From contig JBGPPG010000004.1 of assembly GCA_041488455.1 (NCBI GenBank), positions 143 through 64,142 on the forward strand: a stretch of DNA of 64,000 nt, read 5' to 3'. Numbering within the stretch: position 1 is the first letter of the stretch; every line of letters begins with the position of its first letter. This document shows, in pieces, positions 1-64,000 of this stretch. Under the pieces are notes generated by a model. It searched no databases. It was not told where the DNA came from and saw only the letters and a list, made by a program, of their open reading frames with translations. This DNA is from Gemmatimonadota bacterium (lineage in GTDB: Bacteria; Gemmatimonadota; Gemmatimonadetes; Gemmatimonadales; GWC2-71-9). The translations under genes were made by a program, and so were the position numbers.

Positions 1-1
1 G

Positions 2-1144
2 GCGTCAAGAGGTCTGAGCCTGGACGCTCTCACCGCGACCTTCGAGGCTTGGCGGACCCACACGCTCGGCCGCCGGGAGTACATCGAGGCCCTGGTCGCC
101 CCGGAGCACCGGGGTCCTTCGCCGGCGCTGGCGCGCGCGCTTGCCGCCTGGCCGGGCCGTCACTACTGGGCCGACCCCGAGCAAAACCACCTCGTCCTCA
201 TCCGTCCCGTGGGCGCGGCGCGCCCGGAGCGCTGGGTGCTGCACGGGGCCCTCTTCGCCCTGACCGTCGTCTGCGCGCTCGGCGCGGGAGCGGCGCTGGC
301 GGGCGGCTGGACGCCGGTCGAGCCGGCCGGGCTCACCGGAGTGGTCTCCGGCGGCCTGCGGTTCTTCGAGCAGCTTGGGGGCGGCCGCTGGCGCGACATC
401 GCCGCCGGCTGGCCCTTTGCCCTCCCTCTACTGGGCGTCCTGCTGGTTCACGAGCTGGGGCATTATTTCGCCGCCCGCCGCTATGCAATCGACGCGTCGC
501 CGCCTTTTTTTCTGCCCGTTCCCCCGACCCTGTCGCCCATCGGAAGTCTCGGCGCCTTCATCCGCCTGCGATCGCCGGTGCTCGACCGGCGCCAGCTCCT
601 CGACGTCGGCGCGGCGGGACCGCTCGCCGGCTTTGTGGTGACGCTCGCCGTGCTGGCGTGGGGCTTCGCCACGTCTGATGCCGATTCCGCGCTCGGCCCC
701 GGGCGAAGCTTCATCATGCTCGCCGGCGAGCGCATCGGGCTCGGCGACTCGCTCCTGGTCGCAGGATTCCGCCGGCTCTTTCTGCCGGACGCTCCCAGCG
801 TGCATCTGAGCCTGCCCGCGTTCGCCGGGTGGGTGGGCGCCTTCGTCACCGGGCTCAACCTGCTGCCCCTGAGCCAGCTCGACGGGGGCCATGTGCTCTA
901 CGGCCTTCTCGGACGGCGGCAGGCCGCCGTCGGGCTCGGCACGCTCGTCGTACTGCTCGGGCTCGCCCAGCTCTCGTGGAATTGGTATGTGTGGGTGGCT
1001 GTCGCGCTCTTCGTTGGCGGCGGCGGGTGGGCCCATCCCTCGGTGCTCGCGCCAGCTCGCCCGGTACCGACCGGCCGGCGCTGGATCGGGTGGGTATCGG
1101 TGCTGGTGTTCGTGGTGACGTTCGTGCCGGTGCCGTTTGGGTAG
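2..1144 (+). CDS. Site-2 protease (peptidase M50) family membrane metalloprotease; 5' end probably outside the window
   Basis: HELGH zinc motif (LLVHELGHYFAARRY) and NLLPLSQLDGGH motif in a multi-TM protein. The frame is open from nt 2 with protein-like sequence upstream of the first start codon (GTG 209). Confidence 0.85.
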   Translation, partial: ASRGLSLDALTATFEAWRTHTLGRREYIEALVAPEHRGPSPALARALAAWPGRHYWADPEQNHLVLIRPVGAARPERWVLHGALFALTVVCALGAGAALAGGWTPVEPAGLTGVVSGGLRFFEQLGGGRWRDIAAGWPFALPLLGVLLVHELGHYFAARRYAIDASPPFFLPVPPTLSPIGSLGAFIRLRSPVLDRRQLLDVGAAGPLAGFVVTLAVLAWGFATSDADSALGPGRSFIMLAGERIGLGDSLLVAGFRRLFLPDAPSVHLSLPAFAGWVGAFVTGLNLLPLSQLDGGHVLYGLLGRRQAAVGLGTLVVLLGLAQLSWNWYVWVAVALFVGGGGWAHPSVLAPARPVPTGRRWIGWVSVLVFVVTFVPVPFG

Positions 1145-1150
1145 AAGCCG

Positions 1151-1171
1151 TTAGCCATTAGCCATTAGCTA
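1151..1171 (+). repeat. Three tandem heptamers TTAGCCA TTAGCCA TTAGCTA; a fourth TTAGCTA lies at 1199-1205
   Basis: Read directly in an AT-richer intergenic tract. An inverted partner lies at 3458-3478. Confidence 0.7.
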
Positions 1172-1226
1172 TTGTCTAACTCCATCCCGCCTGTATCTTT
1201 AGCTAAACCTGTCAGGACATGGCCTG

Positions 1227-1514
1227 ATGGCCTTGCAAACCACCGTTCTCCCGCCCACCCGGGATCCCCGGGAGCCCGTTCAGCACGAGCTCGATTCCTT
1301 CCGCTGCGCCGGCCTACTCGTCCAGCTCTGGCTCATCCTCCGCCGCACCGAGGACGGTGCATGGCGGGGGCGGCTCCGGTTCGTCGATGCCGACTCGAGC
1401 CGGGAGCGGGAAACCGCCGAGATCTTCTGCGCGGAATCCGAGGGTGAGCTCTGGGCCTCGGTGCGGGATCTGCGGGATCACCACATTCGTGATCTGTACC
1501 GGTCGCTCGACTGA
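1227..1514 (+). CDS. Hypothetical 95-aa protein
   Basis: ORF with high third-position G+C, followed 6 nt later by the next ORF. No recognisable motif. Confidence 0.45.
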   Translation: MALQTTVLPPTRDPREPVQHELDSFRCAGLLVQLWLILRRTEDGAWRGRLRFVDADSSRERETAEIFCAESEGELWASVRDLRDHHIRDLYRSLD

Positions 1515-1520
1515 GCCGCG

Positions 1521-1703
1521 ATGACCGACGCGGAGCGGCTCAGCAAGCTACGGCATGATCTGTCCAACCCGCTCTCCGCGCTGCTGGCGGAGATCCAGCT
1601 GATGCTGCTCAACGAGACCCGGTTCGACGCCGAGACGCTCGCCGGTCTGCGGGAGATCGAGAAGCTGGCGATCCGGATGCGTACGCTGCTCCGCGAAGCG
1701 TGA
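1521..1703 (+). CDS. 60-aa stand-alone histidine-kinase DHp/H-box-like mini-protein
   Basis: LSKLRHDLSNPLSALLAEIQLML resembles a HisKA H-box helix. No sensor or ATPase domain. Codon usage is good. Confidence 0.5.
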   Translation: MTDAERLSKLRHDLSNPLSALLAEIQLMLLNETRFDAETLAGLREIEKLAIRMRTLLREA

Positions 1704-3449
1704 GGCGCGGCGCCAGCGGGCGCCGCGAGCCAAGTAGCCGATCAGGAAGGCGAGGCTTGCAACGCTCGCGGCGGCCCGGACCGGGAGTCCCTCGCCGCCG
1801 ACCGAGAGGAATCCCTCGATCGAGCCGGCGATCACGAGGAACACGGCGACCGCTCCCATCATCCGGACGGCCACCCGGCCGCTCGCGACAAGCGCATCGG
1901 TCCGCGAACGATCTCCCGGTGCCACGATGGACTTGCCCAGCAGGAATCCCGCGGCTCCCGCCACCCAGATCGCAAACAGCTCCAGTACCCCGTGTCCCAC
2001 GAGAAACTCCATCAGGTAGCCCAACAGTCCCAGGTTGGCGAAGTGGCCGGCGAACGTGCCGAGGGCGAGCCCATTGTAGGCGAGCAGCACGAGGGACCCG
2101 ACGCCCAGGAAGATGCCGCCTGCAAAGCAGGCGATCGCCACGCGGATGTTGTTCGTGATGATGAACGAAGCGGCGAGCGGGCGGCCGCTCCAGTCCACGG
2201 ACACGTACTTGCGCCCCTCCGCCGCGCGCGCATGCCCCGCCTCCGCGCGGCGGAGCATCACCTCGGGGAGCAGCTCGCTCGCAAGGGCCGGGCGCTCGCG
2301 CATCAGCGCGTAGCCCCCCAGGCCGGGTGCGGTGAAGAGGATCCACGCCAGGAGGACGAGCCAGCGTGTCTCCACCACGGCCGCGGGGAACTCCCGCGAT
2401 ACCGCGGTCCACACGCGCGGCCACGTCTGCCGCTCGTCCCGGTACAGCAGGTTGTGGCCAGCCGCGACCAGGCGCTCCAGCCGGGCGACCGTTGCGGGAT
2501 CGGCCCGGTAGGTGCGGGCCCGCGCGAGATCGGCCGCGATCTCCCGGTAGCGGGAGGCGAATCCGGGCAGCTCGTCGGGCGCGAAGCTGTCGAGCCCGGC
2601 CGACGTCGCCCGCTCGGCCAGGCCCTGGAACGCGTCCCACCGCTCGCCCTGTCGCGCCGAGAGCCGCTCGGCAAGACCGTCGCGGCCCGCCATCCGCCCG
2701 CGCCGCCGCGCCAGCTCGCGGGCGTGCAGGTCGAGCAGGAATTCGGTAGCGGTGGCTCCGGGCGGGCGGGGCCGGTCGGCGAAGCGGCCGGCCAGCGAAT
2801 CCGCGACGCGGTCGCGGGCTTCCGGTGGAAGGTCCGCACGGTTGGCGAAGCGGGCGACCAGGCGGAACCGCTCGTCGTCGAGCGGGATCCCGGCGGCCGG
2901 CTCCGCCCGGATCCCCGATGCGGGCGAGCTGGCTCCGGCGGATGGGGGCCGATCGCGCACCACGGCCGTGCCGGCGACGAGGTCGCCGAGGCGCTTGCCC
3001 CGGGGATGAAACGCGACCAGCGCGAGCCCCAGGAGGTACGGCGGCGGCAGCGCGTCGGCGAGGCGAAGCAGGTTCCGGATCACGGCGGAGCCCATGGTGA
3101 CCGGGTGCCCGGTGTCCTGCACTACCCGGATGCCGGCGAGCCGTTTGCCCGGCGTCTGTCCGGCGCGGAGCCCTTCGAACAGGATGAAGTAGCCGTTCCA
3201 GAGCGTGAAGCCCGCGCCGATCAACAGCGCGGCGACCCAGGCGCTCCCGGCGCCCGAGCGCGGTAGAATCCCGTAGCTCGTGAGCACGGCAACCAGGAGC
3301 CCGCCCGCGGCGGCGGTCGCGAGCAGGATCCCCGTGTCCACGAGGGCGGCGAGCAACCGGGATCCGACGCCCGCGACCTCGAGATCGAGCACGATGTGCT
3401 CGGGTGTTTCCACCTCGAGATGCTGGCGATAGTCCGGGGCGGTGGTCAT
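1548..3449 (-). CDS. RDD-family domain fused to a SpoIIM/DUF95-like membrane domain
   Basis: N-terminal RDD signature (RLLAALVDTGILL...GQTPGKRLAGIRVV). C-terminal DUF95 signature (ITNNIRVAIACFAGG...YNGLALG...GHGVLELFAIWVAGAAG). Confidence 0.8.
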   Translation of the reverse strand: MTTAPDYRQHLEVETPEHIVLDLEVAGVGSRLLAALVDTGILLATAAAGGLLVAVLTSYGILPRSGAGSAWVAALLIGAGFTLWNGYFILFEGLRAGQTPGKRLAGIRVVQDTGHPVTMGSAVIRNLLRLADALPPPYLLGLALVAFHPRGKRLGDLVAGTAVVRDRPPSAGASSPASGIRAEPAAGIPLDDERFRLVARFANRADLPPEARDRVADSLAGRFADRPRPPGATATEFLLDLHARELARRRGRMAGRDGLAERLSARQGERWDAFQGLAERATSAGLDSFAPDELPGFASRYREIAADLARARTYRADPATVARLERLVAAGHNLLYRDERQTWPRVWTAVSREFPAAVVETRWLVLLAWILFTAPGLGGYALMRERPALASELLPEVMLRRAEAGHARAAEGRKYVSVDWSGRPLAASFIITNNIRVAIACFAGGIFLGVGSLVLLAYNGLALGTFAGHFANLGLLGYLMEFLVGHGVLELFAIWVAGAAGFLLGKSIVAPGDRSRTDALVASGRVAVRMMGAVAVFLVIAGSIEGFLSVGGEGLPVRAAASVASLAFLIGYLARGARWRRASRFAEQRTHPDRQLLDLPQTGERLGVEPGLVEQHQLDLRQQRGERVGQIMP

Positions 3450-3457
3450 CGGTGGCG

Positions 3458-3478
3458 GAGCTGATGGCTGATGGCTAA
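3458..3478 (-). repeat. Inverted copy of the heptamer array (reverse complement TTAGCCA TCAGCCA TCAGCTC)
   Basis: Matches 1151-1171 at 18 of 21 positions in inverted orientation. Lies in the divergent intergenic region. Confidence 0.7.
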
Positions 3479-3533
3479 CGTCTCTCCGGCAACGTACCTT
3501 CTACGCGTCTCCCACCGCCAGCACGAGGTGCCC

Positions 3534-4376
3534 ATGACCGGCGTCGCGCTCCGTCCGCTGTCTGTCGGCGAGATCATCGACGCGTCGTTTCAGGTGTACC
3601 GGCGGTATTTCGGCGCGCTGGCCACGATCGTGATCGTCTGTAACGGCGTCCCCCTGCTGCTCCAGGTCTTCGTCGGAGCAGCCGGCGGCCCCCCGCAACA
3701 TCCCCTGCTGGCGTTCGGCTACTCGATCATGTACCTGGTGCTCGGCTCGGTCGCAACGGCGGCGACCGTATTCGTCGTCTCGGAGAGCTATCTGGGCCGG
3801 GCGATCACGGCGCGAGAGGCTCTCAACCTCGCGGCCCCCTTCGTGGGGCGTGTGGTCACGGCCTCGATCCTTCTCGGCCTCCTGGTGGTTTGCGGGATCG
3901 TGATCCTGGTCGTTGTTCCGGGCGTGGTGTTTCGCCCGCTCGCCGTCGTCGGGGTCATAGTATTCCTGGTACTTGGCGTCGTCGGCCTTTGCAGCTTCGT
4001 CGTCACCACGCCGGCGCTGGTGCTCGAAGGCCTTCCGTCGGCCGCGGCGGCGATCAGGCGGTCGTGGGACCTCACCCGCGGATACCGGCTCAAGATCCTC
4101 AGTCTGCTCTTCCTGTTGTGCGTCATCATGATGCTGCCCTGGATGGCCGTCACCGGACTGGGTGCCTTCGTTGGCGCGCTCGCGGCGCTGGGCGGCGCGG
4201 GCGCGGCACGCATCGCGGTCGTCATCGCCGGCGTCGGCCTTGTGATCGGGGGGCTGGTACTGTTTTTCTTGCAGCCCCTGCTGCACGGGGCCCTCACCAT
4301 CTCGTACTACGACCTTCGGGTCCGCAAGGAGGGCTTCGATCTCGAGGTCCTCGCGTCTTCGCTGCACGCGGCCTGA
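3534..4376 (+). CDS. Polytopic membrane protein of the MoxR/DUF58 neighbourhood
   Basis: Multiple hydrophobic helices. ATG 3534 is preceded by GAGG. The alternative ATG 3471 sits inside the repeat. Confidence 0.7.
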   Translation: MTGVALRPLSVGEIIDASFQVYRRYFGALATIVIVCNGVPLLLQVFVGAAGGPPQHPLLAFGYSIMYLVLGSVATAATVFVVSESYLGRAITAREALNLAAPFVGRVVTASILLGLLVVCGIVILVVVPGVVFRPLAVVGVIVFLVLGVVGLCSFVVTTPALVLEGLPSAAAAIRRSWDLTRGYRLKILSLLFLLCVIMMLPWMAVTGLGAFVGALAALGGAGAARIAVVIAGVGLVIGGLVLFFLQPLLHGALTISYYDLRVRKEGFDLEVLASSLHAA

Positions 4377-4415
4377 GCTCCCGAGGGCCGCCCCCTGATC
4401 GCTCCTGTACCGCTG

Positions 4416-5021
4416 TTGCCGGGGGATTCGCTGAGGGCCGTGCTCGACACGGTCTTCGCCGGCCCCGCCTATGCGTGGGCGGAGGAGGGCCGCCCGCTCG
4501 AGTCCCTGGGTACGTGGTGGCAGCGCTTCGGGGAATGGCTGTCGGCCACGTGGGAAACGCACCCGACACTCTTCCAGGGTTTGACCTTCCTGCTCAGCGC
4601 GGTGCTGGTCGGGATCCTGGTTCACGCCGCTTATGTCTTCGTGCAGACCCTCCGCGCCGCGTCCCGGCGCGACGGCGCGGTGGTCGTGCGGCCGGCCACG
4701 GCGTTCTGGCGGGATGCCGCCTCGTATCTGCGGGCCGCCGACCAGGCCGCGGCGGCCGGACGCTTCCGCGAGGCGCTGAGCCTCGCCTTTGAGGCCCTCG
4801 TGCTCCGGCTCGACGAGGCGGGCTCGGTTCGCTGGGGCCCGGGCAAGACGGCACGCGACTACGCGCACGAGGCGCGTCTGGAGCCCGCCGAGCGCGAGCG
4901 GCTCGGCGGGCTCGTAGGCATTCTGTACCGATGCGTCTACGGCGGCGCGCCGTGCGGCCCCGACGAATACCGGGTCGTTCGCGGCTTGGCCGAGGACGAG
5001 TGGCGTGCGGCCGCAGATTGA
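4416..5021 (+). CDS. DUF4129-like membrane-anchored protein
   Basis: One TM segment followed by a helical domain with GKTARDYAHEA, typical of DUF4129 in MoxR clusters. Confidence 0.65.
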   Translation: MPGDSLRAVLDTVFAGPAYAWAEEGRPLESLGTWWQRFGEWLSATWETHPTLFQGLTFLLSAVLVGILVHAAYVFVQTLRAASRRDGAVVVRPATAFWRDAASYLRAADQAAAAGRFREALSLAFEALVLRLDEAGSVRWGPGKTARDYAHEARLEPAERERLGGLVGILYRCVYGGAPCGPDEYRVVRGLAEDEWRAAAD

Positions 5022-6231
5022 GCTCGCCGCGGGCTTCACGGTGCTCACGCTGCTGGCGCTCGGCGCGGCCGCACTCGGCGCGCGCGGTCACGTAGACACC
5101 GACCTCGACCAGCGGCGCTCGACCTTCCTCACGGGTCCCGACGGCGCACAGGGCTACGCGGAGGCGCTGGAGCGCCTCGGCGTGCGGGTGGACCAGTTCC
5201 GCCGCCGACCCGCCCAGCTGCGGGCTGTAGACACCCGCGGCGATCCCACCGTCTTCGCGATTCTCGGCCCCGCTGACCGGCCGGACCTCCTCGACGCGAT
5301 GGCGTTCGTCGCCATCGCCGGCCGCAACGATCTGCTTCTGGCCGGCCCGCGCACCAACGCGGTGATGCGCTGCTACGGGTACGCCGCCCGCTCCCGACCG
5401 GGCTCGACGCTCGCGGTGCGGCCCGGCCACCCGCTGGAGAAGAGCGACCTCCGGGTGGGGGCGGTTCTCACCCGTTCTGCGCGCGGCACCCTGAGTGACT
5501 CCACTGCCTGGAGTGAGGACGGCAGGATCGCCTCCTGCGACGTGCCCGAGCCGCTCGCGGTAGATACGCTGCTGCTCACGACGGGCGGCCGGCTGGCCGC
5601 GATCCGCCTGTGGCTCTCCGGCGGCCGGGCCGTGACGCTCGTGGCGGACGACCGGGTGTTCTCGAACCGCGCGGTCCGCGAGACCGACGCTGGCCCGTTC
5701 GCGCTGCGCCTCGTGGCGGGGCGCTACCGCCGTATCCTGGTCGACGAGTACCATCAGGGCTTCGGCCCATCCGGGTCGCTGCTGCGGGCGGTGACGGGAT
5801 GGAGCCTGCGGTCGCCGTGGGGCTGGGCGGGGTGGCAGCTCGCCGCCGCAGGGCTCGCCGCCCTTGCCGCGGCGGCGGTGCGTTTCGGGCCGGTCCGGCC
5901 GTCCCCTGGGCGCAAGCGCCGCTCTCCCCTGGAGCACGTGCGCGCGCTCGCGACGGTGCTGGCCGCGGCCCGGGGGCACGATCTCGCGGTGCGCCTGATG
6001 GCGCAGGGGCTGCGCCGTCGGCTCTCCCGCGGCCCGCACGCGACCCGGGGTGCGGGACTCCGGGCTGATCCCGGTCCGTGGCTCGCGGCCCTGGCGCCGC
6101 GTCTGCGATCCGGCCGCGGGCGCGAGGCCGCGGCGACGCTGGTTGTGCTCACCGACGGACCGCAGAAAGCCGAGGCCGTGCTGCGGGCCGCCAACGCGGT
6201 GGAGGATGTATGGGAGGACCTGAAGCCCTAG
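5005..6231 (+). CDS. DUF4350-like protein
   Basis: N-terminal TM segment, ILVDEYHQGFG motif and late TM segments. Its position between DUF4129 and MoxR fits the cluster. Confidence 0.6.
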   Translation: MRPQIELAAGFTVLTLLALGAAALGARGHVDTDLDQRRSTFLTGPDGAQGYAEALERLGVRVDQFRRRPAQLRAVDTRGDPTVFAILGPADRPDLLDAMAFVAIAGRNDLLLAGPRTNAVMRCYGYAARSRPGSTLAVRPGHPLEKSDLRVGAVLTRSARGTLSDSTAWSEDGRIASCDVPEPLAVDTLLLTTGGRLAAIRLWLSGGRAVTLVADDRVFSNRAVRETDAGPFALRLVAGRYRRILVDEYHQGFGPSGSLLRAVTGWSLRSPWGWAGWQLAAAGLAALAAAAVRFGPVRPSPGRKRRSPLEHVRALATVLAAARGHDLAVRLMAQGLRRRLSRGPHATRGAGLRADPGPWLAALAPRLRSGRGREAAATLVVLTDGPQKAEAVLRAANAVEDVWEDLKP

Positions 6232-7190
6232 CGCCCGCCGACGAGATCGGCCGCCAGTCGGAGGCGGCCAACGCGCTGGTGCGCGCGCTTGGCAGCGTGG
6301 TGCTGGGGCAGGAGCCCGCAATCCGCGAGGCGCTCACCGCGCTGATCGCACGGGGCCACGTGCTCCTCGAAGGAGTGCCCGGCACCGCCAAGACCCTCCT
6401 CGTCCGATGCCTGAGCCTGGCCCTCGGCCTCGAGTTCCGGCGAATCCAGTTCACCCCCGACCTGATGCCCTCCGATATCACCGGCGTCAATCTGCTGGCG
6501 GAGGGGAGCTTCACCTTCCGGCCTGGCCCGATCTTCGGCGATCTCGTGCTGGGAGACGAGATCAATCGCGCCCCGGCGAAGACCCAGGCCGCGCTGCTCG
6601 AGGCGATGCAGGAGCGGAGCGTGACCGTGGACGGGACCTCCCATCCGCTCTCGAGCGCCTTCACCGTCTTCGCCACGCAGAATCCGGTCGAGTTCGAGGG
6701 CACCTATCCGTTGCCGGAGGCCGAGCTCGACCGGTTCCTCGTCAAGGTGGTGCTCGGTTATCCCGGGTCGGAGACGGAGCAGGCGATTCTCCACCGGGTC
6801 CTGGGCGGCTTCGAGGCCGACGACCCGGCCAGCTACGGACTCGGCCCGCCGTTGAGCGGGGCGATGCTGGAAGGGCTCCGGCGCGCTGCGCGGCAGGTTC
6901 GGGTCGAGCCGCCGATCGTGGCGTACGTCGCGACCGTGGTCCGGGCCACGCGGAGCAGCCCGTCGCTCACCCTGGGCGCATCGCCGAGAGGGAGCGTGGC
7001 CCTGCTCAAGCTGGCCCAGGCCACCGCCTTGCTCGAGGGCCGCGGGTACGTCATCCCCGACGACGTGAAAACGATGGCCCCGGCGGTCCTGCGTCATCGC
7101 GTGAGCGTGGCCCCCGAGCTCGAGCTCGAGGGGGTCACCGCGGACGCGGCGCTCGCCGCCATTCTCGAGCAGGTGGACGCGCCCACGTGA
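6210..7190 (+). CDS. MoxR-family AAA+ ATPase
   Basis: Walker A LEGVPGTAKT, IQFTPDLMPSDITG, Walker B LGDEINRAPAKTQAALLEAMQE. GGAGGA lies just upstream of ATG 6210. Confidence 0.9.
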   Translation: MGGPEALAPADEIGRQSEAANALVRALGSVVLGQEPAIREALTALIARGHVLLEGVPGTAKTLLVRCLSLALGLEFRRIQFTPDLMPSDITGVNLLAEGSFTFRPGPIFGDLVLGDEINRAPAKTQAALLEAMQERSVTVDGTSHPLSSAFTVFATQNPVEFEGTYPLPEAELDRFLVKVVLGYPGSETEQAILHRVLGGFEADDPASYGLGPPLSGAMLEGLRRAARQVRVEPPIVAYVATVVRATRSSPSLTLGASPRGSVALLKLAQATALLEGRGYVIPDDVKTMAPAVLRHRVSVAPELELEGVTADAALAAILEQVDAPT

Positions 7191-8509
7191 TCCCGATCCC
7201 GATCCCGTCACGGCGCTGGCTCGCGGTGGCGGCGGGGCTCGCCACGGCGGGGCTCGCCGGGCTGGTGTGGCCCGGCGGGCTCGAGCTGATGCTCGCCCTC
7301 GACGTGGTCTGGCTGGCTGCGTTCGGCCTCGATGCGGCGTCGGCGGCCAGCTCCTATCCCATCGAGGTCGAGCGCGACGCCCCAGCCGCGTTCTCGGTGG
7401 GTCGGGCGCTTCCGGTGCGCTACCGTTGGCGTCACGACAACGCCAGCCCGCGCACCTTGCTGGTGCGCGAGGCGCTGCCTCCCCCGCTCGGATTCGCCAC
7501 GCCAGTGCGGCATCTGCGACTGAAGCCGGATGCCGCCACGGTCGAGGAGCTGCTGGTGCGGCCGGCCGTGCGGGGGCGGGGCGTCGGGGGGCGCATGACG
7601 CTCCGCGTGCTCGGCCCGCTGGGGCTGGCCTGGTGGCAGCGACGCCTGGAGGTCCCCTGGCGGGTCACGGTGTTCCCCAACCTGGTGGGCGCCTCGCCCC
7701 GCGCGCTCCCGCCGCAGGCCCGCCGCCGGCGCGAGGCCGGACTCCGCAACGTGCGCCGTCCGGGCGAGGGCCGGCTGTTCGAGGGGCTGCGCGAGTGGGT
7801 CCCCGGCGACGACACCCGCATCATCGACTGGAAGGCCACGGCCCGGCGGGGCAAGCCGATCGCGCGGCAATACGAGGACGAGCGCCGGGAGTATCTGCTG
7901 ATCCTGATCGACGCGGGCCGCCAGCTCACGGCGGAGATCGACGGCGTCTCACGGCTCGAGGCCGTCATCGACGCGGCGCTGAAGCTCGCGCACGCCGCGG
8001 TGGATCACGACGACAACGTGGGGGCGATGATCTTCGCGGACACGGTGCAACGCTTCGTGCCGCCGGCGCGGGGCGTCCGGGGCCTGCGCGCGGTGCTCGA
8101 GGCGCTCGCCGTCGCGGAGGGGCGGCTGGTGGAGCCGGACTATCCCGCCGCCTTTCGCTACCTCGCGGCGCGGAACCGCCGGCGTGCGCTCACCGTCTTC
8201 TTCACGGACGTGATCGACCGGACTGCAAGTGAGGCGCTGGTGGGGCAGGTGGCCACGCTCCAGCCCCGGCACGTCCCGCTCGCCGTGACGCTGCGTGACC
8301 CTGCGCTCGAGCGGCTGGCCGGAAGCCGGCCGGGGTCGGAGCGCTCCGCATTCGAGCGGGCCGCGGCGGAGGAGCTGCTGCTGGCCCGGGAGGAGGCGCT
8401 GATCGAGATGCGGCAGCGGGGGATTCTCGTGCTCGACGTCGCACCGGCCGGTGCGGCGGACGCCGTGGTCGAGCGCTATCACCAGCTCAAGCGGCGCGGC
8501 GTGATCTGA
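7187..8509 (+). CDS. DUF58 (vWA-like) protein, MoxR partner
   Basis: FEGLREWVPGDDTRIIDWKATARRGKPIARQYEDER signature. GTG 7187 overlaps the MoxR stop (GTGA). Confidence 0.85.
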   Translation: MIPIPIPSRRWLAVAAGLATAGLAGLVWPGGLELMLALDVVWLAAFGLDAASAASSYPIEVERDAPAAFSVGRALPVRYRWRHDNASPRTLLVREALPPPLGFATPVRHLRLKPDAATVEELLVRPAVRGRGVGGRMTLRVLGPLGLAWWQRRLEVPWRVTVFPNLVGASPRALPPQARRRREAGLRNVRRPGEGRLFEGLREWVPGDDTRIIDWKATARRGKPIARQYEDERREYLLILIDAGRQLTAEIDGVSRLEAVIDAALKLAHAAVDHDDNVGAMIFADTVQRFVPPARGVRGLRAVLEALAVAEGRLVEPDYPAAFRYLAARNRRRALTVFFTDVIDRTASEALVGQVATLQPRHVPLAVTLRDPALERLAGSRPGSERSAFERAAAEELLLAREEALIEMRQRGILVLDVAPAGAADAVVERYHQLKRRGVI

Positions 8510-8519
8510 GCCGAGCTGG

Positions 8520-9539
8520 CTAGTCGGGCAGGGGGAGTGTGGTCGGGTCGGGGAACGCTGCGGTGAACGCCGACACCGCCGCGGGGTCGAGCTGGGTGCC
8601 GGCCACATTCCGCAGCTCGCCCAGCGCGTCGGCCGGTGCCCGCGTGGCCCGGTAGGGCCTCTCCGACGTCATCGCGTCGAACGCGTCAGCCACCGCCACG
8701 ATCCGTGCCTCCAACGGGATCGCATCGCCCTCGAGCCCATCGGGGAAGCCGCCGCCGTCCAGCCGCTCGTGGTGCGAGCGGACGATGCGGAGCACGCAGG
8801 GCGACTCGCGCGCGAGCGGTGCCAGCATCCGCTCTCCCAGCACCGGGTGCTCGCAGATCTGGTCCCGCTCGTCGTCGGTGAGCGAGCCGGGTTTCTGGAG
8901 CACCGCCTCCCGCGTGCCGATCTTGCCGATATCGTGCAGCTCGCCGCCCAGCCGAATCTGCTCGATCAGCGGCTCCCCGAGGCCGAGTCGTCTGGCGGTC
9001 TCGACGGCGTAGCGGCTCACCCGCACCGAGTGCCCCCGGAGACACGGGTCCTTGGCCTCGAGCGCGCGGGCGAGCATCTGCACTCCCTCCAGAAACAGCT
9101 CGCGAATGCGCTCCGCCTGCTCCTGCACCCGCCGCTCGAGGTGCGCCTGGTAGTAGCGGTTCTGCATCACCAGCGCGCGCTTCTCGAGGGCCCGCGCGAC
9201 CCGCGCGTGCATCTCACTCACGGAGATCGGCTTCGTCAGGAAATCGGCGGCGCCGAGGTGGAGGCACTCGACCGCAACGCTGGTGTCCGCCATGCCGCTC
9301 AGCATCACGACCGCAGTATCGGGGAACAGGCGCCGCACCTCCGCCAGGAATCCCATCCCGTCGAGCTCCGGCATGCGGAGATCGGAGATGATGAGCGGAA
9401 GCTCGCCGGTTCCGTGCAGGACCTCGAGCGCCTCCCGCCCCGAGCCGGCCTCGAGGCAGGCGAATCCCTGAGCCTCGAGCATCCGGCTGACTGCTCGGCG
9501 GACGACCGGCTCGTCGTCCACGACCAGGCAGCGCATCAC
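8520..9539 (-). CDS. Response regulator with an HD-GYP domain (putative c-di-GMP phosphodiesterase)
   Basis: REC domain (VVDDEP...DLRMPELDG) plus HD-GYP motifs (HDIGKIG, HHERLDGGGFPDGL). Confidence 0.9.
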   Translation of the reverse strand: MMRCLVVDDEPVVRRAVSRMLEAQGFACLEAGSGREALEVLHGTGELPLIISDLRMPELDGMGFLAEVRRLFPDTAVVMLSGMADTSVAVECLHLGAADFLTKPISVSEMHARVARALEKRALVMQNRYYQAHLERRVQEQAERIRELFLEGVQMLARALEAKDPCLRGHSVRVSRYAVETARRLGLGEPLIEQIRLGGELHDIGKIGTREAVLQKPGSLTDDERDQICEHPVLGERMLAPLARESPCVLRIVRSHHERLDGGGFPDGLEGDAIPLEARIVAVADAFDAMTSERPYRATRAPADALGELRNVAGTQLDPAAVSAFTAAFPDPTTLPLPD

Positions 9540-12349
9540 GAGGTAACCACCGCTTCGCTGTGCCGCCCGCGCGCGGCGTCGAGCACCTCACGGACCTTGG
9601 TGGCGAGCGCTTCCGGGGAGAAGGGCTTCTGGAGGAATGGGGCGCCCGGCGTGAGCAGACCCCTCCGAATGATCTCGTCGTTCGTATAGCCCGACATGAA
9701 GAGAACGGGCAGGCCAGGGCGGAGGCGGGCGAGGTGGTCGGCCAGCTCCCGGCCGCCCATGCGCGGCATCACCGCGTCGGTGAGGACGAGATCCACCGCG
9801 TCCGGCTCGGCCCGGAGCAGGGCGAGGGCGTCCACACCGTCGCTGCTCTCTCGCGTGAGGTAGCCCTCATTGCGGAGGAACCGGCAGGCGAAGTCCCGCA
9901 CCAGCTCCTCGTCTTCGACCACGAGAATCCGCTCGCCGGCACCACGCGGCGGCGCCTCCGCGACGCTCCAGGCGGCCGCGACACCGCTTTCCTCGACCTG
10001 CGGGAGGTAGATCTTGAACGTCGTTCCCTCGCCTGGCTCGCTGTAGACCCAGATGTACCCGTTGCTCTGCTTCACGATGCCGTAGGCCATCGAGAGCCCG
10101 AGCCCCGTGCCGTGGCCGACCGGCTTGGTGGTGAAAAACGGATCGAAGATCTGGGCCTGGGTGGCCGGGTCCATCCCGCGACCGGTGTCGCTCACGGTCA
10201 GCAGCACGTACGCGCCCGGGCGCACTACGGTGGCCGGGTGGAGGCGGGCGTAGTCGGCGTTCAGGGTGACGAGGGTCGTTTCCATGGCGAAGCGCCCGCC
10301 CTGCGGCATCGCATCCCGGGCGTTGAGCGCGAGGTTGAGCATGACCTGCTCCAGCTGGGTTCGGTCGGTCTTCACCCAGCTCGCCAAGCCGCCGAGCCGG
10401 AGCACCACGTGCCGGTCCTCGCCCATGAGACGCCGGAGCACGGATTCCATCTCCACCAGCACGTTGTTCAGCTCCAGCACGCGGGGCTGGAGCAGCTGGC
10501 GCCGGCTGTACGCGAGCAGCTGGCGACTCACCTCAGCGGCGCGCTCCGCCGCGCGGGCGATCTGGGCGACGTCCCCGAGGCGCTCGTCCGCCTCCTCGAG
10601 ACTCTTGGCCAGGAAGGTGCAGAACCCCAGGATGACGGTCATCATGTTGTTGACTTCGTGAGCGACGCCCCCGGCCACGCGCCCGATCGCCTCCATCCGC
10701 TGGGCCTGCCGCAGATGCTCGTCGACCCGCTTGCGCTCGGTCAGATCGCGCACCACGAACGCGCCGGCCAGCACCCTGCCGGTCTTCGCGTCACGGATGC
10801 CGAACGCATTGCACTCCACGTCGATCGGCTCGCCGGTACGGACGTGGCGCAGCCGGCCGTCGAAGTCCCACGACTGGCCCTCGCCAAGGCGGGGGAGAAC
10901 GTCCCGCCAGACGGCCTCCCGGGAATCCTCGTGCCAGAGTCCGGTGATCGGCATGTCGCCGACCATGGACTCCGCCGGAAGACCTACGAGGGCCCGGCCG
11001 GCCTTGTTGAGGTAGACTACCCGCCAGTCCAGGCTCACCATGGCGATGAAGTCGCCGGCGTTCTCGACCAGTGACACGAAGCGCTGAACGTCCTCCTCGA
11101 TGCGCACGCGCTCGGTCACGTCGGTCGCGAGCACCAGCCGCGCGCGCATCCCCCCGAACAGGACCTCCTGGCTCGCGACCTCGACCTCGATCGTGCCACC
11201 GTCCTTCCGTCGATGGCGGAACCGGCCGCCGACGGTGACGCCGGGGCCGCGGGCCCTGAGCCGCGCGTCGAATGCCGCCAGATCCTCAGCGGGCCGGATG
11301 TCGCGGATGCTCATCCGGAGGAACTCCTCCCGGGTCCAGCCGTACTGGTCGATCGCGGCCTGATTGACGTCGAGGAAGCGCAGGGATTCGTAGTCGTAGA
11401 CCCACATCGGTGAGGGCAGGCGGTCAAACAGGCTCCGGTAGCGCGCCTCGCTCGCTTGCATCTCGGCCTCGGCCCGCTTCCGCTCGCTCTCGTCGATCAC
11501 GAAGCAGGTCCACTCGAGCGGCGACTGCCCCGTGATCGCTCCGCCGATCACCACCGGCACTCGCGCGCCGTCCTTTCGCAGGTACTCCTTCTCGAACGGC
11601 CGCACGACGCCCGTCTCGCGCAGCTCCTGGAGCGCGCGCGCGTCCGCCTCGGCGAACTCAGGCGGCGTCATCCCGCCCCACTGGATCGCGCCCGCGCGCA
11701 TCTCGTCCCGGGAGTAGCCCAGCAGATTGAGGAATGCATCGTTGGCTTCGATGATCCGCTCCGGGTTCGCCACCAGCATTCCGATGACGCCGGACTCCGA
11801 CAACGCCCGGACGCGCGCCTGACTCTCCCGGAGCGCGGCGACCAGGCGCTCGCGCTCCATGTCCGTGCGCATCCGCGCCGTCATGTCCAGCACTGTGGCG
11901 CCGACCCAGACGACCCGCCCGTCCGGGCCGCGTACAGGGAAGAGATTCCCGTAGAAATCGCGCACCGGCTCGGACGCGCTCGGCTCACCGAGCCGGACGT
12001 GCACCCCGAGCACCGGCTCGCCGGTGTCGAAGACCCGGCGGATCAGCGGCTCGGCGACGGTCACGGCGCGGGCCGGGAGCAGCTCCTGCACCGGGCGACC
12101 GACGTGGGCCTCGGGGGTGATGCCGTTGAAGCGGGCGAAGGCGTTGTTGACGCGGACGAAGCGGAGATCGCGATCGGCGAAACCGATGCCGATCGGAGTG
12201 ACCGCGAGGGCCGCCTCCAGCGTGCTGGGAGGCGGAGCATCCTCAGGCGCCACGGGCCGGGGGCGGTGGACGCGCTGGATGAGGCCCCGCGCGAGCCACC
12301 CGATCGCGCCTGCCGCCAGCAGGGCCAGAAGTGCCACCGGCCCGCTCAT
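9536..12349 (-). CDS. Multi-PAS hybrid sensor histidine kinase with C-terminal receiver
   Basis: N-terminal TM segment, repeated PAS-like segments, H-box HEVNNMMTVILGF, ATPase G-boxes (DTGRGM, GTGLGLS) and a REC domain. Overlaps the downstream regulator by 4 nt. Confidence 0.9.
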   Translation of the reverse strand: MSGPVALLALLAAGAIGWLARGLIQRVHRPRPVAPEDAPPPSTLEAALAVTPIGIGFADRDLRFVRVNNAFARFNGITPEAHVGRPVQELLPARAVTVAEPLIRRVFDTGEPVLGVHVRLGEPSASEPVRDFYGNLFPVRGPDGRVVWVGATVLDMTARMRTDMERERLVAALRESQARVRALSESGVIGMLVANPERIIEANDAFLNLLGYSRDEMRAGAIQWGGMTPPEFAEADARALQELRETGVVRPFEKEYLRKDGARVPVVIGGAITGQSPLEWTCFVIDESERKRAEAEMQASEARYRSLFDRLPSPMWVYDYESLRFLDVNQAAIDQYGWTREEFLRMSIRDIRPAEDLAAFDARLRARGPGVTVGGRFRHRRKDGGTIEVEVASQEVLFGGMRARLVLATDVTERVRIEEDVQRFVSLVENAGDFIAMVSLDWRVVYLNKAGRALVGLPAESMVGDMPITGLWHEDSREAVWRDVLPRLGEGQSWDFDGRLRHVRTGEPIDVECNAFGIRDAKTGRVLAGAFVVRDLTERKRVDEHLRQAQRMEAIGRVAGGVAHEVNNMMTVILGFCTFLAKSLEEADERLGDVAQIARAAERAAEVSRQLLAYSRRQLLQPRVLELNNVLVEMESVLRRLMGEDRHVVLRLGGLASWVKTDRTQLEQVMLNLALNARDAMPQGGRFAMETTLVTLNADYARLHPATVVRPGAYVLLTVSDTGRGMDPATQAQIFDPFFTTKPVGHGTGLGLSMAYGIVKQSNGYIWVYSEPGEGTTFKIYLPQVEESGVAAAWSVAEAPPRGAGERILVVEDEELVRDFACRFLRNEGYLTRESSDGVDALALLRAEPDAVDLVLTDAVMPRMGGRELADHLARLRPGLPVLFMSGYTNDEIIRRGLLTPGAPFLQKPFSPEALATKVREVLDAARGRHSEAVVTS

Positions 12350-12404
12350 ACCGGCCTGGGTTGCCGGATCAGCCGGATCCAGGGCGCCCTTTTCGTCGCT
12401 GGCG

Positions 12405-13016
12405 TCAACGACCCGTAGCGTTCTTCAGCTTGCCCGCGCGGACAAGCGGAAACTCGGCTTGGCACCTGGGCGCGCTCCGGTTGTTCTCCGAGAGAACCCA
12501 CTCGCCGCTGGTGAGGCGGGCGTAGGTACAGAACTGCACGACCATCGGGTTGCCTCCGCCGTCCATGCACTCGGGCCAGGTCCGACCGGCCTGCGGGTCC
12601 GACCACGGCCCCTTGGACTGGATCGCGTCCCGGCAGGCGGGAGTCATCGCCGCCACCGTCGGGCTCTCGGGCGTCGTGAGCAGCGCAACGACGGTTTCCG
12701 CGCCCCGAGCCATGGCGTGGGCCGAGACCGGCGCCGCCGGAGTCGTGCTCTCGGCGGGCTTCGCGGGCTCGGGGAGGATCGTGGGTTGTGGAGCCGGGGC
12801 CGGTGTCGCGGGGGAGACGGAGGAGTCGGGCTGTCGGGAGGCGGCCGGATTCTCCACGAACTCCGTCGGGGCAAGGTCACCGGTTCGGCCGACGCGTTTC
12901 TTCTCGGCCTTCGCCGTGAGCCACATGGCGACTGCGACGCCCACCACGATGAGGGCGAAGAGCGTCACCCACAAAGCGCGGTCTGCCTCCTTGCGCTTGA
13001 GCACGCGCCGCTGCAT
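12405..13016 (-). CDS. Membrane-anchored protein with a Pro-rich linker and Cys-containing C-terminal domain
   Basis: TM segment LWVTLFALIVVGVAVAMWL, then a Pro/Ala-rich stretch, then six Cys. The start at ATG 13016 was chosen to avoid overlap with the CHAD gene. Confidence 0.5.
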   Translation of the reverse strand: MQRRVLKRKEADRALWVTLFALIVVGVAVAMWLTAKAEKKRVGRTGDLAPTEFVENPAASRQPDSSVSPATPAPAPQPTILPEPAKPAESTTPAAPVSAHAMARGAETVVALLTTPESPTVAAMTPACRDAIQSKGPWSDPQAGRTWPECMDGGGNPMVVQFCTYARLTSGEWVLSENNRSAPRCQAEFPLVRAGKLKNATGR

Positions 13017-13116
13017 GTGATGGATCTTAGAGACTTTGGGTCGCCGGCGCCACGGCGCTGGCAAGATGCCGCCCGCCCGGTACCTTATGCTACGCTTCTG
13101 AACCCGCGGTACGCCG

Positions 13117-14157
13117 GTGCCCATGGATCTGCCCGATAGCCTGCTCGAACTCCCCGCCGACGAAAGCGCGCGGCTCATCGCGCTCCGGCTCCTCGACGAT
13201 GTCGTCGTCGCGCGGCTGCGCCTGTCGCGGCCGGAGGATCAGGAAGCACTCCACGACTTCCGCGTGGCCCTCCGGCGCCTCCGGAGCGCGCTGCGGGCCT
13301 GGCGCCTGCCGCTCGGCCCCTCGGTTTCCAAGCGGGTCCGCCGCCGGCTCCGCGAGATCGCCCGCGCCACGGGCCGCAGCCGCGACCTCGAGGTGCACAT
13401 CGCCTGGGTGCGGAGCCGGATGGACGGCCTCCGCGACTATCAGCGCGCGGGCGCGGAATGGCTGCTCCTCCGCCTCGAGGCCCGGAAGGAGCGGGCGGAC
13501 CGCCGGCTCGAGCGGCGGCTCGCGCGCGATTTCGCCCGCACGGAGGCGAAGCTTCGGACCGCGCTGCCGGGCATCCGGGTGACGGTGGTCCCGGCGCTGG
13601 CGGTGGCGCCCGGCGGCACCGGGGGCGCCGTGCTCGGGCACCTCGTGGGAGAGCTCGGAGCCGGGCTGGCGAGCCAGCTTGCGCTGGTGCGGAGCATCGG
13701 CGATCAGGTGGAGGCGCATCGGGCGCGCATCGCGGGGAAGCGGCTCCGCTATCTGCTCGAGCCGGTCGCTCCCCGGTTGGAGGAAGCGCCCGCACTGATC
13801 GCCCGGCTCAAGGAGCTCCAGGACGTGCTCGGCGGTCTGCACGACGCGCACGTCTTTGCCGGCGATCTCGCCCGGACGCTCCAGGTCGCCGCGCTCCAGC
13901 AGGCGCGGCGGGTCTCCCACGAGCTCATGGCCTGGGCCGAGCCCGAGGCCACAGTACGCGATCCGGAGCCGGGTGAAGACGACCCGCGGCTCGGACTCGT
14001 GGCCCTCGCGCACCGGCTCCGGGAAGAGGCGGAGGCCTCGTTCGCGAGGCTTCTAACGGAGTGGCTCGACGGCGGCGGAGGCGCGCTCGTGAGCGATGTG
14101 GATGCGCTCGCGCGACGGCTCGCCGCGACGGAATCCGTCGCCGGAGTTACCGGCTGA
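13117..14157 (+). CDS. CHAD domain protein
   Basis: Repeated helical CHAD-type motifs (HDFRVALRRLRSALR, RDLEVH, HRARIAGKRLRYLLE). Confidence 0.8.
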   Translation: MPMDLPDSLLELPADESARLIALRLLDDVVVARLRLSRPEDQEALHDFRVALRRLRSALRAWRLPLGPSVSKRVRRRLREIARATGRSRDLEVHIAWVRSRMDGLRDYQRAGAEWLLLRLEARKERADRRLERRLARDFARTEAKLRTALPGIRVTVVPALAVAPGGTGGAVLGHLVGELGAGLASQLALVRSIGDQVEAHRARIAGKRLRYLLEPVAPRLEEAPALIARLKELQDVLGGLHDAHVFAGDLARTLQVAALQQARRVSHELMAWAEPEATVRDPEPGEDDPRLGLVALAHRLREEAEASFARLLTEWLDGGGGALVSDVDALARRLAATESVAGVTG

Positions 14158-14173
14158 GGTGTATATTCCGGCC

Positions 14174-14569
14174 ATGTTGTCCGTTCGAGTGCTTCCCTCC
14201 CTAGTGCTCCGCGCCTGTGCAGCCCTCGTCATCCTGGGCCAGGTGCTCAGCCCCGCGTTGCTGGCGGTTGGTGAGAGCGGGCACTGCTCGGGCGGGCACC
14301 GGCACGCGGGCCACGCCGCCCTGCCCGCGCACGCCGCCATGCCGGGCGACGCGGTCCGGACCGGGACGCCGGCGGGTTGTTCGCATTGTCCCGCGACGGA
14401 GTGTGCGTTCCTGGTGCAGTGCGCGGGCACCGCAATCGCCCTCTGCGCCGACGGCATGCCGGTCGTTCCCTCGGCGGATCCCGTCCGACCCGCGGCCGTC
14501 GACGCGACGGCCGGGTTCCGCTCTCTCGCCCTGACCCCTCCGACTCCACCTCCCCTGCACACCTCGTAG
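14174..14569 (+). CDS. Secreted Cys/His-rich small protein (possible metal binding)
   Basis: Signal-like N-terminus, then GHCSGGHRHAGH and GCSHCPATECAFLVQC clusters. Confidence 0.5.
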   Translation: MLSVRVLPSLVLRACAALVILGQVLSPALLAVGESGHCSGGHRHAGHAALPAHAAMPGDAVRTGTPAGCSHCPATECAFLVQCAGTAIALCADGMPVVPSADPVRPAAVDATAGFRSLALTPPTPPPLHTS

Positions 14570-14625
14570 GCCGCGTCCGCGAATCCCTCGCGGTCGCCGG
14601 CATCAACCGACTACGAGGATCAGGC

Positions 14626-15441
14626 ATGCGATACGTTCGCAGGACCGCCGCCATGACGGTCGCCGCGCTGCTTCTGGGCGTCACATCCGCTGCGGGCCAG
14701 ACCGATTACCGCAATCTCGACGATGGCCGCCCCGTCCACACGGAGGACGCCTACCCGGTCGAGCGATACGCCTTCGAGCTGGTCACGGTGGCGGCCTTGG
14801 AGCACGCCGCCGGCGGGCTCGAGGCCACGACGTTCACCCCGGAGCTCGAATACGGCGTCGTGCTGAACGGCCAGGTCGGGCTCTCCGCTCCCCTCGCGGT
14901 CGTCCGCCCCGCCGGCACCTCGGGCCTCGGGGATTTCGGCCTGGCCGGGCTCCGGCTCCACGCGCTCTACAACTTCAACACCGAGAGCCCGGCCCTCCCG
15001 GCGCTTGCCTTGAGAGCCGATCTCGCGTTGCCGGTCGGCGCGCTCGCCGGCGAGGTCGCCCGGGTCACGGTCAAGGCCATCGCGACGCGATCGTGGGGGC
15101 TCACCCGCGCGCACGCCAACGCGGCCTGGAGCTTCGGGTCGGAGAGCGGGCTCGCGGAGACCGATGCGGGGCCGCGCTGGTCGGCGAGCCTCGCGCTGGA
15201 CAGGACGCTGTTCCGCTCGAGCCTCCTTCTCGTGGTCGAAGGGTTGATGGAGCAGACCGTGCGCGGCGCGCCGACGGTCGCCACCTTCGCGGCCGGCGGT
15301 CGCTGGCAATGGTCTCCTACGGCGGTGCTCGACGTCGGCTTCGCCCGGCGCCTCACCTCCACCGGGCCGAGCTTCGCCATCACCGTCGGTGTGTCCCGGG
15401 TGTTTGGTGCTCGCGGGCTTCTGCCCGCGGGGCGGGAGTGA
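14626..15441 (+). CDS. Putative outer-membrane beta-barrel protein
   Basis: Signal peptide ending AAGQ. Alternating hydrophobic beta-strand pattern throughout. GAGGA lies upstream of the ATG. Confidence 0.55.
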   Translation: MRYVRRTAAMTVAALLLGVTSAAGQTDYRNLDDGRPVHTEDAYPVERYAFELVTVAALEHAAGGLEATTFTPELEYGVVLNGQVGLSAPLAVVRPAGTSGLGDFGLAGLRLHALYNFNTESPALPALALRADLALPVGALAGEVARVTVKAIATRSWGLTRAHANAAWSFGSESGLAETDAGPRWSASLALDRTLFRSSLLLVVEGLMEQTVRGAPTVATFAAGGRWQWSPTAVLDVGFARRLTSTGPSFAITVGVSRVFGARGLLPAGRE

Positions 15442-15448
15442 GGTAGCT

Positions 15449-16483
15449 ATGCCCACGAGGATGCGGTTGCTGACCTGTGCGCTCGTCGCCGTGACGATGC
15501 TCGGGGCGGGCCAGGCTCCCGCCGCTGCGCAGGACCGGCGCGACGAGCAGTTCTACTATCCCGGCGGGTTCAACTGGCGCTTCCTCCAGCAGTATCCGGA
15601 GGCTGCCCGGCTGTTCAACGCCTTCGACTACGGGCACGCGATTCTCTATGAGATCCTGCTCACGCGCCGGGGCGCCGAGGCTGCGCGCGAGCTGGACCGG
15701 GCCTTCGCGTATCTCGTGGGCGATCTGCTCGTGCGCCCGCCCAGGTTCGGCGTCCCCGAGGAGGCCATCATGCCGCGGTACGCGAAGCTCGCGTGGCGCG
15801 CGAAGGTAATGTTCGACTGGGCCCACATCCTGCACCGCCAGATCTACGACGTCTATGCCGACGACCGGCTGCCGATGGCGGCCAAGGACTCGCTGATCGA
15901 GCGGATCACCGACTATTACCTGTCAAAGAAGGACTACGCATTCGCCGCGGCTCCGAAGGCGATGGAGCTGATGGACGGGCAGGCGTTCAGCCAGGTCTTC
16001 CGGCGAGCCTATCCCCGGTTCAACGGGCTCATCTGGGCGTACCACTGGCTTCAGGTCGGGCTCTACGAGCCGCTGGTGGTCTACGGGACGGAAGCGGAGC
16101 GTCGCGCCGGAGTCGATGCCACGGTGGCCCGATTCCGCCGGATGCTGGCGGCCCCTCCCGCGTCGATGCCGCAGGTGATGCCCATGACCGCGGCGGTCGC
16201 ACCCGAGTTCGCCCGGCGGCATCCACGCGCAGCGGCGATCTTCGACAACCTGCACATGATGCACGACATCGTCTCGGATCTGCTGCTGGCCGACAGCCTC
16301 GACGGCGGCGGGAAGCGCGCCGCCATCTACGCGCAGCTCGGTGAGTTCCGCGACTCGAGCCGGAACGTCATGCCCTGGGACCACTGGTGGATGATGGGCG
16401 ACATGATGGGGGGCGTGGACCTGATGGGTGGCACCGGCATCGGTCCGTGGACCGACTCGACGGCGGGGGCACCCACCCGGTAG
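15449..16483 (+). CDS. Secreted helical protein with a Met/His-rich C-terminal tail
   Basis: Signal peptide (AGQAPAAAQ). The tail is NVMPWDHWWMMGDMMGGVDLMGG. No family recognised. Confidence 0.6.
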   Translation: MPTRMRLLTCALVAVTMLGAGQAPAAAQDRRDEQFYYPGGFNWRFLQQYPEAARLFNAFDYGHAILYEILLTRRGAEAARELDRAFAYLVGDLLVRPPRFGVPEEAIMPRYAKLAWRAKVMFDWAHILHRQIYDVYADDRLPMAAKDSLIERITDYYLSKKDYAFAAAPKAMELMDGQAFSQVFRRAYPRFNGLIWAYHWLQVGLYEPLVVYGTEAERRAGVDATVARFRRMLAAPPASMPQVMPMTAAVAPEFARRHPRAAAIFDNLHMMHDIVSDLLLADSLDGGGKRAAIYAQLGEFRDSSRNVMPWDHWWMMGDMMGGVDLMGGTGIGPWTDSTAGAPTR

Positions 16484-16547
16484 CCGCACTCGCGCAGCCG
16501 CAGGCCGCAGGGTAAGATGGGTAGCGCGATCGCCCGTCTGGAGGCCC

Positions 16548-17627
16548 ATGCGGTCAGCCGCCGGTCGTCTCACCACCTTCATAGCGCTCTCCGTCGCCAT
16601 CGGCCCGGCGGCGCTCCCGACGCTCGGACAGACGGCCGGGGACGCGGGCGGGTCGCGGGGCCCGCGCCGCCTGTTCCGGGACGAGACCCCCCTCGCCCTC
16701 ACGCTGGCCGCCGACTTCCGCTCGGTCTTCAGCAGCCGGGACACGGTGAATCCGCGCCGGGAGCCGGCCCGCCTCACGTTCCCGGGCGATTCCGGACCGG
16801 TCACCGTCGCGGTCGAGCTCAGCACCAGGGGGCACTTCCGGCTGAAGTCAGCGACGTGCCCGTTCGCACCGCTCCGCGTGCACTTCCCCAAGGATCAGCT
16901 GAAGGGGACCCTGTTCGGCGGGCAGGGCTCGCTCAAGCTGATCACCCACTGCGAGAAGGCTCCCAAGTACGAGCAGAACCTGCTGGTCGAGTACGGGATC
17001 TACCGGGCATACAACCAACTCACCGACATGAGCCATCGCGCCCGTCTCGCGCGGATCACCTACGCGGACACCCGCGATTCCACGAAGACGATCACCCGCT
17101 ACGGATTCTTCCTCGAGCCGGACAAGGACATGGCCGAGCGAAACGGCGGCCGCGTGCTCGAGCACGGCGGCGGGAGCTACTCCGAGATGGATTCCGCGCA
17201 GATGGACCTGATGAGCGTCTTCGAGTGGCTGATCGGCAACACCGACTGGTCGGTGATCATGAATCACAACGTCCGGCTGCTCGAGTTCGCAGGAAAGCAG
17301 TGGCTCTATCCGGTGGCGTACGACTTCGACTTTTCCGGGCTGGTCGGCGCACCGTACGCGATGCCGGATGCGCGGCTCCCGATCAAGAACGTGCGCCAGC
17401 GCCTCTATCGCGGCATGTGCCGGCCGCCCGACGTGATGGCGTCCACGCTGGAGCGGTTCATGGCCAAGCAGGAGGCCATCTACGGGGCCTTCCGCACTCT
17501 TCCCGATCTCGACCCGAAGCGGCTCAAGGAAGCGACGGACTACCTGAAGGACGGGTTCACCACACTCGCCAAGCCCAAGGACTTCATGCCGGAGCAGGAC
17601 TACAGCTGCGCCCGAGCAGGGCATTGA
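16548..17627 (+). CDS. Secreted protein, tentatively CotH-like (atypical kinase fold)
   Basis: Signal peptide. GNTDWSVIMNHNVRLLEFAGKQWLYPVAYDFDFSG resembles the CotH motif HNyyly...gkw..iPwDlD.sfG. GGAGG lies 4 nt before the ATG. Confidence 0.5.
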   Translation: MRSAAGRLTTFIALSVAIGPAALPTLGQTAGDAGGSRGPRRLFRDETPLALTLAADFRSVFSSRDTVNPRREPARLTFPGDSGPVTVAVELSTRGHFRLKSATCPFAPLRVHFPKDQLKGTLFGGQGSLKLITHCEKAPKYEQNLLVEYGIYRAYNQLTDMSHRARLARITYADTRDSTKTITRYGFFLEPDKDMAERNGGRVLEHGGGSYSEMDSAQMDLMSVFEWLIGNTDWSVIMNHNVRLLEFAGKQWLYPVAYDFDFSGLVGAPYAMPDARLPIKNVRQRLYRGMCRPPDVMASTLERFMAKQEAIYGAFRTLPDLDPKRLKEATDYLKDGFTTLAKPKDFMPEQDYSCARAGH

Positions 17628-18706
17628 GTCCGGCGCCTCGCGGGCGCCTGACGCGCCGAGTGGCTCTCGTCGGACTCGGCAACGTCGGCAAGAGCTTCCT
17701 CCGAATACTTCAATCCCAACAGACGCTGCTCGCGGAGCGGTATGGCGTCGCGTTCCAGGTGGTGGGGGCCGCTGATTCGGGCGGCATCGCCGCCGCCCCT
17801 GGTGGCCTCGACCCGGCGGCGATCCTGGCCGTCAAGGGGCGGGGTGGCTCGGTCGCGAGCCTCCCAGGCGGCTGCGCCGGAGCACCCGCCCTCGAGCTGG
17901 TCGAACGCGCCCCGGCGGATGCCCTGCTCGAGGCCACGCCGGTCAACCTCAAGACCGGTCAGCCGGGACTCGACATCACTCGGGCCGCACTCGGGGCCGG
18001 CGTGCCGGTCGTCCTGGCGAACAAGGGCCCGCTCGCGCTCGCGTACGGCGAGCTCGCGGCCCTGAGCGATCTCGGCGGCGGCCGCACGCCGCTCCGGTTC
18101 AGCGCGTGCGTCGGCGGGGCCATGCCGACCATCAATCTCGGGGTGCGCGATCTCGCCGGGGCCCGGATCCTCCGGGTGGAGGCGGTGCTCAACGGGACCA
18201 CCCAGTCCATCCTGAGGGCGATGGAAGAGGGAGGGAGCTACGCGGAAGTGCTGGCGGACGCGAAGCGTCGCGGGCTCACGGAGAGCGATCCGTCGCTCGA
18301 TGTGGACGGCTGGGACGCGGCAAACAAGCTGGTGATCCTGGCGAACGCGGTCCTGCGCCAGCCCACGACGCTGGCCGACGTTTCGGTGGAAGGGATCGCC
18401 GCTCTCACGTCCGGTACGCTCCGGGCGGCGTCCGCGCGGGGGGAGCGGATCGTCCTCCTCTGTCTGGCCGAGCCCAATGGGGCCGACGGGAGGTTCCGGT
18501 TGAGTGTTCGCCCGGCACCGTTGCCGCTGGATCATCCGCTCGCGCGGATGGGCGGCGACGAGATGGGCGTCGTGTACTACACCGACATCGCGGGGCGCAT
18601 GAGCGCCACGACGTCCGAGCGCGATCCCGTCCCGACCGCGGCCGCCATGCTCCGCGACCTGCTGGAGATCACCCTCTCCCCCTCACCAAGTGCCGGCCGA
18701 ACATGA
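17624..18706 (+). CDS. hom: Homoserine dehydrogenase
   Basis: VALVGLGNVGKSF Rossmann motif, ANKGPLA, LNGTTQSIL, GLTESDPSLDVDGWDAANKLVILAN. The start is TTG 17624 or GTG 17660. Confidence 0.85.
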   Translation: MSPAPRGRLTRRVALVGLGNVGKSFLRILQSQQTLLAERYGVAFQVVGAADSGGIAAAPGGLDPAAILAVKGRGGSVASLPGGCAGAPALELVERAPADALLEATPVNLKTGQPGLDITRAALGAGVPVVLANKGPLALAYGELAALSDLGGGRTPLRFSACVGGAMPTINLGVRDLAGARILRVEAVLNGTTQSILRAMEEGGSYAEVLADAKRRGLTESDPSLDVDGWDAANKLVILANAVLRQPTTLADVSVEGIAALTSGTLRAASARGERIVLLCLAEPNGADGRFRLSVRPAPLPLDHPLARMGGDEMGVVYYTDIAGRMSATTSERDPVPTAAAMLRDLLEITLSPSPSAGRT

Positions 18707-18877
18707 CGAGGCCGACTCCTTCTCCTCCGCTTTCGCCTTGATCTCTTCCAGCTCGCCCTGATACCGCCGCATCCGCTCCGTCAGCACCGGCTTGCCTGCT
18801 GCCAGATGCGGAGCCGCTGCCGCCTCCGCGACCGCCTCGCGGAGCTTCTCGGCCTCGACTCCGGGTTGCTCGGGCAT
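18683..18877 (-). CDS. Small coiled-coil hypothetical protein
   Basis: ORF with a Glu/Lys-rich heptad-like sequence. No clear RBS. Confidence 0.3.
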   Translation of the reverse strand: MPEQPGVEAEKLREAVAEAAAAPHLAAGKPVLTERMRRYQGELEEIKAKAEEKESASSCSAGTW

Positions 18878-19244
18878 GGATCCGGAGGTTGAAAAGGGCG
18901 CCGACCGGCCCGGGGAAAGGCAGGGCGGGCCAATGCACACGGAAGGCCCTTCAACGACGCCTGTTCGATCCGCGTAGTTCTCGTCGAGGCAATCTCGCGG
19001 CCCTTTCGGGTGGGCCGTCCCAGCGGATCGGAGGGGTTGTGATCGTCACCATCGTGACGCTGTTCTACTCCGGCCTGCTGCTTGCCAAGTCACTCCTCTT
19101 CCGGTTGGCGCTGACCTGCCGTTCCGCGGTGAGACCCCTCACACACCCTGGAGCCAGTCCCCGGCACAGGCCGTAGTCGATCCGCGGCGGCGTCGTTTCT
19201 GCAGGACCGATCTGGAGGCTCGACTCGACTTGCAGGAGGCGTGA

Positions 19245-20402
19245 GTGCGCATTGCGCTTATCGCTGAGGACTACTACCCCCAGCTTGGCGGCGTCCCCGA
19301 ACACGTACACAATCTGGCGCTCCAGTTCCGCGCACGAGGTCACACCGTCACGATCGTGACCTCGAGGATGCAGGAGCTCCATCGGGACGACGACTTCGTG
19401 AAGCGGGTCGGACGGAGCCTGGTCATCTATGCCAACGGGGGTGTGTCGCGAATCACCCTGGGCCTCCGCCTCCGGCAGCGCCTGGAGGCGCTGTTTCGCG
19501 GCAATTTCGACGTGGTGCACGTGCATGGCGGGCTGGCGCCGACCTTCGGAGTCCTCGCCCCTCTCGCGGCGCGCCGGGCGGGCATCCCCGTCGTCGCGAC
19601 ATTCCATTGTTGGTTCGAGAGCTCGCCGGCCTGCGTCGTGCTTCGCCGTCCGCTCCAACGGCTGCTCGATCTGCACGCCGCGCGGATCGCCGTCAGCGCG
19701 CCTGTGGTCGACGCGATGTCGCGCTACTTCCGCGCCCACTGGGACGTCATTCCCAACGGAGTGGACCTGAGCCACTTCCAGCCGACGGGCCGGCGCCCGC
19801 CGGGACCGGGAACGTTCGCCCCCAGGCTCCTATTCCTCCATCGGCTGGAGCCGCGGAACCACCTTGGCACGCTGCTCGAGGCCATGCCGGGGATCCTCGC
19901 CCGATTTCCGGCGGCCCAGCTCGCCGTGGCGGGCGACGGTCCCTGGCGCCGCTATTACGAGCGCCAGGCCGCCCCACTCGGGTCCGCCGTCCGCTTCCTG
20001 GGGCGGATCACTGATCGCCCCGCGGAATACCGCTCGGCCGATCTGTACCTGTGCCCGACCACCCAAGGGTCCTTCGGCATCACCCTGCTCGAAGCGATGG
20101 CCTGCGGAACGCCGATGGTCGTGGCCGACAGTCCCGGTTTCCAGGCGCTCGTAAACGGAGGCCGCGAGGCGGTAACGCTCCCCCATGACGATCCTGCCCG
20201 GTGGTCCGAGACGATCGTGGGACTGCTGGGCGATCCCGCACGGCGACGGGCGATGAGTGCGGCCGGGGTGGCCAAGGCGGCCCGCTACGCATGGCCCCTC
20301 GTGGCCGAGCAGGTGCTGGCGGTCTACCGGCGGGTCCTGCACAGCGCGCCGAGCCCCCGACGCCAGCGTGCGAGGAGGCTGGTGCTCGTTCGTCTTCAAT
20401 AG
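19245..20402 (+). CDS. Glycosyltransferase family 4 (GT-B fold)
   Basis: MRIALIAEDYYPQLGGVPEHV N-terminus and a C-terminal EX7E-type region (GITLLEAMACGTPMVVAD). Confidence 0.85.
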   Translation: MRIALIAEDYYPQLGGVPEHVHNLALQFRARGHTVTIVTSRMQELHRDDDFVKRVGRSLVIYANGGVSRITLGLRLRQRLEALFRGNFDVVHVHGGLAPTFGVLAPLAARRAGIPVVATFHCWFESSPACVVLRRPLQRLLDLHAARIAVSAPVVDAMSRYFRAHWDVIPNGVDLSHFQPTGRRPPGPGTFAPRLLFLHRLEPRNHLGTLLEAMPGILARFPAAQLAVAGDGPWRRYYERQAAPLGSAVRFLGRITDRPAEYRSADLYLCPTTQGSFGITLLEAMACGTPMVVADSPGFQALVNGGREAVTLPHDDPARWSETIVGLLGDPARRRAMSAAGVAKAARYAWPLVAEQVLAVYRRVLHSAPSPRRQRARRLVLVRLQ

Positions 20403-20427
20403 TGATCCCGCTCCTTCGAGGACGGCC

Positions 20428-20946
20428 ATGCTGGCTCAACGTCTTCGCGGACTGCCGACCCGGCTGGTCCGCGCCTTCGCGCTCCCCTCCCTGTTGATGC
20501 TGGCCGCCTGCAAGGGTGACCCGACCGGCGTGCTTCCCTCGAGCGTCGGTGCTTCCGGGCCCCAGGCTACGGCTGGCGGCTCGATGCCCTCGGCGGGCGG
20601 CGCCACAGTCAACGTCGCCATTCAGGATTTCTCGTTCGCGCCGGCGATGATCACGGTGAAGGTCGGAACAACGGTGAAGTGGACCAACAACGGCCCGTCT
20701 TCACACACGGTCACGAGCGACGCCGGGAGGTGGGGCAGCGCCACCCTGGCCCCTCCCAACACGATGGGCATGGGCATGGGAATGGGAACGGGAATGGGAA
20801 TGGGTTACGGCACGGACGACATGGGCGGCGCCGGCGCGTCATTCCAGTTCACGTTCACCGAGCCCGGCACCTATGGGTATCACTGCACCATGCATCCGCC
20901 GGCCACTTATCCGGCGTTCGTCGGGGTCGTGACCGTCGTCCCCTGA
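20428..20946 (+). CDS. Cupredoxin-fold lipoprotein with an internal Met-Gly repeat
   Basis: Lipobox LLMLAAC, cupredoxin motifs (VKWTNNGPSSHTVTS, YGYHCTMHP) and the insert MGMGMGMGTGMGMGYG. Confidence 0.8.
   Translation: MLAQRLRGLPTRLVRAFALPSLLMLAACKGDPTGVLPSSVGASGPQATAGGSMPSAGGATVNVAIQDFSFAPAMITVKVGTTVKWTNNGPSSHTVTSDAGRWGSATLAPPNTMGMGMGMGTGMGMGYGTDDMGGAGASFQFTFTEPGTYGYHCTMHPPATYPAFVGVVTVVP
20764..20805 (+). repeat. Seven tandem hexanucleotide units (ATGGGC-like) encoding (Met-Gly)n
   Basis: ATGGGC ATGGGC ATGGGA ATGGGA ACGGGA ATGGGA ATGGGT, read directly. Confidence 0.9.
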
Positions 20947-21107
20947 GCGCCGCGCCCGGATCGGGCCGCCCCGCGCCGGCTGGGCCTGAGAGCCTCGGTC
21001 GGAACTCACTGACTTCCCGCGATCACCCTCACACCCGGTCGGCATGATCCACCCGGTCACACGGAGTGTGACCCGGGCGGTGGCCCTGCAGGCCCGGCTC
21101 CCTTAAG

Positions 21108-21878
21108 TTGGGGCCGATGACAGCCTCGCTCATTTCGCGGGTCCGGGAAGTCCTCGTCACCGGGCCCACTGCCTCGGCCGCGTTCGTGCGCCGGTTCGCG
21201 CACGAGACCCTGCCGCCGGGCTTGAGCCGGGTCCTTCCGAGCGGCCAAGACCTCTACGAGATCGCGCCCCAACTGGGGCGGCTGTTAGCCAACCTTGTCC
21301 TCCAGGACGGGCGGCGTCGCGTGCTCGAGTTCGGCGCCGGCGCCTCGTCCGAAGTGCTGGCGAGGGCGTTGGTCGAGATGGGTGGCGGGATGCTGACCTC
21401 GATCGAAGCCGATCCGGCGTGGTGCCGGGATCGGTGGTCGGCCGTGGAGGCGACGGGCGCCGATGCCGTGCTGGTGCCGGCGATCCTGCGGTTCGCGATC
21501 TCTCCCTTCGGGGCCTACTTCGCGCAGCCGGCCGCCATTCCAGCCGTGCGCGACCGGGGACCCTTCGACCTCGTCGTCGTGGACGCGCCTGACGGGCGCC
21601 ACGGCCGCACGGGAACGCTGCACCAGGTCGCGCCGTGGCTGGCGCGCGGTGCGCTGGTCGTGGTGGACGACGCTGCGAGGCCGTTCATCCAGGGGATGCT
21701 CGCCGGCTGGCTGCGGGTCTATCAGGGGCTCACGCTGCTGGGTCAGGATGTCTCGTTCGGCGGGCGCGGTGTGGCCGTGCTCCGCTGGGACGGCGGTCCG
21801 GCGACGTTCTCGCTCCGTTCCTGGCTCACCAGCGCGTACGAAGCGCTCAGCCTCCAACGGCGCCGACGGGAGCGATAA
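21108..21878 (+). CDS. Class I SAM-dependent methyltransferase-like protein
   Basis: VLEFGAGASSEVLARAL (motif I-like) and FDLVVVDAPDG. The start is uncertain (TTG 21108 or ATG 21117). Confidence 0.6.
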   Translation: MGPMTASLISRVREVLVTGPTASAAFVRRFAHETLPPGLSRVLPSGQDLYEIAPQLGRLLANLVLQDGRRRVLEFGAGASSEVLARALVEMGGGMLTSIEADPAWCRDRWSAVEATGADAVLVPAILRFAISPFGAYFAQPAAIPAVRDRGPFDLVVVDAPDGRHGRTGTLHQVAPWLARGALVVVDDAARPFIQGMLAGWLRVYQGLTLLGQDVSFGGRGVAVLRWDGGPATFSLRSWLTSAYEALSLQRRRRER

Positions 21879-21917
21879 CCCGGCAGAAACTCACCGTCCA
21901 AACGGGGCGGCCGTCGG

Positions 21918-24530
21918 TCAGTTCGCCGGCGGCCGTTGCCGTTCCCGCTCCCGGATCCCCACGGTCCGCTCCAGCTCGTCCGCGTGCTGGAGCACCTTTC
22001 GCCGAAGATCCAGCGGGAGATCCGGGTGCTGGGCGAGATACTCCCGCACGGTCCCGAGCGCGCGGTCGCCGGTCTGGCCGCCCAGGAATGCCCCGAGCCA
22101 GCCTTCCAGGAAGAAGATCCGCCGGTTCGCCTGGATGAAGGGCAGGGAGTCGAGCGCTGGGCGCAGATACGGGAGCGTGAGCGCCTCGTGCTCGATCGCG
22201 TTGAACGCATCGAGGCTTCCGGAGGCCCAGTCTTCGTTCAACGCCTGGTCCTCGAAGTAGCGTGAGAAGTACTCCCGTTTGGTCTCCGCGCTCCGCTTCC
22301 CCGCGCGCGCGACGAACGCGCGCCGCCGGCCGTCGGACGTCGTGTCCCTTGCGTCTTGTGCCGCGTATCGGTCTTCGGCCTGGGGTGCCGCGAGCACGAG
22401 CAGTCGCGTTACGATCTCCCAGCGGGTCGGGTCGCGCAGCGGCTCCCCGGCCGCGGAGTCTGCCGACAGAAGCGAGTCGAGCTTGGCGACCCCACCGGGC
22501 GAGGCCGCGAGGTCGATGAATGCGTCGAGATATGCCTTCCGAACGCCGTACGGGCTGGAGCCATCGCTCGCCCGATCCCACAGCGTCTTCTCCACCGCCG
22601 GAGCCAGGCTCTCCCGCTCACCCGGGCTCAGATACGCGGACACGGCGCGCCCGAGCCGGCCGAGCACGACCGGGACGATCTGCTCGTCGGGGTCGCGGGG
22701 CAGGTCACGGAGTGCCAGCCGTACGAAGCTGGTCGGCGCCATCCGAAACTGGCGCACCTCGTCCCAGAGCGCGCCCCACAGCATGGCGCGCAGAAACGGC
22801 TCGCCGACCCCTGCGAGCGCTCCGCCCTCGAGCGCGCGCACGCTGGCGCTGTCGAGCAGCAGCAGGAAGTAGCCGTAGTCCTGCGAGTTCGCGAACGCGA
22901 AAACCGGGGCGGGCAGCCCGCGCGCCCGGACGACGTCCGTGACGCCACCCGTGAGCTCGACCGGAATGCGCACCGGCGGCCGGTCCCCGTAGGCGAGCAG
23001 GACCTCGGTGCGCTCCGTCCACGGCCCCGGCCCCGAGAGCGGCTGCGCCGGGCGCTGGCTCAGCGTCAGCCCAGCGATCCGCCCGTCACGCACCTCGAGC
23101 CGTTGCTCTACAATCGGCATCCCCGGCCGCAGCATGAAGTCCCGGCCGAAGCCGGCGAGGGGCCGGCCTGCCGCACTGCCGATCGAGCCGAGCAGATCCC
23201 GCCAGGTCGCATTGCCGTAGGCGAACCGGACGAGGAAGCGTCGCACGCCCACCCGGAAAGCGGACTTGCCGACCAGATACTCCAGCTGCTTGAGCACGGC
23301 GGGCGCCTTGTTGTAGACGATCGCGCCGTAGTTGCTCTTGGCCTGGTCGAGATTGTCCAGCTCCTGCCAGAGTGGACGGGTCCCTAGGCTCTGGTCCACC
23401 CCGTAGGCGGGCGGCTTGTTCGCCAGGTAGAACGTCTTCCAGGCGCCGGCGGAGGAGTCGATTTCGGCGAGTGCCTCGGCCGCCATGAAGGTGGCGAAGC
23501 CTTCCTTGAGCCAGAGGTCGTCGAACCAGCGCGGCGTGACCAGGTCGCCGAACCACTGGTGCGCCACCTCGTGGAGGATGGTTGAGAAGCGGCCGAGCCG
23601 CCGAGGCAGCGTCGGCCGCTCGCGGAAGATGAAGCGGTCCTCGTTGTAGAACACCGCACCGGGATGCTCCATGCCGCCGAACGGGAAGGCGGGCGCGAGC
23701 ACAAAGTCGAACTTCTCGAACGGGAAACGACGGGCGAAGTACCGCTCCATCCAGTCGAGCGCCCGATGGTTCAAGGCGAGCAGGGTATCGAGGTCCGCCT
23801 CGCCCGCGCGCGAGCGGCGGACGTAAGCGTGCATGGTGCGGCCGTTCACGGTGGAGGTCGCGCGGTACCAGGGCCCAGCGGCGAAGGCGATCAGATACGT
23901 GCTGATCGGCCTGGTCTCGGTGAAGCGGCTCGTCACCTGGTCGCCGGAGGTGTCGGCGGAGGCTAGCGAGCCGTTCGCGACCACGGTCCACCCCGCCGCC
24001 GCGGTGAGCGAGAGGCGCACCCGGGCCTTCAGGTCCGGCTGGTCGAAGCAGGGAAAGAGCTGATTCGCGTCGGCCGGGACGAGGAGCGTGTACAGGTAAT
24101 CGCTCCCGTCCGCCGCATCGTGCGCCCGGATGATGCTGGCCCCGCTCGGCGCGATGTCGGCGACGAAGCTGAAGGCGACGGCGTTCTCTCCCGGCCGGAG
24201 GAGCTCTGCAGGGACGCGTATGTGAGCACCGTCGGCGGCGCCGGCCGGGAGCGCGCGGCCGTTCACCAGTCCTCCGGTGAGGCGGCGGCCCCGGAAGTCG
24301 AGGACCGCGTCGCCAGTCCCGAGGTGCCGGAAGCGCACCGTCACCGTCCCCACCGCGCTGTCAAGCGCAGTGACGTCGAGCGCCAAGTCGTACCGGACGT
24401 CGCGAACGGTGCGGGCGCGCCACTCGGCAAGGCGGCGGGACACGCCGTGGCCGGCCGGGTCCGCGGAAGAGTCGGCGGGCGCCGGGGTGACGAGTACTGG
24501 AGCGAGGATGACGAGGAGCGCGGCGATCAC
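21918..24530 (-). CDS. M1-family aminopeptidase (aminopeptidase N-like)
   Basis: GGMEHPG exopeptidase motif and HEVAHQWFGDLV...WLKEGFATF zinc site. Long helical C-terminal domain. Confidence 0.9.
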   Translation of the reverse strand: MIAALLVILAPVLVTPAPADSSADPAGHGVSRRLAEWRARTVRDVRYDLALDVTALDSAVGTVTVRFRHLGTGDAVLDFRGRRLTGGLVNGRALPAGAADGAHIRVPAELLRPGENAVAFSFVADIAPSGASIIRAHDAADGSDYLYTLLVPADANQLFPCFDQPDLKARVRLSLTAAAGWTVVANGSLASADTSGDQVTSRFTETRPISTYLIAFAAGPWYRATSTVNGRTMHAYVRRSRAGEADLDTLLALNHRALDWMERYFARRFPFEKFDFVLAPAFPFGGMEHPGAVFYNEDRFIFRERPTLPRRLGRFSTILHEVAHQWFGDLVTPRWFDDLWLKEGFATFMAAEALAEIDSSAGAWKTFYLANKPPAYGVDQSLGTRPLWQELDNLDQAKSNYGAIVYNKAPAVLKQLEYLVGKSAFRVGVRRFLVRFAYGNATWRDLLGSIGSAAGRPLAGFGRDFMLRPGMPIVEQRLEVRDGRIAGLTLSQRPAQPLSGPGPWTERTEVLLAYGDRPPVRIPVELTGGVTDVVRARGLPAPVFAFANSQDYGYFLLLLDSASVRALEGGALAGVGEPFLRAMLWGALWDEVRQFRMAPTSFVRLALRDLPRDPDEQIVPVVLGRLGRAVSAYLSPGERESLAPAVEKTLWDRASDGSSPYGVRKAYLDAFIDLAASPGGVAKLDSLLSADSAAGEPLRDPTRWEIVTRLLVLAAPQAEDRYAAQDARDTTSDGRRRAFVARAGKRSAETKREYFSRYFEDQALNEDWASGSLDAFNAIEHEALTLPYLRPALDSLPFIQANRRIFFLEGWLGAFLGGQTGDRALGTVREYLAQHPDLPLDLRRKVLQHADELERTVGIRERERQRPPAN

Positions 24531-24561
24531 GACGTGTGGAATCTGCTTCCGGCGGGTGGTC

Positions 24562-24900
24562 CTACCAATAGATGATCGTGGCGAGCAGCGGGTCCGAGGG
24601 GACGTCGGGAAGCCGGGCCGCAGGGTAGCTCAGCAGGACGGAGGCGAGGCCGATGTCCCGGCGCGCGGGGGCCGGGGCGTCGGCAAGCGGCGGTCCCGCC
24701 TGGGCGGCGAGACCGCTGGTCGCCTGCATCGTCGCTTGGGCCTCGCTCAGATCGATCACGGTGGCTGTGGCCACGATGGTCGCCCGGGCCTGGGCCGCTA
24801 CCGGAACCGCGGCCAGCGCGCACAGGCCGAGCGAGATGGAAAGACTCCTGCAACCAGCCACCAGACCTCCCGGCGACAACCAATCGAACGCCACCTCCAT
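24562..24900 (-). CDS. Small secreted hypothetical protein
   Basis: Signal-peptide-like SLSISLGLCALAAVPVAAQA. No family recognised. Confidence 0.4.
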   Translation of the reverse strand: MEVAFDWLSPGGLVAGCRSLSISLGLCALAAVPVAAQARATIVATATVIDLSEAQATMQATSGLAAQAGPPLADAPAPARRDIGLASVLLSYPAARLPDVPSDPLLATIIYW

Positions 24901-25015
24901 CGAGGCAGCTTCCGGGCCAGGAATGAGCATTTGCTAAGCCATTTATGCAAAGCAACTTGGGCTGCCAATCAGACGCCGTCCAGTGTGTGGTATCTCGACA
25001 CTCCGTTGCGTCGGC

Positions 25016-26473
25016 TCAGCGCACCAGAATCCAGTCCACCGAAACCGCGTTGCCTCCCCCGGGCGCCTCCTCGCAGCGCACATGGAAGCCCTGCGCGGTC
25101 TTGTCGGTCAGCCACACGCGGCGCGCGCCGGATGCCGGCTTGCCCCGGACGCTGGAGACGGAGCAGGTCACGAAGTAGGCGTCGTCAGGCTCCGGCGTCG
25201 GCAGCTTCACCTCGGCGTCGGTCGCGTTGCCGGTGAGGCTCACCGATCCCCGGAGGTTGCGGGCCGGGACCTGGGTACCCGATATGCCGTTGGTCACCAG
25301 CGGAGAGAAACCCTGCCCGTGCCGCAGATAGAAGCCGCCGGCGTCGTTGATGTCGTCACCGAGGAAGAGCGTCCCCCGGCCCTCGTCCGAGAGTATGCGA
25401 GGGACAGGCGCCGGGCCGGTGGACATCTGGGGGAAGAGCAGCTTGTTGTGGTTGGCGCCTTGATCCACCCGCATGTAGCCCGACTTGTAGACCGCCGGGC
25501 CGATGCCGTTCTTGAAGTTGGGCGTCAGCACGTGGTTCCCCGTGGCGTTCCCGGTGAAATGATAGGCAAAGTCGGGACTGCCGCCCGGCGGGCCGGCTCC
25601 GTGATCGATCCCGATGAACTTGTTCCGCGATCCGTCCACCTCGATCTGCGACGTGCCCTTCCCCCAGCCGGCGATCCCGCCGACGAACGAGCAGCCGATC
25701 GTGTGGCGGTTGAGCCGGATGAGCGGCCGGCCGGGGGCCCCGGTCTTCGGATCGCCGTGGCACTTGAGGGCGAAGAACTGGAGGGTGTCGGTGGGATTAG
25801 CGGCGGTGCCCGAAATGTCGAGATGGGTGGTGTCGGCGTTCGTCTCGATGTGCACGTTCAGGAATACCACGTTGTTCATGGACTCGGCGCCGGGCGATTC
25901 GGGCGAGCGGCACACCACGGCCGGGTCGGTCGCCGTGCCGCAGCTCTCCACGAACACGTCGTCGAGGATGGAGTCCCATGCGCCGTCCAGCACGAGTCCG
26001 GAGCCCCGGACGTTGCAGATGTACACCCGGTGCAGACTGAGTAGCGACTGCGCGGCCAGACTCACGGCGGTGCCCGGGAGCCCACCCCCGTCGACGGTCA
26101 GGTCCTCGATCGAGCAGCCGAACTCGGTGCGCCGGTGCCCGGCCGTGCAGCTGACCAGAGTCGAGGCGGTCGCCGCACCGCCCGGACGGATCCGCGTCAG
26201 CGTGCGCCCCTCGCCCCGCAGGTGCCACACTCGCGAGGACGGGAGCGCAATCGGGCCCGACACGACATAGTCCCCGGCGGGCAGGTGAACGATTCCGCCA
26301 GTCTTGGCTGCCTCGGCGACCGCGCGCTGCATTGCGCCGGTGTCGTCCGCCCGGCCGTCGCCGACGGCACCGAAGCGGCGGACGTCGAACACGCGGCCCG
26401 GCTCGGGGCCCTGAGCGAAAGGTCGCGGCACTGCCGTGAGAGCGAGACCACCGAGGAAAAGCCGCCGTTCCAC
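25016..26473 (-). CDS. Right-handed beta-helix (pectate-lyase-3/GH28-like) protein with a tail-fibre-like C-terminal domain
   Basis: FDVRRFGAVGDGRADDTGAMQRAV...GGIVHLPAGDY N-terminal signature. GTG 26473 lies 5 nt after AAGGAGG and gives a Tat-like ERRLFLGG signal. The C-terminus ends in ...GFHVRCEEA...VSVDWILVR. Confidence 0.8.
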   Translation of the reverse strand: MERRLFLGGLALTAVPRPFAQGPEPGRVFDVRRFGAVGDGRADDTGAMQRAVAEAAKTGGIVHLPAGDYVVSGPIALPSSRVWHLRGEGRTLTRIRPGGAATASTLVSCTAGHRRTEFGCSIEDLTVDGGGLPGTAVSLAAQSLLSLHRVYICNVRGSGLVLDGAWDSILDDVFVESCGTATDPAVVCRSPESPGAESMNNVVFLNVHIETNADTTHLDISGTAANPTDTLQFFALKCHGDPKTGAPGRPLIRLNRHTIGCSFVGGIAGWGKGTSQIEVDGSRNKFIGIDHGAGPPGGSPDFAYHFTGNATGNHVLTPNFKNGIGPAVYKSGYMRVDQGANHNKLLFPQMSTGPAPVPRILSDEGRGTLFLGDDINDAGGFYLRHGQGFSPLVTNGISGTQVPARNLRGSVSLTGNATDAEVKLPTPEPDDAYFVTCSVSSVRGKPASGARRVWLTDKTAQGFHVRCEEAPGGGNAVSVDWILVR

Positions 26474-26664
26474 ACGGGCCTCCTTTCCGAAGAGAGCTGG
26501 GACGAATGCGGGAGTCGCAATAAGTACGGATGAACTATGGCACATCAGGCCGCTCGCGGCATCTATGCTAGACTTCCAAGGATGCCTGCAGACTACACCA
26601 TCGACACACGCCCGGAGGCGAGCCGGGGTCCCCTGCGCCGACTCCCTGAAGAATCAGCTATCCT

Positions 26665-26682
26665 CGCTTCATCTCCGCTTCA
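26665..26682 (+). promoter_or_regulatory. Phased CTTCA direct repeat (2 units, 11-bp period)
   Basis: CGCTTCAtctcCGCTTCA, ending 46 nt before the USP ATG at 26728. Confidence 0.5.
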
Positions 26683-26727
26683 CGCTCCCGGTGCTAACGA
26701 TGCTCCCATCGTGCCAGGGAGGCCCTG

Positions 26728-27690
26728 ATGTATCGCCGGATTGTCGTGCCGCTCGATGGCTCCGCCTTCGCCGAGGCAGCGTTGCCCGCCGCGGCCGCGA
26801 TCGCGCACCGGACGGAGGGGTGCCTCGAGCTGCTGATGGTGCACCAGTCGCAGCTCACCGGTGCGAGCCCGACGGCCGCGATGGAGCTCGACGTCCGCCT
26901 CCGCCAGGGCGAGAGCGCCTACCTGACGCAGCAGGCGAGACGCATCCCGAGCCCCGAGATCGCGGTCACATCGGCGTTGCTCGACGGCCCGGTCGTATCG
27001 ACGCTGATCGCGCACGCGCGATCGACGAACGCCGATTTGGTCGTGATGAGCACGCATGGCCGGGGCGGAATCAGCCGCTTCTTCCTTGGCAGCACCGCTG
27101 ACCGGCTGGTCCGCGATCTCCATTGTCCGATCCTCCTCGTGCGTCCGACGCAGTCGCCGACCGCGTTCGGCCTAGGGAACGTTCGGCGGATTCTGATCCC
27201 CTTGGATGGCTCGCCGCTGGCCGAGTGCATCATCGACCAGCTGGGCACCTGCCTCTCGGGGATGCCCGCCTTGGAGCTGATCCGGGTGGTCGTGCCACCG
27301 ATCTTGACGCCGCCGCCAATGGCGGGCGCTTCGCCACCGATCGCCGCCGAAGTGCTCGACCAGAAGCTCGCCGTCGCCGACCAGTACCTTCAGGCGGTCG
27401 GCGCGAGGCTCCGGGCGCAGGGTTTCGCCGTTCGGGGCGCCGTGGTCCCCGATCTGAGCCCAGCCGCGGCGATCACCGCGCGCGCCGAGGAGCGCCAATG
27501 CGACGCCATCGCCCTCGCGACGCGTGGGTCGGGGGGCCTGGAGCGGGCGTTGCTCGGCAGCGTCGCCGACAAGGTGATCCGGACCGCGCAGGTCCCGGTG
27601 TTGGTGTGGAACCCGCCCGCCGACGCCGTGACTCGAGACCCGGACGCCAGGGCTGCCGCGGGCGCCGTGGGCACGGGGGTAGACGCGTGA
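26728..27690 (+). CDS. Tandem universal stress protein (USP)
   Basis: Two UspA-like halves, each with a STHGRGG...LGS(T/V)AD motif. GGGAGG RBS. Confidence 0.9.
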   Translation: MYRRIVVPLDGSAFAEAALPAAAAIAHRTEGCLELLMVHQSQLTGASPTAAMELDVRLRQGESAYLTQQARRIPSPEIAVTSALLDGPVVSTLIAHARSTNADLVVMSTHGRGGISRFFLGSTADRLVRDLHCPILLVRPTQSPTAFGLGNVRRILIPLDGSPLAECIIDQLGTCLSGMPALELIRVVVPPILTPPPMAGASPPIAAEVLDQKLAVADQYLQAVGARLRAQGFAVRGAVVPDLSPAAAITARAEERQCDAIALATRGSGGLERALLGSVADKVIRTAQVPVLVWNPPADAVTRDPDARAAAGAVGTGVDA

Positions 27691-28112
27691 CGCCGTCAAA
27701 GCGCGGTTCGGCCCTCCTAGCCGGCCTCGTGGTTCTGGTTGCCGGCGCAGCCGGGGCCCAGGTCAACCCGGAGCCACGGCCGGCGGGCGTGACGGACAGC
27801 GCGGTCGCGTGGGGGAAGGCGCTCTTCCACGGGTCGGCGAACTGCAGTGCCTGCCACGGCGCCGAGGGAAGCGGGACCGATGTAGGGCCGCCGCTGACCG
27901 GTGGCCTGTGGCTACACGGACCGGGCACTTACGAGTGGTTGGCCGACCAGATCCGGCGGGGAATCCCGGCGCATGGCTCGATGAGCGGACTGGCGATGCC
28001 GATGCGGGGTTGGTCGATGATGAGCGACCACGACGTGAGCGCCGTCGCGGCCTACGTCTGGTCGATCACTCACCCACCGCGATCTCCGCGGCCCATGCGA
28101 CGCTCGTCTTGA
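27687..28112 (+). CDS. Class I c-type cytochrome
   Basis: Signal peptide, haem motif CSACH and a distal Met region (GLAMPMRGW). GTG overlaps the USP stop. Confidence 0.8.
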   Translation: MTPSKRGSALLAGLVVLVAGAAGAQVNPEPRPAGVTDSAVAWGKALFHGSANCSACHGAEGSGTDVGPPLTGGLWLHGPGTYEWLADQIRRGIPAHGSMSGLAMPMRGWSMMSDHDVSAVAAYVWSITHPPRSPRPMRRSS

Positions 28113-28115
28113 GCG

Positions 28116-29894
28116 ATGCCGAGCCGCTACTTCCGCGCAATTGCGCTGGATTACGACGGTACGCTCACGACAAATGACCGGCCCGACGCAACGGTGCTCG
28201 ATGCCATCGCCGACGCTCGACGCGAGGGCCGACGGCTCATCCTGGTGACCGGGCGCATCCTGGCCGAGCTCGAGCAGGTCTTTCCGGAGGCGCGGGAGAG
28301 CTTCGACGCGATCGTGGCCGAAAACGGCGCCGTCGTCTGGCAGGCCACGAGAGGCGTGCGGACGGCGGCACTACCGGTGAGCGTGGCCCTCGAGGAGGCG
28401 CTCCGCGGACGGGGCATTCCGGTGCGACGCGGTCAGGTGCTGCTCGCCACCGCGGCCGTGTACGACCAGGCAATCCTGCAGGAGATCGCCCGGCTGGGGC
28501 TCGGGGATCAGCTCGTGCACAATCGTGCCGCGCTGATGGTGCTGCCGTCCGGAATCACGAAGGGGACGGGCCTCCTCGAGGCGCTGGACGACCTCGGCGT
28601 GTCGCATCACAGCACGATCGGCGCGGGGGACGCGGAGAACGACCACTCGCTTCTCGATGTCTGCGAGCTCGGGGTCGCGGTGGCCAATGCGGTGGATGGG
28701 CTCAAGGCGCGAGCCGATGTCGTCCTCGCCGAACCGGACGGGGCGGGTATCACGTCTCTCCTTCGAGGCGCGATCCTCCGCGAGGAGGTTCGCATACCGC
28801 CCAGGCGCTGGGAGGTCCGCCTGGGCACGCTCCCGGACGGGCGTGCGGCGACGGTGCCGGGGGCGCAGGTCAACGTGCTCATAACGGGAGGCACGCGGAG
28901 CGGAAAGTCGTGTCTTGCCGGGCTCTTCGCCGAGCGGCTGATGGCCCGGCGGTACTCAGTGTGCGTTCTTGACCCCGAAGGCGACCATCTGGGTCTGGGC
29001 CAGCTCCATGGCGTGATGACGCTGGGTGGCAACGAGCCGCTCCCCAGCGCCGAGCTGCTCCGGCGTATCCTCGGCCACGGTGTCGGGAGCGCGGTGATCG
29101 ACCTGTCGCTCAGGCCCGCTTCGGAAAAGCACGACTATTGCCGCCGGGCCCTCGAAGCCCTTGCCCGGGCACGCGAGGAGACGGGACTCCCGCATTGGGT
29201 GTTTGTCGACGAAGCGCATCTCCTGCTCGGGTCGCGGAATCCGCTCCTCCAGCCCGAGGATGTGCAGCGCGGCCTCTGCTTCGTGACCTACCGCCCTGGC
29301 GAGCTGGACTCCGCCACTCTGGAGGCGATCGACGTCGTGCTCACCACGCCCGGCACCGAGGCACTCGCGCTGGCGGATGCGCCGCTGCCTCCACGGCTCG
29401 CTGCTCAGGTCTCTCGCCCCGCACTCGAGCGGGAACTCGCCGGTCTGCCGCTGGGCTGGGCAGTCCTCTTCGATCGCGCGGGGCCGCGGCGTTTCGTGGT
29501 CGATCGCCGTACGAGCAGCCACATCCGTCACTGGCACAAGTACCTGCACGCTTCCCTGCCGCCGCATCAACGGTTCTTCTTCCGCGCGCCAACCTACGCC
29601 ACCGGCGTTGCCGCCGCGAACCTGGCGGAGTTCCACGACGCGCTGCTCCGAAGCCAGCCGGATGTCATCCGCCACCATGCGGCGTGCCGGGACTTCTCGC
29701 GTTGGCTCGGCGGCGTGATCCGGGACGACGATCTCGCGCGCGACGTCAGGGACATCGAACGGACGATCGAAGCTGGTGCGGACGTGGAGCTTCTGCGGCA
29801 GCAGCTGGTCGGCCTGATCGAGCAGCGATATCCGGAAGAGGGGCTGGATCAGGCGCCGGTCACTTGGTCTGTACGGCCTCGATCGCGATCGTGA
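28116..29894 (+). CDS. HAD-IIB phosphatase domain fused to a HerA/FtsK-like P-loop ATPase domain
   Basis: HAD motif I IALDYDGTL and motif IV GAGDAENDHSLL. Walker A ITGGTRSGKS and Walker B HWVFVDEAHLLLG. About 170 aa at the C-terminus have no recognisable motif. Confidence 0.8.
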   Translation: MPSRYFRAIALDYDGTLTTNDRPDATVLDAIADARREGRRLILVTGRILAELEQVFPEARESFDAIVAENGAVVWQATRGVRTAALPVSVALEEALRGRGIPVRRGQVLLATAAVYDQAILQEIARLGLGDQLVHNRAALMVLPSGITKGTGLLEALDDLGVSHHSTIGAGDAENDHSLLDVCELGVAVANAVDGLKARADVVLAEPDGAGITSLLRGAILREEVRIPPRRWEVRLGTLPDGRAATVPGAQVNVLITGGTRSGKSCLAGLFAERLMARRYSVCVLDPEGDHLGLGQLHGVMTLGGNEPLPSAELLRRILGHGVGSAVIDLSLRPASEKHDYCRRALEALARAREETGLPHWVFVDEAHLLLGSRNPLLQPEDVQRGLCFVTYRPGELDSATLEAIDVVLTTPGTEALALADAPLPPRLAAQVSRPALERELAGLPLGWAVLFDRAGPRRFVVDRRTSSHIRHWHKYLHASLPPHQRFFFRAPTYATGVAAANLAEFHDALLRSQPDVIRHHAACRDFSRWLGGVIRDDDLARDVRDIERTIEAGADVELLRQQLVGLIEQRYPEEGLDQAPVTWSVRPRSRS

Positions 29895-30513
29895 TCTCCA
29901 CCTCATTGCCGATCACCGGACCGGCGGCCAGCCACTCGTTCCAGATCATGCCGTAATCGCGCCGATCGATCACCGTGCTCGCATCGAAGGCGATGCGCGG
30001 GTGCCGGTCGGGATCCACGGCGATCCCCCGAAATTGGCCCGTGAGGACCACGTGGTGCGCGCGCCCCTTGATCGTGAGAATCCCGCCGATCTCCACTGTG
30101 CTGTCGCTTGCCACAATGTCGGTGCTTTCGAAGGTCAGCGATGGGAAGCTGTCGACCGCGAAGAAGCGGGCGGAGCGGAGATCAGCATCCCGATAAGCGT
30201 TGCCCGTGCTGAGGCTGGCGGTCTGCGCCGACACGTTCACGGTGCCGTGCGTCCAATCCTGATCCTTCGTGACGATGATGCCATACCAGTCGGTGAAGGT
30301 GCCGCGTACCCGGCCGACCAGGTGCCGGACGCGGAAATCGATCTGGGAGTGCACGGGATCGATCACCCATTTCGTGCCGGTGACAGCTGGATGACCGGAG
30401 GCACGGGGAACCGCCTGGGCCCTCGTGTGCGACGGCAGCGCGAGCACAAGTGCAGCGGTGACGAGGGCGCCCATACTCGCGGGGCGACGGATCATGCGGA
30501 TCATACGGATCAT
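29860..30513 (-). CDS. YceI-family periplasmic protein
   Basis: WVIDPVHSQIDFRVRHLVGRVRGTFTDW signature. Signal peptide present. Confidence 0.85.
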   Translation of the reverse strand: MIRMIRMIRRPASMGALVTAALVLALPSHTRAQAVPRASGHPAVTGTKWVIDPVHSQIDFRVRHLVGRVRGTFTDWYGIIVTKDQDWTHGTVNVSAQTASLSTGNAYRDADLRSARFFAVDSFPSLTFESTDIVASDSTVEIGGILTIKGRAHHVVLTGQFRGIAVDPDRHPRIAFDASTVIDRRDYGMIWNEWLAAGPVIGNEVEITIAIEAVQTK

Positions 30514-30534
30514 GGGGACCCCTTCTGGCGCCGA

Positions 30535-30936
30535 TCAGCCTGCGAGCCGGTGCGCGGCGAACGCCCGGACGATGTCGGTCTGGGAGATGACGCCTGCGAG
30601 CACGCCATCTGTCTCGACGAAGAGGCGGTGGACCTCTCCGTACAGCATGCGCTGCGCTGCCTCGCGCACGTCGGCATCTCCTGGAATCGTGAGCCCCGGG
30701 CGGGTCATCACGTCCTCCACCACCCGGTCTTCCCAGAGGCCGCCGCCTGCCATCAAGCTCTCGGCCTGGGCCTCGAGGATGTCCGTCGTCGACACAACGC
30801 CCAGGATCTTGCCGTGCCGGTCTACCACGGGAACGCCGCTGATGTGCGCGTCCGCCAACTCTTCCACCACATCGGCCAGGGTTTCGTCAGGGTGCACCGC
30901 CTGCACATCTCCGCGCATGAGGTCGGAGACTCTCAT
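30535..30936 (-). CDS. CBS-pair domain protein
   Basis: Two CBS repeats (GVPVVDRHGKILGVVSTTDIL and RLFVETDGVLAGVISQTDIV). Confidence 0.85.
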   Translation of the reverse strand: MRVSDLMRGDVQAVHPDETLADVVEELADAHISGVPVVDRHGKILGVVSTTDILEAQAESLMAGGGLWEDRVVEDVMTRPGLTIPGDADVREAAQRMLYGEVHRLFVETDGVLAGVISQTDIVRAFAAHRLAG

Positions 30937-33434
30937 GAGGCCACTCCTCCGGCTGCATGGGCGCGCCCGTCGGCCAGCCGATGGGTCACGGCCACCAGTG
31001 AATCGGGGTTCAGGGAAATCGAATCGATGCCGAGGCCGGCCAGGAATTCGGCGAAGTCGGGGTAGTCGCTCGGGGCCTGACCGCAGATCCCCACCTTGCG
31101 ACCTTTGCGGTGTGCCGCGCCGACCACCATCTCGATGAGCCGCTTGACACCGGGGTCGCGCTCGTCGAAGAGCGCGGACAGCAATTCCGAGTCGCGATCG
31201 ATGCCCAGCGTCAGCTGGGTCAGATCGTTCGACCCGATCGAGAATCCGTCAAACAGCTCGCCGAACTCCTCCGCGAGCACCACGTTGTTGGGAATCTCGC
31301 ACATCACATACACCTCGAGCCCGTTCCGCCCTCGTGCCAGGCCGTTGCGGTCCATCTCGGCGAGCACCTTTCCCGCTTCGCCCAGGGTCCGGCAGAAGGG
31401 GATCATGACCGTCGTGTTGGTCAACCCCATGTCGTCGCGCACCCGCCGGATCGCCGCGCACTCGAGCGCGAAGGCCTCGCGGTAACGCTCATGGTAGTAA
31501 CGGGAGGCGCCCCGGAAGCCGATCATGGGATTCGCCTCGGTGGGCTCGAACGCTGCCCCGCCCAGGAGCCCCGCGTACTCGTTGGTCTTGAAGTCCGAGA
31601 AGCGGACGATCACCGGGCGCGGGTAGAACGCGGCAGCGATCTGCCCAACGCCCGATGCCAGGCGTTCGATGAAGAACTCGGCGAGGGGCGAGACGCCGCC
31701 GGTTCGCTCTTCGATCTGTGCCCGGATCGATCGATCGGTCACCCGCTCCGGGTGCAGCAGGGCCATGGGATGGACACCGATCCACGAGGAGACGACGAAC
31801 TCGATGCGGGCGAGCCCGACTCCGGCGCTCGGCAGTCTGGCGAGGTGGAACGCGCGTTCGGGATTCCCCACGTTCAGCATCAGGGGGACCCTTGGTGTCG
31901 GAAGCGTCGCCGGGTCCAGCTCGGTGTGATCGAACTCCACGCGTCCCTCGTACACACGCCCCTCATCGCCTTCGGCGCAGGAGACGGTGACGACGGCGCC
32001 ATCCGCGAGCGTCTGCGTGGCCGTGCCGGTACCAACCACGCAGGGAATGCCGAGCTCGCGCGACACGATCGCCGCGTGGCAGGTCCGTCCGCCCTCGTCG
32101 GTGATCACGGCGGCCGCGCGCGCGAGCACGGGCTCCCAGTCGGGATCGGTCATCCGCGCCACCAGCACCTCGCCGGGGCGGAAGCTCGGCAGCGCTGCCG
32201 GCGACCCGACGACGTGCACCGGGCCTGCGGCGACCTGGGTGCCCACGCTCCGGCCCTTGAGCAGGACCCGGCCGGTGCCACGGCGCCGAAACAGAGACAG
32301 CCGGGGTGACTCCTGGGAGTGGACGGTTTCGGGGCGCGCCTGCACGACGAAGAGCTCCCCGCTGCGACCGTCCTTCGCCCATTCGAGGTCCATGGGCGTG
32401 GGCCGCCCGGCCCGGCGAGAATAATGCTCCTCGATCAGCACCGCCCAGCGGGCGAGCTGGAGCACTTCATCATCGCTCAGGACGAGACGCCGGCGGTCGG
32501 CAGCCGCGACACGGACCTCGGTCACGGCCTTCGAGCCGCCTTCGGCGTATACCAGCTTGACGCCTTTCGCGCCGATCTCGCGTCTGATGACGGCGCGGAA
32601 ACCGAGCGCGAGTGTGGGTTTGTGAATCCAGAACTCGTCGGGGCGGACACGGCCCTGGACCACCGTCTCTCCCAGGCCCCAGGCTCCGCTCACCAGCACC
32701 ACATCCCGAAAGCCACTCTCGGTATCAAGGGTGAAGATGACGCCCGCCGATCCCAGGTCGCTGCGAACCATCTTCTGGACCCCGACCGAAAGCGCCACCG
32801 CACGGTGGGCGAAGCCGTTGGCGGTGCGGTAAACGATTGCCCGATCGGTGAACAGGGAGGCAAAGCAGGCGCGCACGGCGGTATCGAGCGCCGCGACCCC
32901 ACGGACGTTCAGATAGGTCTCCTGCTGGCCGGCGAACGAGGCGGTTGGAAGGTCCTCTGCGGTCGCGCTGGACCGGACGGCCACGTCGGTTGCCGGGTCC
33001 CCGTAACGCTTCGAGAGAGCCTCGTAGGCGGCGGTGAGCTCGGCCGCGACCGCAGCCGGTAGGGGCGCTTCGGCGATCCGCTGTCGAATCGAACGCGCCG
33101 TGACGGCGAGTTGCGCCACGTCGCCTGGATCCAAGGCGTCCAACTCACGGTAGATCTCGTCGGCAAGCCGGTTCTGAGAGAGGTGCACGCGGAACGCGTC
33201 GGCCGTGACGGCGAACCCGTCGGGGACCTGAATGCCCTTGGGGACGAGGGCATGCACCATCTCTCCCAACGATGCGTTCTTGCCGCCGACCTGCGCCACC
33301 TGGTCGAGCGTGATGGCATTGAACGGGATGACATACTTCCCGGAGGATGGGAGTGCGGAATCGCGTCGCACGGACGGCGCAGCAGCCGGGGTCGCCAAGG
33401 TCATCACTCGCTTGAGGCCGGCTCCAATAGTCAC
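30933..33434 (-). CDS. ppsA: Phosphoenolpyruvate synthase (pyruvate, water dikinase)
   Basis: VGGKNASLGEM N-terminus, phosphohistidine motif GGRTCHAAIVSRELGIPCVVG and a PEP-utiliser TIM-barrel C-terminus. The true start may be ATG 33404. Confidence 0.92.
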   Translation of the reverse strand: MTIGAGLKRVMTLATPAAAPSVRRDSALPSSGKYVIPFNAITLDQVAQVGGKNASLGEMVHALVPKGIQVPDGFAVTADAFRVHLSQNRLADEIYRELDALDPGDVAQLAVTARSIRQRIAEAPLPAAVAAELTAAYEALSKRYGDPATDVAVRSSATAEDLPTASFAGQQETYLNVRGVAALDTAVRACFASLFTDRAIVYRTANGFAHRAVALSVGVQKMVRSDLGSAGVIFTLDTESGFRDVVLVSGAWGLGETVVQGRVRPDEFWIHKPTLALGFRAVIRREIGAKGVKLVYAEGGSKAVTEVRVAAADRRRLVLSDDEVLQLARWAVLIEEHYSRRAGRPTPMDLEWAKDGRSGELFVVQARPETVHSQESPRLSLFRRRGTGRVLLKGRSVGTQVAAGPVHVVGSPAALPSFRPGEVLVARMTDPDWEPVLARAAAVITDEGGRTCHAAIVSRELGIPCVVGTGTATQTLADGAVVTVSCAEGDEGRVYEGRVEFDHTELDPATLPTPRVPLMLNVGNPERAFHLARLPSAGVGLARIEFVVSSWIGVHPMALLHPERVTDRSIRAQIEERTGGVSPLAEFFIERLASGVGQIAAAFYPRPVIVRFSDFKTNEYAGLLGGAAFEPTEANPMIGFRGASRYYHERYREAFALECAAIRRVRDDMGLTNTTVMIPFCRTLGEAGKVLAEMDRNGLARGRNGLEVYVMCEIPNNVVLAEEFGELFDGFSIGSNDLTQLTLGIDRDSELLSALFDERDPGVKRLIEMVVGAAHRKGRKVGICGQAPSDYPDFAEFLAGLGIDSISLNPDSLVAVTHRLADGRAHAAGGVAS

Positions 33435-33444
33435 CCACGCTCCA

Positions 33445-33471
33445 TGAAGGGGTGGTGAAGACGGCGAGAAG
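33445..33471 (-). promoter_or_regulatory. Phased CTTCA array (3 units) oriented toward ppsA
   Basis: The plus strand reads TGAAG (33445), TGAAG (33456) and AGAAG (33467), exactly 11 nt apart. Confidence 0.5.
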
Positions 33472-33508
33472 GAATCTTGGTGGCCGCCGGCGGATCGGCT
33501 CAGCCGAC

Positions 33509-33535
33509 TCTCACATCGCCTTCACGCCCGCTTCA
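33509..33535 (+). promoter_or_regulatory. Phased CTTCA array (3 units) oriented toward hsp20
   Basis: TCTCA (33509), CTTCA (33520), CTTCA (33531). Ends 79 nt before ATG 33614. Confidence 0.5.
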
Positions 33536-33613
33536 GGGCGGCAGAGCGATAGTGGTGATGCGTTGTGGTCGTCCAAGAGTCACTTTGCAGGTCACTGAGG
33601 CAAGGAGGTCAGC

Positions 33614-34057
33614 ATGAAGCTCACCAAAGCAGCGCCCACCGCTCTCGCCACCGTGCGCGACGATTTCGATCGGCTCTTCGACCGGATGTGGAACACGGGC
33701 GTGTTCGGAGCGCCACCTCGCGCATTCGAGACGATGTGGTCGCCATCGCTGGACTTCTCGGAGAACGAGAATGAGTACATCGTGCGGGTGGAAGCCCCGG
33801 GGATCCCCAAAGAGGATCTCGAGGTGAAGCTCGACGGGCAGAACCTCACGATTTCCGGGCGTCGGGAGTTCGAGAAGGAGGAGAAGACTGAGGAGTACTT
33901 TTGGCGGGAGCGCGAGGCCGGGAGATTCGTGCGCACCGTCCAACTGCCCGGCGCGGTTGAGCTGGCGAAGATCGCCGCAACCTATCAGGATGGAATCATG
34001 ACGGTCCGCCTGCCGAAGGCAGAGCCGGCCGAGAAGACCCGCATCCAGATCAAGTGA
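33614..34057 (+). CDS. Hsp20/alpha-crystallin small heat-shock protein
   Basis: Alpha-crystallin core (DFSENENEYIVRVEAPGIPKEDLEVKLDGQNLTISG...GIMTVRLPK). AAGGAGG RBS. Confidence 0.9.
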   Translation: MKLTKAAPTALATVRDDFDRLFDRMWNTGVFGAPPRAFETMWSPSLDFSENENEYIVRVEAPGIPKEDLEVKLDGQNLTISGRREFEKEEKTEEYFWREREAGRFVRTVQLPGAVELAKIAATYQDGIMTVRLPKAEPAEKTRIQIK

Positions 34058-34082
34058 TCACGAAGGGCGGCGGGAGGCCTGG

Positions 34083-35459
34083 TCACGACAGCGATCGGGT
34101 CCAGGCCTCCCGAAGGTCGCGCCCGGTATCGAGGTAGAGATCGTGCCTCGTCAGAGGTACGGCTTCGCCGCGACCGACTGGCGCCTTCGAGAGCAGGAGC
34201 TGCACCACGCTGATACGGCCGTCGGCGAATGCGGATGCGGATGCCGCGAGGTACAGCCGCCAGATGCGGAACGTCGCCTCGCCGACGAGAGCGACGGCCT
34301 CATCCGCGCGCGCCTCCAGACGGGCGAGCCAGTGGCGGAGAGTGAGCACGTAGTGCTCCCGCAGGCTCTCGACGTCGCGGGTTTCCAGTCCTGCCTGCTC
34401 GGCGGCGCCTACCACCTGCGCCAGGGGCACGAGCTCGCCGTCCGGGAACACGTATCGCTGAACGAAGCTGCCTTGACGCCACAGCCACTGCCGGAGCCGA
34501 TTCCCCGCGTCTCGGGGGCGGGCCAGCTCGAGGTCGACGATTCCGTGGTTCAGGAAAAGGCCTCCCGGCCGAAGCACTCGCGACGCTCTCTCGAAATAGT
34601 CTGGCAGGCGGCGTCCGCCGACATGCTCGAACATGCCAACGCTCGCGACCTTGTCGAAGGTGGGCCGATCGGAGAGGTCGCGATAGTCCAGGAGCTCAAC
34701 GCGACACCGGTCACTCAGCCCGTCCGCCGCGATTCGCCGTGAGGCCAGCCGGGCCTGCGCAGGACTCAGAGTGATCCCCAGCCCCTCGACCCCATAGTAG
34801 CGCACGGCGTGGCGGATGAGCGCGCCCCAGCCGCAGCCGATGTCCAGCAGCCGCTCGCCCGGGCGGAGGCGAAGCTTCCGGCAGATATACTCCAGCTTGG
34901 CGCGCTGGGCCGCTTCCAGATCCTCCATGCCCGGCGCGAAGTAGCCACACGAGTAAACGCTCTGCGAGTCCAGCCAAAGCCGGTAGAACTCGTTGCCCAC
35001 GTCGTAGTGGTGCCGAATCGCCGCCGCATCGCGACGGCGACTGTGCCGGCGACCCCCGGGCCGAGGCCCATGAGACACGGGTGATGCGGACGTCCGCTCG
35101 CGTGAGGGCAGCGCAAGGAGGAGGCGTGCCAGCCGGATGAGGCGGCCGGGAGAGGACAGGCGCTCGGCCACGATACGTGCGATGGGAGCGGCGGCCTCCA
35201 GGTTGCCATCGAAGTCGATGTCGTCGCGAAGAAAGGCCTCACCGAAGGCCAGCTCGGAGGGTGGGAGCAACATCGCTCGCAGGGCGCCGGGATGCCGGAT
35301 GAGAAGCGTAAACGGTCCGAAGGGACCCGCTGCGCCGGGTTCCCACGACCCGTCCCAGTAGCGGATCGCGAACGGACGCTGACTCGGCGGACCGAATACC
35401 TCTGTCGTGACCTGGCGCGCGAGGTCACTCTGTGACGGGGCGCTCAAGTACGTGGTCAT
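34083..35459 (-). CDS. cfa: Cyclopropane-fatty-acyl-phospholipid synthase family methyltransferase
   Basis: HYDVGNEFYRLWLD, SAM motif LLDIGCGWGAL and SVGMFEHVG. Confidence 0.88.
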   Translation of the reverse strand: MTTYLSAPSQSDLARQVTTEVFGPPSQRPFAIRYWDGSWEPGAAGPFGPFTLLIRHPGALRAMLLPPSELAFGEAFLRDDIDFDGNLEAAAPIARIVAERLSSPGRLIRLARLLLALPSRERTSASPVSHGPRPGGRRHSRRRDAAAIRHHYDVGNEFYRLWLDSQSVYSCGYFAPGMEDLEAAQRAKLEYICRKLRLRPGERLLDIGCGWGALIRHAVRYYGVEGLGITLSPAQARLASRRIAADGLSDRCRVELLDYRDLSDRPTFDKVASVGMFEHVGGRRLPDYFERASRVLRPGGLFLNHGIVDLELARPRDAGNRLRQWLWRQGSFVQRYVFPDGELVPLAQVVGAAEQAGLETRDVESLREHYVLTLRHWLARLEARADEAVALVGEATFRIWRLYLAASASAFADGRISVVQLLLSKAPVGRGEAVPLTRHDLYLDTGRDLREAWTRSLS

Positions 35460-35556
35460 TCTTGGCCTGGATCTCGGCGATGGGGTCGGCTGGAAAGTAG
35501 GGTCCGTTCCATGTCGAGAGCCCGAGATTTGTGTGAAACTCCCCTTACGCCGGGAA

Positions 35557-35584
35557 GGCTCACGGCGCTTTCACACTTCGCTCA
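35557..35584 (+). promoter_or_regulatory. Phased (C/T)TCA array (3 units) oriented toward the GGDEF gene
   Basis: GGCTCA, CTTTCA and CGCTCA, ending at 35562, 35573 and 35584. Lies 44 nt before ATG 35628. Confidence 0.4.
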
Positions 35585-35627
35585 TGCCGCCGGGTCGATC
35601 TTTCCCGGGCTAGCGAGGTCGAGCTCT

Positions 35628-36947
35628 ATGGCACACGAGCCTCCCGAATTCCATGCCGACTTCCGGGCAGTGATCGACGCGTCCCCTGACGCTGTGTTGA
35701 TCGTCGATCGCGCGGGCACGGTCGTCGCGCTCAATCGCCCGGCGGAAACGCTGTTCGCCGTCACGGGCGACCAGCTTCGGGGGCAGCCGGTTGAGACGCT
35801 CCTGCCCACACGCCTCCGGAGGGCGCACGCGGCAGCCCGCGCCGCGTATGCGGTTGCGCCCCTGGTGCGGCCGATGAGCGCCCGGAGCGACCTCGTGGGG
35901 CTACGGGCCGACGGAAGCGAGTTTCCCGTGGAAGTGTCGCTTGTGCCCGTACTCGGCTCCCCTGAGGGTCTGGTGATGGCGGTGGTGCGCGACATCGCCG
36001 CGCGTGGCCGGCTCGAAGCAGCGTTGGAGCGCGGCGACCGAGCGGCGGGGGCACTCGAGGCGATGCCCGACGCCATTCTGACGACCGACGCCGCCGGCGC
36101 GGTGGACTTTCTCAACCACGCGGCGGAGCAGCTCACCGGCCGGAGCCGCGAGGCAGCGCTCGGCCGACCCCTCCGCGAGGTCTTGCCGCTCGCGAGCGAA
36201 TCGAGCGGCGAACCGCTGGAGATCCCGGTGCCCCGGTGTCTCCGGGAGGGACTTCCTGCAGGCCCGCTCGAGGCGGTGTGGGCTGCGGGCCCCCGCCGCG
36301 AGAGACGGGTGCTCGACATTTCGGCGGCGCCGATCCGGGATCGGTCCGGCGCAGTCGTCGGCGCCACGGTCGTCGCGCGGGACGTGACCCGTGCGCAGAT
36401 GATCGCACGCGAGCTCTCGCACCAGGCGACGCATGACGCGCTCACCGGACTGGTGAACCGGGTCGAATTCGAGCGTCGCCTGGACCGCGCGCTGGCGAGC
36501 GCAGCGGAAGAGCACATCGAGCATGCGCTTTGCTTTCTTGACCTGGACGGGTTCAAGAAGGTGAACGACGCCCACGGCCATCTGGCGGGTGATGAGTTGC
36601 TGCGCCAGCTGGGCGGCGTGCTGCGTGAGCACATGCGCTCCCGGGACACGCTGGCGCGCCTGGGGGGCGACGAGTTCGGCATGCTGCTGGAGCATTGCAA
36701 GCTGCCGAAGGCCGGCCGGATCGCGGAGGGTATCCGGCGCGCGATCGGCGCCTGCCGGTTCAGGTCTGGCGCTGAGAGCTGCGCTCTGGCGGCCAGCGTC
36801 GGAGTGGTACCCGTCCGGGGGGACAGCGGGGGTGCGAACGAGGTCCTGCGCGCCGCGGACGCGACCTGTTACGCCGCGAAGCGGGGTGGGGGGAACCGGA
36901 CCGCGCTGCACGATCCAAAGCAGCGGCCGATGTTGCGTCGGGGCTGA
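35628..36947 (+). CDS. PAS-PAS-GGDEF diguanylate cyclase
   Basis: Two PAS-like modules, then HDALTGLVNR...GGDEFGMLL. Confidence 0.88.
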   Translation: MAHEPPEFHADFRAVIDASPDAVLIVDRAGTVVALNRPAETLFAVTGDQLRGQPVETLLPTRLRRAHAAARAAYAVAPLVRPMSARSDLVGLRADGSEFPVEVSLVPVLGSPEGLVMAVVRDIAARGRLEAALERGDRAAGALEAMPDAILTTDAAGAVDFLNHAAEQLTGRSREAALGRPLREVLPLASESSGEPLEIPVPRCLREGLPAGPLEAVWAAGPRRERRVLDISAAPIRDRSGAVVGATVVARDVTRAQMIARELSHQATHDALTGLVNRVEFERRLDRALASAAEEHIEHALCFLDLDGFKKVNDAHGHLAGDELLRQLGGVLREHMRSRDTLARLGGDEFGMLLEHCKLPKAGRIAEGIRRAIGACRFRSGAESCALAASVGVVPVRGDSGGANEVLRAADATCYAAKRGGGNRTALHDPKQRPMLRRG

Positions 36948-36950
36948 CGA

Positions 36951-37874
36951 TCAATCGCGACCGGCCTGGACGGGGACGACCAGTACCGGGTCCGTAGCGC
37001 CGCGAACCACCTTATCGACCACGCTGCCGAGCAGCAGCCGCTCGGCCCCGTGCCTGCCGGGCGTGCCCACCGCGATGGCTCCGCTGCCCAGTTTATGGGC
37101 GAGCGCAAGGATCTGAGCCCCAATACCCCGGGCGGCGACCACGTGCGTCGTCACCCCGACACCCAAGGTCCGCAGTCCCCCGGCAAGGCGCTCCAGGCTG
37201 GCCGTTGCTTCGGATTGCTGTTGCTCGATGAGCTCGGCGCCGATCGGGTTGGGATAGACGGTCAGATCATCGACGATCGGGACGGGCGGCTCGACAACTT
37301 GGACGAGCGAGCAGTGTGCTTCGTGGTATAGCGAGGCTAGGGCAGCGGCCACCTCGAGCACCTTCTGGTCAGCCGAAGACCCGTCGAGCGCCACCAGTAT
37401 GTGGCGAAAGTCCGTCCGTTGGGGCTGCTCCTTAGACCGGAGCAGCAAGACTGGCGTCGTTGTGCGCCGGAGCAGCCGGTCCGCCACGCTCCCGAGCCAG
37501 AAACGGCCAAGGCCGCTCCGGCCATGCGTGGTCATGACGATGAGCCCGATCTGTTTAGTGCGGGCGTAGTCAGCCAGCGCCTCGGCCGGTGGGCCGTCGA
37601 GCACGACGCCGGTGGCTTCCAGACCGTGGCAGGTGGCGACGGCCTCGGCCGTGATCGCGAGATAGGCGCGTACGCGCTGCTCCGCCTCACGCTCGATGCT
37701 CTTCGCGATCTCAGCGGGGACATGTGGATACCGGGGCGCCACCGGCTGCACAAAAGCGAGCTGGAGCGCTGCGCCGGCTCGCCGGGCCAGAGCGGCGGCC
37801 ACTGGAATGGCCTTCTCCGCAAGCGGTGATCCGTCGACCGGGACCAGCGTCGGGCTGAACCGCGAGGTCCCCAT
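36951..37874 (-). CDS. Tandem universal stress protein (USP)
   Basis: Two UspA halves (TTHGRSGLGRFWLGSVAD and GTPGRHGAERLLLGSVVD). Confidence 0.9.
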   Translation of the reverse strand: MGTSRFSPTLVPVDGSPLAEKAIPVAAALARRAGAALQLAFVQPVAPRYPHVPAEIAKSIEREAEQRVRAYLAITAEAVATCHGLEATGVVLDGPPAEALADYARTKQIGLIVMTTHGRSGLGRFWLGSVADRLLRRTTTPVLLLRSKEQPQRTDFRHILVALDGSSADQKVLEVAAALASLYHEAHCSLVQVVEPPVPIVDDLTVYPNPIGAELIEQQQSEATASLERLAGGLRTLGVGVTTHVVAARGIGAQILALAHKLGSGAIAVGTPGRHGAERLLLGSVVDKVVRGATDPVLVVPVQAGRD

Positions 37875-37881
37875 AGCTCTT

Positions 37882-38094
37882 CTACTTGTGGTCCTCGAGC
37901 AGGAAGGAGAGCTTCGCGTTCACGCGGAACTCGACGATCTTGTCTCCCTGGACGACGCCGTTGAAATTGTCGATCCAGATGCTCTTGATACCCCGTACGG
38001 TCTTCGCCGCTTCTTTCACGGCTTGCTGTGCCGCGTCGTCGAAGCTCTTCTCGGACTGGGCGATGACCTCGATCACCTTCACGAGCGTGCTCAT
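37882..38094 (-). CDS. Dodecin-family flavin-binding protein
   Basis: 70 aa. VKVIEVIAQSEKSFDDAAQQAVKEAAKTVRGIKS...FRVNAKLSF is typical of dodecin. Confidence 0.85.
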   Translation of the reverse strand: MSTLVKVIEVIAQSEKSFDDAAQQAVKEAAKTVRGIKSIWIDNFNGVVQGDKIVEFRVNAKLSFLLEDHK

Positions 38095-38117
38095 GGATGC
38101 CCTCCGAACCTATGGGG

Positions 38118-38660
38118 TCATGCTCGACCTCTGATCAGGGCCACGGTGCTGGCCTGGGGCCCCTTGTCGCCCGGCTCCGCAGCGTACCGCACCTCGGCGC
38201 CCAGCTCCAGGCGGTCAAACGCGGCATCCAAGACACTGTGCCTGTCGAAGTAGATCTCGCAGCCGTTCGGTGTGGTGAGAAATCCGTAGCCCTCCCAGGG
38301 CAACAGGCGAGTCACGACAGCGCGCGGGGCAGTGTGGGTGAGCTTGATATCCCCACGCTGCTTCCGGATCCGGTCTTGCAGGCGCCGGGCAGCTGCCCTG
38401 AAAGCCTCCTGCGCAGCGGTGAGCAGGGTCTCGTCGGCCTGCCGCTTGATCACGATCTCGCTGCCGGGGACGGCGACGTCGATGCGGACGTTGTACCGGT
38501 TTCCCGTCTGGCGTCTCCGGCTCTGGAGCTCGAGCAGCACCCGGCAGCTCGTAATCCGGCTCGCGAACGATTCGAGCTTCGCAGCCGCGTTCCGGATCAT
38601 CTGCTCGTCGGCCGGCGACAGCTCGAAGTTGCGGGTGGCGATCTGCAACGGCAGTTCCAT
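38118..38660 (-). CDS. HPF/RaiA ribosome-hibernation domain fused to a cold-shock (CSD) domain
   Basis: N-terminal S30AE-like region (LQIATRNFELSPADEQMIRNAAAKLESF...IDVAVPG...AFRAAARRLQDRIRKQ). C-terminal CSD (EGYGFLTTPNGCEIYFDRHSV...GDKGPQASTV). Confidence 0.8.
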   Translation of the reverse strand: MELPLQIATRNFELSPADEQMIRNAAAKLESFASRITSCRVLLELQSRRRQTGNRYNVRIDVAVPGSEIVIKRQADETLLTAAQEAFRAAARRLQDRIRKQRGDIKLTHTAPRAVVTRLLPWEGYGFLTTPNGCEIYFDRHSVLDAAFDRLELGAEVRYAAEPGDKGPQASTVALIRGRA

Positions 38661-38745
38661 GGTTCCCTTGTATTCGCTCAATCCCGAGCGGAGGCCGCGC
38701 CCGGACGGGTGACCCCGATGCTCCAAGGCACCGGGGTCAGGTGCC

Positions 38746-39414
38746 TTACACGCCGATCTTGAGCTCGTCTTCCACGGCCGACACACCCGGCGCGGCCCAC
38801 GCGGCCCGCTCAGCTTCCTCCCGCTCCGCCCACGTCCGGACCCTACCGCGCAGCGTCACCCGTCCGTCGTGGGTCTCGACCTGCACGTTCCGAGCATCGA
38901 GCTCGGCGCTCCGCCGGAACGCCGCCTCGATGCGCGCTTTGACGTCGCCGGCCCAGACGCCAGGCTTGATGGTGATGAAGTTGTTCACGCCTTTCACGCC
39001 TGCCAGGTGGCTGGTTGCGCGTTCGGCTGCGGCGCGCTGAAATTGGAAAGTGACCTCTCCCTCCAGGGTCACGCGACCGTCCGAGATGCGGGCCTTGACC
39101 TTGTCGTGCGGCACCGCGACGTCCCATTCGAGGGCCTGCACCACAGCACGCGCGATGTCGGTGTCGGTCCGCTCGGCGCCGAAGGGCGGGTGAATCTCGA
39201 GTTCGCTGACCAGCGCCTTGACGCCAGTCACGCGTCTTGCCGCTCGCTCCGCGTTGAGCTTCTCGGCATAAGTGGGGACGGTGCCGGTCAGCGTCACGAC
39301 CCCATCGTTCGCGATGACCCCGATGTGGGCGGCATCCACGTTGGGCTCCCACTCGAGTTCGGCCAGCACTTGGCGCTTCAACTCCAGTTCCTTCTTCTCC
39401 AGTTCGCTCTTCAT
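38746..39414 (-). CDS. Triple BON-domain protein (OsmY-like)
   Basis: Three repeats of the G(V/R)VTL(T/E/R)G...ERAA...GV pattern. AGGAGGG RBS. Confidence 0.85.
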
Positions 39415-39555
39415 ACATCCCTCCTGATCGGGCCCTGCTCGGCGACTGCGATGACGAGCTCCTTCCGGAGCGTGCCTCCAATGCAGCACCAGTCTACGAT
39501 GGCGGCTGTGAAGCAGCGATGAAGCCGGCGCGAAGTTTCTTTCGGGCGCGCCGCG

Positions 39556-39809
39556 TCACTCCGTCCCTTCGCTTGCCCGGGTGCGGTCGGGCTCTTGCTC
39601 GGGCTCCAGGTCGTACTCGGTGATGAGGCCATGCCGATAGGCATACTCGCGGAGCTCAGTGGCGTCGAGCCGGCGAAGCAGATCACCCACCGACCGGAGC
39701 CCTGCCTCCTGCCCGTCGGTACTGAAGGTCCGATCCAGCTGCTCGAGCAACAGCCGCACCAGGTGCTCCTTGGCAACCACCGCGGATTCTGCGGGCTTCG
39801 TGGGTTTCA
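39556..39809 (-). CDS. Hypothetical 84-aa acidic protein
   Basis: ORF with a GAGGAG RBS 5 nt upstream. No family recognised. Confidence 0.5.
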
Positions 39810-40015
39810 TTGCGCTCCTCGGATGTTCAAGTCGAGTGGAGTGGCCCGCCACCTGCGGCGGCCGGCAACAACAAGGCGACCCGCCTCGCCGAGTGGTGCT
39901 CGGAGTGCGGGCCGCCCTACGCGCTGGCCACCGGGAGTCACAGAATCTCTTCTCTATTCTTCTCCTCTTGGCGCCTGTTGCACGGCACGCCGCGGCGCAA
40001 GCTAAGCGTTGCGAC

Positions 40016-40042
40016 TGAAGAGGCCATGAAAGGGAGATGAAA
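40016..40042 (-). promoter_or_regulatory. Phased TTCA array (3 units) upstream of the small-ORF/BON/HPF/dodecin/USP gene string
   Basis: The plus strand reads TGAAG (40016), TGAAA (40027) and TGAAA (40038), exactly 11 nt apart. Confidence 0.45.
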
Positions 40043-40070
40043 CCTCTGTCACGATGCCCCATCGCATTCA

Positions 40071-41339
40071 TCACCGGAATCGGAGGAACGCAGCGAGCTG
40101 GTCCACGGCCGCTGCCGGGCCGGACTCGGGGAGCGTGACGACCTGGAGCCGCTGCCGCAGAGCGTCCTCCACCGCTTCGGCCACCGGATCCAGAACCGGC
40201 GTCGGCTCGCCTTCGCCTCGACACTCCGTCTTCGTCAGGACCAGCCGACCTGTGGCGGAGCAGCGGAACCCATCGATCGCGGCATCCTCTCGGACGAGCA
40301 AGGTCCGCACCTGCCCGCGCGCGAGCGCACGGAGCGTCTCGCGGGGTCCGTTGACGGCCCACTTGCGCCCCATCGCTTCGCCCAGCGCGACCACCAGCGC
40401 GGACGCCTGGGCCTGGTCGTGCTCCGCGGCGGCGGCGAACGCGGCGCCGTGCACCTGAGCCGGTGTAGCGGCAGTGGGGTTGAGCCTGGCGGCGCCGAGG
40501 ATGCACCGAGCGAGCCCGGGCGGCACGAACTGCGCAAGCGCCGCAGTTTCCTTGTGCGGCCCGGCCAGGAGAATGCCCCGGGCCGGGTAAGCCCGCATCA
40601 ACGCTTCCAGGTGCCGGGCGATCGCCTCGAGATGCCGATGTCGCTCCTCGCGGATCCGACCGTGGTAGAGGCGCTCCCCCCATCCCGGCGAATCGCGGCG
40701 GTCGGGGTAGAACTTGCCGCCCCGACGGCTCGTCTCCACCAATCCGGTCAGCTCCGTCGCACCGAACGCGGTCGCGCTGAAGAACCGGGCATGGCTTCGA
40801 TCGAAGACCGCGGCAAGCAGGGTGCCGAAGTCTTGCTCGGCCGAAATCAGCTCGCGAAGCCAGGGCGTGTCGTCCACCACCACGCGAGTGCGATGTACCC
40901 GGGGCAGGGGAATCACCTCGAACAGGCTGAGCCCCTCGCTGGCGAAGATGGCCAGGCCGCGCGCGGCCGGCAGGGTACGGGCGTCGGCCAGGTAGTCGGC
41001 GATGCGCCTGAAGTCGCCCGCGGCTGCCTGCTCCCAGGCGGCCGCGCTGCGCTGTTTGACCTCGGTCAGGTATCTCTGGCGCCTGCGGTCCTCGGGTGCG
41101 AGCCGGAGGTAGCAGCTGACCACACGATGTGGCCCGGGCTCGATCGCCACAAGCCGATCGAGCACGGAGGCGGCGGTGCGGCCGGCTTTCGGCGCGGTCC
41201 GAGTCGGAGAAGGCGCCTCAGCACGGGGAGTAGTGGTGACCACGTAGCTCTCCTGCATGTCGGAGCTTCCAAGCTGGCGAGCCGCGATGAAGAGCGGCTG
41301 AAGCGGCACCCAAGAGACCTTCATGATCCTCTCAGGCAC
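40071..41339 (-). CDS. eRF1/Pelota-like (bacterial eRF1-paralog) protein
   Basis: Central region LLAAVFDRSHARFF...SRRGGKFYPDRR...RIREERHRHLEAIARHL aligns by eye with the eRF1 M-domain around GGQ. C-terminal AVNGPRETLRALARGQVRTLLV resembles eRF1/Pelota domain 3. The start is uncertain. Confidence 0.6.
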   Translation of the reverse strand: MPERIMKVSWVPLQPLFIAARQLGSSDMQESYVVTTTPRAEAPSPTRTAPKAGRTAASVLDRLVAIEPGPHRVVSCYLRLAPEDRRRQRYLTEVKQRSAAAWEQAAAGDFRRIADYLADARTLPAARGLAIFASEGLSLFEVIPLPRVHRTRVVVDDTPWLRELISAEQDFGTLLAAVFDRSHARFFSATAFGATELTGLVETSRRGGKFYPDRRDSPGWGERLYHGRIREERHRHLEAIARHLEALMRAYPARGILLAGPHKETAALAQFVPPGLARCILGAARLNPTAATPAQVHGAAFAAAAEHDQAQASALVVALGEAMGRKWAVNGPRETLRALARGQVRTLLVREDAAIDGFRCSATGRLVLTKTECRGEGEPTPVLDPVAEAVEDALRQRLQVVTLPESGPAAAVDQLAAFLRFR

Positions 41340-41452
41340 AATGACGACTGTTGGCTCCTCGCGTGGCGTCGCTCAGGCTCGCCTCGCTCCCAACCTGGCC
41401 GATTACGGGCAGGCACGCGCGGCCTTTTCCGGTGCGACATCGGGCTAGGGCG

Positions 41453-41890
41453 CTACATAGGCACGCGGGGGTTTTGCTTCTCGACCAGGTGACCGATGGA
41501 GTGCGCATCCAGGCTGAGCAGATCCAGAACGTCGTCCAGACTGAGAATCCCGACCATCGGGTGGTCCTTGCCCGTCACGATCAGCCGCCGGGTCCCGGCG
41601 ACCGCCATCTTCGAAACCGCATCTTCGATCGCTGCGTCCTCACCCACCGTCTGCACCGGCGTGCTCATCACTTTCGTGACGGGCATTATATCTGGGTCGC
41701 CGTCCCTCGCGACGCAGCGGATCACGATGTCCCGATCCGTGAGGATACCGATCGCGTGGCTCCCTGCATCAGGCTCGACGACGACGACGGTTCCGACATC
41801 ATGCTCCGCCATGCGCCGCGCCGCCGCTCTCACGCTCTCCGAGGGCAACGCCGTCACGACGGCCCGACTGCACAAGCCTCCTGCCGTCAT
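41453..41890 (-). CDS. CBS-pair domain protein
   Basis: Two CBS repeats (GTVVVVEPDAGSHAIGILTDRDIV and RLIVTGKDHPMVGILSLDDVL). The ATG overlaps the upstream stop (ATGA). Confidence 0.85.
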   Translation of the reverse strand: MTAGGLCSRAVVTALPSESVRAAARRMAEHDVGTVVVVEPDAGSHAIGILTDRDIVIRCVARDGDPDIMPVTKVMSTPVQTVGEDAAIEDAVSKMAVAGTRRLIVTGKDHPMVGILSLDDVLDLLSLDAHSIGHLVEKQNPRVPM

Positions 41891-42618
41891 TGCTGCCTCC
41901 CCGCGGATTCGCCGACTGCCACCCGCAGATAGCGCTCGAACCAAGCGCGCGCCAGCTCCGCGACCCGATCGAGCGTACCGGGCTCCTCGAAGAGGTGCCC
42001 AGCGCCCGGGACGATCACGAGTTGCTTCGCGCCCACCTGGAGGTGGGCGAGCGCGGTTCGATTCATCTCGATGACCGGCGTATCGTATCCCCCGACGATG
42101 AGGAGCGTCGGCGCCTTCACCCGGGGGAGGTACGGCCCCGCGAGGTCGGGGCGGCCGCCGCGGGAGACGACCGCGTGAACCGACTGCGGCCGGAGCGCGG
42201 CGGCGACCAGTGCCGCTCCCCCCCCGGTGCTGGCTCCGAAATAGCCTACCGGCAGCCGGCGCAGCTCCGGCCGGGACGCTACCCAGTCAGTGGCCTGAGC
42301 CAGCCGCTCCGCCAACAGGGCGATGTCGAAACGCAGCTCGGCCGTGACCGCGTCGCGCCGCTCTTCCTCCAGAGTGAGAAGGTCGAACAGCAGCGTCGCG
42401 AAGCCCCCCTCCTGGAGCTGCCCGGCGACCCGACGATTCCTCGGACTCTGCCGGCTGCTTCCACTCCCGTGCGCAAAGACGACCATGCCACGCGGCACGG
42501 CCGGCACGACGAGATCGCCGTCAAGCGCTACGCTGCCCGCGCGGATCCGCACCGACCAGGCTTGGGGATAAGGGGTTTGCGACAACCTAGTCTCCTGCTG
42601 TCTGCCCCGGGCGCTCAC
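41887..42618 (-). CDS. Dienelactone-hydrolase-like alpha/beta hydrolase
   Basis: VVFAHGSGSSRQSPRN, nucleophile elbow GASTGGGAAL and a C-terminal GAGHLFEEPG. Confidence 0.8.
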   Translation of the reverse strand: MSARGRQQETRLSQTPYPQAWSVRIRAGSVALDGDLVVPAVPRGMVVFAHGSGSSRQSPRNRRVAGQLQEGGFATLLFDLLTLEEERRDAVTAELRFDIALLAERLAQATDWVASRPELRRLPVGYFGASTGGGAALVAAALRPQSVHAVVSRGGRPDLAGPYLPRVKAPTLLIVGGYDTPVIEMNRTALAHLQVGAKQLVIVPGAGHLFEEPGTLDRVAELARAWFERYLRVAVGESAGRQQ

Positions 42619-43970
42619 AGCGCCGACGGGTAGGTCTCGAGCAATTCGGGTTCGCCGCGCTCCCAGAGGGGCGTGCGCTCCAGCGGCTCCACCGCGCGCG
42701 TATGGTCATAGTGGAACACGGCATCGAACTGGTGCGGGAGCCGGGCGCCGAAATAGTGGCTCGGACGCTCGGTCTCCGGACGGTAGATCACGCCGATTGC
42801 ACGCTCTAGCCGCGGCTGCTCGAGGGCGGCAATGGCATCGCCGGGAGAGCGTAGATCGAGGAAGAAGTTGCCCAGTCCGCACTCGTGAAACAACGCTTCG
42901 TAACTCTCGGGCAGCGCCGGCCGAACCATCTTTCGCTCGGCGTCGGCGTTCCAATCGGATGCGGCCGTCACCGTGCCGGTGTAGGTCGTGAACCCGACCA
43001 GGATGGCCGCGCGCCCATAGCGCTCGCGGATCAGCTGCCCGACGTTGAGCTCGCCGCGCCGGGAGCCCATTTCCGTCGCCCGGGCGTCGCCCAGGTGTGA
43101 GTTGTGGGCCCAGACCACGATCTTTGCGCGTCGCGGGTCCGCCTCGAGGAAGGCACTCAGGGCGCCAAGCGTCTCGGCCATGTGCTGATCGCGGAGGTTC
43201 CAGGAGGCCGCATGATCCTCGAACATGGCCCGGTAGTACCGCTCGGCGTTCGCGACGACTTTGGCGTTCTGCTCTGCGAAGAAGAGATCGTCGGGAGCCA
43301 GGCGGCCGTCCCGCTTGGCGTACTCGGCGGCTGCGGCCCGGAGCTCGACCAGCTGGCTGATGACCGCAGTCTCGCATGAGGGGGCGAGCCTGAGCTTGGT
43401 GGTGTAGCCGTACACTTGCGGGTCGCCGCCGAAGCTCTCGAAGCAGGCGTACCGGTGCGCTGCCCTCACCGCCGCCTCGGGGTCCACCACCTTCAGATAG
43501 TCGACCACCGCGTGCATGGAGGCGTGCAGGCTGTACAGGTCGAGGCCGTAGAAGCCGGCCTTGGCAGGGTCGGCGTCCCGGTCGTCGTTGTGCTCGCGCA
43601 GCCATCCGACGAAGTCGAGGACGTCGGCGTTGCGCCACATCCACTGGGGGAACCGCGCGAAGCCGCTCAGGGCGTCCGCAGCGTCGGCGTCCTTCGAGCG
43701 GCCGCGCACGTAGCGGTTCACCCGGTAGGCGTCGGGCCAGTCGGCCTCGACCGCGACGGCGCTGAAGCCCCTCTCGCGGATGAGCCGTTTGGTGATCTCG
43801 GCGCGCACCCGATAGAAGTCATGGGTGCCGTGCGACGCCTCGCCCAGCAGCACGAGCCGCGCATCGCCCACGGCGGCGAGCAGTGGGTCGAAGTCGGCGG
43901 GCGTGCCGTGCAGCCGATGGGCCGCGTCCCGAACCGCGGCGACGACCAGACGGTCAGCGCCGGGCGGCAT
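42615..43970 (-). CDS. Erythromycin-esterase-family protein
   Basis: LLGEASHGTHDFYRVRAEITKRLIRERGFSAVAVEADWPDAYRVNRYV signature. Confidence 0.85.
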   Translation of the reverse strand: MPPGADRLVVAAVRDAAHRLHGTPADFDPLLAAVGDARLVLLGEASHGTHDFYRVRAEITKRLIRERGFSAVAVEADWPDAYRVNRYVRGRSKDADAADALSGFARFPQWMWRNADVLDFVGWLREHNDDRDADPAKAGFYGLDLYSLHASMHAVVDYLKVVDPEAAVRAAHRYACFESFGGDPQVYGYTTKLRLAPSCETAVISQLVELRAAAAEYAKRDGRLAPDDLFFAEQNAKVVANAERYYRAMFEDHAASWNLRDQHMAETLGALSAFLEADPRRAKIVVWAHNSHLGDARATEMGSRRGELNVGQLIRERYGRAAILVGFTTYTGTVTAASDWNADAERKMVRPALPESYEALFHECGLGNFFLDLRSPGDAIAALEQPRLERAIGVIYRPETERPSHYFGARLPHQFDAVFHYDHTRAVEPLERTPLWERGEPELLETYPSAL

Positions 43971-44664
43971 GGCGCTTTTCCCTGTTCGCCAGCACCTCTG
44001 CGCCTTCAGCCGGCGCGGGCACGGCCGTGGCGTGCCGGAGCAGCGTGCGGACCTCCTCGTCGGTCGTCTGGGAGAAGTCGTGGTACCACATGCCCACGGC
44101 CTGAAACGCCTCCGGGATGGCCACGGCTTCGCACCGATCGGCCGCCCGCGACAGCATGTGCCAGGCGCTCTCCGACATCACCGGTGCGGCGGCGATGATC
44201 GCGCCGGGCCCATGCTGCCGCAGCGCGTGGATGGCTGCCAGCATGGTGGCGCCGGTTGCCACCCCATCGTCGATCAAGATCACCGTCTTCCCCCGCAGAT
44301 CGGGGAAGGGGCGGCCGACGCGATAGTCACGCTCGCGGCGCTCCAGCTCGATCTGCTCGGACGCTGCGACCGAGTCGGCCACCTCGCGGGGAATGTTGAG
44401 GCGCCGAAGCACGTCCTGGCTCTGGACGCGAATGCCGCCGCTGGCGATCGCTCCCATGGCGAACTCCGGATGGCCCGGCACGCCAAGCTTACGCACGACG
44501 AAAACGTCCAGCGGGGCGCCGAGCGCCGTCGCCACCTCGGCGGCGACCGGTACTCCTCCACGGGGAAGGCCGAGCACGACCAGATCGGTCCGTCCAGTGA
44601 AGGTGGACAGTCGGCTGGCGAGCTGGCGTCCGGCGTCGTGGCGATCGGAAAAGGGAAGCGTCAT
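43954..44664 (-). CDS. Phosphoribosyltransferase-domain protein
   Basis: FSDRHDAGRQLASRL, LGLPRGGVPVAAEVA and PRPP loop VILIDDGVATGATM. Confidence 0.85.
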   Translation of the reverse strand: MTLPFSDRHDAGRQLASRLSTFTGRTDLVVLGLPRGGVPVAAEVATALGAPLDVFVVRKLGVPGHPEFAMGAIASGGIRVQSQDVLRRLNIPREVADSVAASEQIELERRERDYRVGRPFPDLRGKTVILIDDGVATGATMLAAIHALRQHGPGAIIAAAPVMSESAWHMLSRAADRCEAVAIPEAFQAVGMWYHDFSQTTDEEVRTLLRHATAVPAPAEGAEVLANREKRHAARR

Positions 44665-44674
44665 GGCTTTACCA

Positions 44675-45139
44675 CTAAAGGTCCGTCAGGGCACGGCATT
44701 GATCGGCGGCACTGCTCCCCGATCTGTTGGCTGCTCCCCGAAATGATGGCACGTCGAGGATGAAGCAAGCATGAGAAAAGGCGGAAACGCCTTTAGAGGG
44801 CCGGCGCGCCAGGGTGTCGAGCAGCATGGCATCGTAATCGCCGGGCTCCAGGCCGTACTTTCCCGCCGCGCGCAATTCGTCGATCGCGGCGAATCCCGCT
44901 CGCGAGAGTTGCGACCCGTCGTGCCAGATCAAGGTGTCGGGCGGAGCACCATAGAGCCGGGACACGTCCGTCACGTAGCGGCCGAAGTCGGGCCACCGTG
45001 CCTATGGATGTCGCGCGGTCGCGATGAGCGTCCGGACCGAGACAGCGGCGCTATCTTGGGCACCGGCGGCAACCGGCGTCACCCACCCGAGCGCAAGGAT
45101 GGCTGCCAGCAGGCGAAGCGATCGTGAGAATCTCTTCAG
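44675..45139 (-). pseudogene. Remnant of a YcbB-like L,D-transpeptidase N-terminus (in-frame TAG, truncated)
   Basis: Signal peptide KRFSRSLRLLAAILALGWVTPVAAGAQ...ARHP, then TAG (45002-45004), then in the same frame ARWPDFGRYVTDVSRLYG...AGKYGLEPGDYD. No catalytic domain follows. There is no ATG or GTG at the N-terminus (CTG). Confidence 0.5.
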
Positions 45140-45208
45140 CCGCGCGGCAGCTGTCCCACATCCGCTATATCGTTCCGGAACCGGAGACAAACCCGAGCCA
45201 TACCGGCA

Positions 45209-47857
45209 ATGCCGAGGAGATTGTACAGGAGCTTCGTCAGTCCTTCGCGGGCGATGGCAGGCCGCGCCAGCTCGACAGAGCGGCCTGACGCCGCGCCTGA
45301 CGGACTGCGAGAGTTCTGGCGCACCCCGCTGCCCGAGCTCTTCGCGCTGCTCGGCTCGCGCCCGAGCGGGTTGACCGCGGAAGAGGCCGCAGCCCAACTC
45401 ACCCGGTACGGTCCCAACACGCTCCATGTCGCGCGGAAGCATACGTTCATGCGTCTGTTCGTGTCGCGCTTCCGCAGTCCGCTGGTCATCCTGCTCCTCG
45501 TCGCCAGCACGATCTCCGCGCTGACGGGCGACGTTGTCAGCTCGACGATTGTCATCTGCATGGCGCTGCTCAGCGTGGTCCTCGACGCGGTGCAGGAGTA
45601 CCGGGCCGGAGAAGCGGCCGAGCGGCTCAAGCAGTCGGTCGCCGTGCAAGTCGATGTCCTGCGAGGCGGAGCTGCCACCACCGTGCCGGCCGCCGGCGTC
45701 GTCCCCGGCGATGTGGTGCTGCTCTCGGCCGGCGACTTGGTGCCGGCCGACGGCCGGGCGCTCGAGACGTACGACTGCTTCGCCAATCAAGCGCTGCTCA
45801 CCGGCGAGCCGTATCCGGTCGAGAAGCACGCCGACACAGCAGCCCCGTCCGTACCTCTGAATGAAGCGGCGAACGTCCTGTTCATGGGCACCTCCGTCGT
45901 GAGCGGGTCCGCCCGAGTCCTCGTCTGCCGAAGCGGGAGCGAAACGGCGCTCGGCGAGATCAGCAAGAGCCTGAGCGTGGAGCCACCACCGACCGCGTTC
46001 GAACAAGGCGCCCGGAGCTTCGGACTCCTGGTGCTGCGGCTCGCCGTGCTAATGACGTTGTTCGTCATCTTCGTCAATACGGCGCAGCACCGTCCCTGGC
46101 TGGAGTCGTTCCTGTTCGCCGTGGCCCTCGCGGTCGGGCTCACCCCGGAGCTGCTCCCCATGATCGTGTCGGTGACGCTCTCCCGCGGAGCGCTGCGAAT
46201 GGCGGCCAAGAAGGTCATCGTGAAGCGCCTGGCCGCGATCCACGACCTCGGGAGCATGAACGTGCTTTGCACCGATAAGACCGGGACCCTGACCGAGTCC
46301 CGGATCCGTCTTGAGCAGCACCTCGATCCCCTGGGTCGCAGCACCACCCGGGCGCTGGAGCTGGCCTATCTCAACAGCTATTTCGAGACCGGGCTGAAGA
46401 GTCCCCTCGACGAGGCCATTCTCCGGCACGGAGAGATCGAGCCGCGGGGCTGGACCAAGATCGACGAGGTCCCCTTCGACTTCCAGCGGCGCCGCGTCTC
46501 CGTCCTGCTTGCGCGGCAGGATGGCACGCGAATACTGGTCATCAAGGGAGCCTTCGAGGACATTCTGCGCTGTGCCGCCAGCTACGAGGGCGCCGGCCCC
46601 GACGATCTCCGACCGCTCGACCCCGGAGCCCGCGACGCGATGATACGTCGCTTTGAGGCGTTGAGCCGGGAGGGCTATCGGGTGCTCGGCATCGCATGGA
46701 AGGCGATGCCGCCCGCTTGGGCTCAGGCAGCGGTCGGCGATGAAGCGGGGCTCGTCTTCGCCGGGTTCGCGGCCTTCGAGGACCCACCCAAGCCGAGCGC
46801 GGCCGCGGCGTTAAAGGCGCTGGCCGAGAGCGGCGTGGAGGTGAAGGTCGTCACCGGCGACACCGAGCTCGTGACGCGCCATGTCTGCGCGGAGGTCGGA
46901 CTTGCCGTGAAGGCCGTCATGACCGGTCCGGAGCTCGACGCTCTCCAGGATGAGGCGCTCGAGGCGCGCGCCGGCGACGTGACGTTGTTCTGCCGCGTTA
47001 CCCCAGCCCAGAAGAGTCGCGTGATCCGGGCGCTGCGCCGGCGCGGCCATGTCGTCGGCTTTCTCGGAGATGGCATCAATGACGCGCCCTCCCTCCACGC
47101 GGCCGACGTTGCCATCTCGGTCGACACCGGCGTGGACGTCGCAAAGGCCGCCGCGGATCTGATCCTGCTCGAGCACGACCTGTCCGTGGTCCACGACGGC
47201 GTCGCCGAAGGCCGGCGCACCTTCGGGAACATCATGAAGTACATCATGATGGCCATGAGCTCGAATTTCGGGAACATGTTCAGCATGGCCGGGGCCTCCC
47301 TCTTCCTGCCGTTCCTGCCGATGCGCCCGGTCCAGGTGCTTCTGAACAACTTCCTCTACGATGTCTCGGAGATTCCTATCCCAATGGACAGCGTGGACGA
47401 GGAGTTCATGCGCCGCCCCCGGCACTGGGACATGGCGTTCGTCCGCAAGTTCATGCTGGTCATCGGACCGGTCAGCTCGATCTTCGACTTCCTGACGTTC
47501 TACATCATGCTGCACGTGTTTCGGGCGGGCGAGCAGCTCTTCCAGACCGGGTGGTTCGTCGAATCGCTGGCTACCCAGGTCTTGGTGATCTTCGTCATTC
47601 GCACCCGGGGCAATCCGCTCCGGAGCCGGCCGAGCCGACTGCTCACGCTGACGTCGCTCGGCGTGGTGGCCGTCGGCGCCCTGCTTCCGATTACGTCGCT
47701 CGGTCGCACGCTCGGCTTTGTGCCGCCCCCGGCGGCTTTCTTCCTCATCCTGGCCGCGATGGTGGCCATGTACCTCGGTGCCGTCCAGGCGGTGAAAATC
47801 TGGTTCTACCGGCGCTTTGCGCCGGAAGTGGTCGGAAAAGGGGCATACCGCATTTGA
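45209..47857 (+). CDS. mgtA: Magnesium-translocating P-type ATPase
   Basis: [32 protein letters not shown] and an MgtA-type C-terminal membrane region (WFVESLATQVLVIFVIRT). Confidence 0.88.
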   Translation: MPRRLYRSFVSPSRAMAGRASSTERPDAAPDGLREFWRTPLPELFALLGSRPSGLTAEEAAAQLTRYGPNTLHVARKHTFMRLFVSRFRSPLVILLLVASTISALTGDVVSSTIVICMALLSVVLDAVQEYRAGEAAERLKQSVAVQVDVLRGGAATTVPAAGVVPGDVVLLSAGDLVPADGRALETYDCFANQALLTGEPYPVEKHADTAAPSVPLNEAANVLFMGTSVVSGSARVLVCRSGSETALGEISKSLSVEPPPTAFEQGARSFGLLVLRLAVLMTLFVIFVNTAQHRPWLESFLFAVALAVGLTPELLPMIVSVTLSRGALRMAAKKVIVKRLAAIHDLGSMNVLCTDKTGTLTESRIRLEQHLDPLGRSTTRALELAYLNSYFETGLKSPLDEAILRHGEIEPRGWTKIDEVPFDFQRRRVSVLLARQDGTRILVIKGAFEDILRCAASYEGAGPDDLRPLDPGARDAMIRRFEALSREGYRVLGIAWKAMPPAWAQAAVGDEAGLVFAGFAAFEDPPKPSAAAALKALAESGVEVKVVTGDTELVTRHVCAEVGLAVKAVMTGPELDALQDEALEARAGDVTLFCRVTPAQKSRVIRALRRRGHVVGFLGDGINDAPSLHAADVAISVDTGVDVAKAAADLILLEHDLSVVHDGVAEGRRTFGNIMKYIMMAMSSNFGNMFSMAGASLFLPFLPMRPVQVLLNNFLYDVSEIPIPMDSVDEEFMRRPRHWDMAFVRKFMLVIGPVSSIFDFLTFYIMLHVFRAGEQLFQTGWFVESLATQVLVIFVIRTRGNPLRSRPSRLLTLTSLGVVAVGALLPITSLGRTLGFVPPPAAFFLILAAMVAMYLGAVQAVKIWFYRRFAPEVVGKGAYRI

Positions 47858-47891
47858 TGGTAGCCACCATGAAGCCAGTCCGAATCCTTCC

Positions 47892-50579
47892 GTGAGCGCC
47901 CCCTGGCACGCGGTGCCGCTGAGCGAGGCGCTGGATCGCCTCGGCTCGAGGCCGGGCGGACTGGACGAGACCGAGGCCGCCGACCGGCTCGCCCGGCACG
48001 GCCCCAACCTGTTCCGCGCAGCCCCGCCAGTGTCGCCCTGGATGGTGCTCGCCGCGCAGCTGCGGAGCATGATCGTGCTCCTGCTCGCGGCGGCTGCGGT
48101 GGTTGCGCTGCTTTCCGGTGACGCGCTCGATGCCGGGGCTATCGGGGCGGTGCTGGTCCTCAACGTCGCCATCGGATTCGTCACCGAGCTGCGCGCGCAT
48201 CGGGCCATGGAATCGCTGCTCGCGCTGGAGGTGACCCGTGCGCACGTGGTGCGCCAGGGAACGACGCGCGCGATCGACGCCCCCGGCCTGGTTCCCGGCG
48301 ACGTCATCGAGCTCGAGGCCGGCCAGATGGTACCGGCGGACGCTCGGCTCCTCGAGGCTGCCGAGCTCCGCGCGGTGGAGGCCTCGCTCACCGGCGAGCC
48401 GGTCCCGGTCGACAAGACCGCCGATGTCCGCCTGGCCGCGGAGGTCCCTCTCCCCGACCGTATCACGATGGTTTACAAGGCGACGATGATTGCGGGTGGG
48501 CGCGGGCGCGCGGTGGTAGTGGCGACCGGGATGGACACCGAGGTCGGACGCATCGGTCTCCTGGCCCGCGCCATCGCACCCGAGCCGACGCCCCTCGAGC
48601 GCCGGCTCGGCGAGCTCGGTCGCGGTCTCGCGGGCGTGGCGCTGGTCGTCGCGGCGCTGGTGGCGGGCCTGGAGGCCCTGCATGGCGTCCCACTCGCCGG
48701 GATTGTGCAGACCGCGCTCGCGCTCGCGGTGGCGGCGGTGCCGGAGGGACTCCCCGTGGTCGGGACCATTGCGATGGCGGTCGGCATGCGTCGGATGGCC
48801 CGTCGCCGGGCGCTCGTGCGGCGACTGTCGGCTGTGGAGGCGCTGGGCTCCGCCACCGTGATTTGCACCGACAAGACCGGCACGCTCACAGCCGGCGAGA
48901 TGACGGTGACCGTCATACGGCTCCTCGAACGGGAGGTTTCGCTGAGTGGTGCGGGGTACGCGCCCGAGGGCGAGTTCCTCGAGAACGGGCGACCAGTCGA
49001 GTCCCTACAGGACGCGGCCCTGCAACTCGCCCTGCAGATCGGCGCACTGGCAAACCGAAGCGACGTCGTCCTGCGGGAAGGGGCATGGCGAGTCAGGGGC
49101 GATCCCACCGAGGCGGCGTTGGTCGTCGCGGCGCGGAAAGCGGGACTGGAGCCCGCCCGCCTGCGCGAGGGGTGGCCCGAAGCAGGGGAGGTTCCCTTCT
49201 CCAGTGGGCGCATGCTGATGGCCACGTTTCACCGGACGCCGACCCTGACGGCCTGCGTGAAAGGCGCGCCCAGACGAGTTCTGGAGCTGAGCGACCGGGT
49301 CCTCGCGGCGGAGGGGCCGAGAGCGCTCGTTGAAGGAGAGAGAGAGGAGCTCCTTCGGCTCAACGGCGAGCTCGCTGGGCGGGGGCTCCGCGTTCTCGCG
49401 CTCGCCATGAAGCGCGTGGACGCCGTCAGTGAAGCGGAGCTCTGCGGCCTCACGTGGGTCGGCTTCGTCGGGATCAGCGACCCGCCGGCGCCGGGGGTCC
49501 TGGATACGATCCGCGCCTTCCGGGAGGCCGGGATCCGCACCGTCATGCTGACCGGGGACCAGAAGCTCACGGCCGAGAGCGTCGGACGTGAGCTGGGCCT
49601 GCTGGGCCCCCGCGACGGAGCGCTCGATGGCCGTGAGCTCGACCGGCTCTCGGATGACCAGCTCCACGAGGCGGTGGCTCTGACGGCCGCGTTCAGTCGC
49701 GTGAGCCCCGAGGCCAAGCTCCGGATCGTCAGCGCCTATCAGCAGCGGGGTGAGATCGTCGCGATGCTGGGCGACGGCGTGAACGATGCCGCAGCGCTCC
49801 GCAAGGCCGACATCGGCGTCGTGATGGGACTGCGTGGAACGGACCTGGCGAGGGAAGCGGCGCAACTCGTCTTACAGGACGACCGCTTCGCTACCATCGC
49901 GGTGGCGATCGAAGAGGGGCGGGTGATCTTCGACAACATCCGCAAGTTCGTGTTCTACCTCTTCAGCTGTAATCTCGCCGAGATCATGGTGTTGCTTGGA
50001 GCAGGGCTGGTCGGGGCTCCCGTGCCGCTGCTTCCGGTCCAGATCCTCTGGCTCAACCTCCTCACCGACACCTTTCCCGCCCTCGCCCTCGCGGTCGAGC
50101 CACCAGAGCCGGGGACCATGCGCCAGCCACCCCGTGATCCCCGGGCGGCCATCCTCTCGATGCCGATGCTGTGGGCGACGGTCGGATACGCCCTGCTCAT
50201 CGCCGGGGTATCGGTGGCGGCGTTCGCGTGGGGGCTCTCGGGCGGCAATGGACGGGCGAGAACTCTCACCTTCATGACTCTGGCCCTCGCGCAAGTCTTC
50301 CACCTCGGCAATGCGCGAAGCGACCTTCCGGTGACGGCGCCGGGCCGCGTTCTGAGCAACCGCTTCGCGGTGGGCGCGGTCGTGTTGACGGTCGGGCTCC
50401 AGCTTCTCGCGGTCTTCCTGCCGCCGCTGGCACGCGTGCTCCGCATCGAGCCGCTCGGGGCCCGGGACTGGGCGGTGGTCACGGCTCTCAGCTTGCTCCC
50501 CGCAGTCGCGGGGCAGAGCTTGAAATGGGCGCGGGCACGGGGATTGTGGGGCCGGTCTCCCTCCGAGCCCGGTTTCTAA
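47892..50579 (+). CDS. Cation-transporting P-type ATPase, type IIA (Ca2+-ATPase-like)
   Basis: [51 protein letters not shown] 47892 was chosen to avoid overlap with mgtA. Confidence 0.88.
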
Positions 50580-50615
50580 TGTCCTCACACCGGCCTCAGG
50601 CGGGAGAGCCCCGCT

Positions 50616-51209
50616 TCACGTGGGGCCCGCAGCGCCCGGCGCCCCGGCTCCCGATGCCGGTCCGGGTACCGCGAGCGTCTCCGCCAGCTCCCTGGCGAAC
50701 CGGTCGACGGCCTCCCAGTCGGTGAAGTCGTAGTCCCGGGACGCGTCGGTGGGCCGCCCCGTTCGGCGGCTGATCATCCTCATCATCCAGCGGACGAAAG
50801 GACCGTACCGCGTGTACGGCAAGGCCCCGGCGAAGGATCGCGTCGCCCAGGGCCGCCACCCGGTCTCACGGAGGAACTTGTCGACGTATCCCTGCGGTGG
50901 GCCTGCCCCCTCCGGTGCCGACCCCGCCGCAGCCCCGCACACGGAGACAAAGGCCGAAGGAGCCGCGTTGAGTCGGGCGACATGGCTGCGGACGAATGAG
51001 CGGATGTAACGCTGGTGCCGGCCAAAGAGGACAGACGCCGCTACGAAAAAGGCGTTGTATTCACCCAATGACAAATCCGGCGGCAACAGATCGCCCCGCT
51101 GAACGGTCACGGTGTGACCGGCATCGGTCAGCACGAGCGCGATTCGTTGCGTGATTCGTGCCGTTTGGCCGTAGGCCGTGCCGTAGACGAGCAGAATGTT
51201 GGACATCAC
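50616..51209 (-). CDS. Flavodoxin-domain protein (HemG-like)
   Basis: ILLVYGTAYGQTARITQRIA flavodoxin N-terminus. Size and pattern resemble menaquinone-dependent protoporphyrinogen oxidase relatives. Confidence 0.75.
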   Translation of the reverse strand: MMSNILLVYGTAYGQTARITQRIALVLTDAGHTVTVQRGDLLPPDLSLGEYNAFFVAASVLFGRHQRYIRSFVRSHVARLNAAPSAFVSVCGAAAGSAPEGAGPPQGYVDKFLRETGWRPWATRSFAGALPYTRYGPFVRWMMRMISRRTGRPTDASRDYDFTDWEAVDRFARELAETLAVPGPASGAGAPGAAGPT

Positions 51210-51264
51210 AATCCCCTTCTCATGAGCGCGGCGGGCGGCGAGGAGCGCGCTGACCCGAGCGGAT

Positions 51265-52242
51265 CTAGTGGCCGGCGGCCAGGGCCGGCGATCGCTCGGC
51301 AGCCCCGACGGCGGCGAGCACCCGGCTCCACGCGCCCGGCGGCGGATTCCAGACCAGGAGCGGCACCTGGGCCCCGCGGGCCAGCTTGTCCGCTACGCTG
51401 CCGAGCAGCATTCGCTCGACACCGCCCAGCCCGTGGGTCGCGACGGCGATCAGATCGGACCGATGAGTCACCGCATGGGTAAGGATCGCATCGGCGACGG
51501 ACGGGTCGATGTGCACCTCGGTGTGAACCTGGAGACCCAGCGTGCGAAGGCGCACCGCCACGGCGTGCACGTACCGGTTTGCGGCCAGCAACTCCTGCTT
51601 CTCTTTGGCGGCTAGCGCAAACGGTGCCTCGACGGGGAGTAGGAGTCCGCGGAGCGGGGCCACGACCTGGACCAGTTCGAGCACGACCTCATCTCGGGGA
51701 AACACCGCGAGGACCTGGTCGATCACCGACTCGGCAAGCGGAGACCCGTCCAGCGGGACGAGGACGCGCCGCCGACGATCCGGCCGAAACCTCGTGACGA
51801 CGCTCCCGGCGTGCACCAGCAGGAGCGGGCAATGAAGCTGACGCATCAGTCGATCGGCGACGCTGCCCAGGAAGAGGCGACTCACCGTTCCGCGTCCATG
51901 GGTGCTCATGACGAAGAGGTGCGGCTCGCGAGACCTGGCATACGCGATCAGCATCGGTGCCGCCGGCCCCTCGAGTACCACGGGCGTAGCGGTCACGCCC
52001 GACTCGACCGAAACGCGGTCGGCGGTCTTGCGCAAGTAGGCCTCCTCGTCGGACCGGATCTGTTGATCGAGCGCCAGCACGGCATCCGCGCCCGGCTCGG
52101 CCCCAGGCACGATCGGGGGAAGGGAGTGTGCCAGCACCAGCTCCAGCGGCTCCCCGAGTCTCGTCGCGACCTCGACGGCGAGCGGAAGCGCTTCTTCCGC
52201 GAAGGTGGAGCCGTCGAGTGGGACGATGATTGGCTTGGCCAT
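51265..52242 (-). CDS. Tandem universal stress protein (USP)
   Basis: Two UspA halves (STHGRGTVSRLFLGSVAD and ATHGLGGVERMLLGSVAD). GGAGGA RBS. Confidence 0.9.
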   Translation of the reverse strand: MAKPIIVPLDGSTFAEEALPLAVEVATRLGEPLELVLAHSLPPIVPGAEPGADAVLALDQQIRSDEEAYLRKTADRVSVESGVTATPVVLEGPAAPMLIAYARSREPHLFVMSTHGRGTVSRLFLGSVADRLMRQLHCPLLLVHAGSVVTRFRPDRRRRVLVPLDGSPLAESVIDQVLAVFPRDEVVLELVQVVAPLRGLLLPVEAPFALAAKEKQELLAANRYVHAVAVRLRTLGLQVHTEVHIDPSVADAILTHAVTHRSDLIAVATHGLGGVERMLLGSVADKLARGAQVPLLVWNPPPGAWSRVLAAVGAAERSPALAAGH

Positions 52243-52286
52243 CCATGGTCCTCCGTGAGGGACACCACACCCTATTCCCTCGGCTG

Positions 52287-52313
52287 TGAAGCGAGGATGA
52301 AGCCCGGGCGAAG
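52287..52313 (-). promoter_or_regulatory. Phased CTTCA array (3 units) oriented toward the USP at 52242
   Basis: The plus strand reads TGAAG (52287), TGAAG (52298) and CGAAG (52309). The proximal unit lies 45 nt before the ATG. Confidence 0.5.
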
Positions 52314-52335
52314 CCGGCGTCATCCCGGGAACGAC

Positions 52336-52362
52336 CGTCACGGAGCCTTCACCGAGCCTTCA
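52336..52362 (+). promoter_or_regulatory. Phased CTTCA array (3 units) oriented toward ORF 52437
   Basis: CGTCA (52336), CTTCA (52347), CTTCA (52358), within GAGCCTTCAccGAGCCTTCA. Confidence 0.5.
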
Positions 52363-52436
52363 TGCTCGTTCTGTAGCATTGAGCGAGGGATATCCTCAAA
52401 CCCACGGTTCGGTCGGGAGTCGAAGCGAGGTACCTC

Positions 52437-52931
52437 GTGACATCGAGCAGTAAGCGCCCTCGGAGCTCGAGGCGCGACTCGGGCCCGACAATCGCGTCCA
52501 TCCTGGCCCCGATCCACGCTGATTGGATGAGGCGGACTCGCCGGGCGGTAGAGCCTGTGCTGTCGCCCGAGGCCAGCTTCTGGGACCGCTGGACGACGAT
52601 CCGGTACGTGGACGACCTATTCGACCACCACTACCGTCACGAAGTCGCCCTGGTCGGGAGCGTTGTCCCGCTTCTTCCGGCTTCGGTGGCGGCACGCCTC
52701 ACTACCCTGACCGAGACGCTCGACGAGGCGCTGGCGCGGCTCGATCAGCTGGGCCGCCGGAGGGGGATGGCCCGTGCCGTGTCGGTGATCGCCCGGGAGT
52801 TTCTGGATCTCCTTCAGCTCTGGTGCGCTGAGGTCGAGGAGGCCGTCGGGGAGTTGCGGAGGAAAGATCTTCCCGAGCCGAGCGAACGACTCCTTGTGGC
52901 TCTGGAGGCGGCGGCGACGGCCGAGTCGTGA
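52437..52931 (+). CDS. Hypothetical helical protein
   Basis: ORF downstream of a phased-repeat array. No family recognised. Confidence 0.45.
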   Translation: MTSSSKRPRSSRRDSGPTIASILAPIHADWMRRTRRAVEPVLSPEASFWDRWTTIRYVDDLFDHHYRHEVALVGSVVPLLPASVAARLTTLTETLDEALARLDQLGRRRGMARAVSVIAREFLDLLQLWCAEVEEAVGELRRKDLPEPSERLLVALEAAATAES

Positions 52932-53306
52932 GCGCGCCCTCGGGGCCGTACAGAGGCGGTGGCTACCGGAAGTACCGCGCAAGCCTGACGGCCTCCGGCG
53001 TGGTAAGCGCGACTCGCGGAGAGGCTCGGCCACAGACGACCATTCCGCGCGCTCATCGTCCGTAGAGCGCGCTCCTGCCAATGCATCCGCATCGACGACT
53101 TCGTCCGCTACTTCGATCTCCACGCCGATCGGCCGGTCCCGGCTGACACCGATCAGTCCCTCGGGCGCGCTGTAGGGCTTGGCAGGCAGCGCGTGCGGCA
53201 CGCGCTCGAGGTTAGCGGCCACTCTTGGCGCCCAATTCCTGCCTCACCACCATATAATGGAAGAACCCAGACCCCCTGACACACCTTTACGCAAGGGCGA
53301 AGGTTG

Positions 53307-56129
53307 ATGCATCGGCATGATCCTGCATTCCTGCTTCACGAGCAGTTCGAGGAGCAGGCAAAGAGAACGCCTGACAGCATCGCCCTCCACTCCAAGGAGG
53401 GGAGCATCACTTTTGCCGACCTCAAGGCGAGCTCGGATCGCGTCGCGGGGTCGCTCCGCGCGAACGGGGTCTTGGACGGATGCTCCGTCGGACTCCACAT
53501 GGAGCGCTCGATCAACTATGTGGTCAGCGTGCTCGCCATTCTCAAATCGAACAGCGCCGTCGTCCCGCTGCCTCCATCCTATCCGGCAGGCCGTCTTCGC
53601 GACATTCTCTCCTTTTCGGCGCTTGACGCGGTCATTGACGATGAAGACACACCCCTCGACCCAGGTCTGAGCAGGCACGTCCTTCATCTCTCCGAGCTGT
53701 CAACCGGCGCCGGCGACACGAGCAGTGCTGGTCCGGCGAGCGCCGACCAGCCGGCGTTCGTCCTTTGCTCCTCGGGTTCTACCGGCACACCGAAGATGAT
53801 CGTCAGGAGTCATCGGTCCTTCTTTCATCGGCTCAACTGGACCTGGGACAATCATCCCTACGTGAGCGGCGAAGTGTGTTGCCAGAAATCGTACATGACA
53901 ACCACTCACGCGATCTACGAGCTCTTTGAGCCGCTCCTCCGTGGCATCCCGGTGCACCTCATTTCCGATGAAGAGGTGAGAAACCTCGAGTCGTTCTGGG
54001 ACGCGATCAGGACACGGGGCACCTCCCGGCTCCTCATCGTGCCGTCGGTGCTTCAGGCGTCGCTGGATATGCCGGGATTTGTCGCGCCACCCCTCAAGGT
54101 CCTGGTGCTCATGGGGGAGTACGTCCATCCCAAGTTGGCTGGGAGAGCGATCGAGTCATTTCACCAACAGACCAGAATCTTCTCCATTTACGGCAGCACC
54201 GAGGCAAGCTCAACGCTGGTTTGCGAGCTGAAGCAGTCCTTCCGAGCGGGTCAGGAGCTCCCGTTGGGGAAACCGATCTCGCGGGATGTACGGGCCTACG
54301 TCCTGGGTACCGACCTGGAACAGGTGGCACCAGGCGAAGTCGGGGTGTTGCATATCGCGGGTCCGGCTCTTTTCAAGGAGTACTTCAAGAACCCCGAGCT
54401 GACCGAGTCAGTGTTCGTCAAAGCCCCTGACCATGAGGACCCTGTATACGACACCCACGATCAGGTCCGTCGAATGCCGGATGGCGATCTGCAGTTTGTC
54501 GGACGCATCGATCACACGGTCAAGATAAGAGGCTTTCGCGTCGACCTTCAGGAGGTAGAGAAGACCATTCTGCTGCATCCGGAGGTCAGGCAGGCGGCCG
54601 TCGTACTGAGCGAGGGTGACCCGGGAAGCGCCATGCTGCTCGGATTCGTTGCTCCCGGAACCGTCGATCAGTCGAGCGTGTATCAGGTGCTGAGAGACCA
54701 TCTCCCTGCCTACATGGTGCCGTCCGTCGTCGTCGGGCTGAGCTCATTACCTCTCACACCCGGTGGTAAGATCGATCGCCTGAAGCTCCTGGCAGACTAT
54801 GCCAAGCGCCCCTCGACCAGTTCCGTAAGTCGAGATCAATCCGAGACTCAGAGAAGGGTGTCTGAGGTGTGGAGGGATGTACTCAAGCACGGAGATATTC
54901 AACACGATAGCAGCTTTTTCGAAGTCGGAGGCACCTCGCTGACGGTGTTCGCTGCGTTGCACCGCCTGCGAGAGGCGTTCAAACTGGATCGAAGCCAGCT
55001 CTCCGATCAGGCCATCTACCAGTTCCCCACCGTCGACGCGCTCGCCGCGTACATCGACAGCGTAAAGAGTGGAGGCGCGCCGATTGCGGCTTCGACGAAC
55101 GCGATCCTGGTCACTCTGAAAAGGGGCGACGGCGGCAGCCTTCCACCATTGTTTGTCATTGCGCCTTCCGGCGGTACTGTGGGCGCGTACGACAAACTGG
55201 CAAAGGCTCTCAGGACCAAGCGCGACGTAGTTGGGGTGCGAGATCCGTTCATCTGGGGCGAGAGAGACCCCACGATGGGGTTTCAGAGCTGGGTCGCTCT
55301 CTATGTCGGCGCAATTCGGGAGCGACAACCCCAAGGTCCCTATTACCTAGGAGCCTATTCGTCAGCAGGGTCATTCGGCTACGAAGTCGCCCGGCAGCTT
55401 CGGCGAGTTGGCCAGGAGGTCGCACTCCTGGCTCTGATCGATCCGTTGGGCATCGATCAGGAGAGCAGACGACGGTTTGGCTACTGGGCGTTCCGGGCGA
55501 GGTTCATGAGGCGGTCGTTCATGCGGATCGTGTTTCTGGGGGGATGGTTACGCCGGGCAATGCTGGGTTTAATACCAGGTGACGGGGCATCGGGGTGCGA
55601 AAACAAGAATGCAATGACGAAGGAGCAGTTTCTCCGATGCGCGGCGCGGGCGAGGAACAACAAGGCGCATGTTGCCAGCCTCTCGGCATTGCTGGAGCTC
55701 AACACAGGTCTCCCCGTCGCTCTTACCGATGCGGAGCTGTCGCAGGTAGAACCGGATCAGTGCTTGGCTCTGTTGCTTGCGCGGGTGACGGCGGTCGCTC
55801 CGGATATTGAGCCGGAGACTATCGAGAATATCGCGATCCAATACTACTGCCTTCAAACACGAGCAATGCAAGGTTACAGGCTCCAGCGCTACGACGGAAA
55901 GGTGGTAATGTTTGAGCCGGATGGCCCCCACAAAGGACTCGTGTCTGTCCAGTTCAGACCGCATGTGAGAGATCTTCGCGTACGGTATTTGAAGGTCGGC
56001 CGGCAATCCGATAGAACGCGAACTGTATCCGAGCGCTTCGCCGAAGGCCTGCGTCCACACTACCTGAGCATGCGTGACGACGAGTTTGTGAAGAGGTTGG
56101 CCGAGGAGCTGGAGCCATTGCTGCGATGA
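53307..56129 (+). CDS. Stand-alone NRPS-like enzyme, adenylation-thiolation-thioesterase (A-T-TE)
   Basis: A-domain cores (SSGSTGTPKM, IYGSTE, GRIDHTVKIRGFRVDLQEVE, GGKIDR). Carrier motif FFEVGGTSLT. TE region (LFVIAPSGGTVGAY, GPYYLGAYSSAGSFGYEVA, late RPHYLSM). No condensation domain. Confidence 0.85.
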   Translation: MHRHDPAFLLHEQFEEQAKRTPDSIALHSKEGSITFADLKASSDRVAGSLRANGVLDGCSVGLHMERSINYVVSVLAILKSNSAVVPLPPSYPAGRLRDILSFSALDAVIDDEDTPLDPGLSRHVLHLSELSTGAGDTSSAGPASADQPAFVLCSSGSTGTPKMIVRSHRSFFHRLNWTWDNHPYVSGEVCCQKSYMTTTHAIYELFEPLLRGIPVHLISDEEVRNLESFWDAIRTRGTSRLLIVPSVLQASLDMPGFVAPPLKVLVLMGEYVHPKLAGRAIESFHQQTRIFSIYGSTEASSTLVCELKQSFRAGQELPLGKPISRDVRAYVLGTDLEQVAPGEVGVLHIAGPALFKEYFKNPELTESVFVKAPDHEDPVYDTHDQVRRMPDGDLQFVGRIDHTVKIRGFRVDLQEVEKTILLHPEVRQAAVVLSEGDPGSAMLLGFVAPGTVDQSSVYQVLRDHLPAYMVPSVVVGLSSLPLTPGGKIDRLKLLADYAKRPSTSSVSRDQSETQRRVSEVWRDVLKHGDIQHDSSFFEVGGTSLTVFAALHRLREAFKLDRSQLSDQAIYQFPTVDALAAYIDSVKSGGAPIAASTNAILVTLKRGDGGSLPPLFVIAPSGGTVGAYDKLAKALRTKRDVVGVRDPFIWGERDPTMGFQSWVALYVGAIRERQPQGPYYLGAYSSAGSFGYEVARQLRRVGQEVALLALIDPLGIDQESRRRFGYWAFRARFMRRSFMRIVFLGGWLRRAMLGLIPGDGASGCENKNAMTKEQFLRCAARARNNKAHVASLSALLELNTGLPVALTDAELSQVEPDQCLALLLARVTAVAPDIEPETIENIAIQYYCLQTRAMQGYRLQRYDGKVVMFEPDGPHKGLVSVQFRPHVRDLRVRYLKVGRQSDRTRTVSERFAEGLRPHYLSMRDDEFVKRLAEELEPLLR

Positions 56130-56308
56130 GGCCTGGCAGGCAAAACCCCGCAACTACGTCCACGACCCCGAGCCCCCTCCTTACGTCCCGGCGCCCTGGC
56201 GGGATCCTTCCAGCCGCGTCAACGTTGATGGGCGCGCAGCCGTTATGGCCGCAGCAGCCATCTGGCAACGGCAGTCCTTACAGAACAAGATGTACAAGGG
56301 ACTAATGT

Positions 56309-56482
56309 ATGAACGTGTCGCAGGCACTTCGTCTCGTCCGCAACAAGTACACGGAAGAGCAACGGGGAACCCCAACTGGCGCGATCGCCGACGGTTACCG
56401 GCAGGCTTGCGAGGCATTTCCGGTGACAATGGCTGTGGCTCATCACATCTTCGCCGAGGGGTTCAAGCAAGAACAGGGATGA
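56309..56482 (+). CDS. Hypothetical 57-aa protein (below the ORF-track threshold)
   Basis: My own translation is MNVSQALRLVRNKYTEEQRGTPTGAIADGYRQACEAFPVTMAVAHHIFAEGFKQEQG. AAGGGA lies upstream. Confidence 0.3.
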   Translation: MNVSQALRLVRNKYTEEQRGTPTGAIADGYRQACEAFPVTMAVAHHIFAEGFKQEQG

Positions 56483-56741
56483 GATCCCCTCTCGAGCCTC
56501 GCGCTCGAGCGCATCCACGCCGGCCCAGAGCGCGGCGACGAGCGGTTTGGCCACGGGATCGCTCAGCGTTGGGGGCCGGGGAAAGCGCGGATGAGGGCCC
56601 TGGGGAAACCCGTCTTAGTGGCGAGCTGCCTAACCCGCGCCTGCAGCCGACAGGCGCGGCACTCTGGCAGGCCCGCTTGGGGGCTGCCGGTCACTGGCCC
56701 CCGCCGTAGCTTTGGCCGTGCCCTAAACACGGGAGGGGGCC

Positions 56742-57095
56742 ATGGGCCAGTTCGCGTGGACCGAGCAGGTAGCGACCATTAGCTCCATGCTGGACGCCTT
56801 GGAATACCAGGCCGCCCACGGCGACCTGGCCACGGCCGGCCTAGAGGATTTCAAGAGCGCCCTAGACGGCTTGCGGCTCCGGGCCTGGGGACTGCTAATG
56901 GCAACGAGCGCGGATGATTATGTCGGGTTTCAGAAAGGGTTCCGCATCCGCCGCGGGAAAGAGATGTGCCGCGCCCTCGGCGCTGACCTGCGGGCGGGGA
57001 AGCTGAGCGGACGCCATCCCGAGTTGCCGGAACTGGGCGCAGCCGCACGCGACCTCGCGGCGACGGTGGAGGAGGCGCGGCAGCAGGCCTTCTAA
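56742..57095 (+). CDS. Hypothetical 117-aa helical protein
   Basis: GGGAGGGGG RBS directly upstream of the ATG. No family recognised. Confidence 0.5.
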   Translation: MGQFAWTEQVATISSMLDALEYQAAHGDLATAGLEDFKSALDGLRLRAWGLLMATSADDYVGFQKGFRIRRGKEMCRALGADLRAGKLSGRHPELPELGAAARDLAATVEEARQQAF

Positions 57096-57314
57096 CTACC
57101 TAGCGCCGCCCCGACGGAGTTGAGCGGCGAGGCTGCCGATGACTTGGTTGAGGGGGGCACCCATGGCCGACAATGACCGAAAGCTGGGCTTCACGCTGAG
57201 CTTCATCGTGTCACATGAGCAGCGTTCGCCGGGACGCGGAGGCCTCGCGATCATACTCTGTGGCGGGTGGTAGGCTCCCTGACTAATCTCGCCGCCGCAC
57301 TGAAAGCAGATCAT
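57096..57314 (-). CDS. Hypothetical 72-aa protein with a CxxC...CxC pattern
   Basis: MICFQCGG...CSCD. GAGAGGA lies 5 nt upstream. Confidence 0.3.
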   Translation of the reverse strand: MICFQCGGEISQGAYHPPQSMIARPPRPGERCSCDTMKLSVKPSFRSLSAMGAPLNQVIGSLAAQLRRGGAR

Positions 57315-57408
57315 TCAATTCCTCTCAAGCCGAGGTTCAAGTACCGCCTCTACGCCTAGCACTTTCCGGGCCAACCAGAACGGCCACGCCCTGCGTCAAG
57401 GACGGGGA

Positions 57409-57831
57409 GTGGCACCCGAAGCTCGTCACCCGGGGCCCCGAGGTTTACCGCTGCAGCCGCCAAGGCACCCGGCTGGCGCCCATTTGTCGAAGGGATGGCT
57501 CATGCAGCTGGAGCCTGGCGGGGCGACGCCCGGGCGGCCAGCTTCTGCCGACGCCCAAGCGGAGGCAGGGATGAACCAGGCGAACGTGGCGGCGCTTACG
57601 GCACTCCTGGTTGAAGTGCTGGAGCCGGGCAACTTGTCGGCGGAGGAGATCGGCGACTTGGCAGAGGACCTCGCTGCCCATGGCGTGCTGGCGCCCAGCT
57701 CGTTGACCGACGAGCAGGCTCGGGAGGTGGTATCCGCCCGGCTCGACTTCGAACCGCCGGGCACATACACCGTCCGACCCCGGCTCGTCATTGCCACGCT
57801 GGAGCGCATCGCGCGGGGCGAGCGGCCATGA
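57409..57831 (+). CDS. Hypothetical protein (start uncertain)
   Basis: ORF only. Internal Met codons at 57502 and 57571 are alternative starts. Confidence 0.35.
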   Translation: MAPEARHPGPRGLPLQPPRHPAGAHLSKGWLMQLEPGGATPGRPASADAQAEAGMNQANVAALTALLVEVLEPGNLSAEEIGDLAEDLAAHGVLAPSSLTDEQAREVVSARLDFEPPGTYTVRPRLVIATLERIARGERP

Positions 57832-58112
57832 TCGAGTGCGGGGTAGCGGGCGCCGACGGAACAAGGTGCGGAGGGGCCGGCGAGAACTCGCCGATCGCAG
57901 TAAGCCGGGAACTCGGCCACGGCTCGGAGGAGATGGTCCAGCGGGTTTACTCGCACCTGGGGCAGGTGCGCCACCTCGCGGAGGTCGTCGAGTACCGGAT
58001 CGAGCGCACTTCGAGCGGCTCGGCGAGCAGCTCCGGCGGCTCGGGTTTGACACAACGAACGTCACAACGGCGGGGCAGGGGAGTGAGAATGAGAAACCCG
58101 CCGACCACATAA
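57828..58112 (+). pseudogene. C-terminal remnant of a tyrosine recombinase (integrase)
   Basis: ELGHGSEEMVQRVYSHLG matches the LGH....T..YxH box that carries the catalytic Tyr. The upstream catalytic boxes are absent. Ends 30 nt from the tRNA. Confidence 0.5.
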
Positions 58113-58141
58113 GTGATGGCGGGGTGGAGAATTCCGACACA

Positions 58142-58215
58142 TGGGCCCGGCCGGATTCGAACCGGCGGCCTCTTGCTCCGGAGGCAAGCGCTCTATCCAA
58201 CTGAGCTACGGACCC
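58142..58215 (-). tRNA. tRNA-Arg (anticodon CCG)
   Basis: Minus-strand cloverleaf. Acceptor GGGTCCG/CGGGCCC, D-arm TAGCTCAGTTGGATAGAGC, anticodon stem CTTGC/GCAAG with loop CTCCGGA, T-arm GCCGGTTCGAATCCGGC. CCA is not encoded. Confidence 0.9.
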
Positions 58216-58440
58216 GACTGCCGAGCGGCTGAACCTAGCACCGGCGCAGGGTCGTAACAAGCCGATGCCGCGCCACACAGGGCCCAACCTCACTCCAACG
58301 ACGGCAGGACATCGGGTCTATAATACGGGTGGCGCACGAGGCCCCGCCGGCCGACCTGCCCACCGCAAGAGCGCTCAAGACTCCGGCCCCGCGCCGGTGA
58401 CCTTCTTAGCAAGACGACCTCTAGTTCTTAGGAGACATCC

Positions 58441-59004
58441 ATGGCCCGTACCGCTGCCCCACCGCGCCCCCACGCCCCGTCCCGGAATTCCCAGGAATCG
58501 CTGCGGCCGCGCGCGACCAAGCTCTACTCGACCAAGAACGACCTGCCCGAGGCCTCCCGCATCGAGGCGATCGAGCTCCTCAACCAGCGCCTGGCCGACT
58601 GCATCGACCTCCAGACGCAGTGCAAGCAGGCCCACTGGAACGTGAAGGGGCCGTCGTTCATCGCCTTGCACAAGCTTTTCGACGAGGTGAACGAGGACGT
58701 CGAGGAGTACGTCGATCTCATCGCGGAGCGGGTGGTCCAGCTGGGAGGGATTGCCGAGGGCACCGCGCGCATCGTCGCCCAGCGCTCCGCGCTCATCGAC
58801 TACCCGCTCTCGCTCTCGACCGGCGAGGAGCACGTGGCGGCGCTGTCCGACGCGCTGGCCCAGTTCGGCCGCACGGTGCGGATCGGGATCGACGAGATGA
58901 ACGACCTCCAGGACGCCGACAGCGCCGACATCCTGACCGAAATCTCCCGCGGCGTGGACAAGTGGCTGTGGTTCGTGGAGGCCCACCAGCAGGCCAAGGC
59001 CTAA
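58441..59004 (+). CDS. dps: Dps (DNA-binding ferritin-like starvation protein)
   Basis: QAHWNVKGPSFIALHKLFDEV...YVDLIAERVVQLGG ferroxidase-site region. AGGAG RBS. Confidence 0.9.
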   Translation: MARTAAPPRPHAPSRNSQESLRPRATKLYSTKNDLPEASRIEAIELLNQRLADCIDLQTQCKQAHWNVKGPSFIALHKLFDEVNEDVEEYVDLIAERVVQLGGIAEGTARIVAQRSALIDYPLSLSTGEEHVAALSDALAQFGRTVRIGIDEMNDLQDADSADILTEISRGVDKWLWFVEAHQQAKA

Positions 59005-60467
59005 CCTCCGGCGCCGCTGACCGGGCTCGGTGCTTCGGGCTCGGTCGCCGGCGCCAGCTCGCTCTCACCGTCGAGCGCTCCGGGCGGCGCCACACCGAGC
59101 CACGTCAGCATCACCGGAAAGAGATCTACCGTGCGTAGCGGTCCGGCGGGGAGCGGCTCGCTCGACCACACACCCGTCTGCATGTGGGCCCGCGTCAGGC
59201 TGCCGTGGCCGGCGCGGTGCTCCGGAATTTCCCAGCGCCGGCGGAAGTCGTAGCCCGGCCGAGCCACGACCACGAGGTCCCCGGTGCGGGGCGAGCGGAA
59301 CTGGTCGAGCAGCTGGTAGGCCGCGTCGGGATAGTCCGCGCTCCAAGTGGCCTCCAGCCACTCACGGTCGCTCGCCAGCCATGGCCGCCCCACGCCGAGC
59401 GGGTCGCCCGTGAGGGGACGGTAGCTGATGGCCGGTCCCAGCCGGCGCACGGCCGCCTCGCCCTCCCACGACACCACCCGCACGGCGCCGTCCTCGTCCT
59501 CCGCGGCGACCAGCGCCACGGAGGGCTCGGCGAGTAGCGCCGCCACGAGGTCCTCGCCCGACCCGAACGCATTCCGCTGCCGGAGCCGGTCGAGCGGCCA
59601 GCGCGTGGTGCGGGGCTCGTCCGGACGGGCATAGACCATCGCCGACCCGTTGCCCGCCACCATCACCGCGGCGCGCGGGCTCCGGGTCCAGAGCACCGGG
59701 TGGGTCAGCGTGGGCACGCCCCGCTCGCGGAACCACTCGGCGAGATCGAGATGGGTGTGCACGCGTGCCGAGCCGTGGTCGCTCACCACCAGGATCAGGG
59801 ATCGGTCCAGCTCCCCCCGCGCGCGGAGTCGCTCGACCAGCCGCCCGATGACGCCGTCCACCTTGCGGAGGGCGCGGCGCACCGATGGCGCGTCCGGCCC
59901 GTCCTGGTGGGTGTATCCGTCCACAGCTGGAAACTGGGCAAAGACGAAGCGCGCCCGGCCGTCGGCCGCCGCCGCCAGGTGCTGGCCCACCGAGTCATCC
60001 GAGGGCTGGTGCCAGCGGGCGAAGTGCGCGACCGCGCCCCAGAGCTTTCGGGAGAGACGGGTCGGGTCGCGCTCGGGCGAAAGGCCGCGCGCCACCGGCG
60101 TGAAGAGCCCGAGGCTCTCCGGCACCAGCTCGAAGATCGTCCGTACCTCCGGCGCCAGGTCGGTGTCGAGAAGCGGTGCCTGGTAGCCGCAGTAGCTCCT
60201 GAGCGCCGCTCGATCCTGCCACCAGCGGCCGCGGTACGCGCTCCGGTCAAGCCAGCGGATCGACGGGATGTTGCAGCGCCCGGGCATGCAGCCCGTCAGG
60301 AAAGGGAGATAGGCGACGCTGGTCGTGGACGGGAACGCAGTGATGGCGGAGGCGTGACCGCCGCGCGCCGCGATTGCGGCGAGGTGGGGCAGCCGCCCGG
60401 CCGCGAGCTCGGCCTCGGCAAGGTCGGGCCGGAGACCGTCGACGAGCAGTAAAAAACAACGGGTCAT
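59001..60467 (-). CDS. Alkaline-phosphatase-superfamily (nucleotide pyrophosphatase/phosphodiesterase-like) protein
   Basis: LLLVDGLRPD metal/nucleophile region and LILVVSDHGS. Confidence 0.8.
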   Translation of the reverse strand: MTRCFLLLVDGLRPDLAEAELAAGRLPHLAAIAARGGHASAITAFPSTTSVAYLPFLTGCMPGRCNIPSIRWLDRSAYRGRWWQDRAALRSYCGYQAPLLDTDLAPEVRTIFELVPESLGLFTPVARGLSPERDPTRLSRKLWGAVAHFARWHQPSDDSVGQHLAAAADGRARFVFAQFPAVDGYTHQDGPDAPSVRRALRKVDGVIGRLVERLRARGELDRSLILVVSDHGSARVHTHLDLAEWFRERGVPTLTHPVLWTRSPRAAVMVAGNGSAMVYARPDEPRTTRWPLDRLRQRNAFGSGEDLVAALLAEPSVALVAAEDEDGAVRVVSWEGEAAVRRLGPAISYRPLTGDPLGVGRPWLASDREWLEATWSADYPDAAYQLLDQFRSPRTGDLVVVARPGYDFRRRWEIPEHRAGHGSLTRAHMQTGVWSSEPLPAGPLRTVDLFPVMLTWLGVAPPGALDGESELAPATEPEAPSPVSGAGG

Positions 60468-60485
60468 GGCGGCGCCCGGGTCTGC

Positions 60486-60686
60486 CTACTTCTCTGGTGA
60501 GGTGCGGCTGGGGCGGAAGGGGTCCAGCAGGGAGAGCCGCGGCGGGAGCGGTCCCGACCCCGCGATGCGCTCCTCCAGCTCCACCACCTCGAACTCCATG
60601 GTCTTGGCGTCCAGGCCGGTGGCGGCTTTGATCTGCGCCCGCTGCTCGTCGGTGAGGACGAGGCAGAGCGATTTGCGTCGGTTCAT
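60486..60686 (-). CDS. Small 66-aa protein with a leader-peptide-like N-terminus
   Basis: LVLTDEQRAQIKAATGLDAKTMEFEVVELEERIAGSG. Lies 18 nt upstream of the AP-family gene. No clear RBS. Confidence 0.35.
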   Translation of the reverse strand: MNRRKSLCLVLTDEQRAQIKAATGLDAKTMEFEVVELEERIAGSGPLPPRLSLLDPFRPSRTSPEK

Positions 60687-60974
60687 AAGGGGATGATGCA
60701 GGCTGGAGGCGCTCGCGCGCAAGTTGCGACCTTGCCCCGGCAGTGCAGCCGGAACCCGGGCGGGCGCCGGGTTGTTGCGCTAAGGTCCATTCGGCGGCAT
60801 GCTCTCGAGCCGAGAGCCAATCTGGAGAAAATCGATCAATGACCCAGCTCACGGCGGGTGGAGCAGTCCAACTTCCCCACGCTGCCACGGGCAAGCGGCT
60901 CCGGAAGCTGCCGCTCCAGCCGGGGCTCTCGGTGCCGGCTTAGGGTGATTCACCAACCACCTGGAGGTTCCCGC

Positions 60975-61976
60975 ATGTTGTCGCACTGGTCACGCCGCGT
61001 CAGCGTACTCTCTAGTCTCGCGGGCTTCCCGCTCGCACTCGCCGCGCAGCAGAGCCCGCCGGCGCCGAGCCTGCCGCAGCAGATCGCGGACGTGATGGTG
61101 CAGCTGGCCGGCGGCATCCACCCCGGCTACCGCTTCACTCACTCGAAGGGGCTCGTCTGCACCGGAACGTTCACGGCGGCGCCGGGCGCCAAGGCTGTCA
61201 GCAGCGCGGCCCATCTCGCCGGGGGCACGGTCCCGGTGACGGTGCGGTTCTCCGACGGCACCGGCAATCCGCAGATCCCGGACAACGACCCCAACGCGGC
61301 GCCGAGGGGGATGGCGATCCGCTTCGCGCTGCCGGGCGGCGGCAACACCGACATCGTCGCCAACTCGCACAACGGGTTCTTCATCGGCACCGGCGAAGAC
61401 TTCCTGGCATTCCTCAAGGCCATCGCGGCGACGACGCCCAAGAGCCCGCACCCTGCGCCCATCGAGCAGTTCCTCGGCGGCCACCCGCGCGCACTCAAGG
61501 TCATCGTGGACTCGAAGCCGCTGCCGGTGAGCTTCGCCACGCTCGACTTTTACGGCAACAACGCCTTCGTCTTCGTGGACGGGACAGGGGCGAAGCACGC
61601 CGGGCGCTACCAGATCATTCCCGTCGCCGGCGTTGTCCACCTGGACTCGGCGGCTGCGGCGAAGGTATCGCCCAACTATCTGTTCGAGGATCTGCCGAAG
61701 CGTCTGGCCAAGGGACCGGTGAAGTACCGGTTGTACGTGCAGCTGGCCAACCCGGGTGACCAGACCAACGACGGGTCGATCGTCTGGCCCGCCAACCGGA
61801 AGCGCGTGCTGCTCGGCACGATCAGCGTGACGACGGTGGCACCGAACAACGAGGAGCTCCAGCGGTCGCTCGCGTTCAATCCGATCTATCTCACGAAGGG
61901 CATCGAGCTCTCGGACGATCCGCTGCCGGTGCTCCGCTCGGCGGTGTACGCGCTGTCGGTGGCGCACCGGCACTAG
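60975..61976 (+). CDS. Catalase-related haem protein (small catalase-family peroxidase)
   Basis: HSKGLVCTGTFTA...VPVTVRFSDGTG...DPNAAPRGMAIRF and a distal YALSVAHR. Signal peptide present. GGAGG RBS. Confidence 0.85.
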   Translation: MLSHWSRRVSVLSSLAGFPLALAAQQSPPAPSLPQQIADVMVQLAGGIHPGYRFTHSKGLVCTGTFTAAPGAKAVSSAAHLAGGTVPVTVRFSDGTGNPQIPDNDPNAAPRGMAIRFALPGGGNTDIVANSHNGFFIGTGEDFLAFLKAIAATTPKSPHPAPIEQFLGGHPRALKVIVDSKPLPVSFATLDFYGNNAFVFVDGTGAKHAGRYQIIPVAGVVHLDSAAAAKVSPNYLFEDLPKRLAKGPVKYRLYVQLANPGDQTNDGSIVWPANRKRVLLGTISVTTVAPNNEELQRSLAFNPIYLTKGIELSDDPLPVLRSAVYALSVAHRH

Positions 61977-62497
61977 CCAGGGCGATGTAAACGATCCACC
62001 AGCGCCCCTCGAAGCGAACGAAGCGGAACTCGTCGGCTCCGACCAGCGTCGAGGCGCAGCGCGGTACCGAGACCTCGGCCCAATCGCCGTCGAGCGTGAT
62101 CACGCCCTCCTCGACGAGCGCATGGGCGTCGGGTGGAGCGCTCCGGCGGGGTACCGGCCGCGGGTGCGGACGCAATCGGGCCCCCCGGGCTGGCCGGGAG
62201 CCGGCCCGCGACGACCATGGCCTCTGGGGCGGGGTGATGCGCGACCAACTTTGCCGGCAGGATGTGGGCGGATAGCGCCTCCCAATCCTGGTGCGCAAGG
62301 CTGAAATAGAACGCCCGAAGCGTCGTGCGGAGCTGGGCCTGGACGGAATCGGTCCGGCCGGGCGATTGCTGCGCCGAGGCCGGAGGAGCCGAAGCTGCCA
62401 GCACGGCCAGGAGCGCCAGGCCAATGGAATGCCTCGGCCGATGTTCTCCAGTTCGGGGCCGATTCCGCGTCCTGCCCCCGCCGTCATTCTGCGTCAT
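61891..62497 (-). pseudogene. NTF2-like (SnoaL/DUF4440-type) secreted protein split by a frameshift
   Basis: One frame holds the signal peptide plus LRTTLRAFYFSLAHQDWEALSAHIL. The frame shifted by one nucleotide holds HALVEEGVITLDGDWAEVSV...DEFRFVRFEGRWWIVYI. Removing one base from the C6 run (62181-62186) joins them. Confidence 0.55.
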
Positions 62498-62765
62498 GGA
62501 AGATGATCCCCGCCGTGTGGCGGCGTCCCGAGCGGATGCGGCTGACGCCGTGGCGCAGATTGACCCGGTAGACGCCGCGCGCCCCTTGCACCGGCCGGTG
62601 ATGAACAGCGAACGCAACGGTGGATCGGGAACACGTGCTCGCCGTAGAGTCCTGGGCCACAGACGTTCCTGGCTCAGGTGTCGTCTTACGACCGACAGTC
62701 TACCAGCGCAGGCGGATCCTCGCGCTCCGGTTCTTGCTATCAAATTCGAACTGGAGAGCGCGAAA

Positions 62766-62796
62766 AAGCCCGACAGCGGAACTCGCTGTAGGGCTT
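62766..62796 (-). terminator. Intrinsic terminator (minus strand)
   Basis: Stem of 12 base pairs plus one internal mismatch (62766-62778 with 62784-62796), with loop GAACT. Followed on the minus strand by TTTTT. Confidence 0.6.
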
Positions 62797-62807
62797 GATC
62801 TTGTGAG

Positions 62808-62845
62808 TCGCGGCTCCCGGAGTTGAACCGGCGACCTCTTGCTCA
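62808..62845 (-). other. tRNA 3'-half-like fragment (anticodon-stem 3' strand, T-arm, acceptor 3' strand)
   Basis: GAGCAAGAGGTCGCCGGTTCAACTCCGGGAGCCGCGA matches the 3' half of the partial tRNA at 63965 at 31 of 36 positions, and tRNA-Arg at about 28 of 38. No 5' half can be folded. Confidence 0.45.
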
Positions 62846-62876
62846 CGACGGGGTCGCCGGGCCCCCCGCCGTCGGC

Positions 62877-63008
62877 CTACCGTGGGGCCATTGCCACCAG
62901 ATTCGCGACCAGGGCGGCGAGCGTCAGCAGCTCGCATCCGAGCAGCATCCATCGGTACGGGTTGGAGCTCGCCGGCTGCTCGGGGCGCCTCGCGATCGGA
63001 TCTACCAT
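62877..63008 (-). CDS. 43-aa single-TM peptide (below the ORF-track threshold)
   Basis: My own translation is MVDPIARRPEQPASSNPYRWMLLGCELLTLAALVANLVAMAPR. GGGAGG lies 6 nt upstream of the ATG. Confidence 0.45.
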   Translation of the reverse strand: MVDPIARRPEQPASSNPYRWMLLGCELLTLAALVANLVAMAPR

Positions 63009-63047
63009 GAAGTCCTCCCGGTTGCGGGGCTACTGTGGGATTGATCG

Positions 63048-63311
63048 CTACCTGCTGGCGTGGCCTGCATCGGGCTGGCCATGGCGCCACGTCCAGTACT
63101 GCTTTTGTTCATCGGCGGGCCGTCGGTTGAACTCCTGATGCGGTCTCCGGGTTTCACCTTCCCACCGCGTGTAAAAGCCGACTTCCTGAGTATTCCACGT
63201 GTGATAATCGCTGTAGGCAGGGTCGTACACCCGATGGGTCGCACAGCCGGTCACCACCGCAAGGGCGAACGAGATCACGAGGGCGCCGAGAAATCTGTCT
63301 CTATAGTACAT
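63048..63311 (-). CDS. Small lipoprotein
   Basis: Lipobox FALAVVTGC after a short basic N-terminus. Confidence 0.6.
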   Translation of the reverse strand: MYYRDRFLGALVISFALAVVTGCATHRVYDPAYSDYHTWNTQEVGFYTRWEGETRRPHQEFNRRPADEQKQYWTWRHGQPDAGHASR

Positions 63312-63397
63312 AGCGTGCCTTATCCGTTTTCCGGTTGGTCCCCTCACCGCTGAACGGCGGAGTCCCGACCGCGTTGGTGTCGGTTGCGCGCTGAACG

Positions 63398-63754
63398 TCA
63401 GCGCTGCCAGATGTAGAGCCCGTACAGTCCGATCGCCGCGCCGCCGATCGCGATGACGGTGCCGCCCGTGTCTCCGATGAGTATGCCTGTGATCACCGCG
63501 GCCCCGCCCACGATCGCCAGGACGCGGCCCTCACGGCGGCCCATGGCCCTGGCTGCCGTGGCGTTGACGGCGGTCGGCTGGTCGCTGACGTCCGTGATCC
63601 CGAAGCGTACGGCGCTCATCGTGGGCGCAAGCGAGGCAGCTGGCCCCAGGGCGGGGGCGTTTCCCGCCGCGCTCTGCTGCGCTGCGGCTGCCCCCGCGAA
63701 GCAGAGAGTGAGAAACAGCGCGCAGACACTCCAGAACCCACCGGCTCGAGCCAT
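63398..63754 (-). CDS. Secreted protein with a glycine-zipper membrane C-terminus
   Basis: Signal peptide ending AAAAQQ. The C-terminus is AIVGGAAVITGILIGDTGGTVIAIGGAAIGLYGLYIW. Confidence 0.6.
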   Translation of the reverse strand: MARAGGFWSVCALFLTLCFAGAAAAQQSAAGNAPALGPAASLAPTMSAVRFGITDVSDQPTAVNATAARAMGRREGRVLAIVGGAAVITGILIGDTGGTVIAIGGAAIGLYGLYIWQR

Positions 63755-63921
63755 CGTCTCCTCCGACTACGGCGTTCCTGCTCTCCAACCTGCGGGCACA
63801 CGACCGGCCAGCTCCTTAGCGCTGCCGACGTGCCGGCTGTGCGAGAAGGGTATGGGGAGCATGAGAGGGTCACAACTGATCGTTCGGCCTAGCTCCGAAG
63901 GACTACGCGTATGGAATGAAA

Positions 63922-63952
63922 GAGCCCTGCAACGAATTCCGTTGCAGGGCTC
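63922..63952 (-). terminator. Hairpin downstream of the partial tRNA
   Basis: Perfect 13-bp stem (GAGCCCTGCAACG / CGTTGCAGGGCTC) with a 5-nt loop. A T-rich tract (TTTCATT) follows on the minus strand. Confidence 0.5.
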
Positions 63953-63964
63953 CTGGTTACTCAG

Positions 63965-64000
63965 TCGGGGCGCCCGGATTTGAACCGGGGACCTCCTGCT
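63965..64000 (-). tRNA. tRNA, 3' portion only (probably tRNA-Pro); the remainder is outside the window
   Basis: T-arm CCCGGTTCAAATCCGGG and acceptor 3' strand CGCCCCG plus A. This implies a C1-G72 pair, as in bacterial tRNA-Pro. Confidence 0.65.

Follow-up and report, generated by a model that had tools for sequence, protein, structure and literature searches.

The window analysed here, meaning the whole 64-kb stretch of DNA from an uncultured soil Gemmatimonadales bacterium, is ~19% intergenic and holds an island of stress-related genes with 3.4 kb of intergenic DNA. The following transcription units, with proteins assigned by Pfam except for the last, are central to our analysis:

26728..29894, + strand: tandem USP, cytochrome c, HAD/DUF5752 protein
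29860..33407, - strand: ppsA and CBS-pair protein
33614..34057, + strand: Hsp20/alpha-crystallin
35628..36947, + strand: PAS-PAS-GGDEF diguanylate cyclase
36951..39810, - strand: small ORF, then BON, HPF (S30AE), dodecin and tandem USP
40071..41150, - strand: baeRF (bacterial eRF1-like) protein
41453..44664, - strand: PRTase, erythromycin esterase, dienelactone hydrolase, CBS pair
51265..52242, - strand: tandem USP
52437..52931, + strand: conserved ORF without a Pfam family, with homologues in relatives

The start of the diguanylate cyclase at 35628 gives 439 aa, the same as its orthologue in a related genome (locus L081), and agrees with the 44 nt between operator-like repeat and ATG given in a first-pass annotation of this DNA. 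YceI comes 168 nt after the ppsA/CBS-pair unit, and because of this gap its membership in the unit is uncertain. An Rfam scan of the whole window returned one tRNA and nothing else, so the long leaders contain no known RNA family.

The first-pass annotation described eight arrays of CTTCA-like pentamers before these genes, and on re-checking their coordinates, pentamers and orientation were all as stated. The phased CTTCA pattern is genuine and greatly exceeds chance expectation. The window contains seven copies of exact CTTCA-N6-CTTCA where 100 dinucleotide shuffles predict 0.04, with no single shuffle reaching seven, and 13 matches with at most one mismatch stand against 1.19 expected by shuffling; significance that had been judged by eye, with one mismatch accepted, is thus now computed, with both counts exceeding the shuffles. 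The proposed 11-nt start-to-start phasing also held, as CTTCA pairs with spacers of 3-5 and 7-11 nt gave 0-1 matches each in the window, making the 6-nt spacer specific. All seven exact matches are intergenic and, as the annotation had claimed of the arrays, each is oriented toward the next gene. In addition, CTTCA/TGAAG is the top enriched 5-mer in the intergenic DNA of the island (22 vs 6.3, p=8e-7). The motif is absent from the 26 kb preceding the island, and downstream of the island there is a single one-mismatch match, at 53323, within a coding region.

Two strong sites, at 39509-39535 (- strand, BON) and 41288-41303 (- strand, baeRF), had been overlooked, bringing the predicted operators and promoters to ten. 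A position weight matrix built initially from sites of the window itself was circular, and the two weak sites fell within its shuffle range. For this reason we adopted an independent matrix trained solely on L086-L167, the regulator loci, which belong to relatives with only 37-66% identity to the window in their target proteins; its shuffle maximum was 17.5 bits. The ten window sites that it ranks highest are exactly the eight of the annotation plus the BON and baeRF sites, as listed here (bits are from the independent matrix; U1 to U3 are the direct units, and all -10 assignments are predictions):

26647..26700, + strand, USP/cytochrome c/HAD operon: exact-core match; inverted TGAAG 26647-26651, weak U1 AGCTA 26656-26660, U2 CTTCA 26667-26671, U3 CTTCA 26678-26682, -10-like TAACGA 26695-26700
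33427..33480, - strand, ppsA: exact-core match, top score, 45.0 bits; U1 CTTCT 33467-33471, U2 CTTCA 33456-33460, U3 CTTCA 33445-33449, -10-like GACTAT 33427-33432
33500..33553, + strand, hsp20, back to back with the ppsA site: exact-core match, found with the independent matrix; U1 TCTCA 33509-33513, U2 CTTCA 33520-33524, U3 CTTCA 33531-33535, -10-like GATAGT 33548-33553
35549..35602, + strand, PAS-GGDEF (weaker): 17.6 bits in total, 14.7 from the flanks alone; GCTCA 35558-35562, TTTCA 35569-35573, GCTCA 35580-35584, -10-like GATCTT 35597-35602
39491..39544, - strand, BON/HPF/dodecin/USP: exact-core match, 41.8 bits; U1 CTTCG 39531-39535, U2 CTTCA 39520-39524, U3 CTTCA 39509-39513, -10 TAGACT 39491-39496
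39998..40051, - strand, upstream of the small conserved ORF 39556-39810: 12.8 bits, borderline; TTTCA 40038-40042, TTTCA 40027-40031, CTTCA 40016-40020, -10 TAGCTT 39999-40004
41270..41323, - strand, upstream of the baeRF (eRF1-like) gene: exact-core match, 24.7 bits; inverted TGAAG 41319-41323, U2 CTTCA 41299-41303, U3 CTTCA 41288-41292, -10-like CAGCTT
44743..44796, - strand, PRTase/erythromycin esterase/dienelactone hydrolase/CBS: 27.9 bits in total, 19.0 from the flanks alone; TTTCC 44783-44787, TCTCA 44772-44776, CTTCA 44761-44765, -10-like CATCAT
52269..52322, - strand, USP 51265-52242: exact-core match, 33.4 bits; U1 CTTCG 52309-52313, U2 CTTCA 52298-52302, U3 CTTCA 52287-52291, -10 TAGGGT
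52327..52380, + strand, ORF 52437-52931, back to back with the USP site: exact-core match, 20.3 bits; U1 CGTCA 52336-52340, U2 CTTCA 52347-52351, U3 CTTCA 52358-52362, -10 TAGCAT

The weak arrays at 35558-35584 and 44761-44787 are not significant by their pentamers alone and were rescued by the independently trained matrix.

Alignment of 55 unique sites on the exact CTTCA-N6-CTTCA core revealed a composite element, which runs from an optional inverted TGAAG through 4 nt to U1 (nTTCn), U2 (CTTCA) and U3 (CTTCA), with unit starts 11 bp apart. The annotation had considered the two promoter-proximal units to be usually the best matches, and indeed the two proximal units are CTTCA and the distal third keeps merely its TT (48/55 aligned sites); the AA of the inverted TGAAG is conserved as well. 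Two further columns stand out, A+29 in 46 and T+33 in 45 of the 55 sites, and the columns where a -35 hexamer would be expected show no conservation. We infer from the resulting TAnnnT, which follows U3 by 11-12 nt and U2 by 22-23 nt and resembles the housekeeping-sigma type, a predicted -10 element that would centre the units near -49, -38 and -27. Phased CTTCA repeats are thus common to ten predicted promoters of this dormancy-like stress island and occupy the position at which an activator would stand in for a -35 element. Within the window, the inverted fourth unit is present as full TGAAG at only 2/10 sites, and no TGAAG-N4-CTTCA palindrome was found with up to one mismatch; the inverted unit pairs there with a degenerate U1, unlike at the regulator's own promoter described below.

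Conservation of the arrays in orthologous promoters, which the annotation had suggested as a check, was found in Gemmatimonadales relatives at 87-50% protein identity. L081-L086 carry the same sites at orthologous USP, ppsA, hsp20-type, CBS and GGDEF promoters. For example, the operator is conserved before ppsA in L081, near-identical triple arrays lie at the hsp20-type promoters of L081, L083/L084 and L086, and the L081 GGDEF orthologue has its site at the same position with the same GATCTT. When the USP promoters of five orthologues (from 87-58% relatives) were aligned, TGAAGA, the CTTCA pentamers of U2 and U3 and the -10 TA were invariant, and the inter-unit spacers varied while the units did not. 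Homologues of the small ORF (39556-39810) in L086 and L114 also carry the motif, and homologues of ORF 52437-52931 adjoin the candidate regulator in 14 loci, with the motif before each. A contig search for relatives based on PpsA was set aside (best match 71% identical, many phyla, loci without motif enrichment) and serves as a negative control only: these unrelated ppsA loci hold 7 exact sites in 1.3 Mb.

No Trans_reg_C-domain gene lies within the 64-kb window, in agreement with the annotation's remark that no winged-helix regulator is encoded here. In L086 and L168, an OmpR-family regulator and a GAF kinase are located among motif-bearing USP genes. The 80 regulator loci (518 kb) contain 40 exact CTTCA-N6-CTTCA sites and 0-9 with other spacers. 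CTTCA stands at about -51 in 65 of 74 distinct regulator-upstream regions, with phased units, an inverted TGAAG and a TAGATT placed 7 nt before the ATG, and 34 of 39 kinase-upstream regions have a divergent site. The candidate regulator (HUR95121.1 is an example) has 232 aa, comprising a receiver and a winged-helix Trans_reg_C domain, and its nearest solved relatives include BasR, PrrA, MtrA and RegX3; it does not reach the curated cut-off of any NCBIfam equivalog, among them PhoB, PmrA, CusR, MtrA and CreB. It is 83-93% identical across soil Gemmatimonadales, compared with 61-81% for the kinase, and is much more conserved than either the kinase or the target proteins. The kinase is a soluble GAF-HisKA-HATPase protein (HisKA PF00512) that starts with a cytoplasmic GAF and has no periplasmic sensor. 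Its GAF domain matches that of DosT (2vzw, E=1.7e-45) and DevS (2w3d, E=1e-37), with conservation of the columns for the haem-ligand (proximal) His and the distal Tyr, whose roles are known from the DosT/DevS GAF (PMC4082495). At single loci a P-type ATPase adjoins the regulator (L086), and other regulators occur (Rrf2 in L086, MarR in L085, GerE-type in L168).

We postulate, and consider it reasonably probable from the sequence comparisons, that a phosphorylation-dependent OmpR/PhoB-family activator recognises the pentamers as its operator and turns on a hypoxia/dormancy-type stress regulon in this genome. The annotation had already read the arrays as an OmpR/PhoB-type operator, and this reading gains support from the 11-bp direct repeats, the 11-12 nt to TAnnnT, the missing -35 and, in relatives, an OmpR-family regulator among the motif-bearing genes whose own gene has an operator. 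A phosphorylated regulator dimer would sit head to tail across U2 and U3, on a single face of the helix, take the -35 position and, like PhoB and PmrA, recruit RNA polymerase via sigma region 4, while U1 and the inverted unit may hold a second dimer. The controller would be the OmpR-family regulator co-transcribed with the haem-GAF kinase, a pair known from relatives and assumed to be present in this genome; an oxygen/NO-sensing haem kinase with an OmpR-type regulator is the likely controller by this comparison. As the regulator gene has its own operator-bearing, probably leaderless promoter, positive autoregulation may be inferred, and because the kinase GAF is a DosT/DevS-type haem domain, the signal is likely low O2, NO, CO or haem redox state.

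It is co-localisation and an autoregulation-like site that connect this regulator with the motif. The protein that binds the motif, and also controls the regulator gene, could be a second one of the OmpR type. More broadly, the binder might be another OmpR- or SARP-type winged-helix protein or an unrelated factor, with the DosT-like kinase/OmpR pair merely a target. The regulator is indeed tied to the motif just by its neighbourhood and the site before its own gene, and the Rrf2, MarR and GerE-type regulators also present in some loci might be considered. Nevertheless, we regard a different binder as rather unlikely, because 11-bp direct repeats fit the OmpR family and not dimeric palindrome binders such as those three, because the candidate recurs in all 80 loci and the others do not, and because its strong conservation relative to the kinase matches an invariant motif.

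Perhaps, alternatively, the same protein works as a repressor, covering the -35 region and leaving it upon a stress signal. The sites do overlap the promoter core, and OmpR-family proteins can repress, but no -35-like hexamer would be left for RNA polymerase after release, the fixed distance of 11-12 nt from the -10 is that of PhoB/PmrA activator sites, and a site before the regulator's own gene is typical of positive feedback; repression is thus improbable, and activation from the predicted -10 is the reading that we prefer. Direct recognition of the CTTCA units by an alternative (e.g. ECF) sigma factor would account for a stress regulon with a common upstream motif at a fixed distance from a downstream hexamer, but sigma recognition patterns do not consist of two to four repeats in helical phase, the two proximal units lie 11-12 and 22-23 nt from the hexamer rather than the 16-18 nt of -35/-10 pairs, and TAnnnT itself resembles a housekeeping-sigma -10, which makes this very improbable. 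Reliance on one-mismatch pentamers judged by eye might have invited an artefact of chance or composition, or a dispersed repeat, but the probability of this is practically negligible given seven exact matches where 0.04 were expected, a single spacer length and sites conserved across relatives, and the sites are not copies of a repeat element because their spacers vary while the units are conserved.

The arrangement corresponds to the class II activator sites of PhoB and PmrA. OmpR-family proteins bind head to tail to half-sites 11 bp apart and contact sigma-4, and the PmrA box consists of CTTAAG / xTTAAT, 5 bp apart, bound head to tail (PMC3973317). Like the pho box of PhoB and the PmrA (BasR) box, the predicted operator has direct half-sites with starts 11 bp apart and stands in place of the -35, ending about 10-12 bp before the (here predicted) -10, and the candidate regulator has the same receiver and Trans_reg_C domains. 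It differs in its half-site, CTTCA and not CTTAA or CTGTCAT, in its additional units, usually a third in phase and often a fourth that is inverted and that the classic PhoB layout lacks, and in its soluble haem-GAF sensor kinase, where PhoR and PmrB are membrane proteins. Membership of a PmrA/BasR regulon was rejected, as the core is CTTCA rather than CTTAAG/xTTAAT and the regulator reaches 190.3 bits against the NF007928 cut-off of 330. The best-scoring NCBIfam subfamily of the candidate is that of CusR/CopR (TIGR01387), which is also its automatic JGI name, and the P-type ATPase beside it in L086 would fit; however, around it and among its targets one finds USPs, Hsp20 and BON proteins rather than copper efflux genes, and a CusR/CopR identity was rejected because 234.9 bits falls short of the 279.2 cut-off and the partner has a DosT-like GAF and no CusS-type periplasmic sensor.

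The closest resemblance in content is to the mycobacterial dormancy system DosS/DosT-DosR (DevSR). The P-type ATPase ctpF is a member of the DosR regulon, and Rv2629 is eRF1-like. The genes behind the motif include tandem USPs, Hsp20 (hspX), a CBS pair (Rv2626c-like) and HPF/S30AE (Rv0079-like), as in the DosR regulon (PMC7387457, PMC4082495), in which Rv2030c is a fusion of PRTase and erythromycin esterase (PMC7387457). Further likenesses are the kinase GAF, which in the relatives is closely homologous to the haem-binding GAF-A of DosT and DevS, and an autoregulated regulator, as the operator before the candidate's own gene would imply. The circuit itself differs: the candidate regulator is OmpR-type (Trans_reg_C) and not NarL/LuxR-type (GerE HTH), its kinase has one GAF with HisKA and not HisKA_3, the operator consists of direct pentamers rather than the 20-bp Dev-box palindrome, and the host belongs to the Gemmatimonadota rather than the Actinomycetota. 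The Dev box, whose consensus we take to be GGGAC-N4-GTCCC, is not enriched with up to two mismatches (68 vs 79 expected). It is tempting to speculate, at about even odds, that the dormancy/hypoxia regulon of soil Gemmatimonadales has DosR-equivalent content run by a rewired circuit, in which a DosT-type haem-GAF with HisKA and an OmpR-family regulator act on one inverted and three direct CTTCA-type pentamers at -35, self-amplified from a leaderless internal promoter; sensor domain and regulon would have been kept across phyla while DNA-binding output and operator were exchanged.

Our literature searches, including those on NmpS and the CreB 'cre tag', returned no earlier description of the motif, of a Gemmatimonadota regulon or of a haem-GAF kinase paired with an OmpR regulator, and the searches run found no transcription-factor regulon paper for this phylum, which is abundant in dry soils. 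A defined operator, about ten target promoters on one contig and a named candidate sensor/regulator pair make persistence physiology testable in these bacteria, and the motif could help in annotating the stress regulons of metagenome-assembled Gemmatimonadales genomes. In evolutionary terms, the system looks like regulatory rewiring in a clean form, in which a haem sensor resembling DosS/DosT and genes resembling the DosR set would be coupled through another regulator family and another operator. In Gemmatimonas phototrophica, a USP is induced by lowered oxygen (PMC11406998).

Every array of CTTCA pentamers at 11-bp phase that the first-pass annotation had listed as a candidate operator was found in the window as described. 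Exact CTTCA-N6-CTTCA occurs seven times against 0.04 expected, with no more than one match in any of 100 shuffles, and 13 times against 1.19 expected when up to one mismatch is allowed; spacers of 3-5 or 7-11 nt between CTTCA units give only 0-1 matches. The claim that the arrays point toward the downstream gene holds for all seven exact sites, which are intergenic and aimed at the adjacent gene start. Nor does the pattern recur often in coding sequence or in unrelated intergenic regions, the sole match with up to one mismatch outside the stress island lying at 53323, within a coding region. Of all 5-mers, CTTCA/TGAAG is also the most enriched between the genes of the island (22 vs 6.3 in 3.4 kb, p=8e-7). 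Arrays form back-to-back pairs for divergent genes in the ppsA/hsp20 and USP/ORF 52437 regions, and two strong sites had been overlooked, 39509-39535 (BON gene) and 41288-41303 (baeRF gene).

The window, a metagenomic contig of 64 kb, has a G+C content of 69%, and the nearest named relatives of its proteins are Gemmatimonadales metagenome-assembled genomes. Genes were called by third-position G+C and annotated with Pfam, which placed the stress island at 26.7-52.9 kb. The island encodes three tandem USPs, cytochrome c, a HAD/DUF5752 protein, YceI, two CBS-pair proteins, PpsA, Hsp20, a cyclopropane-fatty-acid synthase, a PAS-GGDEF protein, dodecin, HPF (S30AE), a triple-BON protein, a bacterial eRF1-like (baeRF) protein, dienelactone hydrolase, erythromycin esterase, PRTase and two P-type ATPases. 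The opening 26 kb is unrelated to it (MoxR/DUF58, homoserine dehydrogenase, M1 peptidase and others, as well as a PAS hybrid kinase with a receiver-HD-GYP protein). Individual features are as follows.

8520-12349 (-): PAS-PAS-PAS hybrid histidine kinase with receiver, 937 aa, then receiver-HD-GYP protein, 339 aa
38118-38726 (-): HPF (S30AE) with an apparent C-terminal cold-shock domain
45209-50579 (+): two adjoining type-II P-type cation ATPases, 882 and 895 aa, inside the island
53304-56129 (+): stand-alone NRPS-like gene (AMP-binding, PP-binding, thioesterase), 941 aa
58142-58215 (-): tRNA-Arg(CCG)
58441-59004 (+): Dps/ferritin
60975-61976 (+): catalase

As the first-pass annotation would predict for a genuine operator, the arrays are kept at orthologous promoters of relatives. 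The loci collected by homology to the window's first USP (USP identity 87% in L082, 73% in the syntenic L081, 60% in L083/L084, 58% in L085 and 50% in L086) all carry CTTCA-N6-CTTCA 5' of the USP gene. In L081 the motif also precedes ppsA, a CBS gene and the GGDEF gene and occupies the hsp20-type position, and L083/L084 and L086 have extra sites beyond the USP. When five USP promoters are aligned, the columns free of variation are those of TGAAGA, the two CTTCA units and the first two bases (TA) of the -10, and the spacers have diverged. Upstream of the USP promoter, L083 has a contractile injection system (1-9459; sheath, tube and baseplate proteins) where the window has peptidase and glycosyltransferase genes; synteny with this 60% relative therefore does not hold at the left border of the island.

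In L086, the hsp20-type promoter (GGCTCAGCCGAT-CCTCACATCGACTTCA...) is found again at 14456-14500, flanked by a USP gene and by a P-type ATPase gene in convergent orientation; this copy has no gene downstream and looks like a remnant after gene loss; in L081 an array is likewise present (18472-18500) with no hsp20 called. The hsp20 leader (window 33554-33613) shares GTGATGCGyTGTGG with L083 and L081 and is ~210 nt long in L083 (11999-12210), and the leader before small ORF 39556-39810, also behind a motif promoter, spans ~180-205 nt (window 39811-39998). These long leaders could contain a thermosensor or some other RNA element; an Rfam search gave no match in them.

The anatomy of the candidate operator emerged from an alignment of 55 sites, none identical to another, drawn from both the window and related loci. 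Because these were picked only on the exact two-unit core, their flanks are unbiased. A third unit is phased 11 bp upstream, as nTTCn only (T 39/55, T 48/55), the AA of an inverted TGAAG is conserved 9 nt upstream of that unit, and a TAnnnT hexamer begins 12 nt past the proximal unit (A in 46 and T in 45 of the 55). The columns where a -35 would fall show no conservation. If TAnnnT is read as the -10, we infer that the units would be centred near -49, -38 and -27.

The first-pass annotation was right that no regulator of the expected type is encoded in the window: no Trans_reg_C protein is found in the 64 kb, and the only receiver domains are those of the hybrid kinase and the HD-GYP protein, which together form a c-di-GMP-type two-component pair without DNA-binding output. 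A candidate is provided by L086, a 536-kb contig in which four motif-bearing genes (USP, GGDEF and small-ORF genes) have in their midst an OmpR-family regulator and a kinase of GAF-HisKA-HATPase layout. Querying a metagenome collection with this regulator returned 80 loci (83-93% identity), and NCBI naming for members of its cluster is Gemmatimonadales. Across their 518 kb there are 40 exact sites, with the same specificity for the 6-nt spacer, compared with seven in 1.3 Mb for 80 unrelated ppsA loci. The kinase is present in 59, USPs in 23 and homologues of window ORF 52437 in 14, and Hsp20, BON, CBS and Dps genes lie downstream of motifs in several. The regulator falls under every curated NCBIfam equivalog cut-off and is therefore not any named regulator; PhoB, PmrA, CusR, MtrA, CreB and other named identities were rejected on this ground.

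The 70 nt 5' of the regulator ATG read TGAAG-N4-CTTCA-N6-nTTcc-N6-nTTCA-N11-TAGATT-N7-ATG, and of 74 distinct sequences, 65 have exact CTTCA at ~-51 and 60 have the inverted unit. Given these phased units and TAGATT, the regulator is predicted to have its own operator-bearing promoter. Across L086-L168 the inverted TGAAG lies ~60-70 nt 5' of the ATG, at the kinase gene's end or immediately past it, and in L086 it overlaps the kinase TGA stop codon; the putative internal promoter begins within the last codons of the kinase gene. Since TAGATT is only 7 nt from the ATG, the regulator mRNA is probably leaderless. Upstream of the kinase, 34 of 39 regions contain an opposite-strand site serving a divergent gene, often a USP.

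A matrix built from 40 sites of loci L086-L167 only, with window and near-relative sequence excluded, puts exactly ten window positions on top, at 45.0 to 12.8 bits. By first base of the middle unit and strand, these are 33460-, 39524-, 52302-, 33520+, 44776-, 41303-, 52347+, 26667+, 35569+ and 40031-. The maximum score per shuffle averaged 7.3 over 100 shuffles (95th percentile 12.1, maximum 17.5). The PRTase operon and GGDEF sites, both earlier called weak, are supported by their flanks: they reach 27.9 and 17.6 bits, of which the flanks alone give 19.0 and 14.7, against a 99.9th percentile of 5.7 for flank-only scores over the window. Site 40031 is borderline by score, but three units are in phase there and a TAGCTT hexamer is present. 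A degenerate phased array at 35472-35538 (-), TTTCA-N6-TCTCG-N6-CGACA followed after 12 nt by TACTTT, aims at the cyclopropane-fatty-acid synthase gene (likely start 35459); its flanks alone score 19.5 but its total is just 7.2 bits, as might be expected of a site that is very weak or has decayed.

The closest PDB match of the kinase GAF domain is DosT GAF-A (2vzw, E=1.7e-45), along with DevS GAF-A (2w3d, 1e-37), and takes in the segment GFPxHHPPMxxFLGVP and the motif LYLTEK. Counted along the 2vzw chain, 22 residues separate its conserved His from its conserved Tyr, the same distance as between His147 and Tyr169 of DosT, of which the former is the proximal ligand of the haem and the latter the distal residue that discriminates between ligands (PMC4082495). 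The sequences themselves show how the sites are built, that they exceed chance, that they are conserved and that they are associated with the two-component pair. As a mechanism, we postulate that low O2, NO, CO or a change in haem redox state would cause the kinase to phosphorylate the regulator, dimers of which would then bind head to tail on the phased pentamers. Bound regulator could stand in for the absent -35 and recruit RNA polymerase, thereby switching on the island genes and the regulator's own gene. PhoB and PmrA bind half-sites head to tail in the same 11-bp register (PMC3973317), and in Gemmatimonas phototrophica the genes that respond to lowered oxygen by induction include a USP (PMC11406998), which weakly backs a low-oxygen mechanism.

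The candidate operator would work similarly to the pho box or PmrA box, from which it differs in its CTTCA core, extra phased unit and inverted unit. Compared with DosS/DosT, the Gemmatimonadales kinase has one GAF and HisKA rather than HisKA_3, and its partner is OmpR-type rather than NarL-type. The gene content of the mycobacterial DosR regulon parallels that of the motif regulon of the window, with Rv2629 (eRF1-like) as a further parallel. Matched members include hspX, Rv2623-type USPs, the Rv2626c CBS protein and the Rv0079 S30AE protein (PMC7387457, PMC4082495), and Rv2030c is a PRTase fused to an erythromycin esterase (PMC7387457). Two DosR hallmarks, the NarL-type regulator and the Dev-box palindrome, are lacking in the Gemmatimonadales system; thus, the motif regulon is not a member of the DosR system but, by analogy, resembles it in predicted signal and output genes.

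Several further genes of the window deserve mention. The apparent cold-shock domain of HPF (CSD E=1.4e-5, 25.3 bits, slightly short of the Pfam cut-off of 27) would, if genuine, make this an atypical domain fusion among hibernation factors. The two P-type ATPases have no motif site 5' of them, only a single CTTCA at 45134; the comparable mycobacterial ATPase ctpF belongs to the DosR regulon. CTTCA arrays are likewise absent at the Dps/ferritin and catalase genes, and these oxidative-stress genes are outside the regulon in this genome. Unlike this motif-less Dps, a Dps homologue is present in the motif-rich regulator loci L126 and L130. Finally, the segment around the NRPS-like gene (52.9-57 kb) has a clearly lower G+C content (59-64% vs 69%) and may have been acquired horizontally.

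Follow-up and report, generated by a model that had tools for sequence, protein, structure and literature searches.

Between 26.7 and 52.9 kb of the window (the whole stretch of DNA that was analyzed, 64,000 nucleotides from a Gemmatimonadota genome), GC3-based gene calls and family assignment with Pfam and NCBIfam showed a cluster of stress genes that includes every family listed for it in an earlier sequence-only reading. At its left end lies USP1, a two-domain universal stress protein (26728 to 27690, plus strand; two Pfam Usp stretches, E = 8e-50) whose matches in the PDB include the Mycobacterium tuberculosis tandem USP Rv2623 (3cis/2jax, E about 8e-8). USP1 is probably the first gene of a single unit that continues on the same strand with a small secreted class I cytochrome c, identified by the CSACH motif in its translation and by Pfam Cytochrom_C and Cytochrome_CBB3 (27687 to 28112), and a HAD-IIB (Cof-type) phosphatase fusion (28116 to 29894; Pfam, and NCBIfam HAD-SF-IIB at 65.7 bits, cutoff 41.8), the C-terminal region of which resembles DUF5752. 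On the minus strand follow phosphoenolpyruvate synthase PpsA (30933 to 33434; NCBIfam NF005057, 1,129 bits, cutoff 598), the first CBS-pair protein (30535 to 30936; two Pfam CBS stretches) and a YceI-like protein that ends the ppsA unit (29860 to 30513; Pfam YceI, E = 6e-39). An Hsp20/alpha-crystallin gene (33614 to 34057, plus; Pfam HSP20), a cyclopropane-fatty-acyl-phospholipid synthase gene, cfa (34083 to 35459, minus; Pfam CMAS), and a gene for a 439-amino-acid PAS-PAS-GGDEF diguanylate cyclase (35628 to 36947, plus; Pfam; start taken from an independent gene call) come next.

The central part of the cluster lies on the minus strand. One unit there encodes an OsmY-like protein with three BON domains (38746 to 39489; three Pfam BON stretches), an HPF/RaiA-like protein with a C-terminal cold-shock domain (38118 to 38786; Pfam S30AE, 41.5 bits, cutoff 23.7, and CSD; under the cutoff of the NCBIfam yfiA model), dodecin (37882 to 38094; Pfam Dodecin) and, as its last gene, the two-domain USP2 (36951 to 37874; two Pfam Usp stretches). 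The translated 85-amino-acid open reading frame at 39556 to 39813 matched no Pfam or NCBIfam family. The product of 40071 to 41258 is an eRF1-like protein of baeRF family 10 (Pfam, 55.7 bits, cutoff 27.1); two NCBIfam models match it far under cutoff, that of the Rv2629 family (E = 2e-8) and that of the AOC03_06830 family (E = 5e-11), and it is distantly related to the ribosome hibernation factors Balon and Rv2629 (PMC10901736). In a further unit, an erythromycin-esterase-family gene (EreA; 42615 to 43970; Pfam Erythro_esteras, E = 6e-139) sits between the genes for a phosphoribosyltransferase (PRTase; 43954 to 44664; Pfam Pribosyltran) and a dienelactone-hydrolase (DLH)-type alpha/beta hydrolase (41887 to 42618; Pfam DLH and Abhydrolase_1), and the second CBS-pair protein (41453 to 41944; Pfam CBS) ends the unit.

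To the right, on the plus strand, are genes for the magnesium-translocating P-type ATPase MgtA (45209 to 47857; TIGR01524, 892 bits, cutoff 611) and a type IIA (Ca-type) P-type ATPase (47817 to 50579), for which the best NCBIfam models, those of PMR1-type and SERCA-type Ca ATPases, score under their cutoffs. The two-domain USP3 (51265 to 52242, minus; two Pfam Usp stretches), with a Flavodoxin_5 protein downstream (50616 to 51209, minus; Pfam), and a 164-amino-acid helical protein (52437 to 52931, plus; gene call) complete the cluster. The helical protein had no Pfam or NCBIfam match and a PDB profile search gave nothing informative; homologues are encoded in four other loci (L012, L082, L085 and L237), and the gene recurs beside USP genes and CTTCA sites (see below) in other Gemmatimonadales. 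The sequence-only reading had described three tandem USPs: the tandem domains are present in each protein, but the three genes are dispersed rather than adjacent. It had missed the cytochrome c, YceI, the HAD-IIB phosphatase fusion, the erythromycin-esterase-family protein and two small or unfamiliar open reading frames.

Upstream of these genes lies a recurrent element of the form CTTCA-N6-CTTCA-N6-CTTCA, followed after about 12 nt by a -10-like tAgnnT and often preceded, 4 nt upstream, by an inverted TGAAG. CTTCA-N6-CTTCA pairs with at most one mismatch occur 13 times in the window, against 1.19 expected; exact pairs favor the 11-bp period alone (seven, compared with zero or one at each of the other periods from 7 to 15), and seven triples match at least 13 of 15 bases, against 0.04 in shuffled sequence. 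A weight matrix trained on 59 sites, all from other genomes, gave 10 sites above the shuffle maximum of 12.4, all between 26.6 and 52.4 kb and each pointing towards a gene start; 10 of the 12 transcription units of the cluster have such a site upstream. The strongest (39509 to 39535, minus strand; 14/15 bases, score 44.7) serves the BON-HPF-dodecin-USP2 unit and reads CTTCG-N6-CTTCA-N6-CTTCA, 12 nt and then TAGACT. The sites for the ppsA-CBS-YceI unit (33445 to 33471, minus; 14/15, score 37.8) and for hsp20 (33509 to 33535, plus; 13/15, score 30.3) are divergent, and those for USP3-flavodoxin (52287 to 52313, minus; 14/15, score 34.6; TAGGGT after 12 nt) and the 164-amino-acid protein (52336 to 52362, plus; 14/15, score 25.1) lie back to back; the start of USP3 was reset to 52242, downstream of its site. 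The PRTase-EreA-DLH-CBS unit has TTTCC-N6-TCTCA-N6-CTTCA (44761 to 44787, minus; score 31.6); this stretch falls within a doubtful 99-amino-acid open reading frame. Triples also precede the 85-amino-acid open reading frame (40016 to 40042, minus; TTTCA-N6-TTTCA-N6-CTTCA, then TAGCTT; score 21.3), the baeRF gene (41288 to 41314, minus; TGAAG 4 nt upstream; score 20.6) and, more weakly, the GGDEF gene (35558 to 35584, plus; GCTCA-N6-TTTCA-N6-GCTCA; score 19.4). At USP1 (26656 to 26682, plus; score 16.9), a degenerate first unit is followed by CTTCA-N6-CTTCA, with TGAAG 4 nt upstream and TAACGA 12 nt downstream. Only a borderline site, under the shuffle maximum, lies upstream of cfa (35538, minus; score 10.5), and the weight-matrix scan detected none upstream of the MgtA/Ca-ATPase operon. 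As the sequence-only reading had proposed, the shared element is thus a phased direct repeat and not a DosR-type palindrome: the Dev-box core GGGACnnnnGTCCC was not enriched in the window (68 matches, 79 expected), nor were FNR boxes.

Among the 59 independent sites, TAnnnT starts exactly 12 nt past the last unit in 33, with A at position 2 in 86% and T at the last position in 88%. With about 12 nt between the end of the last unit and tAgnnT, the site occupies the position of the -35 box, and 11-bp direct repeats that replace the -35 box are the typical geometry of a class II, PhoB-like activator. Classical Pho boxes have this same architecture, 11-bp direct repeats ending about 10 to 12 nt before the -10 box in place of the -35 box, which raises the question of whether the cluster belongs to a phosphate-starvation regulon under PhoB/PhoP control. 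The regulator that we consider below does score 200 bits against the PhoB model, but this falls short of the cutoff (296), and it scores higher against other OmpR subfamilies. The partner of its motif-bearing gene encodes a soluble, DosS-like GAF kinase rather than PhoR, there are no pst, phoU or phosphatase genes among 56 site-associated genes, and in the weight-matrix scan the phosphodiesterase gene of the window (59001 to 60467) has no site. A Pho regulon is therefore very unlikely.

The element is conserved in Gemmatimonadota. Gemmatimonadota loci totaling about 320 kb contain 35 triple sites, compared with 2 in 2.4 Mb of sequence from other phyla, and when 185,579 species genomes were scanned for the exact pattern, 16 of 120 loci were from Gemmatimonadota. 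The 56 proteins encoded downstream of sites elsewhere include CBS (8), Usp (6), OmpR-type regulators (3 to 4) and PRTase (2), with one each of EreA, ribonucleotide reductase, PpsA, P-ATPase, BON, COX1 and NiFe hydrogenase small subunit; at L007, a gene for an Acg-like nitroreductase follows a site. Three Gemmatimonadales loci (L013, L018 and L054) have similar genes without sites. Instead of an operator specific to one regulon, the repeat might be a promoter feature of the lineage, read by a housekeeping or alternative sigma factor, with the clustering incidental or due to mere local operons such as HPF-Balon-BON. Relatives do not conserve the gene order, and the HPF-Balon-Hsp20-OsmY neighborhood is widespread without the motif. 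Yet by weight matrix the 10 sites of the window are confined to 26 of its 64 kb, and none of the other genes, roughly 30 in number, has one; a sigma-factor signature does not consist of three phased units; and in other genomes the same motif tracks the same families despite their shuffled order. We therefore give this explanation slightly less credence still than a Pho regulon.

The term island, used earlier for this DNA, does not hold in the sense of foreign DNA, as its composition is native: tetranucleotide usage correlates with that of the left flank at r = 0.955, and every 5-kb window of the cluster scores 0.91 to 0.94, equal to or above the flanks. Horizontal acquisition of the whole cluster from Actinobacteria would fit the overlap of its families with the DosR regulon and the sensor GAF-A domains of relatives, which share about 55% identity with domains of the DosS/DosT type from Actinobacteria. 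However, the closest homologues of the cluster proteins are in Gemmatimonadota, and neither the cis-code nor the regulator class is actinobacterial; with the native composition, this makes such an origin the least probable of the explanations considered here.

A candidate regulator is found in related genomes. Locus L004 (9392 to 11389) encodes a GAF-HisKA-HATPase kinase and a REC-Trans_reg_C response regulator amid USP, CBS, BON and EreA genes. Orthologues of the regulator (76 to 85% identity) occur in 12 further loci; a kinase orthologue adjoins it in 10 of these and is encoded immediately upstream in 9, and at L013 the kinase is present with no adjacent regulator. Of 15 regulator genes, 13 have a triple with 11 or more matches in 15 bases within the 90 nt upstream, compared with 1.3% of background windows, and in 9 of 15 orthologues the last unit ends 24 to 25 nt before the ATG; the middle unit of these sites is degenerate. 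The regulator is a 235-amino-acid OmpR-family protein with an OmpR/PhoB winged helix. This partner of the GAF-HisKA kinase is the best candidate, its orthologue being most probably the regulator of the cluster, and we infer from its putative autoregulatory site and its neighborhood that it binds the CTTCA motif. The presence of the pair in this genome is assumed, as neither protein is encoded in the window, where tblastn found only unrelated REC domains at 9.2 to 9.9 kb.

Another OmpR-family regulator could own the CTTCA motif, responding to a signal other than O2, NO or CO (for example, stationary phase, osmotic stress or envelope stress). That regulator would also control transcription of the kinase's partner gene, making the Dos-like pair a target, not the master. 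In many phyla, CTTCA-type triples are found beside OmpR-family regulator genes of various kinds, which makes this a generic class of motif; the window has no regulator of its own; and many of the cluster genes, namely those for HPF, Balon, Hsp20, OsmY-like BON and Cfa, belong to the general response to stationary phase or osmotic stress (PMC10901736). Against this stand the fixed distance of the regulator-gene site in the 9 orthologues, the site-bearing USP, CBS and Hsp20 genes that repeatedly adjoin the GAF-kinase/OmpR pair, and the lack of any second regulator gene recurring in site-rich loci. We consider a different OmpR-family regulator unlikely, though it is an alternative to be taken seriously.

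The kinase of the favored pair is a soluble protein that combines a single GAF domain with HisKA and HATPase. The best PDB matches of its GAF domain are DosT (2vzw, E = 9e-39) and DevS (2w3d, 2y8h and 4ynr), the E values against the M. tuberculosis DosT/DosS GAF-A domains ranging from 1e-36 to 1e-39, and a 72%-identical protein already carries the label "DevS" in one source's automatic annotation. Equivalents of proximal His149 and distal Tyr171, the heme-binding residues of DosS (PMC4082495), are present in all 15 orthologues, suggesting that the candidate kinase binds heme; by analogy, its signal would be hypoxia or redox gases. We propose that loss of O2, or NO or CO at the heme, switches the kinase on, as in DosS/DosT. 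The phosphorylated regulator, most probably an orthologue of the OmpR-family member of the conserved Gemmatimonadales pair, which the window does not encode, would then bind as an OmpR/PhoB-family protein, tandemly and head to tail, to one common predicted activator site, its three CTTCA units repeating every 11 bp exactly, before at least 10 of 12 transcription units. There it would recruit RNA polymerase and turn on the cluster, and the triple before its own gene would allow autoregulation. To this whole mechanism, jointly with the view of the cluster as a native Gemmatimonadota regulon whose genes serve stress, dormancy and ribosome hibernation, we assign a probability of about 0.55. Against it, the one transcriptome of Gemmatimonas at 10% O2 showed a mild response only, one USP included (PMC11406998).

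The content of the cluster mirrors the M. tuberculosis DosR regulon, as the sequence-only reading had noted: the literature places USPs, Rv1997 (ctpF), Rv2626c (hrp1), Rv0571c (PRTase), Rv0079 (RaiA) and Rv2629 among its members or homologues. The cluster is probably the same kind of program as the tuberculosis dormancy system, run through a different regulator, as that reading had also held, likely of OmpR/PhoB winged-helix class in contrast to the NarL/LuxR helix-turn-helix of DosR, and through a phased direct repeat in place of the Dev-box palindrome. DosS differs from the candidate kinase in having GAF-B and HisKA_3, so signal transmission may differ, whereas GAF-A is homologous. The convergent assembly once suggested is not borne out, as the candidate sensor is homologous and the effector genes belong to homologous families found together across many phyla. 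A homologous sensor despite a different cis-code and regulator class points to rewiring and not to pure convergence: the output was rewired after common descent or an exchange of genes, rather than invented independently. DosR-like gene content under another regulator is already known in kind, the lxa locus of Burkholderia cenocepacia being a DosR-like low-oxygen cluster under an FNR/Anr-type motif (PMC3721108).

Because the window is rich in G+C (~0.69), its genes were called from third-position G+C and then named with Pfam and NCBIfam. Every family that the sequence-only reading had assigned to a stress or dormancy cluster was found at 26.7 to 52.9 kb, including Hsp20, two CBS pairs, dodecin, Flavodoxin_5, a 3xBON protein, PpsA, Cfa, and a PAS-PAS-GGDEF protein. 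The three USPs that it had described as tandem are there, each with two domains, but their genes are dispersed rather than adjacent. MgtA scored above its equivalog cut-off, and the Ca-type IIA P-type ATPase scored below cut-off. The PRTase and a DLH-type hydrolase are encoded in one operon, and between them lies an erythromycin-esterase-family (EreA) gene that had been overlooked, as had a small cytochrome c, a HAD-IIB phosphatase fusion, and YceI; two family-less ORFs are also present in the cluster. The HPF/S30AE-like protein (38118 to 38786, minus strand) carries a cold-shock (CSD) domain fused at its C terminus. The nearest relatives of the BON protein are in Gemmatimonadota metagenome-assembled genomes, at 63% identity or less, and an identical copy of the Hsp20, with the same neighbours, is found on a JGI metagenome contig; these matches assign the window to an uncultured member of the Gemmatimonadota.

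The question of whether this block is native, which the sequence-only reading had raised, was answered by its composition. The cluster has a G+C content of 0.682, against 0.707 in the flanks, its tetranucleotide usage correlates with that of the left flank at r = 0.955, and all of its 5-kb windows give r values of 0.91 to 0.94; on this tetranucleotide evidence the idea of a foreign island was rejected. The sole candidate for foreign DNA in the window is an atypical stretch at 52500 to 60000 (G+C, 0.61 to 0.66; tetranucleotide r, 0.77 to 0.84), which includes a gene for an AMP-binding/PCP/thioesterase, or single-module NRPS-like, protein (53304 to 56129, plus strand).

Reading of the intergenic regions first revealed CTTCA units spaced 11 bp apart. 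Pairs of the form CTTCA-N6-CTTCA with at most one mismatch occur 13 times in the window (1.19 expected), exact CTTCA pairs occur seven times at a period of 11 and at most once at any other period, and there are seven triples in which 13 or more of the 15 bases match, compared with 0.04 in shuffled sequence. To avoid circularity, a weight matrix was built from 59 sites taken only from other genomes. Its profile is CTTCA-N6-CTTCA-N6-CTTCA-N12-tAgnnT, and the -10-like hexamer begins exactly 12 nt past the last unit in 33 of these 59 independent sites. When the window was scanned with the matrix, 10 sites exceeded the top shuffle score (12.4), all 10 lie inside the cluster, and all 10 are oriented towards a start codon. 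They precede the units USP1-cytochrome c-HAD, ppsA-CBS-YceI, hsp20, the GGDEF gene, BON-HPF-dodecin-USP2, an 85-aa ORF, the eRF1-like gene, PRTase-EreA-DLH-CBS, USP3-flavodoxin, and a 164-aa ORF; the same scan gave only a borderline site for cfa and none upstream of the MgtA/Ca-ATPase operon. The arrangement is that of a class II activator site, with direct repeats at one helical turn (exactly 11 bp) placed over the -35 position, with constant spacing to the -10 element, and pointing at the gene. The confinement of every site in 64 kb to the cluster makes it unlikely that the triple repeat is merely a promoter feature found across the lineage.

Other known operators were at chance. The Dev box (core GGGACnnnnGTCCC, up to two mismatches) occurs 68 times in the window, compared with 79 expected, and is not concentrated in the cluster promoters; the FNR/Anr box TTGAT-N4-ATCAA occurs eight times (4.7 expected), and the three copies within the cluster are all intragenic. 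Together with the 10 triple sites, these counts bear out the earlier statement that the shared upstream element is a phased direct repeat and not a DosR-type palindrome. Just outside the cluster, a Dps/ferritin-like gene (58441 to 59004, plus strand) and a catalase-like gene (60858 to 61976, plus strand) lack a CTTCA site and are therefore probably under separate (oxidative-stress) control.

Two ORFs associated with these sites deserve mention. A 99-aa ORF (44675 to 44974, minus strand) with a weak match to the Pfam family "Scaffold" contains the promoter site of the PRTase operon; it aligns to part only of 545- to 563-aa proteins in two loci from other genomes (L007 and L012) and so probably represents the remnant of a gene rather than a functional one. 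The 164-aa ORF (52437 to 52931, plus strand) has relatives in other genomes (L012:6875-7360, L082:2935-3420, L085:12667-13113, and L237:2649-3134), and together they form a family of conserved helical proteins of 150 to 165 aa with the motifs FWDRW, GRRRGTA, and WCAEIE, which recurs with a CTTCA site beside USP genes or beside the kinase-regulator pair described below. This protein has no relative in Pfam, NCBIfam, or the PDB, where a profile search returned generic helical bundles only, and a hemerythrin-like identity, considered because of an HHxxHE string, was not supported.

Outside the window, triple sites are concentrated in Gemmatimonadota: among loci fetched with the same queries, 35 were found in ~320 kb from this phylum and two in 2.4 Mb from other phyla. 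When one genome per species was scanned for the exact pattern, at least 120 loci matched; 16 of the 120 matches listed were in Gemmatimonadota, and in several of these 16 the sites stand beside USP, Hsp20, CBS, BON, or eRF1-like genes. We scanned the 56 genes lying directly downstream of sites in other Gemmatimonadota genomes against Pfam and found eight CBS proteins, six USPs, three or four OmpR-type regulators, two PRTases, and one each of erythromycin esterase, ribonucleotide reductase, PpsA, P-type ATPase, BON protein, heme-copper oxidase subunit I, and NiFe hydrogenase small subunit. At L007, a site precedes an Acg-like nitroreductase gene. Some Gemmatimonadales loci with similar genes have no sites. 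When synteny was compared, as the sequence-only reading had proposed, the order of the block was not kept among relatives, in which the same families recur in shuffled arrangements, and we therefore relied on conservation of the motif rather than on synteny. That the motif precedes the same families despite the shuffling marks these genes as a regulon rather than an inherited block. Overall, these counts define the cluster as a real and statistically solid predicted regulon with a defined operator. In unrelated phyla, other OmpR-family regulator genes lie within 8 kb of an exact CTTCA triple in ~20% of the matches listed (for example, L166, L167, L176, L180, L195, L203, L236, and L238), an excess over a chance rate that was estimated, not computed. 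This suggests that related autoregulated systems exist outside Gemmatimonadota.

No DNA-binding response regulator is encoded in the 64-kb window. The only regulatory genes considered there, encoding a PAS hybrid kinase and a REC-HD-GYP protein at 8.5 to 12.3 kb, were rejected since neither product is a DNA-binding response regulator; this triple-PAS hybrid histidine kinase/REC-HD-GYP stretch (8520 to 12349) and the neighbouring DUF4129/DUF4350/MoxR(AAA_3)/DUF58-like cluster (4416 to 8509) are unrelated to the present finding. A candidate was found in L004, a related Gemmatimonas locus, where a 410-aa GAF-HisKA-HATPase kinase is followed by a 235-aa OmpR-family regulator (REC plus Trans_reg_C; L004:9392-11389) among USP, CBS, BON, and EreA genes. 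This pair is absent from the 64-kb window. Orthologues of the regulator, at 76 to 85% identity, are present in 12 further Gemmatimonadales loci, none of them from cultured Gemmatimonadota, and the next match drops sharply to 53%; the kinase orthologue adjoins the regulator in 10 of the 12 and is directly upstream in nine. L081 (CAXMUQ010000069.1) is labelled Acidimicrobiia and carries a regulator and a kinase that share 82% and 55% identity, respectively, with those of the Gemmatimonadales pair, implying either that the contig is mis-binned or that the pair was recently transferred.

The regulator gene is immediately preceded by a conserved sequence, (TGAAG-N4-)CTTCA-N6-nTTCc-N6-GTTCA, followed after 11 to 12 nt by TAnnnT and, 6 to 8 nt further on, by the ATG. 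In 13 of 15 regulator orthologues, compared with 1.3% of background windows, the 90 nt upstream contain a triple in which 11 or more of the 15 bases match, and its last unit ends 24 to 25 nt before the ATG in nine. This conserved site is predicted to tie the regulator to the CTTCA motif, and the regulator is best read as autoregulated through its own triple site. In the regulator genes of the pair (L081 to L090 and L004), the placing of the -10-like hexamer just 6 to 8 nt from the ATG implies leaderless or near-leaderless mRNAs. Direct repeats of this kind are generic for the OmpR family, and for that reason a different OmpR-family regulator might own the motif, with the Dos-like pair as one of its targets, although we think this improbable.

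The sensory domain of the kinase has its best PDB matches in the GAF-A domains of DosT (2vzw; E = 9e-39) and DevS/DosS (2w3d, 2y8h, and 4ynr; E ~1e-36). The alignment preserves the equivalents of the proximal heme ligand His149 (motif nHPPMR) and of the distal Tyr171 (motif LYLTeK), residues whose roles have been described for DosS (PMC4082495), and both are present in 15 of 15 kinase orthologues, identifying a putative heme-binding GAF-A domain in the related loci, outside the window. In a database search that used just the GAF domain, Gemmatimonadales GAF plus HisKA proteins ranked first; at lower identities the named matches were actinobacterial, some of them of the DosS type (GAF plus HisKA_3, PF07730), and one automatic annotation calls a Gemmatimonadota protein "DevS." L013, another of the loci fetched, encodes a DosS-like GAF kinase orthologue (L013:13074-14117, minus strand; 44% identity) without an adjacent response regulator, and its 20 kb contain no CTTCA sites, though HPF, BON, and eRF1-like genes lie close by; the wiring in this lineage may be different.

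At PhoB/PhoP class II promoters, 11-bp direct repeats stand in for the -35 box some 10 to 12 nt upstream of the -10 element and are bound by winged-helix domains in tandem. The CTTCA sites share this architecture, so that they might be taken for Pho boxes and the cluster for part of the Pho regulon. This is unlikely, however, because the regulator is partnered by a DosS-like GAF kinase and not by PhoR, because it scores 200 bits against the PhoB model, below the cut-off of 296 (no other NCBIfam equivalog cut-off was reached either), and because the 56 site-associated genes include no pst, pho, or other phosphate-acquisition families. The sites also differ from Pho boxes in their unit, CTTCA, and in having three units with an occasional inverted fourth.

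We favor the simplest model, in which a heme-binding, Dos-like GAF-A sensor would detect gas or redox state, the HisKA kinase would pass the signal to the OmpR-family activator, and the activator would bind three tandem CTTCA units in place of a -35 box and switch on a stress and hibernation regulon, of which the window would hold a large, clustered part. The central mechanistic link of this model has about even odds on the sequence evidence. We put the full reading at roughly 0.45, namely that dormancy in Gemmatimonadales is controlled by a gas-sensing programme of the Dos type that uses a hybrid pathway, in which recombination joined an actinobacterial-type heme GAF-A domain to a HisKA kinase and an OmpR-family regulator, and that largely homologous dormancy genes (USPs, Hsp20, CBS, HPF, Balon, PRTase/EreA, P-ATPase, nitroreductase, ribonucleotide reductase, and hydrogenase) are driven from the CTTCA triple operator. 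The OmpR-family candidate, the CTTCA triples, and the lack of Dev box enrichment support the suggestion of the sequence-only reading that a different regulator and a different cis-code are at work. Its proposal of convergent assembly is not the best description, since sensor domain and effector families alike are homologues of Dos components, and the cluster looks instead like a rewiring of a shared Dos toolkit.

Gemmatimonadota are abundant soil bacteria, and to our knowledge almost nothing is known of their gene regulation. If the model is true, it would give this phylum a defined operator, a candidate master regulator and sensor, and a predicted regulon serving survival of oxygen limitation or growth arrest. 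It would also extend the heme-GAF gas sensor of the M. tuberculosis type beyond the NarL-type DosR pathway, indicating that such a sensor can be coupled to OmpR-type output over an equivalent gene set and that stress regulons can evolve by keeping gene content while replacing wiring. On the hybrid-pathway reading, the "dormancy regulon" would be a horizontally shared toolkit with sensor, transmitter, and cis-code as interchangeable modules, and the Gemmatimonadales would offer a natural experiment in cross-phylum regulon rewiring. Our literature search found no paper that links Gemmatimonadota with Dos-type systems or in which a DosS-like sensor is described as the partner of an OmpR regulator. 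A transcriptome of Gemmatimonas phototrophica at 10% versus 21% O2 reported 41 differentially expressed genes, including one USP (PMC11406998), but the shift is too mild and the lineage too distant to bear on the model.

Part of the cluster corresponds to a known ribosome hibernation neighbourhood. The eRF1-like protein has an aeRF1-like core domain (Pfam baeRF_family10, 55.7 bits; cut-off, 27.1), and it scores 19 to 43 bits against the NCBIfam families Rv2629, MSMEG_1130, and AOC03_06830, whose cut-offs are 320 to 480; by these scores it is a distant relative only of the Balon/Rv2629 hibernation factors (PMC10901736). Its gene lies near HPF, Hsp20, and OsmY-like BON genes, as in the published Balon-RaiA(HPF)-Hsp20-OsmY stress operons (PMC10901736) and baeRF-HPF gene neighbourhood (PMC6514570), a pattern reproduced by the BON-HPF-dodecin-USP unit and the adjacent eRF1-like gene. 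Unlike those operons, the neighbourhood in the window belongs to a larger putative regulon united by a shared operator. In ~37 of 69 loci from outside Gemmatimonadota (L008 to L080; Acidobacteriota, Myxococcota, Chloroflexota, Proteobacteria, and Actinobacteria), the 3xBON gene has an Hsp20 gene no more than 10 kb away; BON-Hsp20 pairing is thus widespread and independent of the CTTCA motif.

The likeness to the DosR regulon claimed by the sequence-only reading holds for tandem (two-domain) USPs, alpha-crystallin (Hsp20/HspX), the CBS pair (Hrp1), the Ca-type P-ATPase (CtpF), HPF/RaiA (Rv0079), and PRTase (Rv0571c). It extends to the Balon-type eRF1-like factor (Rv2629), and relatives of the window add nitroreductase and ribonucleotide reductase. 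Rv2030c may combine PRTase and erythromycin-esterase domains; the literature consulted lists it as uncharacterised. Also shared with DosRST are the GAF domain of the candidate sensor, which is homologous to GAF-A of DosS/DosT and keeps the heme His and distal Tyr; a USP gene next to the two-component genes; and apparent autoregulation of the regulator. The differences lie in the wiring: the candidate regulator is an OmpR/PhoB winged-helix protein, whereas DosR is of the NarL/LuxR class; the candidate kinase has a single GAF domain, HisKA (PF00512), and HATPase_c, whereas DosS has GAF-A, GAF-B, and HisKA_3; and the operator consists of three direct CTTCA units at an 11-bp period instead of the 20-bp palindromic Dev box. 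Beyond DosR content, the cluster has PpsA, Cfa, dodecin, BON, MgtA, GGDEF, and cytochrome c, and its host is a member of the Gemmatimonadota, not a Mycobacterium. OsdR of Streptomyces coelicolor is a DevR orthologue with a DevR-like site, its wiring being conserved within Actinobacteria. The OsdK/OsdR system is a DevR-like dormancy or stress regulon outside mycobacteria that controls a USP-rich cluster (PMC5069765), and the Gemmatimonadota case differs in the class of its candidate regulator. A DosR-like low-oxygen cluster under another motif already has a published precedent in the lxa locus of Burkholderia cenocepacia, a low-oxygen cluster of tens of genes, including multiple USPs, alpha-crystallin, BON-type phospholipid-binding proteins, a cation ATPase, and nitroreductase, whose overlap with the DosR regulon its authors noted (PMC3721108). 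Both loci carry one motif, different from that of DosR, at many intergenic points, but in lxa it is an FNR/Anr-like inverted repeat, TGA-N6-TCA, whereas FNR boxes are not enriched in our cluster, and the induction and phenotype of lxa were shown experimentally (PMC3721108), whereas those of the cluster are predicted from sequence. If the model is true, the Gemmatimonadota cluster would represent a third independent wiring of the same functional module, beside DosR and the FNR/Anr system of lxa.

Follow-up and report, generated by a model that had tools for sequence, protein, structure and literature searches.

Canonical termination in bacteria uses RF1/RF2. The question raised by this locus is which function an eRF1/Pelota-like protein serves in a Gemmatimonadales bacterium. 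The window, by which we mean the whole 64,000-nucleotide stretch of DNA that was analysed, carries the corresponding open reading frame (ORF) at 40071..41339 on the minus strand, with 422 aa from the first GTG according to the ORF list and translation. A sequence-only reading had placed the ORF there, and the peptides that it quoted (SRRGGKFYPDRR, RIREERHRHLEAIARHL and NGPRETLRALARGQVRTLLV) are all found in the translation. We consider the gene likely to be a divergent member of baeRF-1 (family 10), that is, of the Balon-type ribosome hibernation factor family.

The comparative-genomics prediction of baeRF-1, including its linkage to HPF, dates from 2019 (Burroughs and Aravind, IJMS; PMC6514570). 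In 2024, Balon, Msmeg1130 and Rv2629 were studied by cryo-EM, by knock-out and in assays of translation in vitro (Helena-Bueno et al., Nature 2024; PMC10901736), and the statement of the sequence-only reading that bacterial eRF1 paralogs lack experimental function is thus outdated. Both Msmeg1130 and Rv2629 are A-site binders without NIKS and GGQ; they carry an insertion in the C domain and cut in vitro GFP synthesis about 15-fold (PMC10901736). The absence of NIKS and GGQ on the aeRF1 scaffold is a Balon trait (Supplementary Fig. 5, PMC10901736). P. arcticus in which Balon is knocked out recovers later from stationary phase. The nascent chain is left intact by Balon, and the characterised bacterial homologues stabilise the 70S ribosome rather than split it (PMC10901736). 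Gemmatimonadota is not named in the available supplements of that paper, which drew on a set of 1,898 sequences (PMC10901736).

Gene model, family and fold

The longest ORF reaches the GTG at 41339, and the start used is most likely the ATG at 41324, which gives a baeRF-1 (Balon-type) gene at 40071..41324 with 417 aa and a stop codon. GAGAGGA precedes this ATG. Gene callers choose it too, the closest two homologues (79% and 73% identity) have the same start, and the 417-aa form is present in the protein database. The GC3 of the gene is 0.83, typical of genes in the window. All features for which coordinates follow lie on the minus strand.

The best Pfam match of the baeRF protein is baeRF_family10 (PF18854), with 55.7 bits against a cut-off of 27.1. 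The match covers model positions 1-142/143, spans residues 159-304 of the 422-aa ORF and bears out the eRF1 M-domain-like core that the sequence-only reading had seen. Other families of the clan score lower (family 2, 33.0 bits; family 3, 31.8 bits). Msmeg1130 is likewise a family 10 protein (125 bits for its fragment), and Rv2629 scores 145 bits on family 2. The clade of the baeRF protein, with about 50-56 bits, differs from the core members of family 10, with 88-158 bits. Three NCBIfam equivalogs for Balon-type 'ribosome hibernation factor' (AOC03_06830, Rv2629 and MSMEG_1130) match the protein weakly, and their scores (42.5, 33.4 and 18.3 bits) are far under the cut-offs (330, 320 and 480), which counts against a hibernation reading. 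Together with an identity of only 14-19% to the characterised Balons, these scores set the protein apart from them and indicate a distant paralogue or a separate subfamily, not an orthologue of characterised Balon.

A single-sequence phmmer search against the PDB gives only a marginal match, to an eRF1 C domain (E=0.086), so a profile is needed for the fold assignment. The profile built from 116 homologues matches Balon Msmeg1130 (8v9j, E=1e-7), aRF1 (3agk, 1.6e-7) and Balon Rv2629 (8v9k, 1.5e-5), as well as eRF1s and Pelota, with nearly full-length coverage (query positions 17-397). The AlphaFold (AF2) model has a pLDDT of 87.2 and a pTM of 0.81. In Foldseek, the model is matched best by ribosome-bound (70S) Msmeg1130 (E=1.8e-18, TM 0.55/0.61, 392 columns). 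All three Balon proteins (Msmeg1130, 8v9j/8v9l; Rv2629, 8v9k; P. urativorans Balon, 8rd8/8rdv/8rdw) are in the top 10, and aRF1, eRF1 and Pelota follow; the matches to Balon, aRF1, eRF1 and Pelota are full-length. The eRF1/Pelota-like fold proposed from the letters extends across all three domains, on which Pfam, profile alignments, AF2 and Foldseek agree. The baeRF protein has the three-domain aeRF1 fold, with an N domain, an RNase-H-fold middle domain and a Pelota/L7Ae-like C domain, and this architecture is common to Balon, aRF1 and eRF1.

Two other identities were rejected. One is VLRF1/Vms1, the NCBI name of a 53%-identical homologue (P0079): the baeRF protein shares the middle domain of the aeRF1 superfamily with Vms1/VLRF1, but the acVLRF1 Pfam model gives no match even at E<=10. 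VLRF1 is defined by a Gln-bearing GGxSQ/GxuQ loop, and VLRF1 families are without the N domain, the C domain or both (PMC6514570), whereas the baeRF protein is without this Gln and has full N and C domains. The other is 'host attachment protein', for which the PF10116 match (E=0.005) falls under the cut-off.

An N-terminal extension of about 50 residues (41175..41324), predicted to be disordered and found in the closest relatives only, distinguishes the protein from Balon. The pLDDT is <50 at residues 1-26 and low to about residue 50, and most homologues begin about 25-55 residues later in the alignment. The N-terminal domain follows (residues about 51-151, 40872..41174, from the AF2 secondary structure). 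As in Balon, NIKS is absent from it: TDNIKLK of aRF1 faces gapped, non-conserved sequence, SAAAWEQAAAGD in the baeRF protein. The missing NIKS speaks against stop-codon reading. The domain holds a conserved basic loop, PLPRVHRTR (residues 139-147), followed by a DDTPW motif, and V143, H144, R145, R147, D151, D152 and P154 vary hardly or not at all among the 116 homologues. This loop is a candidate decoding-centre loop, and its equivalence to the 'HP motif' of Balon, an extended N-domain loop in contact with the decoding centre, is only putative. The 'HP motif' and the 'bL27 trap' of the middle domain, given in the text of the Balon paper without residue numbers, were not located in the baeRF protein.

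The C-terminal domain, similar to eRF1 domain 3 and Pelota (residues about 320-417, 40074..40367), is supported by phmmer and profile alignments. Alignments to aRF1 and Rv2629 continue through to the C-terminal LRF(R), and the string that the sequence-only reading took as domain-3-like indeed aligns with eRF1 domain 3 (VFGVDDTLKALEMGAVETLMV). Within the family, conservation is highest in this domain; it peaks around residues 326-342, and also in the DDTPW region (about 139-156). We notice a beta-hairpin insertion in the C domain (40209..40277) with two invariant Cys, C355 and C368, and AF2 strands at 352-355 and about 360-361. The hairpin represents a degenerate zinc ribbon and occupies the place where Balon has a beta-loop insertion in its EF-Tu-binding C domain; relatives from Aminicenantes retain CPxC...CPxC at this site. 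A two-strand insert replacing the zinc ribbon of the Pelota-like domain is a feature of family 10 as well (PMC6514570).

The middle-domain loop and the register of GGQ

The middle domain (RNase-H fold, eRF1 domain-2-like; residues about 152-287, 40464..40871) is supported by Pfam, profile matches and Foldseek, and is matched by the middle domains of eRF1, aRF1 and Balon in the profile search. In the AF2 model, a 20-residue loop (residues 196-215, VETSRRGGKFYPDRRDSPGW; 40680..40739) lies at lower confidence between a strand (188-195) and a helix (216-245). This extended loop replaces the GGQ loop of eRF1, as in Balon. It is twice as long as that of aRF1/eRF1 and near in length to that of Rv2629, with which it has a G-W dipeptide in common. 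The long basic helix behind it (GERLYHGRIREERHRHLEAIARHL..., 40590..40679) is the counterpart of the helix after GGQ in eRF1. It aligns with RFARLRMEKRHNYVRKVAE and has invariant R223 and R230; its alignment with eRF1 RLRMEKRHNYVRKVAE agrees with the helix that had been noted after the loop. The Arg-rich helix, the three-domain fold and the domain-3 motif are shared with aRF1/eRF1, from which the baeRF protein differs by its bacterial lineage, the length of its loop and the lack of NIKS, YxCxxxF and GGQ.

The sequence-only reading had set a 'GGK' where eRF1 carries GGQ. This GGK belongs to an RGGKF motif (residues 201-205, 40710..40724), which is conserved as RGG[K/R][F/Y]. R201 is found in 118/120 homologues, G202 and G203 in 119/120, and K or R at position 204 in 100/120; the RGG[K/R] motif is conserved and is no chance occurrence. 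In a second motif, PGWGE (residues 213-217, 40674..40688), the residues P213, G214, G216 and E217 do not vary across 116 sequences.

Most alignments place GGQ at the second motif, although both motifs belong to the same strand-to-helix loop. In HMMER alignments to aRF1 (3agk) and eRF1 (4crm), GGQ falls within P213-R218 (PGWGER) and not opposite RGGK. In three modes of MAFFT with bridging family-10 sequences, G183-G184-Q185 of eRF1 pair with P213-G214-W215. RGGKF faces gaps in eRF1, aRF1, Msmeg1130, Rv2629 and core family 10, in the HMMER profile alignments and those of MAFFT. According to MAFFT, SRRGGKF is a clade-specific 7-residue insertion about 11 residues upstream of the GGQ-equivalent site in the same loop. 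On these alignments, RGGKF is probably part of a clade-specific insertion and not the counterpart of GGQ. The profile-profile alignment of hhalign alone dissents, pairing RGGK with GGF of Aminicenantes relatives as in the sequence-only reading, and the residue equivalence to GGQ is therefore not fully settled. The Aminicenantes 'GGF' relatives were also considered as a bridge for equating RGGK with GGQ, which was rejected as the main reading once core family 10, Msmeg1130, Rv2629, eRF1 and aRF1 were added.

On the other hand, the absence of the catalytic Gln, already remarked in the sequence-only reading, is true in both registers: no Gln occurs at either candidate GGQ position (P213-G214-W215 or RGGK) in 116 close homologues. 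This trait is shared with Balon and differs from family 10, in which a 'well-conserved glutamine' is described. Core family 10 has VPG[K/R]HDQGGW[S/A]Q or GGWxG[Y/L]EE, in place of which the clade of the baeRF protein has Pro-Gly-Trp-Gly-Glu together with the RGG[K/R]F insertion. The invariant E217 aligns in MAFFT with the Gln of GGW[S/A]Q. The Gln is not universal among strong family-10 members either, since the GGWxGYEE group scores 104-115 bits. Compared with Balon, the clade is set apart by the loop signature RGG[K/R]F-x2-DR-x-D-x-PGxGE-x2-YH, with its 7-residue insertion and invariant Glu.

At least 90% conservation in the clade is reached at 11/20 loop positions, including the invariant Glu. 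This counts against a hibernation reading, and it exceeds what has been reported of the inactive baeRF-1 families, namely a 'poorly conserved loop'. Contrary to expectation, the loop is not the most conserved segment (mean majority fraction 0.71, against 0.70 overall) and is surpassed in conservation by the C domain and the region of DDTPW.

A stress-gene neighbourhood

Directly downstream of baeRF lies an 84-aa ORF (39556..39810) with GAGGAG before its ATG. It belongs to no known family, with no Pfam or NCBIfam match. It is 76% identical and in the same position at the locus of the 79%-identical homologue (L080); ORFs with 46-51% identity stand directly downstream in four other loci (L006, L007, L009, L010), and about 3.6 kb off in L002. 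The small ORF is a possible operon partner of baeRF. Further downstream are a protein with three BON domains (OsmY-like; 38746..39414; Pfam BON x3, NCBIfam OsmY-like sub-threshold) and an HPF/RaiA (S30AE) protein fused to a cold-shock domain (CSD) (38118..38660; PF02482 41.5 bits). The CSD of the latter scores 25 bits, just under its 27-bit Pfam cut-off. Both genes are syntenic in L080 (86% and 83% identical), where the two domains of HPF-CSD are called too. A dodecin gene (37882..38094; NCBIfam dodecin 42 bits, sub-threshold) has an 87%-identical orthologue in L080 for which Pfam Dodecin is called, and a tandem universal stress protein (USP; 36951..37874; Pfam Usp x2) is 78% identical and syntenic there. 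The L080 contig keeps the order baeRF, small ORF, BON, HPF-CSD, dodecin, USP and GGDEF, into which RtcB and archease are also inserted. The window itself holds neither RtcB nor archease, nor a second baeRF paralogue; Hsp20 is present in it alongside HPF-CSD, BON, USP and CBS.

Adjacency to HPF/RaiA is the most frequent context of Balon/baeRF-1 (PMC6514570, PMC10901736), so the baeRF gene, which adjoins an HPF/RaiA-type gene in a stress gene string, resembles both Balon and family 10 in its neighbourhood. RtcB is a recurrent neighbour of Balon (PMC10901736). Among homologues of the same clade, HPF, BON, USP, Hsp20, PRTase or Ere are near many, and a linkage to HPF/BON/USP stress genes, for which the sequence-only reading had proposed looking, is thus seen, with synteny kept in the closest relative.

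Immediately upstream of baeRF is a CBS-pair protein (41453..41890; Pfam CBS x2), whose start overlaps the stop of the preceding gene as ATGA. That gene encodes a dienelactone-hydrolase-type protein (DLH; 41887-42618) and overlaps an erythromycin-esterase family gene (Ere; 42615-43970), which in turn overlaps a PRTase gene (43954-44664); the three were assigned by Pfam and overlap end to end in the block 41887..44664. The same-strand neighbours had been named correctly on both sides: PRTase, Ere, DLH and CBS upstream, and BON, HPF with CSD and USP downstream, are all on the minus strand. The PRTase-Ere-DLH-CBS genes do not hold as a conserved operon partner: the block is missing upstream of the 79%-identical homologue, and PRTase/Ere/DLH are near baeRF homologues in 12/79 loci at variable distance and strand. 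We rejected a functional operon link of baeRF to PRTase-Ere-DLH because the closest relative is without the block. The association is better explained by shared membership of a dormancy island. In M. tuberculosis, the HspX operon, which is induced by hypoxia, encodes a protein that combines PRTase with Ere, Rv2030c (PMC4410610). The gene set suggests that baeRF sits in a dormancy-regulon-like island.

Two observations on gene context count against a hibernation reading. The same Gemmatimonadales family includes a sister clade whose gene lies between MM_CoA_mutase and B12-binding-subunit genes (34 loci), in a methylmalonyl-CoA mutase operon and not in a stress context. A scan of 36.8-45.3 kb for sigma-70 promoters and intrinsic terminators gave nothing above shuffled expectation, and the operon boundaries consequently rest solely on spacing and synteny. 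The intergenic regions of the island, read by eye, display no shared regulatory motif.

Proposed function and alternatives

Since family 10 also contains Msmeg1130, which binds the A site and inhibits translation, non-catalytic Balon-like hibernation is the most likely function. We infer that the baeRF protein binds the ribosome, depends on EF-Tu, lacks catalysis and is induced by stress. Under starvation, hypoxia or in stationary phase, it would be made with HPF-CSD, BON, dodecin and USP, and, by mimicry of tRNA/eRF1, would enter the ribosomal A site, probably with EF-Tu on its C domain. The N domain, without NIKS, may contact the decoding centre and read no mRNA. Meanwhile, the middle domain would set the basic helix and the Gly/Arg-rich loop (RGGKF...DR...PGWGE) by the peptidyl-transferase centre without hydrolysis of peptidyl-tRNA, and an HPF-type partner may simultaneously fill the tRNA/mRNA sites of the small subunit. 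Translation would be halted in this way, and the ribosome would stay protected until conditions become favourable again. The role in 'rescue or hibernation' during dormancy that had been suggested from the sequence stands in its ribosomal dormancy part, for which the closest structures, those of Balon, and the HPF/BON/USP synteny speak, whereas rescue by peptide release is less likely.

The alternatives concern catalysis, splitting and the ribosome itself. Under one of them, which we find unlikely, the protein is a non-catalytic Pelota/Dom34-like factor that recognises stalled or damaged ribosomes and promotes splitting, or repair by RtcB-type ligation, rather than storage. Pelota, also a non-catalytic A-site ligand of the aeRF1 fold, is a significant structural match, RtcB and archease lie within the syntenic string of the closest relative and RtcB recurs near Balon. 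A Dom34-like non-catalytic rescue role was proposed for baeRF-1 in 2019 (PMC6514570). Pelota nevertheless ranks well under Balon, aRF1 and eRF1 in sequence and structure searches, the window is without RtcB or archease, genes for a partner of the ABCE1 or Hbs1 type are missing from the neighbourhood, and the characterised bacterial homologues do not split ribosomes. A catalytically active release or rescue factor, whose loop triggers peptidyl-tRNA hydrolysis with E217 or the PGWGE backbone replacing the GGQ Gln, is rather improbable. It would parallel the activity proposed for Gln-bearing family-10 baeRF-1 and shown for Vms1/VLRF1. E217 aligns with the Gln of the core motif VPG[K/R]HDQGGW[S/A]Q, and the presence of RtcB and archease in the gene string of the closest relative hints that translation components are repaired after damage. 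Side-chain mutants of the GGQ Gln in RF1/eRF1 often keep partial activity, so loss of the Gln alone is no proof of inactivity. Family 10 was singled out among baeRF-1 as possibly catalytically active, which counts against a hibernation reading, and a loop of fixed length and good conservation, such as the clade has, is typical of active families (PMC6514570). Against this stand the lack of a Gln at either position in the close homologues, the Pro that replaces the first Gly of GG, the missing NIKS and the HPF/USP/BON context without a rescue system. Moreover, Msmeg1130, a strong family 10 member with A-G-Q at the aligned columns, is a translation inhibitor, and the nascent chain is preserved by Balon.

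The protein might also have lost its ribosomal role and act off the ribosome, as a regulator or an RNA-/protein-binding module tied, for example, to PRTase/Ere/DLH; for the sister clade, methylmalonyl-CoA mutase would take the place of these enzymes. The mutase loci of that clade speak for this, as does the PRTase-Ere-DLH triad, which recurs near homologues; one of these homologues, from a Pseudonocardiales MAG (L073), is 26% identical. We regard it as highly improbable: all three aeRF1 domains are retained, including the Arg residues of the basic helix that bind large-subunit rRNA, the linkage to PRTase/Ere/DLH is lost in the closest relative, and the conservation peaks at residues 326-342 of the C domain and around DDTPW fit a surface acting as a whole-ribosome ligand. 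It is very unlikely that the Gemmatimonadales clade is a functionally distinct Balon/family-10 offshoot, in which the loop with RGG[K/R]F and PGxGE would enter the peptidyl-transferase centre, either for chemistry (a Glu-positioned water) or as a plug. Such a plug might be switchable, for example via modification of the loop. If the clade were so distinct, the protein would clear nascent chains in addition to serving in hibernation, and the paralogue in the mutase operon would hint at metabolite-coupled control of translation.

As the family, fold, HPF linkage and function are already published, membership in the Balon-type family opens no new question; only two features could repay experiments, namely the loop peculiar to the clade and the Glu that stands where family 10 has its Gln. 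The assignment has value for annotation, for homologues are now labelled 'eRF1', 'host attachment protein', 'VLRF1 family release factor' or 'hypothetical'. If the Balon-type reading is true, this mode of hibernation would extend to Gemmatimonadota, bacteria which abound in soil and are difficult to cultivate. A mycobacterial dormancy-linked gene set, comprising Balon, HPF, USP, Hsp20, CBS, PRTase-Ere and P-type ATPases, plus RtcB in a relative, would then recur as one island in an unrelated phylum.

Family and fold of the baeRF protein

The open reading frame at 40071..41339 on the minus strand carries all three peptide strings quoted in the sequence-only reading and has 422 codons counted from the first in-frame GTG. 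Translation most plausibly begins at the ATG at 41324, with GAGAGGA 5' of it, which gives a protein of 417 aa (residue numbers used here plus 5 give the 422-aa numbering of that reading). Exactly this 417-aa protein is present among public protein records (P0001), and the MKVSW...LQP start recurs in the two homologues closest to it (79% and 73% identical). Its third-position GC is 0.83, as in other real genes of the window, where GC is roughly 69%.

The eRF1-like fold proposed from the sequence was borne out by profile and structure searches. The top Pfam match is PF18854 (baeRF_family10), with the whole model covered at 55.7 bits against a cut-off of 27.1, and the clan-mates family 2 and family 3 match more weakly. 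NCBIfam matches are sub-threshold only. There are three, one each to the AOC03_06830 (Balon), Rv2629 and MSMEG_1130 families, all of them equivalogs named 'ribosome hibernation factor'. With a threshold of E<=1e-5, a database search yielded 383 homologues. Among the 120 of these that were listed, identity to the query is 48-100%, and all entries that bear an organism name are from Gemmatimonadales metagenome bins; source names of the homologues range over 'eRF1', 'host attachment protein', 'VLRF1 family release factor' and 'hypothetical'.

From an alignment of 116 listed homologues (A1), we built a family profile and an AlphaFold2 model. Against PDB sequences, the profile matches, with most of the length covered, the Balon protein Msmeg1130 (1e-7) and A. 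pernix aRF1 (1.6e-7), and further Balon Rv2629 (1.5e-5), several eRF1s and Pelota. The model is confident (pLDDT 87.2, pTM 0.81), showing three folded domains preceded by about 50 disordered N-terminal residues. In a Foldseek search of the PDB, the top match is Msmeg1130 in its ribosome-bound form (E=1.8e-18, TM 0.55/0.61, 392 aligned columns), followed by aRF1, eRF1, P. urativorans Balon and Rv2629, with Pelota/Dom34 lower. An exhaustive profile search found 4,444 relatives at E<=1e-3 among 1.84 billion cluster representatives, and the superfamily is therefore large.

In 2019, Burroughs and Aravind defined the baeRF-1 clade with its Pfam families, recorded its operonic HPF link, predicted non-catalytic A-site binding for most of its families, and singled out family 10 as keeping a Gln (PMC6514570). 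Experimental function was assigned to the Balon family by Helena-Bueno et al. in 2024: these proteins lack NIKS and GGQ, contain a C-domain insertion, cut in vitro translation about 15-fold and aid recovery from stationary phase, and their commonest gene neighbour is RaiA/HPF (PMC10901736). We rebuilt Msmeg1130 and Rv2629 fragments from the A1-profile/PDB alignments and scanned them with Pfam. The Msmeg1130 fragment matches family 10 strongly (125 bits), and that of Rv2629 belongs to family 2 (145 bits). Because of the 2024 work, and because Msmeg1130 itself is family 10, the earlier statement that bacterial eRF1 paralogues lack experimental function is outdated.

The glycine-rich loop and the GGQ register

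In the AlphaFold2 model, a 20-residue loop (196-215) lies between a strand (188-195) and a long basic helix (216-245), and is the counterpart of the GGQ-bearing loop of eRF1. Two Gly motifs mark this region, RGG[K/R]F (201-205) and PGWGE (213-217). Among the 120 homologues listed of 383, R201 is kept in 118, G202 and G203 in 119 each, and K or R at 204 in 100, indicating a real motif under selection.

The sequence-only reading took GGK as the replacement of GGQ. The motif and its loop hold, but the register is probably wrong. HMMER alignments of the A1 profile put GGQ of aRF1 opposite P-G-W and that of yeast eRF1 opposite G-E-R, with RGG opposite gaps in both. In order to bridge the distance, we aligned core family-10 sequences from the representative search (VPG[K/R]HDQGGW[S/A]Q or GGWxGYEE, 88-158 bits on PF18854) together with Msmeg1130, Rv2629, human eRF1 and a haloarchaeal aRF1. 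Three MAFFT modes gave a single register, in which L-P-K-K-H-G-R-G-G-Q-S-A of eRF1, V-P-G-R-H-D-Q-G-G-W-S-Q of family 10 and Y-P-D-R-R-D-S-P-G-W-G-E of the window protein correspond. SRRGGKF is here a clade-specific insertion, longer in some relatives, where KF but not GG is retained. On this register, the probable counterpart of GGQ is P213-G214-W215, and that of the 'well-conserved glutamine' of family 10 is probably the invariant E217. These assignments are not certain, since RGGkF is paired with KxGGf in one profile-profile alignment, made against Aminicenantes relatives. Neither register places a Gln at the GGQ site of the window protein. Of the 20 loop positions, 11 are conserved at 90% or more, which is high for a surface loop, but loop conservation is no higher than that of the whole protein (0.71 vs 0.70). 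We notice that Msmeg1130 (PDB 8v9j chain z), described as being without a GGQ motif, has the loop ...QERAGQMREQ..., whose A-G-Q falls in the G-G-Q columns of eRF1 in the multiple alignment.

In the A1-profile alignments, the window protein also lacks NIKS. A beta-hairpin with two invariant cysteines is inserted in its C domain, matching the 'degenerate zinc ribbon' of baeRF-1 (PMC6514570) and the C-domain insertion of Balon. At the same site, the Aminicenantes relatives (L067, L070-L079, alignment A2; about 25% identical) have an intact CPxC...CPxC zinc ribbon, of which the window protein keeps just two Cys; their loop is short, of eRF1 length, with GGF.

Gene neighbourhood and its conservation

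The neighbours named in the earlier reading are all present on the minus strand. Upstream, the PRTase (43954-44664), erythromycin-esterase family (Ere, 42615-43970), dienelactone-hydrolase type (DLH, 41887-42618) and CBS pair (41453-41890) genes overlap serially, by 17 nt (43954-43970), by 4 nt and, where the CBS start meets the DLH stop, as ATGA (41887-41890), which suggests one translationally coupled unit. About 130 nt separate this unit from the baeRF start. Downstream follow a conserved 84-aa ORF preceded by GAGGAG (39556-39810), a triple-BON protein (38746-39414), an HPF (S30AE) domain fused to a C-terminal cold-shock domain (CSD; 38118-38660), dodecin (37882-38094) and a tandem USP (36951-37874), all on the minus strand. 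For dodecin, the GC3-based gene list had flagged the overlapping plus-strand ORF 37886-38134 instead.

On the contig L080, which carries the homologue with 79% identity, the order baeRF, small ORF, BON, HPF-CSD (fusion conserved, 83%), dodecin, USP, GGDEF, CBS, PPS, CBS is kept at 58-90% identity. Upstream of its baeRF lie unrelated genes, without PRTase, Ere or DLH. In 12 of 79 loci drawn from species-representative genomes, baeRF has PRTase, Ere or DLH homologues in its vicinity, with distance and orientation differing between loci; BON, HPF, USP or Hsp20 are near it in many more. What is conserved alongside baeRF is thus the downstream HPF string, with the PRTase block an island co-resident; the operon link to that block is not supported. 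Neither Pfam nor NCBIfam has a match to the 84-aa ORF. Its counterpart at the same position in L080 (9630-9878) is 76% identical, and homologues 46-51% identical lie directly 3' of baeRF in four further loci (L006, L007, L009, L010) and about 3.6 kb off in L002. It may be an uncharacterised baeRF partner.

A neighbour-joining tree of Gemmatimonadales baeRF proteins with gene context mapped shows two clades, one being the stress-island clade with the window protein. In the other (34 loci, a subset of L011-L063), baeRF lies in a same-strand string of MeaB, MM_CoA_mutase, baeRF, HAD, B12-binding subunit and carboxyltransferase genes (e.g. L020 3068-5943; L024 424-3275). For a ribosome factor, a methylmalonyl-CoA mutase string is an odd setting. 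Both types occur in one MAG, SMAG_U559 (L008, stress-island; L022, mutase), which fits the several Balon copies per genome reported in 2024 (PMC10901736).

Farther from baeRF are GGDEF, cyclopropane-fatty-acid-synthase-like methyltransferase and YceI genes, a PEP-synthase-type enzyme (30933-33434), a second CBS protein (30535-30936), Hsp20 (33614-34057), two P-type ATPases (45209-50579) and further USPs (26728-27690, 51265-52341). By its gene content, the surrounding 25 kb or so (26728-52341) reads like a dormancy island resembling the mycobacterial (M. tuberculosis) DosR dormancy regulon. Rv2629, a member of that regulon, is likened to the window baeRF, and Rv2030c, a PRTase-plus-Ere protein of the hypoxia-induced HspX operon, to the window PRTase and Ere (PMC4410610). 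No shared regulatory motif was found in the island by eye. Outside it, GC falls to 0.593 at 54001-56000, compared with about 0.69 over the rest of the window, and this stretch may be foreign or non-coding DNA.

Function and place in the family

The fold, family, motif losses and synteny point to a ligand of the A site that resembles Balon, is non-catalytic and is produced alongside HPF-CSD under stress, a reading we consider likely. An active peptidyl-tRNA hydrolase working through the conserved loop and Glu217 seems quite unlikely. A Pelota-like splitting or repair factor would fit the RtcB RNA ligase and archease inserted between BON and HPF-CSD in L080 (10687-13143). Neither gene was found anywhere in the 64-kb window, Pelota ranks below Balon, aRF1 and eRF1 among the structural matches, and we regard such a role as unlikely. 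A role off the ribosome is very improbable, even with the mutase-type relatives in mind.

As a Balon-like ligand, baeRF would be produced together with HPF-CSD under stress and would occupy the ribosomal A site, presumably using EF-Tu. The decoding and peptidyl-transferase centres would then be blocked, and the ribosomes preserved in that state. The hibernation role guessed in the sequence-only reading agrees with the published function of the family (PMC10901736). The window protein is a divergent additional member of this known, recently characterised family, and just three features are out of the ordinary: the loop peculiar to its clade, with Glu at the position of the family-10 Gln, the conserved 84-aa ORF, and the paralogue in the mutase operon.
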